DNA of 64,000 bases, from contig NW_027266275.1 in NCBI RefSeq assembly GCF_022045235.1, positions 7,006,001 to 7,070,000 of the forward strand, written 5' to 3'. The notes under the pieces are model-generated. The model was not told the origin of the DNA and did no database searches. It was given only the letters and a program-made list of their open reading frames with translations. This document shows positions 1 to 64,000 of the stretch, piece after piece (positions within the stretch are counted from its first letter, which is position 1; each line of letters begins with the position of its first letter). The position numbers and the translations under genes are program-made. This DNA comes from Haliotis cracherodii. Its lineage: Eukaryota.

Positions 1-382
1 GGAAGTTAGACAAACACAAATGACGCGTTAATGTTTTGATGCTGTTGTTATCACTACACTGGGATGTTCCGTTTAATGTAGCAGGATGGCACCATTAATT
101 CATGGATAGTGTCAAACAGTTATTCTTTGCTACGTTTATGCTCCTGTATTCTCGAAATACTTGCGTTAAGAGGCAAAACCTTTGCTACTGTTTGATAGCC
201 AGAAGCACTTATTATTGATCGAGATATTCACATAACTATTCACACGCAACTGAGCAGCCACTTGGGCGTCTTTGTTGTTTGCCGAACACATGATTCACAA
301 TTTATTTAAATGTTTGTTTTTAAACTGAAATGATGTTACACTATAGCTTTAAGAGCATTAGCCTATTCTCGTCCCTATCAAG

Positions 383-3300
383 GTGTGCCCGTCCTTCCGG
401 TTCAACACAATGAGCTCCTACACTCTACATCAGTGTACATGACTTGTGACAATGGCGAGATTGTTTCCTCACTGCTGAGATGTGATGGGAGGAGAGACTG
501 TTTGGATGGCACAGATGAGCAGGAATGTGGTGTGTACACAATATTTTCTTAAGATTCAATTTCAACACCATGCCGAGATGTTTACATGTACGTCACCGCA
601 GAGTTTTGTGTTTCAGCAGCCAGGATCCGGATTTCAGTCCTAGATTACGATCCTTCGTTTTTTAGAACCACACACGTGTTCGTGGGTTTCGCCTAAATTG
701 TACTCGTCTACCACTCTCGTCAGTTTAGCTTTCCCTGACGATAAACTTATATAACTGAAAAACTGTTGCGTAAATTGCAACTCACTCACTCACTCACTCA
801 CTACCTCCGTGGTCAAGCTGATGGAGATCTCTCGCCGCCTTTTTAAAAACGTTAAAATATGGTGCTTGTTACCCTGCCTGGCGCTCAGCGTTAAGGGCAT
901 AAAACAAGAACCGTAGTCAGTATGCTGTGCCTGAGTTGTGTGTCCTTGTTAAACTACGACATGATATCTCAGTGAGCTAGCAATATTAAAACCGACAATA
1001 GNNNNNNNNNNNNNNNNNNNNNNNNNNNNNNNNNNNNNNNNNNNNNNNNNNNNNNNNNNNNNNNNNNNNNNNNNNNNNNNNNNNNNNNNNNNNNNNNNNN
1101 NNNNNNNNNNNNNNNNNNNNNNNNNNNNNNNNNNNNNNNGCACGCACATATACACGCACGCACACACACGCACGCACACACACGCACGCACACACACACA
1201 CATACACACACGCATACGCACACACATGTACGTCGCTATAATTATAAGTGCAATAATCGTGAACGCTACGTTAAACCCGATTTTCCCTCACTCCTACAAA
1301 GTAGACACACGTGTAGGGCTTCTGTCAAAGGCAGACAGAGTGCATTTGCGGGGGATAAAGTAATCATACATAAATCATATTATAAATGGCGTTTCATAAG
1401 ACATCCACAGAACCTTGCATGTATGTCAACACATTCACTATTGCTGGCTGATACGACTGTTCAATACAGTTAATTACACTTGCAAGTATGTCTGGAAATG
1501 TGTCACTCGGACTTCTCCAGATAGTGAATGCAGTCGCGATCAGTACAAGTGTGACAACGGCAGATGCATCTCCATCAGCCTCTACTGTGACTACGTCAAC
1601 GACTGTGGTGACTACTCTGACGAGGAGCAATGTGGTAAGTCACGTCGCTAAAACGCAAATCCTTGATTACCTTTTCTTCTCACAGAATCACAGACACCCG
1701 ACAATTGGTCTGATGGAGATTCAGACGCTGTCATCGATTTGTGTCTTCATTTGTTTTTGTTTTGTTTATTAAAGATCTTTGAGAATTAAAAATGAAAATG
1801 TTCTTCGTTTAAGAATAGAAATATAACGAAAGTCCTAAAATACCCCTGATACTAATTATGACGATAAAACGACCATTCCCTTCGTTGTGTGTATCCTGTG
1901 CCACGTGGGTGAAACTGCATTATCAATCGACCTGATTGGGGAAAATGAGGTCACTCCAATTACAAACTGGAGATATCTCCGTCATTTTTCACAATTGGCA
2001 TTTGTCATGATTAAGTTGCATGTTATGGGTGGTTATAATTATTCCCCTTCCAATCCCTAAGGTGAACAGTATTGTTTTATTAAAAAGTTTGAATATGTTA
2101 TATTTGACAGCAACACCGGGACCCATATGTATAAATTACGAAATTTCAGTAGGTTCGCTAACCGATATCTCTTTTCAAACATTTCGGCGCACTTTATTGT
2201 CACATATAGTGATCGAAACAGCGGGGCCCATATTTGTAAATCTTTGGATGGATCAGTATGGATTTACAACTTCAGTGTTTCTGCGGTTGGAATGAAATCC
2301 TCAGTAGCATTTAGCAATTATGTTGTGTGAACTACATAAAATATGATTGGGTCGAGACATTTAACTGCCCCACCCACCTCCTACACCCACACACATGTCT
2401 TTCATAGTGTTTCTCTTAACTTGTAAGCAGCAACATCTCGATGTATTAATATATCGTTTTCAGTTTCAACAAAATCATTAAACGCCCTATCGTGTCACTG
2501 CATTGTCTGGTCACGATCGTTGGATTGTCTGGTCAGGACTCGATTGCTTGCAGCCTGCCGTCGTATGGCATGAGTACTTATTTAACGTACTATGTATTCT
2601 CTGTAAGTTCGTTTAGTTTCGAATGTGAGGCCCCTTTGAACTATCGTTGAGGCAATCAGAGTTTCGCCCCCACGTGTGACTGTGTCACTCTGCAGGTTAT
2701 CACTATTTTAAATGTGCATCATGCATATGACTAGAAATAAAATACAATCAGTGAATTGATACAAGAACCAGCAAAACGTTTCCTTATTTGCACATGGAGT
2801 AAAGGCATCAACCTGTTAATCCTGTTCCAGTGCCTAACCCGTGCAGTGGCGGCTGGTCTTGCGAGAACGGACAATGTATATCGACTGGGGAGAGATGTGA
2901 CATGTTTGAAAACTGTATGGATGGCACTGATGAACAGAACTGTGGTAGGCAATATCTTCATTCTGCAGGAACAGTAGTGAGTGAGTGAGTGAGTTTGGTT
3001 TAACGCCGCTTTAAACTGTATTACAGTTATATCACGGCGTGTCAGCCAAATGCGGGAGGAAAGTCCTAAGTGATGCAGGTCTCAGACGTTAACGACTTGA
3101 GAGAAACCCAAGAGTACGGGTAAGGTGTTGACAAACCTAGAAATATAAAGGGGGCAAGCGACCCAACTGTGCTCATCGAACTGCGACACCTTAAACGACC
3201 GGGCTACCCGTGTTCCCACTGGTAAGGCCCTCTTTATATCGGCGACTGAATGCATTTGAACAGTGTTTCAATTGAATCCCTCGGCGTGTCATCTTGATGT

Positions 3301-4028
3301 AGGTGAACCAGATAGACGATAGATGGTGACACCATCGAGCAAGGTAACATATAGATAACCAAGATTTGTATTAAGTGCGAGATCGAACCCACGACATGCG
3401 GAACTTCATGTGGGACCCTCACCTTTGACCACTGAAACATCTTGATTCAGTAAATATCATCAGTGATGACATGAATCAACCAAGTCAGCGAGCCTGACCA
3501 ACCGATCCCGTTAGTCGCCTTTGACGACAAACATAGTAGCCTTTCACGAAAAGCATAGGTTGCTGAAGACCTATTCTACCCCGGATATTAACGGGACGTT
3601 TGTCATAAGAGTCGACTAAAATAAGAATTCCTTCGATAGAATGTTTGAACAGTCTGGTTTCGAGTCATCGTTGATCGACACCTATATCGGCCGTTCTTTA
3701 TTTGGTCAAGACTCGCAATCAACGTAATGGATTTTCTTGTGATTGTGACCACCTGATTTCAAAGTAAGTCATGTCTGTGACTTTAATCATACTGAAACAT
3801 GGTCTTGGTACTCTAAAGTATTTCTGGCCGCCTCCGTGGTAGAGCGTCCGCCTGGAGAGCGAAATGTCCGGGGTTCGATCCGCCGCATCATACCAAATAT
3901 TGGTACTTGTTGTTTCCCTGCCTGGCGCTCGGCATTAAGGGGCTAAAACCAGAACTGGTCGGCTCGGTATCTCATTGGGCTACCACTATAAAATCGGTAT
4001 CATTCCGGACTAGCATAAGCAACCCCCC

Positions 4029-4077
<49 letters not shown>

Positions 4078-7000
4078 ATGCATGTCACTATGTAAGCGCA
4101 ATAATCTTGGACGCGACGCTAAACCCCATTCACCTCATCTCTCCTCTTAAGTATATCTAAATCATTTTTTTTTCGGCAGATACTTGTTATAGTTTTGAGT
4201 GCCATGATGGTCGTTGTATCCCTAATTTCTGGAAGAATGATGACATCGTCGACTGTGACGGTACGAAGCGGGAGGATGAAACCTGTCCACCTGAAGACAA
4301 GCCCTCTCTCAATCTCACGGAGCCCTCTAGTAAGTAGGTTCATAAGTGTAAGTAAAGTACTCTGCAGGCCGTATTTTCAGTTGTAGTATGGCACTAAGGC
4401 ATATTTAAACATATGTGTAACATTTGGTAAATGTTCTACTGCTTCGCCTTTCTTACTTTGTAATAGAAGGCAATGCTTAATTTCTATTTCCATTTCTTGG
4501 AATAATATTTGCCATGGGAAGCGTATGAGGTGTTGGACGTCCACACTGTGGTTATTCTGAGTAACTGGATATAGAAACACCAAGTTTTACTTCAGACATC
4601 CTTGCCGTAAAAGACGACTATGCTTGTCGTAAGAGAGACTAACGGGATCGGGGGGTCAGGCTCCCTGACTTGGTTGATGCATGTCATCGTATCCCAAATG
4701 CTTGGATCGATGCTCATGATGTCAGTCACTGTCCAGACTTGCCGTCATACAGCTGGAATATTTCTAAGTGTGGCGTTTAAAAACAAACAAACAAATCGGA
4801 GAAGCTTCGTACAAGTAATATAATGTTATTTATGTCCACAGATCAGTATCCGCTGAAGATAAATGGAACGACAAACCTTTCTTGTCTGAGGGTGCCAGAT
4901 ATATTTGGAAAAGTTTCAGCGTCTTTTGATGGAAATAACATTGATAATTGTTGTAGGTTCATAATCTGTTTGGTCGTAGTTACTTAAAAATTGGCAATAG
5001 TTTTTTTTATTAATCGTTTGAAAATATAACTGCTAAACATTCAACAGAGTGCCGTCAACTGTCTCTGATTCAGATTATTTATGAATGACGGAATACATTT
5101 TACATGTCCATATACGTATAATGAGTAGTCAGCGTATTATTTTAGCATTTCAATTACCTTGCCCACTAAATGTTATCAATACTAAAACGGTTAAATGGTC
5201 AGCTGTGAATGATGAACCAATGAATCTGCATTTTCAAGCGTTAGCAGAGTGCCCTGCAGGATTCTACACGTGTCCGGGCACCTACTGCATCCCTGTCTAT
5301 CTTGTGTGTAATGGCGTCACAGACTGTCCCAGAGGAGAGGATGAACACCAGTGCGGTAAGATGATGTTGTGTGTAATGGCGTCACAGACTGTCCCAGAGG
5401 AGAGGATGAACACCAGTGCGGTAAGATGATGTTGTGTGTAATGGCGTCACAGACTGTCCCAGAGGAGAGGATGAACACCAGTGCGGTAAGATGATGTTGT
5501 GTGTAATGGCGTCACAGACTGTCCCAGAGGAGAGGATGAACACCAGTGCGGTAAGATGATGTTGTGTGTAATGGCGTCACAGACTGTCCCAGAGGAGAGG
5601 ATGAACACCAGTGCGGTAAGATGATGTTGTGTGTAATGGCGTCACAGACTGTCCCAGAGGAGAGGATGAACACCAGTGCGGTAAGATGAGTGTTGAAGGA
5701 ATGTCTAGACTGAAATACTTGTCAGTGTCGCATAACTGGATTTGTTATATCTGTATAATACACAGGACAATACGTGTAGTGGTTCCTTGAGTTTGGAACA
5801 CTTAAGTGATCAATGGTGATGAAAAGCAGTGACTATATCACAACCCTATGTAACAAAGGTCGATCTCTACCCTATGTAACAAAGGTCGATCTCTACCCTA
5901 TGTAACAAACGTCTATCTCTACCCTATGTAACAAACGTCTATCTCTACCCTATGTAACAAAGGTCTATCTCTACCCTAAGTAACAAAGGTCTATCTCTAC
6001 CCTATGTAACAAACGTCTATCTCTACCATATGTAACAAAGGTCGATCTCTACCCTATGTAACAAACGTCTATCTCTACCCTATGTAACAAACGTCTATCT
6101 CTACCCTATGTAACAAAGGTCTATCTCTACCCCAAGTAACAAAGGTCTATCTCTACCCTATGTAACAAAAGTCGATCTCTAACCTATGTAACAAAGGTCT
6201 ATCTCTACCCTATGTAACAAAGGTCTATCTCTAACCTATGTAACAAAAGTCTATCTCTAACCTATGTAACAAAGGTCTATCTCTAACCTATGTAACAAAG
6301 GTCTATCTCTAACCTATGTAACAAAGGTCTATCTCTACCCTATGTAACAAAGGTCTATATCTAACCTATGTAACAAAGGTCGATCTCTACCCTATGTAAC
6401 AAAGGTCTATCTCTACCCTATATAACAAAGGTCTATCTCTAACCTATGTAACAAAGGTCTATCTCTACCCTATGTAACAAACGTCTATCTCTACCCTATC
6501 TAACAAAGGTCGATCTCTAACCTATGTAACAAAGGTCGATCTCTACCCTATGTAACAAACGTCTATCTCTACCCTATGTAACAAACGTCTATCTCTACCC
6601 TATGTAACAAAGGTCTATCTCTAACCTATGTAACAAAGGTCTATCTCTAACCTATGTAACAAAGGTCTATCTCTACCCTATGTAACAAAGGTTTATCTCT
6701 ACCCTATGTAACAAAGGTCTATCTCTACCCTATGTAACAAAGGTCGATCTCTTACATATGTAACAAACGTCTATCTCTACCCTATGTAATAAACGTCTAT
6801 CTCTACCCTATGTAACAAACGTCTATCACTACCCTAAGTAAAAAACGTCTATCTCTACCATATGTAACAGACGTCTATCACTACCCTATATAAAAAAACG
6901 TCTATCGCTACCCTATGTAACAATGGTCTATTTCTAACATATATAACATAGGTCTATCACTACCCTATGAAACAAAGGTCGATCTCTACCCTATGGAACA

Positions 7001-10000
7001 AAGGTCGATCTCTACCATATGTAACAAACATCTATCTCTACCATATGTAAAAAAACCGTCTATCTCAACGCTATGTAACAAAGGTCAATCTCTAACATAT
7101 GTAACAGACGTCTATCTCTACCATATGTAACAAAGGTCTATCTCTACCATATGTAACAACCGTCGATCTCAACCATATGTGACAAAGGTCGATCTCTACC
7201 ATATGTAACAAAGATCCATCTCAACCATATGTAACAAGGTCCACATCTACCATATGTAACAAACGTCTATCTCTAACATATGTAACAAAAGTCGATCTCT
7301 ACCATATGTGACAAAGGTCTCTCTACCATATGTAACAAAGGACAAAAGCGACTGAAAGTTGATGCTTCAAAGCAAATTATTGAATGGTTCTAAATGACCA
7401 TATACATATTTATTGCTGTCCTCTATCAATTCGCCGTACAGAGTTGGCTCGAGTCATCGATTCCCACTGTTTATGAATGATTATTGGGACGTTGAAGTAA
7501 AATCACTCACGCACTCCCTTTCGATTACAAACCCGGACGGCAGATGTACATGAGTGAGTGAGTGAGTTTGATTTTACGCCGCTTTTACCAATATTCCAGC
7601 AATATCACGGCGGGGGACACCAGAAATGGGCTTCACACATTGTACCCATGTCGGGAATCGAACCCGGGTCTTCGGCGTGACGAGCGAACGCTTTAACCAC
7701 TAGGCTACCCGACCGCCCCAGATGTACATGAAGAGGTATCACATTATTCATGATGAACTAAAACAAAACACATGTATTAACCTCATGCTAGATATGTCTC
7801 TTCACAACAGGTCTCTATAGATGTCCTGGTTACTACCGCTGCCAGAAGTCTGGATCATCCATCAACCATTGCATCCACGCTAACGAACTGTGTGACACAA
7901 TTTACCATTGCCCAGAAGGGGATGACGAGAGGTTCTGCCAAAAAACATGTCCTGATGAATGCTCTTGTGTCGGATATTCCATCGTGTGTGAAATGAGAAT
8001 GCCATTAATTTCAAACCTGCCAAAAGCTGCCAGAAGAATCGAACTCCAAAACATTGACATGTCAGAAATGATTCTAGGGTTTGATGGATTTTATTCATTG
8101 GAGAGTCTGAAGATTATTAACTGCAGTTTGAAACGCGTTCCTCAGATATTTCATTCTCTAAATTTACAGTCTTTGGACTTAAGGGAAAATCTAATAACTG
8201 AAATTCCGGAGGGAACCTTTTCAGTTCCTCGACTAAAACATCTCGAATTATCTTTGAACAAAAATCTTCATCGCATTATACCAGGCTCATTTAGTGGTTT
8301 GGGAGCTTTAGAAACGCTCGGTTTATCTGATACTGACATATCCTATTTACCAGTTGACGTTTTTCAAGGTATGCCAAATTTGAAAGAGATCTCAATGGCG
8401 GACACCGACGTTGCTATTATTGAAACTGGAGCATTCAACGGTCTCTCCCAGGTCAATTCATTGAACATTGACGATTGCGAGGTTGAAATCTTTTCTGAAA
8501 ATATGTTCCAAGGCCTTGATCATTTGAAGATACTATATGTTGATACACCCGCGATGTGCTGTGATGGGGTCCGACCTAAAACTGTCCAGAAAGAGGAATG
8601 CTATTCTGAAAATGATAAGATATCAAGTTGTTCTGACTTGATAGGTAGTGACTTGCTCCGTATTTTCCTCTGGATTTTGGCAGTAATGGCAGTTATAGGA
8701 AACTTAGGTGCCCTCGGGTTTAGACTTATATATAACAGGTCTGTGCTCAGGAAAGGGTATGGGATTTTCATCACAAATCTCTGCGTTGCTGATCTGATTA
8801 TGGGTTTATATCTTGTCATCATTGGAGCAGTAGGTTTGTTCTATAAAGGAACCTATATGTGGTATGCATATCATTGGAAACGCAGTTTCCTTTGTCAGTT
8901 TAGCGGAATTCTCTCAACCATTTCCTCAGAGGCTTCCTGTCTCTTCATTTTCTTTGTCACTTTGGACAGATTTTTTGCAACCAAATTCCCTTTTGGCGAA
9001 GTCAGATTCTCTAGGAGATGGGCGGTAGTTGTTTCAGTACTAACGTGGCTCACAGCCATAACATTTTCAGTGACCCCCCTCATGTTTCAAGACTGGAACT
9101 TCTACACAGACAACTCTGTGTGTCTGGCCCTACCATTCTCTGATGACATGACACCAGCGTGGTGTTATGCATTCGCTATCTTTGTATGCTTCAACTTCCT
9201 TGTGTTCCTTCTGATTGCTTTTGGTCAGCTATTCATCTACAGAGTGGTAACTTCACATGCTTTAGTGAAGGATGAGAAGCGGAATGCCCAGGAGTTGGCC
9301 ATTGCAAAACGACTCTTCTTTGTGGCTTTCACAGACTTTTGTTGCTGGTTCCCAATTGGAGTAATGGGTAAATTGATATTTTCTTTTTGTTTCAAAACAA
9401 AAGCCATCTGTTTAGAATTAATGTGCTAGTTTCGAAGGTGTCATTGTCAAAAGAATTTCGCTTGGGTGAAGTCGGCTGGCCTGAAAATTGAAACAGAAGC
9501 CTTTATGTTTGCTGCTCAGGACCAGTCATTTCTCACTCGAAACCGACAATGAGTGTTTTTGCATCAAAATGTAAATATGAAATGTGGATCATATGCAACA
9601 CATTGTCAGTGGATGCCTAGCTTTGGCACGACAATGTTTATGTGCAATGAAATAAATACTTCATAAAATACTTCATTTATCCGAAAATTCGGTTGTTCAT
9701 TCGTTTATCAACCGTGCAAAATACACACTATTGTGTCCCATGGACCGTGACCACGCTTGTTGGCAATTCAAACTCGACAGCCAACATCAAAAGCGGCGGG
9801 TGTCATGTGATCACTGTGTTAATTAGTTACATTAAAAAAATAGTTAGTTTAGTTTAAACATATCATATTCACAAATGGAAAAGAATTAGGAACACGTTAT
9901 CCAACTTAGAACACCCTCTCCTTGGTAATTACATACTGTATTTACAAATGTACGAAAGATGACGTATTATGACAAGTACAGTAAGGAATAATGAGAATAG

Positions 10001-13000
10001 AAAGAAAGTAATATAGAAGCAAAGAGAAAATTAGACAAAGCGTTTGGTCTAATTGAGGTAAGATTGCACTGACTTGTATATAATTATGACTTGTAATTAT
10101 GACTTGTATATTTGTAATTATGACTTGTAATTATGACTTGTATATAATTATAATTTATTCAGTGACATTCGTGCATAATATAAGTCTAGAGCACAATTTT
10201 TCACACATGAATGAGTTCAGCCTTGGATTTTATCTCATTTGGGTAAACAGGGCTATTAAATGTTAATGTGTGGCAGGTTGCCCTAAACTCTCCGTCACAA
10301 CTGTATACAAACAAGTGTATTACATAAACTAGGCTAAATATGCATTTCTTCAGCTGTTTCAACAATATAGGGCATTTTCACAGCATGCCCTGTCGGTCTA
10401 TATAACGCAATATATACTTTCAAAAAAAGAAACTTGACACTGACTTTCAAAATGTAATATAATGCGATTGTTTCAAAATAGGACACAGAAACCATAATTG
10501 AATCACTGTTTGAAGATCAATGTACACAATGTTCAAAACATTAATCGTGTCACCTAGACAGACACACGTACACGATACAGTTAATGTCACAGGGGTACAG
10601 AAAATGTCAGTATCGGTTGTGCCCACCACGTGCATTAATCACCGCTTGACACCGACGACCAATAGATGCAATCAGGTTGTCAATAACACGCTGATGGATG
10701 TGATGCCATCCATGCTGAAGTGCATCAAGAAGCGCGGGAAGTGTTTGGGGCGGTGGATTCCTTCTGCGATCGCGTCGATCCAACTCGTCCCACAGATGCA
10801 CAATCGGGGACAAATCTGATGACCGGGCTGGCCAAGGTAATGTCTGGAAGTTGTTGTGCTGTAAGAAGTTCTGACAAACACCGGTAATATGCGGTCGAGC
10901 GTTGTCCTGCTGGAACTGTCCGCCATGAACGTTGACGTGAGGAAGGACGTAAGGCTGTAGGATCAAGTCTCTGTAACGCACACCTGTCAATGCACCTGCC
11001 ACATGCACGAGAGGCGTCCTACCACCGTGATGAATTCCGGCCCATACCATGACACTCCCGCCGCCAAATGGGACAAACCGCTGCAGACAGTTGGGGGCGT
11101 AACGTTCACCCCGACGTCTGTAGACACGTGCGCGCCCTACAGACAGAGTAGGAAACGGGACTCGTCAGTAAACAGTACATTTCTCCACCTTGCACGTGCC
11201 CATCTAACCCTCTGTTGGCACCAAAGCAGACGGTCCGCCAGATGACGTGGGGTCAATACATGACGTCGAACAGGTCTTCGTGCAAAAAATCCAGCCTCCC
11301 TCAGTCTGTTGCGTACCGTTTGATCTGATATTCTGCGTACCCCAGGGGTCTGTGTGGTTGTAGACGTGGCTGTGGTAGTGCGGTCTCGGAAGTGTCGAAG
11401 CCGGATGTATCGATCTTGTGCTTGGGTTGTCATCCTTGGTCTTCCTGACCTTGGTCTGTCGTCAACTCTGTTGGTGTTGTTGCATCGGGTCCACAGTGCG
11501 GAGATTGTCTGTCTGGATACGCCAAAGTGCCTGGCCACTTCTTGCTGAGTTGATCCAGCTTGTAATCTCCCAATGGCGTTGTTCCGTTGAGCTGCATTCA
11601 GTCTTGGCATTCTGTCACCGCCTCTTCTGCCGTTATAAGGACTGTATGAACAGCCGTTCATGTGGATTTTTATACCCATTGAGCAGGGGGGCCTGCATGC
11701 CTAAATGCAGGATCCTGTGCTGCACGTTTTTTTATAGGCGGTTGCGTTTGGATGAAGCTGTACAATTGATCCCCAAACGCTACGTTCATGTGATTTTCAT
11801 GTGTTTTCGCGAATTATAGACACCTCAGCTTTCTATTTGACTTATTTGGTTCTCATTTAATGTAATTATTTTAGATATTTGGCAAAAAGTGGTTTTACAT
11901 CTGTCAAGTTTCTTTTTTTGAAGAGTATATTTTATTCATAAATCGGTCGATCCTTCATAAATCATACTTTTGACATTCATGTCACATATGCCTCGGTGGA
12001 TTTTGAGTAGGGAATTTTGGTCAGTTAACAAGGGATCGTTATACCCGGACACTCGTTTATCCGGACCAGATTTGAGAAAACGCAAGTGTCCGGATAAGTG
12101 AGGTTCGACTGTATTGGACATTATGGGTCGAATCCACCCAGTGTTGTTTGTTCACAGCGCTACAAGAAAGAGATAGCCATTGGGAGCCGATGCCACAGTA
12201 CAGGTGCTGCATGTGGAAAAGGATTTGAGGTTCATTTTCTGGACCGTTAGCACCGTTGTTTATTTCTGATCTCAGGCTTCTTGCAGGCTGTAGCCACAAT
12301 TAGATATTACTATTAGATACTACTGAAAACTTCTTCATCTTGTGAAGAGGGGACTCGTCTTACATTTCCGCTATCTGCCCTACACCATAGGGATTATAAC
12401 TATACTCTTACGCTTTTAACTTACAACAGGTTCTCTCAAAGTGCACCTCTGATCACTTTTTCTTCGAGGTAAAGCGAGTGCACACAAACTACACATAACA
12501 TCATCGAACACTCTATCTATATTCAGGATTGCTAGCAGCATTTGGTACCGAGATTCCTGATGTTGCCTTCGCTTGGACCTTGGTGTTCATCCTACCTGTT
12601 AACTCTGCCCTCAACCCTCTGGTGTACACACTTCCACTTATAACACAAATGAAGGTAAGCGACAACCTTTCTTTTATCCAGACTCTAGTAAAGATTGTCT
12701 TCTTAAACTTTCACCTCATAATACCTTTGCACTATATCGTAAGGTTTATCAGTGAAGTTTAACTATAGCAAATGAAGTAATATATGAAGCGATCAAAGCT
12801 AAAACTTGAAAGGCTTAAACTTGCATTTATTGAAAAGTGTCTGAAGGATGTGTTATCGTCCGGTTATATGTATATACACTCGTATGTTTTCAACTATAAT
12901 ATATGTGATGTAGGTTGCTGGATTCCTGATGTACAATATATGTGTCAAATATGGTGAAGAACATTAAAACAAGTGGGAGGTATCGATATGGGTACTTAGT

Positions 13001-15531
13001 GTGCCCTCTCCTAGCTGATGATCCTGACACGGATTGTCAGTGCATTGTCCGGTCAAGACTCGAAAGTTCCACCTCAATTTTGCCCACTGGAATGTTGTCA
13101 CCACTAGTTTGCACTTCATGCCCAATGAAATCTGTTTCGGCAGAAGCTCGAGACTGATGTTTTACATTATCATACAACAAACATAACAGTTAGGCCCTTG
13201 CCATCCAAGACCGCTGGTATCCCGTTACATCTGTGTGTCACCATTCACATGATGCACAGTTTATGACTGTATCATGTTAAACGATTTAGAACGATCTTTT
13301 AAACGCAAACAAGCACTGTTATCTACAGATATACCTATTTATATACTAGTACTCATAATACAACGATGTTTACATGTATTTAGTTCTTCAAGAAATCCAG
13401 GCAAAAGACACATCGGACCACAGATTCCAACAAAAAGAGTTCCTCGGCTTCGAATCTTGATGTCTCCACTTTATCTAATGACAAACGTGACGATTTGAAT
13501 GATATGAAACAGGATGGAAATGTTCTAGTTAACAAACGTAAGTACTAGATGAATTCCATTGTTTTCAGAACACTACAAATATCCTAATTATCTTTACAGT
13601 ATTACCATCTTAGTATCGTGATTCCCAAAGTTAATATGTCGCCTAGATTTCTGAATAATTAAAAGTGACAAAACCCTTTTCTTAAAGGATTTCTGAAATC
13701 TGAACCCGGAATTCTGAACACTATCCATAATATAGTGAACAGATACTACTTTTCCTCTTCAGGTCAACGACATTTGACACATGTGTATGCTGGAGTTCCT
13801 ACTGATGGCATGGAAAGACTCGCGGACGTTGTCCAGTCAGGAAAAGTAACGGCCCTTGACCTTCATCAAACGATTCGCAAAATTCTTGATCTTCTTCATG
13901 ACTCAAGTTTGAAAGATCAGATTTCTCCACTCAATGATGATAACGTTTACGTCATGGTAGACAAGCAGGTACGTCACGTAACTATTCACTTGCAATTATG
14001 AAACTCGGTCCCGTTCATTGCACATAGATCACAAATCAGGCAAAGTTTACCAACGCTGACGACGGAGTGAAGTGGATGACAGTTCATAGGGCGTCTTTCC
14101 TGCCTCACACAGAAACACATGTTACATGTGCTGCCTCCTTGGGCATGTGACTTTGTTACAAATTGTCTGTGGTGGAAATTGCCCCTCTGTTCAACCAGCA
14201 GCGAATTGGTACTAGTTTGGTATGTGAGGATCATGTGCGTGTAGACCTAGTGAATTACAGGCAGCTCAAGCTGTATAGGCCCAAAGGCACTGTGAATGCA
14301 TTGGAATGCACACTGATGGTTAACTTCGAATCATCATCAGCTCAGGGCCCTTGTCCCCTCTACAAGCAGCCCAGACAGCGAATGGGACTTCTATCAGGAA
14401 GCGCTGCCTAGTCAAACCCACCCAGAACTTTTCGGAGTTCTACATTACCCAGATTGTCAGAGGGGCTATATTCCTAGTAGCAAACCGGATACCCTCCGCC
14501 AGTCAACAGATTGGTAGGTACCAAAGCTAAGGCACCGAGAACAATGGGGTGTCGGACAACTGGGTACTTGGGATGTAAGCGAAAGAGAGGTCCGCATATT
14601 TGCCATGTTTTTCCTCAATCCTGTCGATCACATTAGTTTCGAAAGGGACAGAATATTCAATGATATAAATGATTTCATTGGATTTAAAAAAAAGGACAAG
14701 CTCAGGTTTGTTGGCCTGGATAGGTCTGCGGCTGTATACGGGCCTATTCCAAAGAATTTTGTATTTATCGTTTTCCATGACGCCCTCTACATATTCCGGG
14801 TCGTACCATGGATGGACCTCTGTGTCAAAACAACAAGCATTGCGAAGATGTCGCTTAAGATATTGTGTTTGTACCAAAGCTGGACATCCACTGACAATGT
14901 GTTGGACACTCTCATTAAATTCATTGCATATTCTACATTTAATATTCACATTTTGATGCAACATTGACGATTCCGAGTGGAAAGTGTCTGGTCCTCGAGC
15001 AGCCAACAGAAAGCCTTCTGTTTCACTTTTCTTCCGTCTTCATTCAAGCGAAGAACTCTGCAGGGCTGCTGATCTTCTCAACACACTGTACATAAATTCG
15101 ATGAAGTGGTCGTTCAGATAGCCTCTCTTTGAAAATCTGTGTCTGGGCCGATGTGATAGGACACTTCGCTTGGTTCACACTCATTTCTGTACCGTTCAGC
15201 AGCTCACAACCATCAACAAAATCAACATTTTTCAATATTATTTATTCTAAGTCTTCCTTTTGATATAATACAGCATAGTGTTTACCGCCATCCTAGTTCT
15301 ATGATAGTAATCATATATTTTGAGAGCGTTTGATTTTCAATCCTGAATGACGTTACTGTAAAAACAAAACAAAAAGTTGTTCACGAATACAGGTCATTTA
15401 TCATGTTTCAGAACATTACGCAGGCATGCCTTTGCTACATGGACAGTAGCAAATCAACTGAACAGCGCCCCAATTCGGCTGATTTTAAGTTCCTGCTGTC
15501 ACTGATGATGTACATCCTGACCTCATCCTAA
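383..15531 (+). CDS. GRL101-like LDLa-repeat/leucine-rich-repeat rhodopsin-class GPCR (LGR type C2-like); 5' end lies upstream of the window
   Basis: Phase-compatible GT-AG exons: 383-529, 1521-1634, 2831-2944, 4180-4329, 4842-4952, 5239-5355 (LDLa-type modules, e.g. [35 protein letters not shown]); 7811-9367 (LDLa, LRRs, TM1-6); 12527-12654 (TM7, NSALNPLVY); 13384-13537, 13763-13968, 15412-15531 (tail, TAA). The LDLa+LRR+7TM architecture is that of Lymnaea GRL101. Confidence 0.9.
1002..1139. other. Assembly gap
   Basis: Run of N. Confidence 1.
1140..1227. repeat. (CA)n/(CGCA)n compound microsatellite
   Basis: Directly visible next to the gap. Confidence 0.95.
3465..3595 (-). mobile_element. 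Family-B short interspersed element, 5' half
   Basis: Reverse-complement match to the family consensus cccgtgaagatccggggtagaataggtcttcagcaac...tgtcgtaagaggcgactaacgggatcgg. Confidence 0.75.
3826..4143 (+). mobile_element. tRNA-headed SINE with Meta/MESC-like domain, poly-C and (CA)n tract
   Basis: A/B-box-like head (tggtagagcg...ggttcgatcc), then cataccaaa...tggtacttgttgtttccctgcctggcgctcggcattaagg. Related copy at 803-1292. Confidence 0.7.
4600..4795 (+). mobile_element. Family-B short interspersed element
   Basis: cttgccgtaaaagacgactatgcttgtcgtaagagagactaacgggatcg...agctggaatatt...(AAAC)n tail; many other copies in the window. Confidence 0.8.
5303..5689 (+). repeat. 65-bp tandem repeat, 6 near-identical copies, covering the 3' half of an LDLa exon and its splice donor
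   Basis: gcggtaagatg recurs at 5353, 5418, 5483, 5548, 5613 and 5678. Confidence 0.97.
5843..7340 (+). repeat. 26-bp minisatellite (accctatgtaacaaaggtctatctct), roughly 57 copies
   Basis: Directly visible; copies diverge progressively toward the 3' end. Confidence 0.97.
7552..7718 (-). mobile_element. Family-A tRNA-derived SINE with (CACT)n tail and 13-bp target-site duplication
   Basis: Head gggcggtcgggtagcctagtggttaaagcg...ggttcgattcccg; TSD cagatgtacatga at 7541-7553 and 7719-7731. Confidence 0.9.
7811..9367 (+). CDS. Large exon of the GRL101-like receptor: last LDLa module, LRR region, hinge and TM1-TM6
   Basis: Acceptor cacaacag at 7810 and donor ATG G|gtaaat. Contains most of ORF 7984-9429: LRRs ([32 protein letters not shown]), hinge [34 protein letters not shown]. 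Confidence 0.95.
10415..11927 (-). mobile_element. Full-length Tc1/mariner (DD34E class) DNA transposon, defective, in a GPCR intron
   Basis: TIRs tact(c)ttcaaaaaaagaaacttgaca at both ends, flanked by TA. Transposase split into ORF 11137-11679 (HTH region, [15 protein letters not shown]) and ORF 10607-11050 ([18 protein letters not shown]). Confidence 0.95.
10607..11610 (-). pseudogene. Tc1-like transposase, frameshifted, third catalytic residue E to V
   Basis: Frame break near 11140; SPIVHLW where the family consensus is SPIE(H/N)LW. Confidence 0.88.
12040..12113 (-). mobile_element. Single terminal fragment of a pogo/Tc1-mariner-type MITE
   Basis: Minus strand begins tacagtcgaacctcacttatccggacac with repeated tatccggac motifs; no partner end found. 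Confidence 0.5.
14330..15235 (-). mobile_element. 3' fragment of an RLE-type non-LTR retrotransposon (R4/NeSL-like)
   Basis: ORF 14527-15006: CCHC knuckle [18 protein letters not shown], then RH, KPELVL...[10 protein letters not shown]...EEKHGKY, a PD-(D/E)xK restriction-like endonuclease pattern. Second copy at 31735-32145. Confidence 0.85.
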
Positions 15532-15709
15532 CATTGGGGACTTGAACTGTGTTGATCTCTCACTGACGAATGCTACGTCCAATCGACATTTCTGCATATT
15601 TCATAACATACATAGTTGCTTTTGGTCAGTGGGGCTATTCAGGTGATGAATTGAATAGACACGTCACGGTGTTTTAGCACTTAAACCAAATACGAAATAT
15701 TGTTATTGC

Positions 15710-15715
15710 AATAAA
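15710..15715 (+). promoter_or_regulatory. Probable polyadenylation signal of the GPCR gene
   Basis: AATAAA about 180 nt after the predicted stop codon at 15531. Confidence 0.5.
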
Positions 15716-16453
15716 TATTGAAATATTTGTGTAATCGTGGTTGGTATTTGTTGGTTGTTGCAAACGTTATTATGAAACACTTGAGGAATTGCAAAGCAAT
15801 GATAGTCACGGAATCAGTCGTGCCCAATCCAACATAAATCATATATCATGATAATCTGGCAACTGAGTATCTTTGTGTCCATACCTTCATTGTGACACAC
15901 TTCAGTTCCTTAAATTCTTTCAGTTCCATTCCATGGAGCAGGGTACGTGCATTACTAGCACGAACTGAAGGAAATAAACGTGCACATGTGGCATTTAAAG
16001 CCACGTGATAAAAACTCAATGATGATGTTTATCGCTAGCAAAATTCATACGACTTGAAAATCGCACGTTACTCTGAGTAGTATATCTTATCGCCGGAATG
16101 ACTTGTATTTCAAAACTGTATTATAAAACATGTCAAGCAATAATTACTATATTTTGTGCTTCTATTTCAAGTGGCAAGGATTCTGGACTCGTCATTTAGC
16201 CAGACTGATTTTATATGTGATTGATTAGACCAATACATTTTATGATTTATATACATTATTATATACAAAAATATACTGATTCACATGTTCAGGAGGTCAA
16301 ACCTACACGTTAGGCCGTATTCTTATCGTGAGAAGAACAAAACCAGAGACTATCAATATTATTCTTATCACTCTCACCCGACACAGCGGCAACACCTTGA
16401 TTGAGCTACAGAAATATTCCACGGCTTTGTGTCAGAAAGAAAGTCAGGGACAA

Positions 16454-19400
16454 ATGTTGGGTCTTTGGTTTCTTGTTCTAGCGTGTCTAACTTCAGGTAA
16501 GACATACCAACGGATAGAAAAGTCTTATGTTGTCTCCAACACATTTATGATTGATCTTTTTTATAAGTGGTTTTGAAGGCAAAGTAAATACAATACCCAG
16601 ATTGTAAAAAATACATTCATATAACTGAAGTTAGGGATGTATGGAACACAGTGGTGTCTATTACTCTTGATGTAATTCTTATAAGTCTGTTACTTATGAT
16701 GTTACACTACTTTTCGATGTTCAAATATAGCCTGCATTGTGCATTGCACGATTGGTTCAGTCTGTCGACCTGTAATTGCAGTCAGTCTGTGTTATTGCAG
16801 GTGTCTTGGGCGATATAGATTCTCCAGGATGTGGGATCAATGATGTCGGTTTTGATTACACCACTCTCCCAAAGGCAGTCAGGAAACGCATTGTTGGTGG
16901 ACAAATCGCAACACCACATTCGTTTCCATGGATGGTAAATAACAACAAAATGTTTTTACGAACATCTGACGAAAATTAAATCCCAGTGACTAATCAGTTG
17001 GTCAGTGCAAAGGTCACCTAACTAATCATTCAATCAACTGATGAATCATCAGCCAGTGTGTCTCAAGTTTCATTATACTGGCAAAAGTACAGTTACTCTA
17101 TTTGTTCAGAAATGTCAAGATCAATGTAATTAAATAAAATATTAATATTTTATTCTTTACGTATCTAATTCCACTAAAAGCGTTTAATACATTATATATA
17201 TCATTCTGTATAAATATGTAGAAGTGTGAGCATAATATATTTGTAGGCGATACAGGTAACAAGCACCTTTAATAGGTGAAACTGTAAGAAAATACTTGGT
17301 GAGTTCATATCATGTCATGGCTAAACAGTTAAATCAGGTGCATGTCTCTCAATAGTGATAAGGAGAACAACATGAGGCATACATTTTGTAATCTTGCTCA
17401 ATGTGTCCGTGTTCTCATTTTTTAACAAAGGTCGCGCTTGAATATCGGGGGGTCTTTGCCTGTGCTGGATCCCTTTTGAAGGGTTCATCAAAAAGATGGT
17501 TTATCCTCACCGCAGCCCACTGCCTTCAGTAAGTTATCCAGTATATGTATGGGTAAATATATCCCCGCAAAGTACCGACTTAACAATAAAAACTGTCCAT
17601 GTAAAAGTCAAATAGCTTAATGGATTTGTGGTTGCCCAGTGGATTTAAACTCCAAGCGTTGTTTTGCAGAGATTTGCCCTAGTTTTGAGGATCTGTATGG
17701 TGTTATGATATTTGGTTTGTTAGAAACAAAACTTTGTGAATCCTATGGAATAATTGTACAACATGCGTCTATTTGTGTTTTTGAGACTGTTTATTTCCTA
17801 CACTATTTTAAAAAACTATGACCAAGATAATGTGGACGTTTTACATGTATCCTATCATTATGTAATGTCATACCTGCCTCTTGAAAAAAACATCAAAACT
17901 TTTTACAATGTTGTCTCCTGCCAGTGGAACAGTCGTCACAGATTGGAAGATTCGTCTTGGGGCACACGATCTGTCGACAAGTGAACAATCCACTGAGTTA
18001 ATTGACGTCAAGGCCATGATGAGCCATCCTTTATTCAAGCCTACAACACTAGAGCATGACAGTGGTTTGATGGAACTGGTTAGAGCACCAAGGATAGGCA
18101 GGTCGGAAATCAACTTTGGTTGCGTTTCTGGCAATGAAACTGTTGCAGGAGAAATTTGTTATGTTATCGGATGGGGTACAACATCAGAAGGTATGTTTAA
18201 ATATATGATACAGATACACAAATGTTAACATTCGTTCTATTTCATAACCAATAACATGACGAATGTAACGCTCTTTAAAATATTATTTTACTATGATATG
18301 CTTGATTCTGGTTGGTCAAAATAACATTAAAAAGGGTATCTACTTCCATTCGATACCTTGCGATTAACATGACTTTAAAAACACCTTGCGAATGAAAACA
18401 TTGACCTATCGATGACCTATGCATTCATAAATATAACAGTGGGTGTTCATAAACCATTAAAATTGCATACGTTTGATCATAACGGTTTTTCAAACATAAT
18501 GAAATCTGTTGCAAAGCACACATAACCAAGTAAGACACACACTTACGACTGTGTCAGTACTACACAATCATCGGTCACAGATATTCTCGTATCGTACAAA
18601 GCTGACTCGCCTGCAGCTAAAAACGGCGTTATTCAAACTTAACTTGAGGATTAACTTAACAATGATGTTGTGGAAGTTGACATATTCCACAAGTAAATCA
18701 CTACAATAAAGGTGAACATAATAACATATCATGGCTGCCCTTGGGGTTCTTGAAATCTGTAAATCACACTGTCAACGTGAACAGCCATGAACAGTGAAGA
18801 GTAATGGAATTTAGTAAAGTTCAGCCATGGCAAAGTTGGGGGTGGAGAGATAATCAGTCTGGATTACTGAAGAATTCTGTTACAGCGGTGTTATATCAAA
18901 CTATATGGTATATAAGTCCAACTTGAACTAACTTAGATACTAGTATTTATACATAATATAAAATATTTCAGCGTTTTTTTCACGATTTCTATAACTTATG
19001 AACCGTACAGTAGAAGATGTCCAACTGTAGTACTAGATTAATAGTCCTTCGGGCAATTATATGTGATTTGCACGATTTTGAAAATACAGAGAAATACCAT
19101 TACCACCCGAAGTGAAATTATCCAGATTAATACATTATCAGCAAAAACGAATTATTGCTGTAATTATGGTCGCTTTACGATATATAGACGTACAATGCAA
19201 ATGTGTTTTTAACCTGTCCACAGAAAGCGCTCCGTCAGATATGCTGCAGGTTGTTGAGAAGCCCGTTATGTCCAAGGCCGCTTGTAGAAATATATATGGT
19301 TCTAACGACTTCCACGAATCTTCCATGATCTGTGCAGGCTTCCCCGAAGGAGGGAAAGACCCGTGTAAAGTATGTTACACACACACATTCCTTAATTCAC

Positions 19401-20265
19401 GCACCTGACCTTAGACAATCTTCAAATATTATCATCTACGATACAAAGACTTTTCTAAGATACTGTGTCCTTGACGTGAACATTGATTCGAAGCAGCTCA
19501 AAGACCACTTCCTCTACCCCTTATTTCAATTTCTTCATCTGTTGGATGTTTTTGTAGAATGACAGCGGTGGGCCTTTGATGTGTTATCGCAATGGCCGTA
19601 TGGAAATAATTGGTACGTATGGCAAAAACACGTAGACATTGGGTTATATAATGACCTAATGAGAGTGTCATTAGTTTAGCAAGAATGAATTATATGTAAT
19701 AAAAAAGAAAACTGAGATAATCAAAGCAGTCCTTTCTGAAAAGGGTTGATTCTTTGAATGCCTATATTATATACACTAAATGTTAATTTGTAATGAGCCC
19801 TAACCAGGAGCTTGGTTGTTTTGGAAACAGATAATTTCATGGATATTGGTATGGCGTCAGCGTATCCCAAAGATAATGAATTTGCGTTGGTTTGTAACAA
19901 CAGCCACCGTTCATAATGAACCGTCAAAGTATGCCATAAATATGAGTGTTCATCGTTGCAAAATTCTATGTCGTCAATATATTATCAAGTAAGTGTCTAG
20001 ATATGGACATTTTATTTCTTCATGACATAGTGAGTTAAATAGATAAAGTGAGTAAGGGCTATAATGAATAGAGAAAAAATGATAAGATTTTAACCTAATT
20101 CATATTTGTCCTAGGAGATACATTATCATGTAGCCGACCTTAACCAGGTTACATATTTCAGGAACCGTCAGCTGGGGCTTTGGCTGTGGTCAGCCGAACT
20201 CTCCAGCTGTATATGCAAGTGCAACGAGCGCCAGACAATGGATTGTAGCTACGATTAATGCTTAA
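16454..20265 (+). CDS. Trypsin-family (S1A) serine protease, copy 1, intact, secreted
   Basis: Exons 16454-16496 (signal MLGLWFLVLACLTS), 16801-16934 (RKR|IVGG), 17431-17528 (TAAHC), 17925-18190 (HDSGL, GWG), 19224-19369 (KDPCK), 19558-19612 (NDSGGP), 20162-20265 (VSWGFGC..PAVY, TAA). AATAAA near 20357. Confidence 0.93.
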
Positions 20266-22026
20266 AAGGCCTAGTTGAGACCAATACATGTGCAACTTCA
20301 ATACAGACTTTCAAAAGATTCGTCACAGTTTGCTTTCACCATGTGTGTAGAAGAACAATAAAATCGACAAAACCTTTGCCAGCAGAGTCGATTGTACGAT
20401 TCAGACTATATCAGGGACACGTGTTTATGAATCACTAGCAAATAGTGATGAATCCAGGTGTTCGTGAAAAGCATGGCGAACAATGCAATTTTACAATTCT
20501 TGGACGAAGTGTAGTCAACCCCAAATAAGGATAGACGATTTGCCTCGTAATACCGCCACAGCATGTAATGAAACGTTCTCATTGCCAGTCATGCCGTGAT
20601 AGTACGAGTGATATGGTGTACCACGTCTTAGGTAGTGGGATTATATACATGTACGGTAATATGTAATGTAACCCGGGTGTTGTCTATAGTGCCATCACTC
20701 ACCTTTGACATTGTTGTGTGAGACACACACTTAAACCACGACACAACTGAGAGGTATTTCTTCCAGATCGTTAATTCCAGTAAAACTCATACGACGCAAT
20801 ACCCAATGTCCATTGTTAATGGTTCCCACAACACCTATGTGAGGCCGTACTGCCCAAGGGCTGCATATTATTGCTGAATGTAAATTAGCCACGAGTCTAA
20901 TGACACCTTGTGTTACTTATTTTCATTAACTAAATATAACTGGGTGGTAAATAAATGTCACCGTATCTTTCATATAGAAGATGTCCATAAAAGTTCATAC
21001 ATTTTGTCCAAAATCTGTGAAACTCTTGTGTTCATGTGACACTTTTTTTTAAATGTTTGTACAAGCATGTACGCTGCACTTACTGCATGGTTCTGAAAGT
21101 GCCCCGCCTCCCTTTCAAGCTATGGCAGAGTTTCGTACATGAAGTTACCTGAAATATATATCTCAAACTTCTCCGTACGTTTGCACACTAAGATATTCTA
21201 CCCAACGAAATGGATTATAATACACGGAGTCATTACTGGTAGTTATTTTGATTAGCTACAGCATTATGTTAGCTACAGTAATAATATAGCATGTTTCAAG
21301 TTACCTGCTGAGATATCTCTGTAGAGTATGCCCTGTGGCCTGAACAGTCAAATCGGTGACAGCTATCATAAAACACCAACGCCTGCTTATCTCATCTGAA
21401 AACCCTGTCCTACAATGTTTTGAATGATATGGTGTCCCTAAGAAGAATATGCCAGCACTTCTGTGTTTCTGTGTTTTAGGGAATCTTGCATCAGGTAAGA
21501 AAACAATTATGCGGTGATACTGCGACAGTAACAGATCAAGTATTCGTCCGAACCATCGCTCCCTTCCTTTAAATGACAGTATTCAATTCTTTCCTCTTTG
21601 TTGTGTGAAAACGCGTAAATATGCCCAATTCAACGCAAATTGTACATGTACGTCCTGTATTTTCATTATGTCGAACAAATGAAAGGGAAGGTAATATGAG
21701 AATACAAATACCTTACACGTTTATTGTGGCTGAATCAAAATTATACTTGTGTTTAACTATTTTGTATCCTGAATATCAGTGTTAATTCACAGCTAACAGG
21801 TCGCATGAGACGACATGCAAGTTGCTTCAAAATTAGCTATCTATACGTAATACTTGTATAAAGAACTGATACAAATACCTTAGTTCGTTTGATATTAAAT
21901 TTATCAGTAACGAGGGACTTGTGAATTGACCTATAAGTTAGAGTGACACTGCTCCACTGTCTGGCACACATTTTCAATGAAGGTCAAGACATTATGTTCA
22001 TTACCATGTCTGTGTCTCTATTGTAC

Positions 22027-22155
22027 GGGGGCGGTCGGGTAGCCTAGTGGTTAAAGCGTTCGCTCGTCACGCCGAAGACCCGGGTTCGATTCCCGACATG
22101 GGTGCAATATTAATGTGTGAAGCCCATTTTTAGTGTCCCCCGACGTGATATTGCT
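22027..22155 (+). mobile_element. Family-A tRNA-derived SINE, 3' truncated
   Basis: Head nearly identical to that of the 7552-7718 copy. Confidence 0.85.
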
Positions 22156-22159
22156 GTCT

Positions 22160-22650
22160 CTGCTGTACGGCAATCATGCATCTGAACGTAACATCTAATC
22201 CAGTGACATTTCACATCATGCGTGAACAGCTTGTAGTGTAGGGAAACTCACAATCACTAATGCAATTGAGCTAAGCACTCGCTTAAAATGCCTTCGAGAA
22301 AGTATCTCAGTGAAAAGACAAATGGCAAGGTGTCCTGTTAAGTTTACCATAGGCGGCAAAGAATTGGGGTTGGCTGGCAGCACCAGGGACGGGCTGTGCA
22401 CCAGTGATGTTACACCATGTCTGCAGACGAATAAAGGTTTTGCGTCAGATTTACAGAGGACAGAAAACGTTGTTGGTGACGTGTGCTAGAATTATCGCAA
22501 ACATTTTGAACTGCAAGATGGCAATGTCAGTCGACCACATCGTGCCCAGGTCTTCGCCGATTATCTCCGTAGAGAGGGCATATGGACATTAGACCATCTA
22601 AGTCCCCTGACATGTCCCCAATACAGCATCTGTGGGATGTTCTCGAGTGG
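22160..22650 (+). mobile_element. Decayed Tc1-like transposon fragment
   Basis: Conceptual translation gives LQDGN..RPHRA and SKSPDMSPIQHLWDVL, with frameshifts. Confidence 0.65.
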
Positions 22651-22660
22651 AGAGTGTACG

Positions 22661-22723
22661 CCTCACCTCACCTCACCTCACCTCACCTCACCTCACCTCA
22701 CCTCACCTCACCTCACCTCACCT
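22661..22723. repeat. (CACCT)n microsatellite
   Basis: About 12 copies, directly visible. Confidence 0.97.
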
Positions 22724-23590
22724 TCACTTTCTTCCGCCGACAGCACTTGACATTTTACTGACACTTCAGTTCATGTATGACTCATGTATTTCATTTTCTG
22801 CCGCCAATAATATTAGAGACAAATAACAAACAAAAGTGCACATGTGATCAACTTTTTGAAAATACGTTCTTTGAACACGTGTTGCTGATATGGGTTAATT
22901 TGAATTTGACGTAGACGTTGGAGGTTGGAACAAGCACACATTTTACCCAATATGTACAATACTTTACTCAGATTGAACATCTGAAGTCTTCACTTTAATA
23001 TTTAATTATACTCATTACATAATACATCAATGTGTTCGTGATTGAATTGGCAGGTGTATTGAGTGATATAGAACCTCCTGGATGTGGGATCAATGATGTG
23101 GGCTTTGATTACACCACCCTACCAAAGACAGCCAGGAAACGCATTGTTGGTGGACAACTCGCCACACCACATTCCTTCCCATGGATGGTAAATAAAGTGT
23201 ATACCGAGAAGGATCTCACAAACATATTCATATCAACTCATTGTTGAAATATCAAATTTCATGAACAAGCAATAGGTAAATTAACCACATGTATTCACGA
23301 ATGGCTGACAATACCAAAGTTAAAAATGGATATTTTGTTCTTTGAACTGTTGTTATATATACATATTTGACGTTATACATGATTGTATTAACATTGTTGT
23401 TTTTTATGATTTTAGCTCTGTGAAAGATTCGGTCATGATATGGACAAAGGGATCAGTGAGGGATATTATGATAAGGCGCACGACATTAAACATACATGGA
23501 TAAAAGAAATTAATAATCCAGCTCCAGGACAATGATGATGTTTTAATAGTCCAGTCATTACGTGGTGACTTGTAACACAATCGAGTCTGG

Positions 23591-24131
23591 GCCCATCTTC
23601 CCGAGGTAAGGGCGTTAACTGATTGTAAAAGTCAGAACTTGTCGAACTAGGCTGGAATTCGTAGTTACATTTTGGCTGAATTAACGATTCTAGTCCAATC
23701 AAAATCGCGTAACGAACTAGACTTCCGGTTCGTAAACATCATGGATTTCAACGTGCAGATTCCTGTTGACTGCAGGATTTGCAAAGCATGTGTACCGTCA
23801 ACTGGGCGTCGAAAGAATTTTCAAAATCGTTTCATGTTTGTCTATAAGGTGCTCAAGTAATTTGATGCATTGATGTAATACACGTTTTGTTATAAAGTAT
23901 ATCTTGGGTATTGATTAGATCGTCTTGACTGAGCGCCTCCATGTTGTTTAAAGAAATTGACAGAGGTGTGGGAGACTGAATCTGATTGGTCACTAAGAGG
24001 GACAAAGAAGGGATATAACTCGTAATAGCCCCTGGTGGCGAGACGATGAAGCCTGGAAATTCCAAACTAGTTTGACAAGGGTGGAAAGTGGACTTTCATA
24101 GCCAGTTAACGCCCTTGCCTCGGGAAGATGG
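23591..24131. mobile_element. About 540-bp non-autonomous TIR element (MITE)
   Basis: Left ccatcttcccgaggtaagggcgttaactg matches the reverse complement of the right end cagttaacgcccttgcctcgggaagatgg; flanked by (g)tctgg duplication; empty site in the paralogous intron near 42231-42240. Confidence 0.8.
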
Positions 24132-25244
24132 TCTGGACCAGGTCAGACAAGTGAATGAGAGTATAAGCAACAACGCACACCATCAGGGTACAATGACACA
24201 CTATTCACCACGTTACAGAGTCTGACCAACCGAGCCTCATTTTAACACTCGGTTCATATGACAAGCAAAAGGCACACAGAATCGCCATAGGATTCAAATG
24301 TCAATTTACCATACAGAGACCATGTCATACCAAGAAACACTTTGGTGAAATAGAATATCTTTATCACCACAAAACAGAATAAAATCAACTCTGTATTAAT
24401 CAATCGTTCAGTCGAACGTCTTCTGATAGGTATAAAGGAATACTAGTGTATTTAACCTTACACAACTACACAACAAGATAATTTAAAACAAAATAGAGCA
24501 TCACGATATAGACTAACTAGATATAGCTGCATGTTCTCTGTCCATGTGTGTGGACTGCCAGTGACTTACAACGAGAAAGAATGCACAGTTATGAAATTGA
24601 TACTATAAGAGATAACATAATATGTATTGAGGTAATTCAACACGTGGGCATTCATCTCCATGTTTCACATGTTAGCTCTGTTAAAAGATTACTAGTGCCT
24701 ACATATCGTTGTCCATGTGAAGGGCATAAAGGTCCATGGCATGTGTATATATTAGTTTTCAGTAGTAATTGTTTGGTCTAATACATCCACTGATGACCCA
24801 GAAGCAGTTGATGTCCAAGCACATAATGATTATCGTAACAACTGATGAAGGTGAGGATGATTAGGCCGTGACAATTGCAATGTGTGACCTGGTTGAATTT
24901 GTGTCCTTGTACCCTTACAGCCCCTGATGCTATGAACCACTGCTTTGCCTGGCCGTGGAATTGTAGACCGTTGCTGACTAAGACGTATGATAACATTCAC
25001 TCACTGCCTGTACCGATGTCTCTAGGCTGCTCTTGGACATCGTGCTGTTATGCACTGTGCTGGATCACTTCTGAAAGGAAGTTCTGACAGGTGGTAAATC
25101 CTAACTTCTGCCCACTGTTTGCAGTAAGATGTCGACACCTAAACATACTTTAATTTAGAAGTGTTACAGTAGAACTGCACTTCTTATGAGGTGAAGTGTG
25201 AAATTTGGTTCAAGGTCGCCTCCAACATTATTGCCCTTATATAG

Positions 25245-25440
25245 NNNNNNNNNNNNNNNNNNNNNNNNNNNNNNNNNNNNNNNNNNNNNNNNNNNNNNNN
25301 NNNNNNNNNNNNNNNNNNNNNNNNNNNNNNNNNNNNNNNNNNNNNNNNNNNNNNNNNNNNNNNNNNNNNNNNNNNNNNNNNNNNNNNNNNNNNNNNNNNN
25401 NNNNNNNNNNNNNNNNNNNNNNNNNNNNNNNNNNNNNNNN
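25245..25440. other. Assembly gap
   Basis: Run of N adjoining a 44-bp tandem repeat. Confidence 1.
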
Positions 25441-25707
25441 TCACATCACAGCATTTCGGATTGATATAAAGGGAGAACCCAGGGTCACATCACATCATGT
25501 CAGATTGATATAACGGGATAACCCAGGGTCACATCACTGTATGTCAGATTGATATAACGGGATAACCAAGGGTCATATCACAGCATGTCAGATTGATATA
25601 ACGGGGGAACCCAGGGTCACATCACAGCATGTCAGATTGATATAACAGGATAACCCAGGGTCACATCAATGCATGTCAGATTGATATAACGGGATAACCC
25701 AGGGTCA
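25441..25707 (+). repeat. 44-bp minisatellite in intron 3 of protease copy 2 (at least 6 copies)
   Basis: Unit cccagggtcacatcacagcatgtcagattgatataacgggataa; period 44 (25478, 25522...). Confidence 0.93.
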
Positions 25708-27243
25708 TGAAGGTCGTAGATGTGTTTCATGTTTATCTTACAATGAACACATGAGCTTGGGAAATCACTCGTTTCCAAAATGTATTTTTTCTAAAAGAGT
25801 ATGAACACATATTACAAAATGTAAAATGCCATAATGAATGCTGCTAGGTTATGAAATAGTTCAAATATATTGTTCAATGGAGCATATATCTTCTGTATCA
25901 GCTTAATGTCATCATAATGTAATTTTTTTTTATTTGTACCTGACATGTCAGTGGAACAATGGCGTCCGACTGGAAGATTCGCCTTGGCGCTCATGATCTC
26001 TCCCAAAACGAAAAATCCTCTGAGTTCCATGACGCAAAGACTGCGATGACCCAACCTCTGTTCAACCCAACAACATATGAGTCTGACATTGGGCTTATTG
26101 AGCTAAGTAGCGCCCCACTGGTATCTAAGCCTGAAATCAACTTTGGGTGTGTTTCCGGCAATGTCAGTAGAGCAGGAGAAGTATGCTATGTCGCCGGATG
26201 GGGAACTACCTCTTTCGGTATGTTTATAGGTTCATTATACTAACCGAAGAGTGTATAGATGATTGACTGTATGTGCACAGGTATTGTTTACAAATAAGAA
26301 CAATATTTTGAAAGCAGTCTTGTTATGTTAAATTGGGTTCTCAAAGTACGTAGTAAGAATAGTTTATCACATTGAGGATAAATGGCTCTTCTTGACAATG
26401 GTTCTGTCAACTGGACAAGTGGGCAGTCTTGATGTCCCTGTCCAACATTTCATTTTGTCAGTAAGTCATATGTATGCTACTGTGGTCTAGGATGAAAACT
26501 GTGTTGTTTTTATATTATATTAACTCCATTTAATTTCATTATTGCAAAGACAAATATTAACCTATTACCATACGTATAAACTGTGACTGTACCAAATAAT
26601 AGGAGATTCGCTGATGATAAATTGTACTTATACGGGGCGCTGTATCAGATGAGCTACGGGTTGTCGAAAAGCCCGTCCTGTCACGCACCGAATGTAGGAA
26701 CATATACGGCTCTAACCAGTACCATGATGCCTCAATGATTTGTGCAGGCCATCCGGATGGTGGAAAAGGTTCTTGCACTGTAAGTACCATGGTTTATTAA
26801 TCGTTCAAAAAAGGTCAAATAGACAGTTCCCTTCCAGAGCTAGATATAAAAGAAGCCAGTGAAACCACCACATCTGCTTTATATGTCATCATAAAGCATA
26901 CTCAAAACGCTACTTTAATACCTAGTCAGTGGATATGTGTGCAATCGATTTCCATGAACAGCTCCCTTCGGAGTATACAACCTAAGCTGCCTGGGAAGCA
27001 CCATGAGGTAACAGTCACTGTATGGTGAGGATATATAGAATCTTTGGAACTAAATTCAGAAGGTTTTATGGGAATTTTACTACTCCTTACATGTTTCAAG
27101 CTATTCTATACAATCTGAAAACGCATGGTTTCCCATGTCGTAGACGCTGAGATATTGTGTTAGTGTTTGTGTTTTGGTATTTACGCAATTTATAAGACGT
27201 AGTTTTGTTACATAACGATAGCCTTCATATCACTATTAAGTAA

Positions 27244-27388
27244 GGGCGGTCGGGTAGCTTTAGTGGTTAAAGCGTTCGCTCGTCACGCCGGAGACCCGGG
27301 TTCGATTCCCGTTATGGGTACGATGTGTGAAGCCAATTTCCGGTGTAAAAGCCAAAAATCGGCGTAAAACGATACTCAGTCACTCACT
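27244..27388 (+). mobile_element. Family-A tRNA-derived SINE, internally deleted
   Basis: Same head and CACT-type tail as other family-A copies. Confidence 0.82.
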
Positions 27389-29889
27389 ACTATAAAATAT
27401 CACGTGACCAGAACCAACAAAACCCGCAGGTATTTGTGACAGAAATATGTCTCACGATCCAAACTGTTCATAGAAAAGCAAATAAGTATCAAAACAAGAC
27501 GAATTCTTTAACACCAATTTCATTTTGCACTGCTTTTATCTAGTGAATAAGTAAAGAAATGAATTCACTTTCAGATTTGTATCAAGCTTAGACTAGTGGT
27601 AGAATCTATCACTTGTATAGTCTGTAGCTCATTTGATGAAAAGAGAACATGTATTTACAGAGAGACAGCGGAGGACCTTTGATGTGCTTCCAAAACGATC
27701 ACATGGAGATAATTGGTAAGATGTCAGTTCAGGAGAATCAACACATACGAAATGCTCGTGGTGATGGCATCAAGGTTTCAACCAGATTAGTATTCCAGCG
27801 TAAGGCCCATCTATTGTTGTCCTAGTCCCTTTGAGTAACAACGATCTGTAATTATGTTTTGAAGGCTTCATCTTGTCGTGTCCATTACATTTGCAATATC
27901 GCAACATGTTAAATCATACGAAGGGAGGCAACTCTGCTTACGTTGCAAAAACAAGACCCAACTCAGAAAAGCTGTCAGTCAAATTTAGCTACTAGCAAAT
28001 GTCCACATGGTGATAAGGTCATATGCTATATGTAAATTTTAACATTATGGACGGCTAAACGTTTCACTTTCCAGCCAAACCCGAAATATATCATGGCATG
28101 TGGAATTTTCAAAAATAACAATTTTCAGTAACAGAGGAGAAATTCTGACACCACTTTAGGAAAAGGTCCTGAATATCTTGAATCTATTATTGACCGCGTT
28201 TGTCCAGTGAGGATTGTTCAAGTGTAAGTTTCTCTACTCTGGTGTTTCGTAATCATATTGAATTGTAGACTCATATTAAGACATATAAATATCATTTCTC
28301 GAAGACATCACCTTATCCTTGTTTGCAGGAATTGTGAGCTGGGGCCCTGGTTGCGCTCAGCCCAACTTTCCAGCCGTCTATGCTAGTTGATCAGGAGGAA
28401 GGCAGTGGATTGAAGCTACCATAAATGAATAGACGGTTAGTGAAATAAAACGAATGAGTTGCACTCGCATATTCCGTTTTCCCAGGTTACATTATTTGTA
28501 AGGATGTTTCTTAAAGACCTTGAAATAAGAACATTACATAATGATTGTTCTCGTAAGTGAAAACAGGAGCCTAACTTAACCAGTCTCGATTATCCGGTGA
28601 AATAATTTCTATTGGGCGTAAAAGAAAATGGGTGAAAATGAAAGGAATAGATCACTGAAAATCAGCAATGACATCAGGTGTTCGCGAAAAATGTAAGCAT
28701 GTCATGTTCTACCGGTTGTACCCCCCACTAACACAATGTGCATGAAAATGTATGACATTGTATTTGTTGCCAGAAATGACACATTACATCATGTCAGCAT
28801 TCGATTGTCATTGACAGCATCCTCAGTGAAGGTTATAGTGTGTTTCAACCGCTGGTGTAACGTTGACTAAATATGACACTATTGGAAAGAATGTAAGTGT
28901 GTCGATACACGGAACTTGCTGAAATGAAACGCCGTATAATAACATACGTAGAGTAAAAAGTAACAAAACCGTTTCCGTGATCATACGAAATCTCTGAAAA
29001 AAGCGTCCAATGTACCATTCCGGCTGTATCATAAGCATGTGTAATGTGTACCTAATACTATCACTATTTGACAGTGATTCATATGAACTCTTATGTCTTA
29101 TGATCATTGATATGTTTTTTTGTTGCTTATATTTTATAATCACTGTTGGATAGTGATTGCGAAATGTTGAACGTATCCTGTCCCAACGGTGACACTCATC
29201 ACAAACACATGCAAAGGCCAGTTGATAGTTCACATGAAAAAACACGGGAGCAAATGGTGTGTTTTTTTTATTTTAGTTATATTGTTTGTTTTTAATTGCT
29301 TCTTATGTTGGGCGTATGATGTGTATGGTTAGATATGAATCTCCAGTAAAAAGGATGTCTTTGTCATTTATATTGCCATTAACAACCAAATTGTTAAGAA
29401 TTCATAATATTAAGCACTACGTTTTAAGAACCTTTTCGGGAACACCTGATGTCATCACTGATTTTCTTTGATCAATTCATATATTTGATCTGCTATTTTG
29501 CCTCACGCCAAATGGATATCCTCTGGCGTTGAAGTTATATATTTACCATGAAACATTTTGAAAGCCTTTCTATGGTCTTGAAAGTTGAAACCCTGATCAA
29601 AGACCTTTTCAGCAAGAGTCGTACGAAATCTTTGTAGATAGATGCTTGATTCTACCTGAAAAGTAACCATAAAGATTCAGACAGTGATGGACAACAAACA
29701 CAATTAAAGACAATTAATTGGCCCACCAAAGAAACTGACAAATCGCATGTCGACGAAGCGTCTAGACCTGAAACTGAATCAAAGATTATGGCAAACTTAT
29801 TTGCATCTTTCTTCATCACTGAATCGGACGACGATTTCACGGAATGTGATGTTCCATTTTCTGGAGAACCTATACTATACCAAGCTTCT

Positions 29890-31510
29890 AGTTCCAAGGA
29901 GGTGAAGTCAATAGTCGATGCTGCGTCCAGCAAATTGTGTTGTCTGTACCCTATGCCAACTAGGATTCTGAAAGGTTGCCTGGAAACTTGTAGTCGTGCA
30001 ATCTCATCCTTGTTGAATTACCTCACCAGCACATGGATCAGTCCCGACGACATTCAAGCAAACCACCATAAATCCACTACTCCACTACTAGTAAGAAAGT
30101 ATCATTAGCCACATGTGTGCTCAAGAACTATCGTACAGCTTTATGGATAACAACTTCCGGTTTATTATATATAGCGACGTTTCGATGCAGATTCTTACAC
30201 CGTTATCAAGCTTGAGTCAATACATCTAGCCATATTGCAAAAAGCAAGGTGTTGTCCATAAAGTTGTATGTTATCTTACTTACTCATCCCAGTCAAACAG
30301 TTAACTATCCACCTGTCATTTGTGTCCAAAGAACTTAAACAGTTAGTTCCAGCGAGGCTTAACCAACATCTGTTTATTCATAATTTGAGTGATGTATTTC
30401 AATCAGCGTGCAGGCCTCAACGCAGTACCGAAACTGCACTGGTCAAAGTACACAACGATATTCTGAGATCCAAGATGTTTTCCTTGTATTGCGTGACCTT
30501 TCAGCACTATTCGATAAGGCTGACCATAACTTCCATTTGATTCGCTTAGAACACTGACTGAGAATCAAGGATACGTCATTATCCTGGTTAAGATCTTTCT
30601 TATCAGGAAAACTTTTGCAAGTTCAGGTATATGGTATAAAGTCAGTTAACGTGATTAACACAGTTTGACATGTGGAGTGCCATAGGGCTAAGATGTTGGA
30701 CCGATATTGTTTTCTTTGTACATTCTGCCCCACGGCAATGTCATACGAAACATGGACTAAAGGTTTATGCGTATGCTGATGATAATCAGTTATATCTTGG
30801 TATCAAACCCGTCAATGTGAATACATGTAAAACAAACGTTTTGAAGATGAACGACGATAAGACAGAGTTCATTATTCTACTTCTGAAAGTTCCCTATTAT
30901 AACTTGAGGTTGCTGAATCCAATTTTCATCCTTCTGATCAAGTTAGCAATCTGGCAGCCATCTTTGTGAAGACAATGTTGTCAGAGGAACAAACTCTCAC
31001 TGTCGCCAGATCAACTTCTATTCACACGAGGAACCATGGAAACATCCGTCTATGTCTTGGTGCTGGAACCACAAAGATACTTGTCCACAACAATGATCTG
31101 TGGAGGCAATACCATTACCCACTGTAATTACCCACTAGCAGGTATGCAGAACACAGCTGCCCGTATCATTACCAGAACTAAATCCACCAAGCACATCACA
31201 CCCGTACTGCAGAGTTATTCACTGGTTGACAGTTAAACAACGGATAAAAGTTCAAGCTGCCTAACATTACCTACAGCGCTATTCATGATCCACAGTATGC
31301 ACAGTATTTTCAAACTCGAATTTCAATTCACAAGCTTAGTGGAACTCTCTACCTCTCTTCATCAGGTGTACCACTAACTCTGACATCTTCCTTTCTTCTT
31401 TAAAGACATACCTCTTCAGAGAGGATGTTTGCAATAGACACCTCACAGCGCCACCGAGCAGCTTTTCCAGATGGAAGTCAGGCGCTATATAAATTAATTG
31501 TTATTATTGT
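29890..31510 (+). mobile_element. Decayed L2/CR1-group LINE, reverse transcriptase and 3' end
   Basis: Fragments FQSACRPQRSTETALVKVHNDIL, YAYADDNQLY, LKMNDDKTEFI and QNTAARIITRTK..HITPVL; 3' end gcgctatataaatt...ttattatt. Confidence 0.88.
30138..30285 (-). mobile_element. Penelope-like element terminal fragment inserted in the L2 LINE
   Basis: Minus strand gcttgataacggtgtaagaatctgcatcgaaacgtcgctat...gaagttgttatccataaa, homologous to 58559-58645. Confidence 0.6.
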
Positions 31511-31734
31511 ATAGATATCAATATCGTCTGTGTGTTGGCTGTTATGTCGCTTCGAGAAGTATTCGAGTTATTTACATTTCAACCTTATGTCAGCTTCAAG
31601 CCAAACTTGATGCAGATCGTAGACGTTTAATATGATGAAACCCACCAGACATTTAGTTCACAAACCAAGAATCGTAGAGGATCGAGGCATTATCCACGTG
31701 CATCAGTAACAAAGAAGCTAAGTTTGGCAAATGT

Positions 31735-32145
31735 TTGTGTGAGAAGGTTGTCTTTTTTTATAAATCCAATCCAATCATTTATATTATTGAAGTTGTCCCA
31801 TTTGACACTAATGTCATGGACACGATTCAGGAAAAACATGGCAAACATGCGGACCTCGCTTTCGAAATGTCACGTCTGCATCCCAAGTTGTCCGACTCCC
31901 CATTGTTCTCTGTGCCTTAGGTTTGGTACCTCCAAATCTGTTGACTGACATTGGTAGAGTACCGGGGTTTGCTACCAGGAATACAGCCCTTCTGACAATC
32001 TGTGTAAAGCAGAAGGCTGCAGTATTGGGGAGTCTTCACATTCTCCGAAAAGTTCTCGGTTCGAGTAGGCAGCGCTTTCAGGGAGAAGTCCCATTCGCTG
32101 CCTGGGCTGCGTGTAGAGGGGACAAGGGCCCTGAGCTGATGATGA
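31735..32145 (+). mobile_element. 3' fragment of the same RLE-type retrotransposon as 14330-15235
   Basis: IYIIEVVPFDTNVMDTIQEKHGKHADL...QKAAVLGSLHILRKVL; shared 3' end ggggacaagggccctgagctgatgatga. Confidence 0.85.
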
Positions 32146-32605
32146 ACCTAACCAGCCTGACTGTGCCAGGATCACCCAAACCCTCTTTGCTGCATTTCTT
32201 ATTTTAATCTGAAAATATTTGTACAAGCATGTACGCTGCACTTTCTAAAGAGTACCGATAGTGTCCCGCCTCCCTCTCAAACTATGACAGAATTTCGTAC
32301 ATGTGGTAATACATACCTCAAGCTTCTTATCATTTTCAATGACTGCTGCACGCCAAATGTAGATTCGTGCGTTTCACACTAAGTTATTACACCCAAAGAA
32401 ATAAATTATGATACCAATGTAGTAATTATTTTTATATTACGTTTGTGTTGAATTGACACATAACATGGTCTCAGCGAGTCATTACTGGTATGTCAGAATG
32501 TTGCTCATTATTGAGTGACAGCAATTATATAACACCTACGCTCACTGCTTATCTAATCTGAAAACAACCTTGTTCTATAGTGGTGTTGGTGTCAACACGA
32601 AGAAT

Positions 32606-35600
32606 ATGCCAGCACTTGTGTGTTTCGTGTTTGTGTATCTTGCTTCAGGTAGGATTTAACTACGCAATTATACTGCGACAGTAACTCCATCGCTTCCTTT
32701 CTTCCAAAGATAATATAGATTTCGTTCTTCTTTGTTGTGTGAAGTTATTTCACTTGAATATGCATAATTCTACACAAATTGTAAGTCCTGCTTTTTTCCT
32801 GTATCTCGAACAAACGAAAGGAGTATAACATTAGAATACGAATACCATACATACGTTCATTATGACGGAATTAGAATGATACTTATTAGGCTTAATACAC
32901 ACAAAACAGGTCAGATAAGACGATATACAATTTGCTTAAAAAATGGCAGTTAAAATGTATTACTTGTTCCAAACATGTATACAATTGCCTGTGGTTGTGT
33001 GATATTGCAGTTATCATTGATTAGTGATATATGATTTGACCTATAAGATGCTCATGATGTCGATCACTGGATTGTCTGGTCCAGACTCGATTATTTACAG
33101 ACTGACGTCATATAGCTGGAATATTGCTGAGTGCGACGTTAAACAACAAACAAACAAACAACCTATAAGTTGCTGCTCCACTGACTGGCGCACATTTGCA
33201 GTGGAGTTCCAGACATTATGTTCATAACCATGTTACAAACAGGAACAGTGTCTCAGCTTTACGTTGAGATTCATACACATCATAATACATGTGCGTTTTG
33301 AATTACTTGAATTTAGCTTGTTGGGACTGCCAATTTACCACAGCCTATATCATCGACAGAAAACAAGGAACTAATAATTTGTATGTAGATTACAAAACCG
33401 TGACATGGATCTGAACACACTCGCTTTGAAACGCCTCCGAGATAGTAACTCAATGGACAGTCAAAATGGCGTATTGTGGATACTATAGAGGTAGAGGGGA
33501 CGTCAAAATCCCAAGTTGTCCTATTGTTTGGCAAATCAAAAAGTGTAATTTCTCGACTGTGGAACGAGTGCCGTCAAACGGGTGAGGTTGCAATGAGACC
33601 TGGGAGTGGCACACCTAAACAAAAGACACCAATACAACGACATTTCAATACATATATTGCACTATGCAATAGATTCAAATCTGCTTCTGTTATCAATAGA
33701 GAATTTAGTACAGTAACGGGAAGGTGAATTTCAACACTACCGTTACAAACTGTCTCTCTGCTTCTCTCCTGAAAGCAAGGCTTCCTGTGAAGGGTGTTCC
33801 CAACAGCTTCTCATGGGCGGCAACGATTGGGGTGAGCTAGGCAACACCCGTTTTTGTCCTTAGAGGCAGGATACGCTCACGTGTTCGCGAACACCTGGAC
33901 TCATAACTATTTGATAGTGATTCATAAACACATGCTCATGATATAGTCGGAATCGCTAAATCGACTCAGCTTTATGGAGAGATTTCTATGATATATGGAA
34001 AGGCTTTTGTTGCTTTAGTTTTATTGCTACATCCAGACCTCTAGAGGTTGTCCCGAAACTCTTGAATTGTGAAGCCTGCCATGTTCATGTACAAAATCAT
34101 GATAACTCCACTCTCTTTCGAAAACAGCACACGACATTTTACTGACCCTTCAATCATTCGCTGCCAATGATAAATACAAATATATTTCATTTTCAACATC
34201 CACTAATAATACTGACATTAACTAATCAAAAGTGCACATGTAATTAACCTTTAGGAAATATTGAAATTTTGAACACGTATTGAAAATATCAGTGGAATTT
34301 GAATTTTATGTAGACGTTGTTGTTTTAAGCACAACTTGTACCTAATATGTGCAATACTTTACTCAGATTGAACGTTAAGTAAGTCTTCACTTTTTATATA
34401 ATTATGTTCATTACATAATACATCAATGTGTTCCTGATTGTTATGACAGGAGTCTTGAGTAATATAGACCCTCCAGGATGTGGGATCAATGATGTGGGCT
34501 TTGATTACACCACCCTCCCAAAGGCAGCCAGCAATCGCATTGTTGGTGGACAAATCGCCACACCATATGCCTTCCCATGGATGGTAAATAAAGTGTATAA
34601 CGAAAGGGATCTCACAGTGTAAAACTGTTAATCAGATTAACTCATTGCTGAAGTAGAAAGTTTCATGAAGCAGAGATAGGTGAATTAACCGCATGTATTC
34701 CGGAACGGCTGACAACACCAAAGTTAAAAATGAATAATTTGTTCTTTGAACTGCCGTTGTGTATACACATGCAACGTTATACATGTTTATATTGTTCATC
34801 GATGAACACCGTAACAACCGATGAATGTGAAGATGACTCGGCCTTTACAATGTGTGAACAGGTTGAATTTGTGTCCTTGCACCCTAACAGCCAGAATCGT
34901 CTCTGATGCTATGAGCTTCCGATTTGCCTGGCCGTGTAATTGTTGACTATTGTTGACAAAGACGTAATACAATGTTCACTCACTGACTGTATCGATGTTT
35001 CTAGGCTGCTCTTGAAAAGCGTGGTGTTCTTAATTGTGGTGGGTCACTCCTGAAAGGCAGTTCTGACAGGTGGTACATCCTAACTGCTGCCCACTGTTTG
35101 GAGTAAGTTGTTGACACGTAAACCTACTTGAGTTGATATAAAGACATGTTACTATAGAATAAGACTGAGTGAGTGAGTGAATTAGAATCGCCTCTGTGAA
35201 CTGTATTTGAGTCATGGCACAGCATGTCAGATTGATTTGAGGGGATCACCCAGGGTCACATCACAGCATGTCAGATTGATGTGTGGGGATCACCCAGGGT
35301 CACATCACAGCATGTCAGATTGATGTGAGGGGATCACCCAGGGTCACATCACAGCATGTCAGATTGATGTGAGGGGATCACCCAGGGTCATGGATGTCAT
35401 ACACGTGTATCACGTTTATCACGTCTCATTATGAACACATGAACTTGAGAAATCACACCAACGTTTCAATGTAAGTATTCTCAGCAGTATGTACAAATCA
35501 ATTTTCGCTAGTCGCTGTTTGAAACATATTTGAAATTATGAATGTTGCTAGATTATAAAATGTTTGAAATATATTATACGATGGAACAACATCTATCTTT

Positions 35601-37871
35601 GGTATCAGAAAAAAGAAGCGTTTGTTACAAATCATTATTTCTGTTTGTCAGTGGAACTATTGTGTCAGACTTAACGATTCGCCTTGGCGCTCATGATGTC
35701 TCCAAAAATGAACCTTCCTCCGAGTCCTATAACGCAAAGACTGTGATGTCACACCCTCTGTACAACCCAACTACAGTAGAGTATGACATTGCGCTGATTG
35801 AGCTAAGTGGCGCCCCACTGGTATCTAAGCCCGAAATCAACTTTGGGTGTGTTTCGGGCAATGTCAGTAGAGCAGGAGAAGTATGCTATGTCATCGGATG
35901 GGGACTTACCTCGAACGGTATGTCTACAGGTTCACTGTTCTACACGGACAGTGTATAAATGATTGAATGTAAATGCATAGGTATTTTTTCTATTAAGAAC
36001 GGGTTCTCAAAGTTCTCGAAAATCAATGATGTTGTAAAAAGAAATAGTTTATCATTTAGAGGATAAATAACTCTTCTTGTCAATGTATTTGACAACTGGA
36101 CAAGTGGGCAGTCTTAATGTCTGTATCAAACATTCCATTTTGTCAATATATTTTAAGTATGTCACTGTGGTCTAGGACACAAAACACAATTGCAAATGCA
36201 ACACAAATATTAACTTATTACCATATAAACTGTGACTGTACCAAATAATATGAGACTCCCTGATGATAAATTGTAGGAGGCGATGCATCAGATGAGCTCC
36301 TGATTGTTGAAAAGCCCGTCCTGTCACAAACCCAATGTAGGGACATATACGGCTCTAACCAGTTCCATGAAGCCTCAATGATTTGTGCAGGCCACTCAGA
36401 AGGAGGAAAAGATTCTTGCACCGTAAGTACGACTTAGTAATCGTTCAATGAAAGTGGAATAGACACTCCCTTTCCACAAATCTAAACACGGTACTGGAGC
36501 CAGAAATAAAGAAACCAGAGAAACCGCCCCATCTGTTTCATATGTATGTCAGTTAAATTATAATGTGCACATGTGCCAAGCATTCTCAAAACGATACATT
36601 ATTACCCCAGCCAATGGATTTATGTGCACTCGATTTATATAAGTTCACGTCTTTCCATGTCGTAGACACTGAGATATTGAGCATACATATTAAGTGTTTA
36701 ATGGCTACTGTTCTCGAAGCCAAACTGTGTTTGGTATTTACGCAATTGATAAGAAGCAGTTTTGTTATTAACGATAGCCTACATGTTACTATTAAGCATC
36801 GCGTGACCAGAACCAACAATACCCGCAGGTATTTGTGACAGAAATATGTCTCACGATCCCACCTGTCCGAAAGAAAAGCAAACAAGTATCAAGAAGAGAA
36901 TATTTCTTTACACCAAGTTCATTTTGCACGGCCTTTACATTGTGAATTAGTAATGAAAAAAGTTTACTTTCCTATTTGTATCACTATTAGACTTGTGGTA
37001 GAATCTGTCACTGTTTCTCTGTAGCTCATTTGATAAAAAATTAACATATATTACAGTTGGACAGCGGGGGACCATTGATGTGCTTCCAAAATGATCGTAT
37101 GGAGATAATTGGTAAGCTGTCATTTTCAAGACTTTTCTCACAAGTGATACATACAAAATGCTCATGTGAATGGCATAACATTTTCCAGTAAATCAGTATT
37201 CCAACTTTAGGCCACCTACTGCTTTCAGCTGTGGAAGTCCATCTGATTACGATCTGTAATTGTAATCATGTTTTGAAGTCTCCAATGTCATGTCAATTAC
37301 TTAAAAACATATGTGCAATATCAAAAAAATGTCCAATCATATGACGGGAGGTAACCCTACCAACGCCTCAAAAACAAGACGCAAATATGAAAAGCTGTGA
37401 GTTAACATTGGCTGGCAAACGTCATATGTAATATGATAATATCAACATTATTAACTGCATTGTTCATGCTGTGTGGAATTTCCAACAACTGTCAACAGCA
37501 GCGGACAAATTCATTTTGACACTACTATACGAAGTGGTCCTGAATAAATACCTTGAATCCTTTAGACCGTGTTTCGTTTCTGTTGGGTTTTTCAAGAGTA
37601 CTTATCCAGTAATGCTTGTTGGAGTGTACGTTTCTCTTCCGTGATGTTTTGTAATCATATTCAATTGTAGCCTTTACAATGAGTACACAATGTTACAATA
37701 AAACGTATCAGAACTTCTCGCAAAGTCATCAGTTGTACATGAGACATTATCCTCTTCGTGTTTGCAGGAATTGTGAGCTGGGGCTATGGTTGCGGTGAGC
37801 CCAACTTTCCCGGCGTCTATGCTAGTGCAACGGGAGGAAGGCAGTGGATTGAAGCTACTATAAATGCATAG
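32606..37871 (+). CDS. Trypsin-family serine protease, copy 3, intact
   Basis: Exons 32606-32648, 34450-34583 (SNR|IVGG), 35005-35102 (TAAHC), 35652-35917 (YDIAL), 36277-36422 (KDSCT), 37057-37111 (LDSGGP), 37768-37871 (VSWGYGC..PGVY, TAG). Confidence 0.92.
33048..33161 (+). mobile_element. Family-B element, 3' half
   Basis: gatgctcatgatgtcgatcactggattgtctggtccagactcg...(AAAC)n; acctataag is repeated on both flanks. Confidence 0.8.
33470..33900 (+). mobile_element. Decayed Tc1-like transposase, N-terminal fragment
   Basis: ORF 33476-33727: [28 protein letters not shown] (paired-like HTH and GRPR-like motif). Confidence 0.7.
35217..35390 (+). repeat. 44-bp minisatellite in intron 3 of protease copy 3 (4 copies)
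   Basis: Unit cacagcatgtcagattgatgtgaggggatcacccagggtcacat. Confidence 0.93.
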
Positions 37872-39309
37872 ACGATCACTAAAATAAAACGAATGAAACG
37901 CACACCATATTCTGTTTACCCTGGTTTCATTATTTGTGAAACATATCGGATGTTTCCTAAATGGCCCTAGGAGAAGAACATTTATAACATAATGATTGTT
38001 CTTGTTAATGAAAACAGAAGGATAACCTTAATAATATGAATATTAGACAACGACAAATAATAACAGCCTCGGATATCCGTCGAGATTCTATTTGGCGTAA
38101 AAGGTAAAAAAGCAGTGAGAAATTATGTGAATGGATCACTGAAAATGAGCGATGACACATGAGCAGTGATGATGCCATGCGTTAATCGTATCCTGCCCAA
38201 CCGGTGCCAGATTTCACATCACATGCAAAGGCCAGTTCACCTGTACAAACGCGGAAGCACAATATGGTGTTTTAGTTTTATTTCAGGCATACATGTTACA
38301 TCTTGAAAGTGGTATATGTTTTATTGATTCTTATACTGGGTGTATGATGTGTATACTTAGATACGAATCTACAGTAAACATAGTTAGTCTTTGCCATTTG
38401 TATTGCCATAAACAACCAAATTATTAAAAATTCATTTTGTCAAGCACTGTGTTTTAAGAATACGGAATATATGGTCACTGAGGCGTCGAATTTGGAAATG
38501 TCTTCCACAAGTTTGATCACCTGGTATTAGCACTGATTTTCGTTAATAATTCATATAATTTATTTTCTATTTTGCCTTACGTTGGCAGAATCTACCAAGT
38601 CGCCATGCCATACCACCCGATCCAGTCATTCACTTCTTACGACAAGCATAGGTTGCTGGAGACACTTTCTTCCCCGTAATCCACACGGGGTGCTCAAGTT
38701 TTATGCTCTCGTACCATAGCATAGGGTTCTAAGACAACAAAATGTAAACAATATCAAATGAGTAAGCTCTTGTATCTTTTACTAAATACCTATATTTTAT
38801 ATGAAATATGATAATTGATGGCAAGCGAATACATATAACTTGTACTTGTACACACTTCTGGTTAATTGAAAACATCAACGCCAGAGAATAATCAGTATCG
38901 ATTTCGAGCGGAAACAGATTCCTTTGGGACTTCAAAGATAAAATAGTGATGAAAATTATATCAATTGATCATTAAATATTGGTGATAATACCAGGTGTTT
39001 GCGAAAAGAGTAAGCATGTCCTCCCACTCAAACAATTTTCATTAAAATAGTAAGTGTTTGTTTGTTATCTGATGTCACACCCAGCAATACCCCTTCAAAA
39101 GACAATGCAGCGCTCATTTTCATGAGCAATAATCCACGTCATGGTACATGCTGTAACCCTGTCAGTAATTAGTATCACCCGCTCCATTGAAATAAGTGCC
39201 AGTTGGTAAAGAGTGAGTGAGTATGGTTTTACGTCGCTTTTAGCAATATTCCAGCAATATCACGGCGCGGGACACAGTAGGTAAAGGAGTATGTATGGCT
39301 CCAGCTGTC

Positions 39310-39570
39310 AGTTGGTGGGCCTTTGTTGAGTTATCGCGATGGCCGTATTGGTACGTATGGCAAAATAGACGTAGATATTGGGTTATATAATAACGCAATG
39401 AGAGTGTCACCAATGTAGCAAGAATGAATTATGTGTAATAAAATAGTTCTGAGATTACCATTGCAGTCCTGTCTGAAAAATGACGTGGGCGTATCTCAAA
39501 GGATATCAATAACTTTGTGTTGCTGTCGAAACATAGTCACCGTTCATAATGGACCGTCAAAGTATGCAAT
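39310..39570 (+). pseudogene. Relic of protease copy-1-type exon 6 and following intron
   Basis: ggtgggcctttgttgagttatcgcgatggccgtattggtacgtatggcaaaa... aligns by eye with about 19567-19940. Confidence 0.75.
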
Positions 39571-40370
39571 AACTATTTGTACTTGTTGTACATTGTTGCA
39601 ATTGTAATATTCCAGCTCGTGAAAACAGTTTCAAGTAAGCATCTTGATACGGAGCGATTCCGAGTGTACCATAAGCATGTGTTAATGAAAATAGTGATGA
39701 TACACGGTGAGTGATCCTGCCCCTCAGGTGGCACCGTCACAAACACATGCAAAGGCAAGTCAATTTTTCACCTGAAAAAAAACACAGGAAAACATGGTAC
39801 AAGTCAAATTAGGGAATTGCATCAGACACCATGTAATAAGCCACGACACAAATTAGAGGTATTTCTTTGAGATCGTCAGATCGAGTAGAACCTGTACGAC
39901 GCAGCACCCAGTGATCTTTGTAAACAGTTCCAAAAACAAATATGTGAGACTGTATATTTTTGTACAAACATATCCGCTGCATTTACTGAATGTTACTGAA
40001 AGTTCCCCGAATCCCTCTCAAACTGTGACAGAATTTCGTATATGTACATGTAGTTACCTGAAACATATATCTCAAGCTTCTTGTCAATGACACAGGCATG
40101 AAAAACATAGATTCGTACTTTTTCACAACGAAATAGATTATTATATATGGATGACGTAATGTAGTAAATATTATCATATTACATTTGCATTTCAATAATA
40201 TACCGTGTTGCGGATTGCGGATCTAAGTACAGTATGCCCTGTGGTTTTAACAGTAAACTCGGTGACGGCTGTTATGAAAAACACCTACACTCACTGCTAA
40301 TCTAATCTAATAACCTAGTAACCACCTTGTCCTACAGTGGTTTGGTGGCTTTGGTGTCCACACGAAAAAT

Positions 40371-43300
40371 ATGCCAGCACATCTGTGTTTCGTTTTAGCT
40401 TGTCTTGCATCAGGTAAGCTATTGTAACTGATCAAGGATTCGTCCGAACCATCGCTTCCATTCTTTAAAAGACAGTATGACTTCTTTCTTCTTTGCAGTG
40501 TGAATCTATTTCACAAAAATACATTATTCAACACAAACTATACGTCCTGTGCCTTTGGTATCTCAATTCAAATTAAAAGGAAGGTAATATTTAAATACCA
40601 TACATATTAAATATATTATATAATGAATTATATCATATGTATATTATGATATAATTTAACTTGTGTTTTGTGTCTTATCTTAAATATATCGGCCCATTAC
40701 ATGTTGCAACGATGCTACCGACAATTTTTAACATTTCTTTTCTCAAATTATTAGCATAAAAAATAAACATTCCCATATTTTGTAAGGTATTCGAATTGTT
40801 TTCAGACATTAACATGTTAAATTTGTGTAAACTTGGAAATATATAATACTTTTTGGGGAAATTATAATTAATGCCTTAAAGAGGTACCTGCACATGCTCC
40901 GTTCTTGAATCCGTAATAGTCTTAGTACCTGGCAGGAATTCAGTGTTTGTTTCCGATAAATATCCAATCCGCACTTCGCAAGTAAAATAAGACACACATC
41001 TGGTAGAAAAAGGCCTCGCATCGTCCTCTTGTCGCTCTTATATAGGTACAATCAGGCTTCTAGAAACTGGCCCAACTCGAAACCCCTCGAATGATGAACC
41101 CTGCCTTGTTTATAAAGACAATGGCAATAACTCTAAATTCAATTCCCATCCGCCGACAGCACTCGACATTTTACTGATAATTACCCCCTAATATATTTAC
41201 TTTTCTACAGTCCCTGATATTACCGACAAATAATAAGCCAAACGTGCACATGGGATCAACGTTTTGACAATAATTTTTTGTTGCTGATATTGGTGGAATT
41301 TGAATTTGGTGTAGGCGTTGTTTGAATAATTACAACTTAATATGTACAATACCTTACTCAGATTGAACTTCACGTGAAATCTTCACTTTTATATTTAGTA
41401 TTGTTAACTACATTATACATCATTGTGTTCCTGATTGTATTGACAGGAGTCTTGAGTTATATAGATCCTCCTGGATGTGGAATCAATGATGTGGGCTTTG
41501 ATTACACCACCCTCCCAAAGACAGCCAGGAATCGCATTGTTGGTGGACAAATCGCAACACCACATTCCTTTCCATGGATGGTAAATAAAGTGTATACCGA
41601 AAAGGATCTCACAAACTACACAGTGTAAACATGTCATTCATATGTATGAAGATATGTCTTCAGCAACCCTTCAGCTTGCCGTAAAAGGCGACTATGCTTG
41701 TCGTAAGAGGCGACTAACGGGATTGGGTGACCAGGCTCGCTGACTTGATTGATGCATGTCATCGTATCCCAATCGCGTGGATCGATGTTCAGGATGTCAA
41801 TCCCTGGATTGTCTGGTTTAGACTCGATTATTTACAGACGGCCGTCATATAGCTGGAATATTGCTGAGTGCGGCGTTAAACAACAAACAAACACATCATA
41901 TTAGCTTATTGCTGAAGTATTAAGTTTCAGAGACAGGTTCATGAACCACATGTATTCCAGAATAGCTGACAATACCAAAGTTGAACTGCTGAACTGCTGT
42001 ATACTGTCGTATTTACTGACGTTTTACATGTATGGACTGACATTTTGTGTTTTATGAGTTTATCACCATGAAATATTCGGTCATGATATGGAACAATGGT
42101 TTAATGGGATGAGTGATGATAAAGCACACTGCATAAAACATACAATTTAAATACAATTTAATAATGTCGCTCTATTTCATGAATAATGCGGGAATATGCC
42201 AGTCTTATCGTGGTGGATTGTAACACAATTGAGTCTGGACAAGGCAAACAAGTGATTGAAAGCATGAACAACAACACAAACCATCAGGGAACAAAGGCAC
42301 ACTATTCACCACGTCACAGTCTGACCAACCGATTCTCATTTTACCATTCGGTTCTTATGACAAGCATGAGGCACTGAAAACCTTTTTACTGACATAGAAA
42401 ATCGTCATACAATTAGCATGTGGAGGTACAATGACCATGTCATTCTAAGAAACTATTTGGTGAAATAGAAAATATTTACGAGTACAAATTGGATTTAAAT
42501 CAATTCTTTATAAATCAACTTACGAACATCTTCTGATAGCTTTAATGGAATAATGGTGCAGTTGACCTTTCACACAAAAATCTACGAAACACGATAATTG
42601 GAAACAAAATAGAGCATCAACATATAGACAAACCAGATACAAGTAAATGTATTCTGTACATGTGTGTGGACTACCAGTGACCTACCACGGAGAAAGATGA
42701 GAAACAATGCACCCTTATGCACTTTAGAGTATACATAATATGTAATGTGTATTGGGGTAATTCAACACGCGGACATCAATCGCTATGTTTCATATGTTAA
42801 TCTTTATTGAAAGATATACACGTGCCCTACATATCGTTGACCATGTGAAGGGCATACATGGGTCTGACATGTGTTTTCAGTAGTAATTGTTGTTATTATA
42901 TATCCATTGATGACCCAGAAGCAGTTGATGTCCCAAGCACCTGATACTTATCGTAACAACTTATAAATGCCGTTACAATGTGTGACCTGGTTGAATTTGT
43001 GTCCTTGTACCCTAACAGCCTGATGCTCTGATGCTATGAGCTTCTGATTTGCCTGGCCGTGTAATTGTTGACTATTGTTGACTAAGACGTAATACAATGT
43101 TCACTCACTGACTGTATCGATGTTTCTAGGCTGCTCTCGAAAGGCGTGGTGTTCTTAATTGTGGTGGGTCACTTCTGAAAGGCAGTTCTGATAGGTGGTA
43201 CATCCTAACTGCTGCCCACTGTTTGTAGTAAGTTGTATACACGTAAACCTACTACATAGTAGAGTTGATATAAAGACATGTTACAATATTCATGTACTTT

Positions 43301-46278
43301 TTATAAGTAAGGAAATGTCAAATATTATCATTCACGTAAGTGAGCGCGTGAATGAGTGAGTTTCTTTGGTTGCTCCAGTCATGTTATGGCATGTCAGAAT
43401 GATGTCAGGGGATACACCAGGCTCATGAAGGTTGTAGACATGTATTATATTTATCCCGTCTCACTATGACTACATTTCCATGAGCTTGAGAAATCACACG
43501 TTTACAAAATGTAAGTATTCTGAAACAATATGTACAAATGAATATTCGCTAGTCGGTTTTAAAAATGATTGCCATCATGAATGTTGCTAGATTATGAAAT
43601 GTTTGAAATATATTGTAAAATAGAGCGTTTATCTTTGGCACCAGTTCAGTGTGAATCATTAATATTTATAAGAGAAATATTTGTTTTGACATTATTTCTG
43701 TTTGTCAGTGAAACTACTGTGGCAGACTTAAAGATTCGCCTTGGCGCTCATGACCTCTCCAAAAACGAACCTTCCTCCGAGTCCTATGACGTAAAGACTT
43801 TGATGTCACACCCTCTGTACAATCCAATTACAATTGAGTATGACATTGCCCTGATTGAGCTTAGTAGCGCCCCACAAGTATCTAAGCCCGAAATCAACTT
43901 TGGGTGTGTTTCCGGCAATGTCAGTAGAGCAGGAGAAGTATGCTATGTCGCCGGATGGGGACATACCTCGTACGGTATGTCTTAAGTTTCATTATACTGA
44001 CCGAAGATTGTATAAATACCTGAATGTGAATGCATAGCTACTTTTTCAAATTTTGAAAGTATTTTAAAAGCATAACAATGCTTAGCAAGCACAATCCTGA
44101 GACGTTAAACGGCGTTCTCAAAGTTCACGAAAATCAATGATGTAGGAAGAAATAGTTTATCATATAGAGGATAAATTACTCTTCTTGTTAATGTGTTTGG
44201 CAACTGGACAAAGGGGCAGTCTTGATGTCCGTATCCAACATTCAATTTTGTCAGTAAATTAAAAGGATGTCACTGTGGTCTAGGATGAAGGAATATGCTG
44301 TTTTCAAAATAATTGTTAAACAATTTCATCACTGCAACACAAATATTAACTTATTTCCATACGCATAAACTGTGACTGTATCAAATAACAGGAAACTCCT
44401 TCATGTTAAATTGTACTTATAGGAGGCTCTACATCAGATGAGCTCCAGGTTGTTGAAAAGCCTGTCCTGTCACAAACCCAATGTAGGAACATAGTCGGCT
44501 CTAATCCGTTCCATGAAGCCTCAATGATTTGTGCAGGCCACTCAGAAGGAGGAAAAGATTCGTGCTCCGTAAGTACCATGACTTATTATCAATCGTTCAA
44601 TAAAGGTGAAATAGCCAATTCCCTTCCACTGAGATAGAAAAAAACCACTGAAACCGCCTCATCTGTTTCATATTTATGTCTATTAAATCACAATGTGTAC
44701 ATGTGCCAAATCCACACTTTAAAGCTTACTCAAAACGATGCATTATGACCCCAGCCAATGGAATTATGTGCACTCGATTTCATGCTCAGCTCTCTGGGGA
44801 GTATAAAAGACAACATGCCTTTGAAGCGCTCGAAGGTTTACAGTCACTGCTGGGTGAACAGATACATGTATATAGTGAGTGAGTGAGTGAGTATGGTTTG
44901 ACGCCGCTTTTAGCAATATCTCAGCAATATCACGGCGGGGGACACCAGAAATGGGCTTCACACAATGTACCCATGTCGGGAATCGAACCCGGGTCTTCGG
45001 CGTGACGAGCGAACGCTTTAACCACTAGGCTACCCGACCGCCCCGAACAGATATATAGAATTAGTGGAACTAAAATTCAAAAGGTTCATGGGAATTAATT
45101 AGCTACTCCTTAAAAGTTTAAAGCTGTTCTATACAATCTGTAAACGCCATTTTATGGTTCCCCATGTCGAAGAGATTGAGATTTTCTGTTAGTGTTAGCA
45201 TACATATTTATTATTTAATGTCTACAGTATCAAGTGACCAGTCACAATAATACCCGCAAGTATTTGTGACAGAAATATATCTCACGATCCCACTTTCCAT
45301 AGAACAGCAAATAAGTATCAAAAGAAAACTATTTCTTTAACACCATGTTCATTTTGCACTGTCTTACATTTGTGAATTAGAAATTAACTGAATTCACTTT
45401 CCCATTTGTAACAAAGCTTTTAAGGTTGTGGAATCGGTCAGTTGTACTTCGAAGCTGATTTCATAAAAAAATGAACATATGTTACAGTTGGACAGCGGAG
45501 GACCTTTGATGTGCTTCCAAAACAATCGTATGGAGATAATTGGTAAGGTGTCATTTTCAAGACATTTCTCAGAAGTGATGGCAATGACATCACACTTTCC
45601 AGTAGATCAGTATTCCAGCGTTGGGTCACCGTATGCTTTCAGTTGTGCAAGTCCCTCTGAGTAACTGTAATTGTAATCATGTTTTGAAGTCTTCATCCTG
45701 TAATATCCATTTTTAATGAAAACATATTTGCAAAAACGTGTCCAATCGTATGAAGGAAAGTAACTCTTCGTACGGTCCAAAAACAAGAACTAGATAAGAA
45801 AAGCTTTGAGTTATCTTTGGCAGGCAAATCTCCACATGACATATGTCAATCCAAATATAAACTGCTATATGTGTTCACATCACAGCCAAACACAAAATAT
45901 ATCAGGCCATGTGGAATAGTCAACAACAACTTTCAAGAACAGGGGGGATTTCATTTTGACACCGAAATGGACCTTGAATCCTTCATTGACCGTGTTTCGT
46001 TTCTGTTGTGTTTTTCAAGAGTACTTATTCATGATCGCTCGTTTCCCTACTGTGGTGTTTTGTAATCATATTCAATTGCCTTTACAATGAATACTCAATG
46101 TTACATTAAAAGGTGTCAGAATTTCTCGCAGGAAATCAGTTGTACATGAGATATTATTCTTTTCATGTTTGCAGGAATTGTGAGCTGGGGCAATGGTTGC
46201 GGTCAACCCAACTCACCCGGCGTCTATGCTAGTGCATCAGGAGGAAGGCAGTGGATTGAATCTACCATATACGCATAG
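40371..46278 (+). CDS. Trypsin-family serine protease, copy 4, intact
   Basis: Exons 40371-40413, 41447-41580 (RNR|IVGG), 43130-43227 (TAAHC), 43709-43974 (YDIAL), 44423-44568 (KDSCS), 45488-45542 (LDSGGP), 46175-46278 (VSWGNGC..PGVY, TAG). Confidence 0.92.
41650..41892 (+). mobile_element. Family-B short interspersed element
   Basis: Near full-length copy with (AAAC)n tail. Confidence 0.85.
44874..45044 (-). mobile_element. Family-A tRNA-derived SINE, full length
   Basis: Almost identical to 7552-7718; gaacagata..tatag on both flanks. Confidence 0.9.
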
Positions 46279-48759
46279 ATGGTCACTAAAATAAAACGAC
46301 TGAAATACACTCGCATATTCTGTTTACCCTGGGGTGTGTTTTTTGTGAAACATATCGGATGTTTCCCAAGTGGTCTTGGGATAAGTACATTACATAATGA
46401 TTGTTCTCCTTAGTGAAAATAGGAGCCTGCATTAATAATATAAATATATAATGTCAACGACGGATAACAACGAGTTGCTATTGGGTTTAAAGATTCATAA
46501 ACATTGTAAACGTATGTCCTTTGATTGTGGAAATGGCTTTTCGTTTGTTGCTTATGTTATATGAATCACTTTTGGTGTGTTCGCGAAAAGTTGAGCGTAT
46601 CCTGACCCACCGGTTGCACCTTTCACAAACACAGGCAAATGCAAGTCAATTGTTCACCTGAACAAACACGGAAGCAAAATTAATGGTCTTTCAGTTTTTT
46701 TGTAGGGATATATGATACATCTTGAATGTGGTTTGCTTTGTATTGTTTCTCATATTGGGTGTATGATGTGTATGCTGAGATACGAATCTACAGTAAAAAG
46801 GATCAGTAAACATAACCCAACTATTGAAATTTCATTTTTACTAAGCACTAAGTTTGAAGAACAAGGAAACAATGGTCAAAATACTGAATGGCATCAGACA
46901 TTATTTTGGTCACTGATGCGTCTTCCACATGTCTACCCTTTTCGGGAACACCTTGTGTCTTCACTGATTTTCATCGTTCAATTCATATAATTTATCTGCT
47001 CTTTTGCGCAGTATTGCATTTAATTACGGCATGTCAACCTTATGTCAGCACTTGAAGCCAAACGTGATGCAGATCGTAGTCGTTTACTGATATGATTAAT
47101 CCCACCAGACATAAGTATCGAGGCAACAGTATTAACTGACTTCTCAATCTCAGTCAAGGTAAATCTTTATCCGCGTGTATTAGTAACAGAGAAGCTGATA
47201 AAGCTGGGCGAGCGCGGGTGTGTGGACGTTATTTTATTATTTTGAACTGATGGAGTCAGCAGGGAATGTTCTGCTTAATTTGGATGCTTCACCACCTGAC
47301 ATAACACTTCAACGGACATGTAAAGAGAAGTATGAATATCGTAGGGGCGAACAAAAGAAATGGTTGCATGTTATTTAAATAATAATATAATCTAAATTGA
47401 AATAACAGGTGAATAGATTGTAGAATCAGGAATGTTGTGTGAGCTCGAAGCAAATATGAAAGCGTGTTATTAATATAACTTAGTGTACAGTTGAAATTGC
47501 TTTCACATTATTGAGTATTACCAATTAATTACACAGTAACAAGACACTTAAAGAACGTATTACGTACGTATTAAAACAAGGTACGCTTCTTAGGTGTTGC
47601 AGATTGTGGTATTGCCGCAAATGTACTGTTGGTATTGAATTTTGAAATTGAACACACCAGTATTATATTTGTCACACAACACGTTCAATATATTATGATC
47701 TGCATGTACATGCAATACCTGATTAATAATGAGCACTGATAATGTCCAACATGATATTCATGCCGAGGTATATGTCACACCAGTAACTTGGCATTAATAT
47801 TTGAATGACAATTTTCATGCAATCGATAGCAAATCCTGCTCGCTCGTTTTGATGTTGTCGATGTTAATTAAACTACATACATGCACATGTGCGTTGTAAA
47901 CATGCATCTGCTCTGCATCCCATTTGCAACATCAAAAGCATACAGATCTATTGAAACATTCAATTTGATTTTCTGATATAAATTTACGATAAAATGCATT
48001 GATGCAGATATAATTAGAAAATTCATGTGCAATTGTGCTTGACGAGATTCAAGTATCACGTTTATTTTGCGGTCGAGTTTTCAAGTAATAGCATTAAAAA
48101 GAACAATAGATAATGTCACATGTGTTTGCCACGACTTGGCCCGGGCTGTCAAAGTCAACTTAAACCTCACTTATGAATCATCAAATTGATTCAAATCTAT
48201 AGACATGTCGCCATCATGTCAAATATCCGTCATTATTATAAGGACGGCACCGAAACACATGAGGACGGCACCGACATCATACAAGCTTTATCATCAGCCA
48301 GCCAGCAGTAAAATCGAGCAGTATCTGATCAATGGGAGCAAACCTATCCTCTGCAAATACACAACTAAACATGCTGTGTTTGTTTGATCAAAAATGTAAT
48401 GACGTACGTAGATACTGTATTGTATGTGCGATTGAGATCCCTGCATACCATTCTTTGCTCTCTTCATAAATCATTGTGTATATTTTTAGCATCCCCTTTA
48501 TCTAACCTGTACCTCAAACAATGAAAGGCATTAAAACTGTGTGGACACTTTAACCGCAACGCTGTGTCATGACCCTTTTTTATATAACACTGTGATAACT
48601 ATGAAAACGTCAATGCGAGAGAATACTACTCTTTGAGGCGTAAGTGGCACAACTGTCGTGACATTTTATGCATAGATCCCTGAAAATCACTGATGACACC
48701 AGGTTTTCGCGAATCTTAACATTCTGCCTGTACAATCTTGATTTTTTTGTCTTCTACAG

Positions 48760-51110
48760 CTCATGTTACAATCAGTGAGCACCAACTGAGCTACCAAACC
48801 GCAAGAAATGCTGCTACTAGGAACGATTGTGGCAAGTCTCTGGAATAGAATTGTCCTTTAAACAGGATCACTCCCTGTACCTTTTTGTGTTTACTTGCCT
48901 CCACCAAATCGCCCTGAAGAACTTTGTTCTTTTATGTGGATAATCTAGAAGACATTTGTGTTGTATATTCCTTGAAATGCAGAGTAATAGTGATGGGAGA
49001 TTTTAACGCCACTGCCTGTGGTCCTAGGTACAATCCTGCTCTGAGCAGTCGTGATTGAATTCTGTCAAAATTTCTGACCAGTTCAAATCTGTCTCCCGTA
49101 AACATGCAATCTAATTGTGTTGTTCCAGTATTTACCTTTCAAGCTTATAATGGAGGTCCAGTCTCTGCTGTTGATTGTATAATGATCTCAGAATATCTCA
49201 AAGGACTAGTAGCTACTGCTTGTGTAAGATATGATAAACCATTCAACGTCTCTGATCACCGTCCGGTTCACAATTTCATATAAATAGACTCCGACAGATT
49301 ACGACCAAGGAACTGTCTACACAAAATATTCATTGGATAAAGCACCAGAAGCTGCATCTATCCAGGACAATACATGTGCAGTTTCACATCTGGCCTATTC
49401 CTTGCCCAAAGGTTGGATGTGCACATGATGATATAGACACCTATTATGATCAGATAGTTCAGAGTCTAATAGAAGCAAGTGTTTACGCTATACTTGAAAG
49501 GTAAATTAATGACTTTCATAAGTTCATGAGGAACTGTAGAACCGAATGGATCAATGCTGACCACCCAGATGAATGGACCACACTTCTTTCATATACCATA
49601 AGGAAGCAAAAGATACATTTAGATATGCTTTATTGGAGGGGGCAGCGCAGTATGAAAACTAGTACTTTAAAAAGATAAATGACTGGTGACCTAGATCAGA
49701 AGATGTTTTGGACTCTAATGCGAGGTGGGAACAGAAACCACATGTTGCATGCCTTGAAGCAGAAGGTGCTGAATCTGTGTCACAGTGGCAAACCATATGA
49801 AGAAGTTATCAAGCGACCAAGTTGAGCTTCACTTTCATCAAGAGTTTAGGAAGCACATTGAGGCACAAATGAAAAGGATACGTATGGACGCAATCAATGT
49901 AGCCTTCCTAGACAGTTCAAAAGCGTTTGACACAGTATAGCACCAAGGACTTTTATATAAGCTGTATCATCTTGGAATCCCAAATGCACAGCTACAAGTA
50001 CATCGAGAGCGGCGTCCTTGTTAATAACACGAGATCATACTGGTTTCAATTATCAAGAGGTGTCCGTCAAAAGGTGTCGGCAAAACTCTACCTGTTATAC
50101 ATAGATGAACTGTTACAGAAACTGTCCAGCAAACTGCAGTGCAGTGATCATGGATATCAAAGTAATGGCACTCACTCAAGCGGACGATATAGCAATTTTT
50201 AGTCCAGTATCAGCAAACATGCAGAAGATATTGACTATCTGTGAAAGATATAGTTCAGACTGGCGGTTCACTTTCTCTCTTTCCAAGAGCCAGATTGTTA
50301 GATTTAGTGACAGAAAAGCAGATGTTTATAGCGTTGTACTCTATGCACGTTGGTAGTATATTGAACTCTGGAGAGCTGCTCGAATATGAAAGCATCAGCC
50401 ATGGCACTCGTTGAATCGTGACTGCATGAACGTGCTCTAAACCCCATGACAAGCTCAATACTTATTCAGGAAATTTGTATCCCAAAGGCTATGTTTGGGT
50501 GTGAATTCTGGTCGATGATCTCCAAGGCAGAAATTCTGGCTTTAGAAAGAGCACAGAGGTCCATCCTCCAAATGGCATTGTGACTTCCTAGTCATACTAG
50601 GTCTGACATAACTAATGCTCTTCTAGGATGGCTCCCCATAGAATCATTCATCAACATCAGGAAACTATATTTTCTTGGCCACCTCTCAAATTGTTCAAAT
50701 CATCTCCTTTCTAAGAAGGTTTTCATGACTCGGCTCTTTCTGTATATACATAAGTGTTCATCCACAAGTATGAGCTTTGTCTCAGACATCTATCGCATCC
50801 TCCACAAATATTCATTGTACTTTCACCCGGTTGCATTTCTTAGTTCCGGTACATTCCTGGAACGGAAGATATGGAAAAGAAAAGTAGAAGAAGCCGTGAA
50901 AAATTTTGAAATATGAGCATGGCGGGAAAGACTTTCATCAGACCCTGATACTGTGCACTTTGAGAGTATTCATCCAGATGTGACTCCATACGTTGTGTGG
51001 AGGATAACTAGAGAGTGTCCTGAGCTAAAGACAGCTGCCTGCTTTGTTGTCCACATTGTTCCACTGTGTGAGTACGGGAACAATAAGAGAGAACTTATGG
51101 TGTGACATTG
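48760..51110 (+). mobile_element. Heavily decayed LINE (APE endonuclease plus reverse transcriptase)
   Basis: Motif remnants VYLPP, VMGDFNA, SDHRPV (APE); FLDSSKAFDTV, RGVRQ, QADDIA (RT); many stops and frameshifts. Clade not assigned. Confidence 0.82.
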
Positions 51111-51315
51111 TGTGAATAGGTCCTGTTGACATCAGCGTCATCAACTTCACAGCAAATCAGACTATGATCTTGTAGCTTGTTTGTTGTCCGTCACCGCTTT
51201 CAATAGATTGGCGGAATGTAATCAGAAAATGCGTTACCACAATGATGTACGGTGGTATTCTCTGACAATGTAATTGTTATCATGTAATTATTCCTAATGC
51301 TATACCTTGTAACTC

Positions 51316-51455
51316 NNNNNNNNNNNNNNNNNNNNNNNNNNNNNNNNNNNNNNNNNNNNNNNNNNNNNNNNNNNNNNNNNNNNNNNNNNNNNNNNNNNNN
51401 NNNNNNNNNNNNNNNNNNNNNNNNNNNNNNNNNNNNNNNNNNNNNNNNNNNNNNN
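51316..51455. other. Assembly gap
   Basis: Run of N. Confidence 1.
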
Positions 51456-52399
51456 TTGTCTGGTATCCTGAAACCGCTCATGCTGTACTTTTGTTTGTTT
51501 CGTATTTAGTACCATTGTCAGCAGTACTCTAGATATATGTCGACGGTCTGTAAATACTAGCGTCTGAGCAACAGACACCAGTGGTAGAAATTATTAACAA
51601 CGTCCCATGCCGTCGGAGTTCGTTGACACACAATCAACCAAGTCGCCAAACACAACCATCAGTCATTCGCTTCTTACGACAAACATAGGTTGCTGGAGAC
51701 ACATTCCATCCCGGAATCCACACGGGGTGTTCTTGCTTTAAGCTTATGTACCATAGCATAGGGTTCAAATCACAATAACCCCCTCTGATTGAAACAGCCG
51801 ATTTTGACGGCCGTGTCACCGCGGAAGCTGATATTCATATAATAGTACTTTTTCAGTCACTGTCGGTAGGCATATTTAAATAACTCTATCTACAATGTAG
51901 GTTACAAAATGCAAAGGTGCGGTTACTACAATATCCAGAGGATGTGTGGCAATACATTTCGTGCAGAAAACACGATAGAAATCTATAATGATAATGTATT
52001 TGAGGACAACAGAGAGCTTGGAAAAAGGCGCATTTCTACATACGACAGTTACGTCATATCTTTTGCGTCATAGTGAGCGATATGACGTAATGATGAAGAC
52101 GAGGTGTCGAACGAAAGATTTGCAGGACTTCCTTAGTTTTTTTAGGAGTGCCCACCTCACGTTAGCTTACAAAGTTGCCGTGCTTATATGCTTTCAGTAC
52201 CTGTCATATGTTCGAGTGAAAATATTACGGTGTAAACAAACAGCGTGGGCATATGGAGCGCCATATTTTGTTTACAGGCTGTTGTCGTTGATTCCGTAAT
52301 TCATATCAACAACCAACTCAAAACACTGGGCTCAACCTATGCCACTTCACTCAATATACTTCCTAGAGCCTTTCATTTAGTCATATATGGTAGAATGGA

Positions 52400-52541
52400 G
52401 ATAAACAAACTGTGTTTTCAGTGCAGAGCTAGGTTACCTGTAGAATTAACCGCTCTGAATTGGATGTTTAATTAATCCAATTTAGCGCGGTTAAATCTAC
52501 AGATAACCTAGCTGTACATTGAAAACAAAGAAAGGTTTATC
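52400..52541. repeat. Long imperfect palindrome (foldback)
   Basis: tgttttcagtgcagagctaggttacctgtagaattaaccgctctgaattggat pairs with atccaatttagcgcggttaaatctacagataacctagctgtacattgaaaaca. Confidence 0.85.
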
Positions 52542-53041
52542 ACCTAAATGAGTTAGCTCTTTTTTCCTTTACTATATGTTTATAACCATATCATAAATAA
52601 AATAGTAATAAATGATGGCGAGCAAATACACAGAACTAATACTTGTACATGTCATCTGTATAATCAGTATCGATTATCTCCTGAAACAAATTCCATTGGG
52701 CTTAAAAGATAAAATAGTAATGAAAATAGTGTCAATTGATCATTGAAAAGCAGTGATGACACCAGTTGTTCGAGAAAAAGGAAAGCATGTACTGCTCTAC
52801 CGGTAGCACCCGTCACTTACACAATCTTCATTAAAAAAGTGTTTGTTTGTTTCCTGACGTCATTGTCAGCAATGCCCAGCCGTCTGACAGCGGTCTGTGA
52901 ACTATCGAGTCTGGACCAGACAATCCAACCGTCAGTTTCATGAGCAATGACCCAGGTCGCTGTTAACTATGTCAGTAAGCATGAGAGTCCGGTCCATTAA
53001 AGCAGGTGCCAGTGAGTAAGGATGTGTCGAAACTCCCTGTG

Positions 53042-53305
53042 TTTGTTGTTGTTGTTGTTTAACGCCGCACTCAGCAATATTCAAGCTATATGGTGGCGGT
53101 CTGTACATATGTAAATAATCGAGTCTGGACCAGACAATCCAGTGACTGACATCATTAGCATCGATTCACGCAATTGGGATACGATGCATCAACCAAGTCA
53201 GCGAGCCTGACCACTCGATCCCGTTAGTCGTCTCTTACCACAAGCATAGTCACCTTTCACGGCAAGCATGGGATGCTGAATACCTATTCTACCCCGGATC
53301 TTCAC
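53042..53305 (-). mobile_element. Family-B short interspersed element
   Basis: Full-length copy at the position equivalent to 41650-41892 within an inverted duplication. Confidence 0.85.
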
Positions 53306-53370
53306 ACATATGAATGACATGTTTACATTGTGTAGTTTGTCAGATCCTTTTCGTTATTCACTTTATTTAC

Positions 53371-53504
53371 CATCCACGGAAAGGAATGTGGTGTGGCGAT
53401 TTGTCCACCAACAATGCGATTCCTGACTGTCTTTGGGAGGGTGGTGTAATCAAAGCCCACATCATTGATTCCACATCCTGGAGGATCTATATAACTCAAG
53501 ACTC
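53371..53504 (-). pseudogene. Orphan inverted copy of protease exon 2
   Basis: [45 protein letters not shown] with intact AG/GT sites; no other protease exons seen on the minus strand. Confidence 0.88.
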
Positions 53505-55629
53505 CTGTCAATGCAATCAGGAACACAATGATGTATAATGTAGTTAACAATACTAAATATAAAAGTGAAGATTTTACTTGAAGTTCAATCTGAGTAAAGT
53601 ATTGTAAATATTAATTTGTGCTTATTCCAACAACGTCTACATCAATTTCTAATTTCACCAATATCAGCTACACGTAATTATTTTCAAAACGTTGATCCCT
53701 GTGCACGTTTGGCACATGTACATTTGCATACTACAGTTGGAGAATAATACAGATATACTGACATGAACTGTGTGACATCTGGAGTTAATAGCGGATATCA
53801 TCTTTTCATTTTCAACAAAAGGATAAAATCACGTTAAATTATGCAAGGTAATGTATTACGCATTGCTGAGCACAGCAAGCACACGATACAGCATACCATA
53901 TCACATGTCTTTTTCATTTGTGTGAAGTTAATAAGTTATTCTCCAAAAAACATAGCATGTAATATATACCTGTAATAAATAACGTTTATATTTGAAGTGA
54001 AACGATTCATTGTTAATTGTTAGGGCCGTGAACTGATCAACATGTATGGATGATATGAGACTAGAGCTGAGTTTGAGTTTGAACATACATGTAGTATCTG
54101 AACATGTGTGAATGTGCACGTGCACATGTGTAAGTATATTTGATGTTTGCGCTGCGATGAGCATTGATTAAAAATGTATCAACATGAGAAAAGGCAATGC
54201 AAAAACGAATATTTCATATGGTGGAAACATAAAAAATCCTATATAAAATACATAATGTTCTTTTATTACCAGTAATATGAGCATATAAAAACTGTTTAAA
54301 TATTTATATACTTGATATCCGAAAGTATTTTTTATGCATGTAAACAGTTGAAACTTTACAAGTTTACAAGGATATGCTCTTATTTCAAACCCTTGTAAGA
54401 AAGTTTAGACACAAGGAAAATCAAGAGAGATGTGCATTTGAAACAGGCTTTGTTCTAGAATTTACTGTGGGATCAACTTCGGAATTTATGCTTTGAGACA
54501 CTTTTGCATTCATGACAATGGTACTTGTGTATATGGCAATAAACGAGGAAGATCTTGGCCAAACTAGGAGCGCAATTGCAACCTTCTCCCTGAATAGACC
54601 CTTTTTATCATCCTGTGTTGTGTAGCGAACCATTTATACAAGTTAAAAGTGTTATACGAGACACATGTATCGTAACCTCTCTAATTATTGTAACGCCGTA
54701 ATATTGGTGGCATTTGGCACGTATTGCTTTTGCTGTTGATATATTTGATATCAAAAGACACGAGGGTGAGATTTTATTCATCATCCAACATCATTCTTTC
54801 ATCAGTGTAAAAAGTACTGGAAACAGCTTCAGTAGCAGAGCCGTTAGTGATGTCATTTGATTGTGACGTCATGGCACCCAGTGACGTCACAATGGTCTGC
54901 AAAGCATTGTGATGTATTTCATTGCAGCGATATCTACAGTGTAGATATCGCTTGATCTCATCCAAGCGATATCTCCCGTAAGAGCCAGTTTTGGATGATA
55001 TAATATATTTTTTCACGATAAAACTGTCGGCCCGTTATAATGTACTTTTAATAACTTGGTTGTTTGTGACAATATACATTAATATATATTCGTACCTAAT
55101 TAAGCTCACATCACACACTCAAGAAATACAAAACTGCAGTCAAAATGTAACGTTTGTCCTTAATATACAAGGGACACACTGAATAAAATCCACGTTCCAG
55201 AAAAGGAAATAATAATGATCCAATAAATAAGAATATGATCCATCGATCTTATCCCAATCCATAATTAAGTTCAGATGGAAACTTACGCCAGTGAGAGTCA
55301 ACTAATAGTTCAAGTAATAGGAAATAAAGGCTAGCTGAGTCCCCATGCCGACCATGAAGGCAAACTTATTTGGCTATTATATTGGGTATTCTACAAGATG
55401 TGCTAAAGCAAAATATATGTACTCAACAGTATACAGCTGTTACAGTGTATGTATTAAGGTTTTAAAAAAGAAAGGGTACATATCAAACCAAACTGACTAA
55501 ACCTGTTACAGAGAAAGTAGCTATTTAATCAGATGACTCACCAGAGTGCACATGTCTAAATTTTTAAATTTATATTTTCAAAATGAGACAAATCTGAGTA
55601 TGAACTGAGCACTTCCAAAGAAGACCATA

Positions 55630-58600
55630 TCATTTGATCCCAGAGCATACCATGCCAGAAGTATCGTCAATGTCCGTGTTCAGGGTACATACAAACCATT
55701 CAATAAATTCTTTTCCCAAACTGTGGACCATATCCGTATCCACCTTAAGATGATTTATAGCCTCCGAAAGGGTGTAAGGAAGAGCTTTAGAAGAAGAGAA
55801 CTGATCCACAGGCGGACATTCCAGCTTCTTCTCAATCCCATCAAGACCAGCAGCTATGGTTGCCGCCAGAGTGATGTAGGGGTTGCTCATCCCACTTGGA
55901 ATGCGATTTTCCAGATAAGTGCCAGCTTCTTAAGACTTGACTTTCACACACGCAGAACGTTTATTCGTGCTCCAGTAGATCAGTCCAGGAAGATTGGGTT
56001 TGTGCAAGCGATTGTAACAGTTGATGGTCGGGCAGAAAAATGCACTCAGAGCCTTCGCATGTTTCATGAGACCAGCCAGCCAGTGTCTTCCCAAAGTGCT
56101 GAGACCATGGTCACTGTTAGGATCGTAGAAAACATTGACGCCACTTGATGAAGACCATAGAGAATGGTTAAAATGCATTCCTACTCCGCCACATTCTTGC
56201 ATGGGGTTGAAACTAACTGAATAATCTTTCTTATCCCCTATTTCTAGAATTCCGTTCTTTAAGGTAATACATGAATCAGCACTTTTGATGCCATAGGATG
56301 GTTGGAGTACCATCTCAAACAACCCTGCATTCCCCTCAGAATGGAAAGAGCCTATGTCGACACCTGCTTGGTGCATGTGCTTTTCAAGGTAAAATAGAAA
56401 ACCGTCATGTTTGCTGACTAATCTGTGACGCATGTAATCTGGTTCAAGAAGATACGGTCTGCCAGCTTGTGTCAGTGTAAATTCAACTTCGTATCCAGAA
56501 AATAGGCTCAATCCATGATTGGTCAATTTCTCCAATTGTTGTCGAGCAACATATCGAGGACATGCAAGCTGTGCCGATCCATCCTTTAGCCAGTAGCCTT
56601 CGCAGATAATTTCGGCCACCAAGATGTCATCCTGCCCCGACCAAGACACATTATACAATGTATCGATATCAGGGCGTAGGTAGGCCTTGGGTGCTCTAAA
56701 ATCTGCCATGTCCTCTGATGGGCAGGTACCTTCTTTGTGGAGGCCAAATGATAGAAAACCTGAAATACATATTTTAAGAAGAACGATCATTTACACAACA
56801 TATTTATAAGATAAGCATCATGTGTTTCCTCATTTGCTGGTTTTCACATCGTTTGATGCCCGGACATCTTATTTTGGATCAAGAAAAGTATTCGCACGCA
56901 GCATAAAAGTCAGAAAATATTTCCAGGAGCCAATCACATTTAACAACGTTTTTCAACCAATCAGATTGCAGCACAGACTCGCATTCATTTCACAACAATA
57001 TTTGAAATATAATCTCCAAACATAGTAGGGGATACACGGAAATAACATAAAATTTCCAAAATTGTAAGAGATATTAGTTTCTACTATTAGTTTAGGATAA
57101 CATTGAACAAATTAGAAACACGATTACAACCGATAATGAAGTCAGACAGGTGTTATGACCGCCAGGACGATAGGGATAAGATGGAAAAGTTCTAAGTTGA
57201 AATGAGTAATACCGCCGAGATTTGTCAAACATCAATTCACTCGACGAGGCATACTGCGTATGAGTCTCCCAATGGCGTTCACCTGGGACGCACTGAACGG
57301 GGTCGACCGTCAACATTTTAGGTTTGTTGTACCTGTTCCACTGTCCGCTAATCACACTGTAACACACTGAACATTTTGACCACTGCACGTTGACTGCATG
57401 CTCAACAAGTATAAACTTAACAAACTCTTAAACTCAAGTTCGCTTCGTATATACATTAGCATTATTCTGATGTAAACAGCGCCAGCTTCGCCGACCCCTA
57501 TCTATTTGTATTTTTTCTATTGAAAGCCTGAGGGGACATGGGGGTGATGGGTAATTGTATACCCGTGACGATCCGGGTTAGAATAGGTCTTCAGCAACCA
57601 ATGCTTGCCGTAAAAGGCGACTATGCTTGTCGTAAGAGGCGACTAAGGGGATCGGGTGGTCAAACTCGCTGATTGGTTGATGCATGTGATCATATTTCAA
57701 TTACGTGGGTCGATGCTTATGATATCACTCACTGGATTGTCTGGTCATATAGCTGGAATATTGTTGTTTGTTTATTGTCGAACGCCGCACTCAGTAATAT
57801 TCCAGCTATATGACGACGGTCTGTGTAAATAATCGAATCTGGACCACACAATCCAGTGGTTTTACAGCAAGCATGGGTTGCTGAATACCTATTCTACCCC
57901 GGATCTTCACGGGTTGAAATATTGTTGAGTGCGGCGTTAAACAACAAACAAACAACAATATTCCAGCTATATGACCAGACAATCCATCCTTTCTAATTTC
58001 GATGCATTTCTAACAGTTATTGTTCATTTTGGTAATTGTGTTTAACACTATTCCGTCATGTGTTCAGTAAAGTAAGGATAAGATATATGGATGAACATCT
58101 TCTATTTTACAATTAGGTGCAGCATTTCGGTGTAGGTTCTAACGTTATCGAACAAGTGATGTGCAGAGTATGGTTGACAAGCATATATACAGGTATGACG
58201 CAGTGTTTATACAGTTTCCCATACTTGCCGTAAAAGGTGACTATGCTTGTCGTAAAAGGCGACTAACGGGATCGGGTGGTCAGGCTCGCTGACTTTGTTG
58301 ATGTATGTCATCGATCCCAATCGCGTGGATCGATGTTCAGGATGTCAATCACTGGATTGTCTGGTCCAGACTCGATAATTACAGACCGCCGTCATATAGC
58401 TGGAATAATTGCTGAGTGCGGCGTTAAACAACAAACCAACCAGTTATACAGTTGCGTAGATTGGGATGTACATGTAGATACACTTGAGTCTACCCTACTG
58501 TATAAACATTGCCTCCTACGTGTATATATACTTGCTTACTGCACTCTGTAAATCACTTGCTTGATAACGGTGTTAGAACCTACACCGAAACGTCGCTATT

Positions 58601-59650
58601 AATTGTAATCAAGAAGTTGTTCATCCATAAATTCTTATCCTTACTTGAGTGTAGAAGCCGGTTATGTCCACACAATGGGTGAGATAAGGTAAATATCTTA
58701 AAAGGCGAAGCCAGTAGTATAAACAAGAGACTTGTGACTGATTAGGGTATTGATGACTTGACGGTACGCAGGGAGGATGTAACATCCTTGATCACGGTTG
58801 ATTGATGGTTGGAGTCTTTTTTTATGTTGATGAGGTCTTGGACTTTTCTGATTTTGAAGTTTTTGAGGCTGGTTGTGAGGGCTTTGATTTTGTCCCACTG
58901 AATGCTGTTGTTGGGGTTGTTATAGATTTGGTCTGATGGAGCTGACTCGAAGTCAGCTCTGTCTACTGAGCTTTGATTTTCTTTAATTCGGGTTTTGAGG
59001 GGCCCAGTGTCGGCGAGGGAGGTAATGGCATGGTAGTTAAAAACAACTACAAATTGTTTTAAACGCTGATGAACTATTTTAGGGAAGTTATTTTATGGTA
59101 AATATAATTTGACAAACAAAGAGTTTGCGGCAGTGTTGATGCATCGCATCAAAGTTTTCCTGTATAAAGGTTTTGTATAAACGACCAAATTAATAATATT
59201 AACACATGTGATTTGACTTTTACAAAGGACCCGTGAAGATCCGGGATAGAATCGGTCTTCATGATTGTCGTAAAAGGCGACTACGCTTGTCGTAAAAGGC
59301 GACTAACGGTGGTCAGGCTAGGTGACTTGGTCGATACATGTCATCGTATCCGAATTGCGTAGATCAGTGCTCATGCTATCAATCCCTGGATTGTCTTGTC
59401 CAGACTAGATTATTACAGACCGCCGTCATATGGCTGGAATATTACTGAGTGCGGCGTTAAACAACAAACAAACAAACTTTATCAAAGTGTTCTTCGTACA
59501 AGTTGTAAATTTACCTGCAAAGAGGTTGCAGCCGATGCCGGTCTCCAAGGTTTTTTTTACATGTCTTGCGGGAACAATTCTTCCTCTTGATCTTCCGTGT
59601 ATATCAGCAACAGAGAAGCGGACATAGTCGTACTTGTTGATGTGAGACAT
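55630..59650 (-). CDS. Glutamine synthetase I-like / lengsin-like gene, two coding exons, one in-frame TAA (possible pseudogene or null allele)
   Basis: Exon 59650-59515 (YVRFSVADIHGRSRGRIVP) joins exon 56759-55630 in phase 1 (LRPDIDTL, CPR, GYEVEF, HSEGNAGLFE, GMHFNHSL, NCYNRL, YLENRIP, NPY..LAATIAAGLDGI). TAA at 55930-55932. Confidence 0.85.
57562..57985. mobile_element. Cluster of family-B elements in alternating orientation
   Basis: Plus copy about 57562-57765, minus copy about 57763-57913, then further tail fragments. Confidence 0.8.
58070..58830 (-). mobile_element. Penelope-like element remnant with inverted terminal segments
   Basis: 58070-58216 is the reverse complement of 58496-58645. 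Minus-strand LQPSINRDQGCYILPAYRQVI resembles the C-terminus of Penelope GIY-YIG endonucleases. Confidence 0.7.
58219..58442 (+). mobile_element. Family-B short interspersed element
   Basis: Matches the family consensus, with an AAC-rich tail. Confidence 0.85.
59230..59476 (+). mobile_element. Family-B short interspersed element, full length
   Basis: Starts cccgtgaagatccggg; ends (AAAC)n. Confidence 0.85.
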
Positions 59651-60770
59651 CTTTTAGTTCTGGACGTTCCTGTTATATTCCCCAGTCGCCGGCACTGATA
59701 TACATAGGTGTTCAAGAGCTCGCCCTGTAAATTTGAAATGATGTTGTAAATAAAAGCGACAAGACACTTTACATAAACTCAAGACATCGCTGCTGAAAGC
59801 TAAGTACAATTCTGACTGTATCATTAGCGTATGTTGTAGAACCACTATCACATAGTGACGATACCGGGTCTAATCCAAAGACGACAATGTTCACAAAGAT
59901 TGGACCCCTGGAGTTCCCGGGTTAGAATTGGTCTCAAGTGCTTGTGGGAGAGTCGACTAAATGAATCGGGTGGTCCGCGATCTTATTGATTGCATTTCAA
60001 TTTCAGTAGTGAAGGACGTTGCACATAATATCAATCAATTGTTTGTCTTTCCCAAACTCGAATGTTTCGAAGCCGCCGTCACGATTATAGCTGAGTGAGA
60101 CGTTAATCAATAAACGAAAAATCCATAAAGGCAGGACAAAAAAACATACATACATCTGGGTTTTTCGCGTAATGTCTGATAAGTAACAATTAACACAACT
60201 GATAACAAACGCAATCGCTCTTCTCCGCCCAGAGATCAGTATACGTGTCTTTTTCTTCTTAGTTTTTGTTTAGCGGCATCCTATGTGCTGTTTCAAACTC
60301 TCGATGATATTAAGCATGCACTGGTAACATATATCCCGTCTACACACGAGATGGTTGAGTAATGTGTTTAGCAAAATGACCTCTAACAATACATAACTGC
60401 AGGAGAAAATCCTGAGCGTTTCACAGACACCTGTAAGGCAAGTAGATAAGCCACGAAAGCATTTATAATGAGCCAATACTTACTCAAGTGAACAATTTTC
60501 CAACCAATGGGATCTTGTGAGCGTTATTGTTACCGTAGAGCGGCATGGAAACGGTGTGAGAAATGTTATATGACAGGACTTATTGAGTCAGGCATCAAAC
60601 ACTTGTTTATGCAAACCGTTTGAGTGGCTGTCCTACTGAGAGGGAAGGACGTGCTTACCCTTACACCTTGTGACCCATTCATGTAACTTCCCCCGCAGTG
60701 TTGCCTCTATGAACAATGGAAACTGTTCTGTGGATACCCGAGTGGTTATTCTCATATATAGTTAGCTTGT

Positions 60771-60933
60771 AGTGAGTGAGTGAGAGTATGGTTTTACGCC
60801 GCTTTTAGCAATAATCAAGCAATACCACGGTGGGGAGACGCCACAAATGGGCTTCACACATTGTACCCATGTGGGAATCGAACCCGGGTTTTCGGCATGA
60901 GCGAAGGCTTTAACCACTAGACTTCCCCACCGC
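60771..60933 (-). mobile_element. Family-A tRNA-derived SINE, older copy
   Basis: Diverged family match; tagcttgta on both flanks. Confidence 0.82.
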
Positions 60934-61899
60934 ACATGTAGCTTGTAATGTTTGGTTGTAGGTCTTTTATGGAACTTAATACATAGCTGAGAGGGGTGAG
61001 TGAAAAATGTACTTGCGACTGTGAAAGAAACAGTTACGGAGACAATATGTTAATTGAATGTGTACCAGAGCGTTGAGTCATCAATGATTACTTCTTAATT
61101 ATAAGAAAAAACATGATGATTAATATTGCACTGGCTACACACAATGAACAGATGGTTAAACTAAATAGAAAAATGAAAACTTCCCAGACATATATTAATC
61201 AACATTAATGTTACTAATTTATTTGGTTCAACTTTAATGGCCATCTGCATTGCACAACTTGTTATATGTTACTGGATGTGTATAAGTATAATATAATGAG
61301 AAGGTTTGTCTGCAGGATAAAGCGAACGGATATAAACGGTATACGCTTCGGTATATACGGGTAGAAAATGCAAATTTGAGAGGTCAGGTCGGTACTGCTT
61401 TCAGTCTTAAGAACAATCATGGTGTCGCCCTTGTCAATCCGCGATCGAGAAACTATTGTTATAATTGTTAACACTATCAAAATTATATTTAGAAAATCTA
61501 AAATACTGAAAATCAGTGTCTAACTTGGACGTAGCTGAGACATTTTACAAGTTTAGGCAGCTTTGGACATATAAATTGTGAAACAATTAAGCGAGGACAC
61601 CAGCCTTGTGGGATCAGTTTCCATATCTGTGCTTGTAGACCTCAGAAATATGTCCGGACTGTCACCATGTTTAACCTCGTGGCTGTGTGTACATCTGACT
61701 CTACACTTACTACAACGTTACGGCCAACTGATGACAGGCCACGCAGACTCACGCAAACTTGACGCAAACATGACGTCGCATGGACTAGTGTTTGAGCTGA
61801 TTCCCTACGATATAGGGCAGTTACTCTCGAGGGCGGACCGATGCATTGCCGCGAAAAGCAAATGGAAACAGAATGAGTAGGGAAACCATGCATCAGTAC

Positions 61900-62130
61900 G
61901 ATCTACTTTTGACTTGACTCTAAAACCTGGAGACATGTCCATTCCTCCTTTGTATTGGATTCCAAAGCTCCATAAAAATCCATCCCGCAAATGTACATCC
62001 AAACCACTCTCTCTAAGATTAACCATAATCCTTAATTCAATCAAGGAAGGACTTTCTTCATTGAAAGTATTTGAGACAAGTGGAATTAATACCATGAGGA
62101 TTCTCAAAACTCAAAGGATTTGATTGGAAC
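61900..62130 (+). mobile_element. Reverse transcriptase N-terminal fragment, probably Penelope-like
   Basis: IPPLYWIPKLHKNP..KCTSKPLS..LTIIL..IKEG..SGINTMRILK; the PKLHK motif is typical of Penelope-like RTs. Confidence 0.6.
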
Positions 62131-63449
62131 ATATTTTATTGCGGAAAATCAAATGGATTAGGCACAAGTGACACACTTACGAGGGCTTCTAAAATAGATG
62201 AGCAAGAACTGAAAGGATTTGATTGACGTTTTACAATCTCAGAAAAAAGTAATTGAGTGATAGCATGGGTAAATCTTCTATTTAACATCATGCATGTTGA
62301 TTAGCATAAATAAAAGCGATAAAAACCCTTCCATAACCTATTCCGTCTATATTATTGGTATGTGTTAATTAATCACTAACAAATAGTGGTGACACGAGGT
62401 ACCCTGCCCCGAACTGTCTGGTGGATATTGGATGTTTTTGATCAATCTTAACCTTTATGTATAGATGTTAATATGAAGCAGATGAGGCGATTTCACTGGT
62501 CCCTTATATTTCTGTCAAGTGGGTAAATCAGTGGAAGGGAATTGCTATTTGATGGTTTTTGAACGCTATCAAAGCATCGATCCACCTGAAACTTCAGTTA
62601 AACTTCTTGATCAAATTCCCTTGTTTCGACTTTGCCAATCCGAGCAGAAACGCATCATAAAGACGAGCTCGAGGAGTACAGTGATGCTCATATTCTGCCT
62701 AAATGTGATATATCAAAATTACACATAGATGTTGTGTATGATGAACATCTTGACATCTTGTTTTCTGAGCATTCTTCAGATTACATTTGCATTGATTATT
62801 GACAAAGTGCCCCGAACCTTTGACCATAGAGACGTACATGTAGGTATCTTCACCACGTTTAGTTTGGTGATAAATGCTCCACGATTCAAGAATGAAGTTT
62901 TGCCGTAAATTTTCTCTTTCCACTTTGTACACAATGTCTCCACACAATGGTAAGTCTCGGTCAAGGGTATTTGAAAAGTTCAATACGCTGTTACTATCGG
63001 GGCATACCAAGAAACAATTAGGATTATTTATAAATTCTAACATTTTAAACCGACCTATGAAGATCCGGGGTAGAATAGGTCTTCAGCAATATAAGACATA
63101 ATATGGTAATGTTAATAAAACTCATAATTAGTTGAGTTATTGTGTTCGAAAATGCATGCTCGATTGTACCTAGGAGTTGAGAAATGTAGACACCCTCTTG
63201 TCACACAGTGTTGTGGAGAGGTTCTTGTCACTCATAATACATAAATCTAAGTACGAAACAGATGAGACAGTTACACTAGTGTCTTACATTTCTAGACAGA
63301 CCAACAGAATTGTCTATTAAATTCTCACTCTTGAATATAACATACAATACATATAGAGAATTTCACCCGAGTGTCTTTTGATATCAAATATATCAACACG
63401 AGTTGCTAAAAGTGGAAAAAATCCGAGCATCATAGTACGTCTTGTACCT

Positions 63450-64000
63450 TCTTCTCCTAATTGTTATAACGAAGTGTTCCCTCAGCAGCAAGTCACATAT
63501 GCCTTCATATGTTTTAACGGTACCACTCAATTCAACCCACCTACTCAAGTAGTTCCGTAACCTGGTAACGTACTCTAAACATGATTCATCAACTTCAATC
63601 TTTGTATTTCTAAACTTAAAACCTTAAAAACCTTCATCATTAAGAAGAATTTTTTTCAAAAGTGCCTGCTTCAAAGCCTGATAATCATTTGCTGCCTCAA
63701 AGCCCAATCTAGAATGAATCCATTTTGTCCCTTTTTTCATCAAATGGGGGTAGTTTTGGTTTCGACATGTTTTGACTGTGTAAGGAATCGTGATTATGTC
63801 TGTCCTGTTTAGTCCCTAACTCTTTCATTTCTCCCATGAGCTCTACACTCAGCTCTCTCCTATCTTTCCAAATTATCTCTTTCAAGCAGCAATTTCTCTT
63901 TTTCTAATGAAATAATATGGCTGTAATTCCTTCTTTATCAAAATGTTTTGAATTCTTATGATCCCGGACAAGACCCCAAATTCACCTCAAAAGCAGAACT
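63450..64000 (-). mobile_element. Decayed Gypsy-type LTR retrotransposon gag (SCAN-like) fragment
   Basis: Minus-strand translation ANDYQALKQAL...FKFRNTKIEVDESCLEYVTRLRNYLSRWVELSGTVKTYEGICDLLLREHF, with frameshifts. Confidence 0.65.

What the first reader, a model, noticed from the sequence alone, without database searches (positions are those of the whole stretch)
19558..45542. Every protease in the cluster replaces the oxyanion-hole Gly193 while keeping the catalytic triad
Seen: the canonical C-x-G-D-S-G-G-P reads KDPCK-N-DSGGP (copy 1, 19558), KGSCT-R-DSGGP (copy 2, 27661), KDSCT-L-DSGGP (copy 3, 37057) and KDSCS-L-DSGGP (copy 4, 45488). His57, Asp102 and Ser195 codons are present in all four. 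The variable codon is the first of exon 6, after an unambiguous AG. Known: Gly193 is almost invariant in S1A proteases; side chains there alter the oxyanion hole and S2' site, and in some snake-venom proteases Phe193 is linked to inhibitor resistance. Inference: three different bulky residues in four paralogues suggest a subfamily with narrowed specificity or evasion of canonical (Kunitz/Kazal-type) inhibitors.
Basis: partly seen in the sequence, partly recalled or inferred. Interest (0 to 1): 0.7.

Follow-up and report, generated by a model that had tools for sequence, protein, structure and literature searches.

The report
Abalone trypsins without oxyanion-hole glycine
Abalones carry a tandem group of trypsin-like genes in which a nearly invariant active-site glycine is replaced in every member examined, by seven different residues, which likely (untested) helps the enzymes escape protein inhibitors much as human mesotrypsin does.

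Summary
Four tandem seven-exon S1A protease genes read Asn, Arg, Leu, Leu at chymotrypsin position 193. Spliced contigs confirm the exon 5-6 joint for copies 1 and 4. Two corrections: copy 2 is broken (two stops, a lost splice acceptor; its Arg193 stands intact in a red-abalone orthologue), and the array runs on to a fifth non-Gly gene and four genes that keep Gly193. Copies 1, 3 and 4 match Haliotis cracherodii proteins. All 17 of 17 clade domains from four Haliotis species lack Gly193 (Leu, Arg, Asn, Ser, Met, Ala, Tyr), against 312 of 337 with Gly in other hits. Site 193 is the fastest-changing of 236 sites, while His57, Asp102, Asp194 and Ser195 never change. Its rate is no higher than neutral drift allows, so positive selection is not shown. 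Best reading: active, predicted-secreted proteases whose 193 side chain narrows S2' and likely weakens canonical inhibitors, as in mesotrypsin (0.4). Tissue and activity are unknown. Single non-Gly193 enzymes are known; I found no report of this clade, and the scan's earlier notes held nothing on it.

The parts
16454..20265 (+). Copy 1, intact 7-exon S1A protease gene (exons 16454-16496, 16801-16934, 17431-17528, 17925-18190, 19224-19369, 19558-19612, 20162-20265); Asp189, Pro190, Lys192, Asn193, Ala226
   Evidence: mature domain identical to P0003 / XP_071107184.1; joints 5-6 and 6-7 in spliced contigs
19558..19560 (+). Codon 193 of copy 1, AAT (Asn)
21449..28432 (+). Copy 2, broken gene (pseudogene or null allele): stop at 25095-25097, stop at 28388-28390, exon 5 acceptor lost at 26632-26633; Gly189, Arg193, Ala226
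   Evidence: intact orthologue P0002
27661..27663 (+). Codon 193 of copy 2, AGA (Arg)
32606..37871 (+). Copy 3, intact gene (exons 32606-32648, 34450-34583, 35005-35102, 35652-35917, 36277-36422, 37057-37111, 37768-37871); Asp189, Thr192, Leu193, Gly226
   Evidence: mature domain identical to P0011 / XP_071106864.1; joint 4-5
37057..37059 (+). Codon 193 of copy 3, TTG (Leu)
40371..46278 (+). Copy 4, intact gene (exons 40371-40413, 41447-41580, 43130-43227, 43709-43974, 44423-44568, 45488-45542, 46175-46278); Asp189, Ser192, Leu193, Gly226
   Evidence: mature domain identical to P0001 / XP_071106865.1; joints 2-3, 3-4, 4-5, 5-6
45488..45490 (+). Codon 193 of copy 4, TTG (Leu)
39296..39480 (+). 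Decayed remnant of a copy 1-like exon 6 and following intron
53338..53664 (-). Orphan inverted copy of exon 2 (pro-peptide and mature N-terminus); no other exon found near it

Best explanation
This is an abalone clade of tandemly duplicated trypsin-family (S1A) genes that has lost Gly193, and its predicted-secreted enzymes likely stay active while the side chain at 193 likely crowds the S2' subsite and weakens binding of canonical protein inhibitors, as Arg193 does in mesotrypsin. Shown: gene structure, splicing, residue 193, intact triad, purifying selection on the genes, Gly193 in neighbouring paralogues. Inferred: signal peptide, activation by cleavage after Arg before IVGG with the pro-piece held by a Cys1-Cys122 type bond, Arg/Lys cleavage through Asp189 (not in the copy 2 lineage), an oxyanion hole still formed by backbone amides, and inhibitor resistance. 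A digestive role is a guess: no tissue is known.
For: 17 of 17 clade domains non-Gly, 7 residues; 268 of 292 (91.8%) background domains with an intact triad have Gly. His57, Asp102, Cys191, Asp194, Ser195, Gly196, Gly197, Ser214-Trp215-Gly216 invariant. dN/dS among the five non-Gly paralogues 0.06-0.59 where dS could be computed (7 of 10 pairs). Three genes are spliced in public contigs. Of 48 sites at least 80% conserved in the background, 193 alone changes more than twice (7 times). The other top sites (41, 97, then 60, 151, 217) line the binding cleft: among background-variable sites, 12 cleft sites average 4.0 changes against 2.0 for 112 others (p = 0.0014, descriptive). Gly does not return although Arg, Ser and Ala are one step from it. 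No beta-branched residue or Asp occurs at 193, the substitutions that most impair factor XIa (passages of PMC5551965 and PMC5524700). Precedent: mesotrypsin Arg193 confers inhibitor resistance (passages of PMC12227052 and PMC5413004); TSV-PA Phe193 does not bind extended inhibitors (passage of PMC5551965).
Against: No activity, inhibitor or tissue data. Minimum 6 nonsynonymous steps at 193 on the young subtrees against a neutral expectation of 2.1-8.6 depending on the assumed gene-wide dN/dS (P 0.02-0.86), so release from constraint fits as well. Three of three copy 5 orthologues keep Leu. Ala and Ser at 193 are small, and Ala is the mildest change in factor XIa. Cleft loops vary in all S1A proteases (changes track background entropy, rho 0.55); the cleft list was recalled and the cut-offs were chosen after seeing the counts. 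Gene conversion between paralogues could inflate counts (not tested). 25 of 337 background domains are also non-Gly, so the loss itself is not rare. One copy is dead in this genome.
Confidence: 0.4

Rival explanations
1. Substrate-specificity diversification: the paralogues are tuned to different protein substrates, and 193 varies together with 41, 151, 189, 190, 192, 217 and 226 to reshape S1 and S2'; any inhibitor resistance is a side effect.
For: Gly189 in copy 2 and P0002, Pro190 in the copy 1 group (3 of 4), Ala226 in copies 1, 2, 5; cleft sites change fastest; KLK10 pairs Pro190 with Ser193 and has mixed specificity (passage).
Against: Orthologues of one gene differ at 193 between species (Asn, Asn, Ala, Tyr in the copy 1 group; Leu to Met in copy 3), which fits a fixed substrate poorly.
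Confidence: 0.25
2. Relaxed constraint: one early change in the active-site frame made Gly193 unnecessary, and the site has since drifted near neutrally with no gain of function.
For: Rate at 193 is compatible with neutrality; seven chemically unlike residues; other normally conserved active-site neighbours also vary (43, 55, 226, 231); factor XIa stays active with Ala, Glu or Lys at 193.
Against: Gly193 is kept in about 92% of other domains and in all four downstream neighbours; 193 is the only strongly conserved site released to this degree.
Confidence: 0.25
3. Weak or non-catalytic proteins (pseudo-proteases) with a distorted oxyanion hole that act by binding.
For: KLK10 with Ser193 is zymogen-like in crystals (passage); Ala55 is Gly or Ser in two lineages; one copy is lost in this genome.
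Against: Triad, Asp194, Ile16 and all cysteines invariant in 17 of 17 domains; activation site kept.
Confidence: 0.09
4. Splice or assembly artefact: the true transcripts encode Gly193.
For: The codon is the first of an exon; copy 2 has further AG dinucleotides 2 and 4 bases downstream (out of frame).
Against: Spliced contigs give the joints as modelled for copies 1 and 4; non-Gly in records of four species.
Confidence: 0.01

Closest known systems
Human mesotrypsin (PRSS3, trypsin-3)
   Same: S1A protease with Asp189 and a side chain at 193 (Arg, as in copy 2, P0002, P0007, P0008); sits among Gly193 paralogues; Arg193 confers resistance to canonical inhibitors and is proposed to digest dietary inhibitors (passages).
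   Different: One gene with one residue against a clade of at least five loci with seven residues; distant in sequence (E about 1e-41), so convergent; inhibitor resistance is measured for mesotrypsin and untested here. That positions 39, 74 and 97 assist Arg193 is recalled; only the title of that paper was seen (not held).
KLK10 (Ser193, Pro190) and snake-venom TSV-PA (Phe193)
   Same: Natural non-Gly193 S1A enzymes; copy 1 also has Pro190 (passage).
   Different: Single members of their families; no evidence here of a venom or kallikrein role; KLK10 has an unusual N-terminus, the abalone proteins a normal IVGG.
Haliotis 'trypsin alpha-3-like' Gly193 sister genes (g6, g7 at G000:C12:7158598-7183141; P0166, P0223)
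   Same: Nearest relatives found (43-44% identity), same array, same positions for the five introns modelled, same extra residues after Cys42.
   Different: Canonical Gln192-Gly193, Ala190, Tyr or Phe rather than Arg before IVGG, and no Cys136-Cys201 pair.
RefSeq 'trypsin-like' proteins XP_071107184.1, XP_071106864.1, XP_071106865.1, XP_071107048.1
   Same: Identical mature domains to copies 1, 3, 4 and 5.
   Different: Automatic names only; the names carry no mention of residue 193.

Membership tests
Peptidase family S1A (chymotrypsin/trypsin) | Trypsin domain profile match | tested here: met
   PF00089 194.5 and 183 bits, cut-off 20.6; 229 PDB sequences at E <= 1e-30
Peptidase family S1A (chymotrypsin/trypsin) | His57-Asp102-Ser195 triad in order | tested here: met
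   invariant in 17 of 17 domains
Peptidase family S1A (chymotrypsin/trypsin) | Ile16 N-terminus after a cleavable pro-peptide, Asp194, disulfides 42-58, 136-201, 168-182, 191-220 | tested here: met
   (sequence positions only)
Peptidase family S1A (chymotrypsin/trypsin) | Gly193 of the GDSGG motif (typical, not obligatory) | tested here: not met
   0 of 17; 25 of 337 other domains also lack it, so this does not bar membership
Peptidase family S1A (chymotrypsin/trypsin) | Peptidase activity | not testable with these tools
   needs assay
Trypsin-type specificity | Asp189 at the base of S1 | tested here: met
   15 of 17 domains; Gly189 in copy 2 and P0002
Trypsin-type specificity | Gly216 and Gly226 | tested here: inconclusive
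   Gly216 in 17 of 17; Gly226 in 8 of 17, Ala226 in 9
Mesotrypsin-like inhibitor-resistant trypsins (works like) | Side chain at 193 with intact triad | tested here: met
Mesotrypsin-like inhibitor-resistant trypsins (works like) | Weak binding to and cleavage of Kunitz/Kazal inhibitors | not testable with these tools
   needs assay
Mesotrypsin (membership) | Orthology to vertebrate pancreatic trypsins | tested here: not met
   nearest relatives are Haliotis Gly193 genes; PDB hits to enteropeptidase and plasminogen score above trypsins
Serine protease homologues (pseudo-proteases) | Loss of a triad residue | tested here: not met

The most novel reading that the evidence does not exclude
Abalones evolved a whole clade of mesotrypsin-like enzymes in which position 193, together with cleft positions 41, 97 and 151, keeps changing under an arms race with protein inhibitors from food algae, pathogens or the animal itself: the most conserved glycine of the S1A active site has become a diversifying site.
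Probability: 0.22. Interest if true: 0.7.

Novelty: new variant of a known kind. Interest (0 to 1): 0.45.

Why it matters
Mesotrypsin is the textbook case of a protease escaping inhibitors through residue 193, and the idea that this evolved against dietary inhibitors rests on few examples. Here is an independent invertebrate clade with a natural series of seven residues at 193 and Gly193 sister genes in the same array as controls, so the trade-off between catalysis and inhibitor escape can be tested directly. If true it also bears on abalone feeds that contain plant protease inhibitors. If the site merely drifts, it is a modest note on how dispensable Gly193 can be.

Tried and rejected
Alternative splice sites restoring Gly: none in frame, and contigs show the modelled joints. 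Positive selection at 193: rough Poisson test inconclusive; no codon model was run because DNA was held for one species only. Structure prediction of P0001 on a 14-row alignment: low confidence (mean pLDDT 58.5, pTM 0.65, residues 224-232 just before the active-site serine under 50), not used, no fold search made. Complex prediction with an inhibitor: not run, since a lack of support could not count. Wider orthologues: two word-index searches and one full profile search found close relatives (61% or more) only in Haliotis and next hits at 44% or less, but the top 150 of the profile search were crowded by multi-domain proteins, so absence from other gastropods is not shown. Tissue of expression: runs are coded, none is on record as RNA (no RNA holder listed), and contig depth cannot rank genes. 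Papers not held: Szmola 2003, Schmidt 2008, Alloy 2015. Searches for a prior description (listings only) showed none; subscription papers and supplements were not seen and may hold expression data. Earlier scan notes: nothing by sequence, one unrelated ClpP note by words. Rows dropped before counts: P0010 (57 aa, no motif) and P0016 (131 aa fragment, Leu193).
Full report
Observation. A six-frame motif scan found four D-S-G-G motifs on the + strand at the stated places. Reading the DNA and fitting exons gave four genes of seven exons, exons 2-7 of the same lengths in all four. The intron between exons 5 and 6 falls in phase 0 between residues 192 and 193, and the first codon of exon 6 is AAT, AGA, TTG and TTG. 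The window is G000:C12:7006001-7070000 of a 1.18 Gb genome. The mature domains of copies 1, 3 and 4 are identical to Haliotis cracherodii RefSeq proteins named 'trypsin-like'.

Splicing. No run is on record as RNA, but contigs of runs guessed to be RNA skip GT..AG introns exactly as modelled. Copy 1: 19369 to 19558 in 2 of 4 runs laid (X1, X13), with no other letter in exon 6. Copy 4: 44568 to 45488 in 2 of 4 (X1, X3). For copy 3 the one row shown, from X3, reads ATG at the joint, Met, a residue also found in P0009. The transcripts therefore do not encode Gly193.

Corrections. Copy 2 has TAA at 25095-25097 before His57, TGA at 28388-28390 and AC for AG at the exon 5 acceptor. It is a pseudogene or null allele; its orthologue P0002 in H. 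rufescens is intact with Arg193. The array continues past the window. In 200 kb of flanking DNA I found a fifth gene at C12:7109820-7116862 with Leu193 (identical to P0004), two genes at 7158598-7163373 and 7179013-7183141 with Gln192-Gly193 and the same intron positions, and two more distant proteases whose exon 6 also begins with GGA at 7197514 and 7216088 (these last two were not fully modelled). None was found in the 40 kb upstream.

The clade. Searches returned close relatives only from Haliotis; the nearest outside hit was a Gly193 'trypsin alpha-3-like' protein of H. rubra, 86% identical to g6 and 43-44% to copies 1 and 4. Seventeen domains were analysed: 5 H. cracherodii (copy 2 included), 5 H. 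rufescens, 4 H. rubra, 3 H. asinina; P0010 and the fragment P0016 were left out. They form one group against g6 and g7 (bootstrap 100; no wider outgroup in the tree). Residue 193 is Leu 6, Arg 4, Asn 2, Ser 2, Met 1, Ala 1, Tyr 1, never Gly. In the other 205 proteins retrieved, 312 of 337 motif-bearing domains have Gly. The records of the other three species are gene predictions whose DNA I did not see. Numbering is by alignment to a chymotrypsinogen B domain (P0018); the column labelled 40 is residue 41 (relabelled).

Rates. Of 236 sites, 95 never change. Site 193 has 7 parsimony changes, tied for most with 41 and 97, and the highest IQ-TREE site rate; its neighbours 191 and 194-201 are invariant. 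Of 48 sites at least 80% conserved in 292 background domains, 38 do not change in the clade, 9 change once or twice, and 193 changes 7 times. Cleft positions (list recalled, written down before the rates were seen) are enriched among fast sites: 6 of 32 against 11 of 205 with 5 or more changes (p = 0.016), and 4.0 against 2.0 mean changes among background-variable sites (p = 0.0014); the cut-offs were chosen afterwards and exposure is not matched, so these are descriptive. Pairwise dN/dS among the five non-Gly genes is 0.06-0.17 for old pairs and 0.48-0.59 for young pairs, two of the three young pairs involving the broken copy; three pairs were saturated. Against selection: at least 6 nonsynonymous steps at 193 on the young subtrees compare with 2.1-8.6 expected for a neutral codon, P = 0.02-0.86 by the assumed dN/dS. 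Released constraint is shown; diversifying selection is not.

Anatomy and mechanism. Each intact protein has a hydrophobic N-terminus (signal peptide inferred by eye), a pro-peptide with one Cys ending in Arg before IVGG, the triad, Asp194, and the usual cysteines. Asp189 predicts cleavage after Arg or Lys, except in the copy 2 lineage (Gly189); Pro190 and Ala226 vary the S1 pocket further. The oxyanion hole is made by the backbone amides of 193 and 195, and active proteases do not require Gly there; mainly beta-branched residues hamper binding in factor XIa, and TSV-PA with Phe193 does not bind extended inhibitors (passages of PMC5551965). A table in PMC5524700 gives factor XIa kcat falling least with Ala and Glu and most with Asp and Val (passages); neither Asp nor a beta-branched residue occurs in the 17 abalone domains, a small sample. 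Mesotrypsin's Arg193 confers resistance to canonical inhibitors and is proposed as an adaptation to inhibitors in food (passages of PMC12227052 and PMC5413004). I therefore read the clade as active enzymes with a narrowed S2' site and likely reduced inhibitor binding (0.4), ahead of specificity tuning (0.25), drift after release (0.25) and pseudo-enzymes (0.09). All functional steps are inferred.

Comparison and novelty. The proteins are members of family S1A and may work like mesotrypsin without being related to it beyond the family. Non-Gly193 enzymes are known singly and make up about 7% of the background here. What is new is a whole clade without Gly193 in which the site has become the fastest-changing position. 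Paper searches (listings only) showed no description of it, within the limits of the library; the scan's earlier notes held nothing related. The structure model was too weak to use and tissue is unknown. Verdict: real, a new variant of a known kind, interest 0.45.

Noticed in passing
window 7792-9429 (+): Long open frame with leucine-rich repeats followed by a rhodopsin-family 7TM domain and a cysteine-rich start: an LRR-containing GPCR gene just upstream of the protease array.
   Followed up: partly
window 55630-56790 (-): Intronless glutamine synthetase-like frame (PF00120) with an in-frame TAA at about 55930 and homology-like coding sequence continuing after it: probably a broken copy.
   Followed up: partly
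window 10607-11700 (-): Tc1/mariner-type transposase in two overlapping frames (HTH_Tnp_Tc3_2, weak DDE_3).
   Followed up: partly
window 25441-25748 and 35211-35386: 44-base tandem repeat in intron 3 of copy 2 (at least 7 units) and copy 3 (about 4 units); about one unit at the same place in copy 4 near 43389.
   Followed up: partly
G000:C12:7111019-7114300 and 7118315-7119194, 7131294-7131371: Intron 3 of copy 5 is filled with a roughly 63-base tandem repeat derived from the end of exon 3; inverted partial duplicates of copy 5 exons 3 and 4 lie just downstream.
   Followed up: no
G000:C12:7158598-7183141 (L009-L012): The Gly193 sister genes g6 and g7 have Tyr before IVGG (activation would need a chymotrypsin-type cut) and lack the Cys136-Cys201 pair.
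   Followed up: no
protein P0009 (H. rufescens): The 579-residue record is two neighbouring genes (orthologues of copies 3 and 4) fused, likely an annotation error: the second signal peptide is inside it.
   Followed up: no
window 22030-22130, 27245-27345, 39211-39275, 41674-41893, 44874-45044: Short interspersed repeats that draw very high contig depth in every run laid.
   Followed up: no
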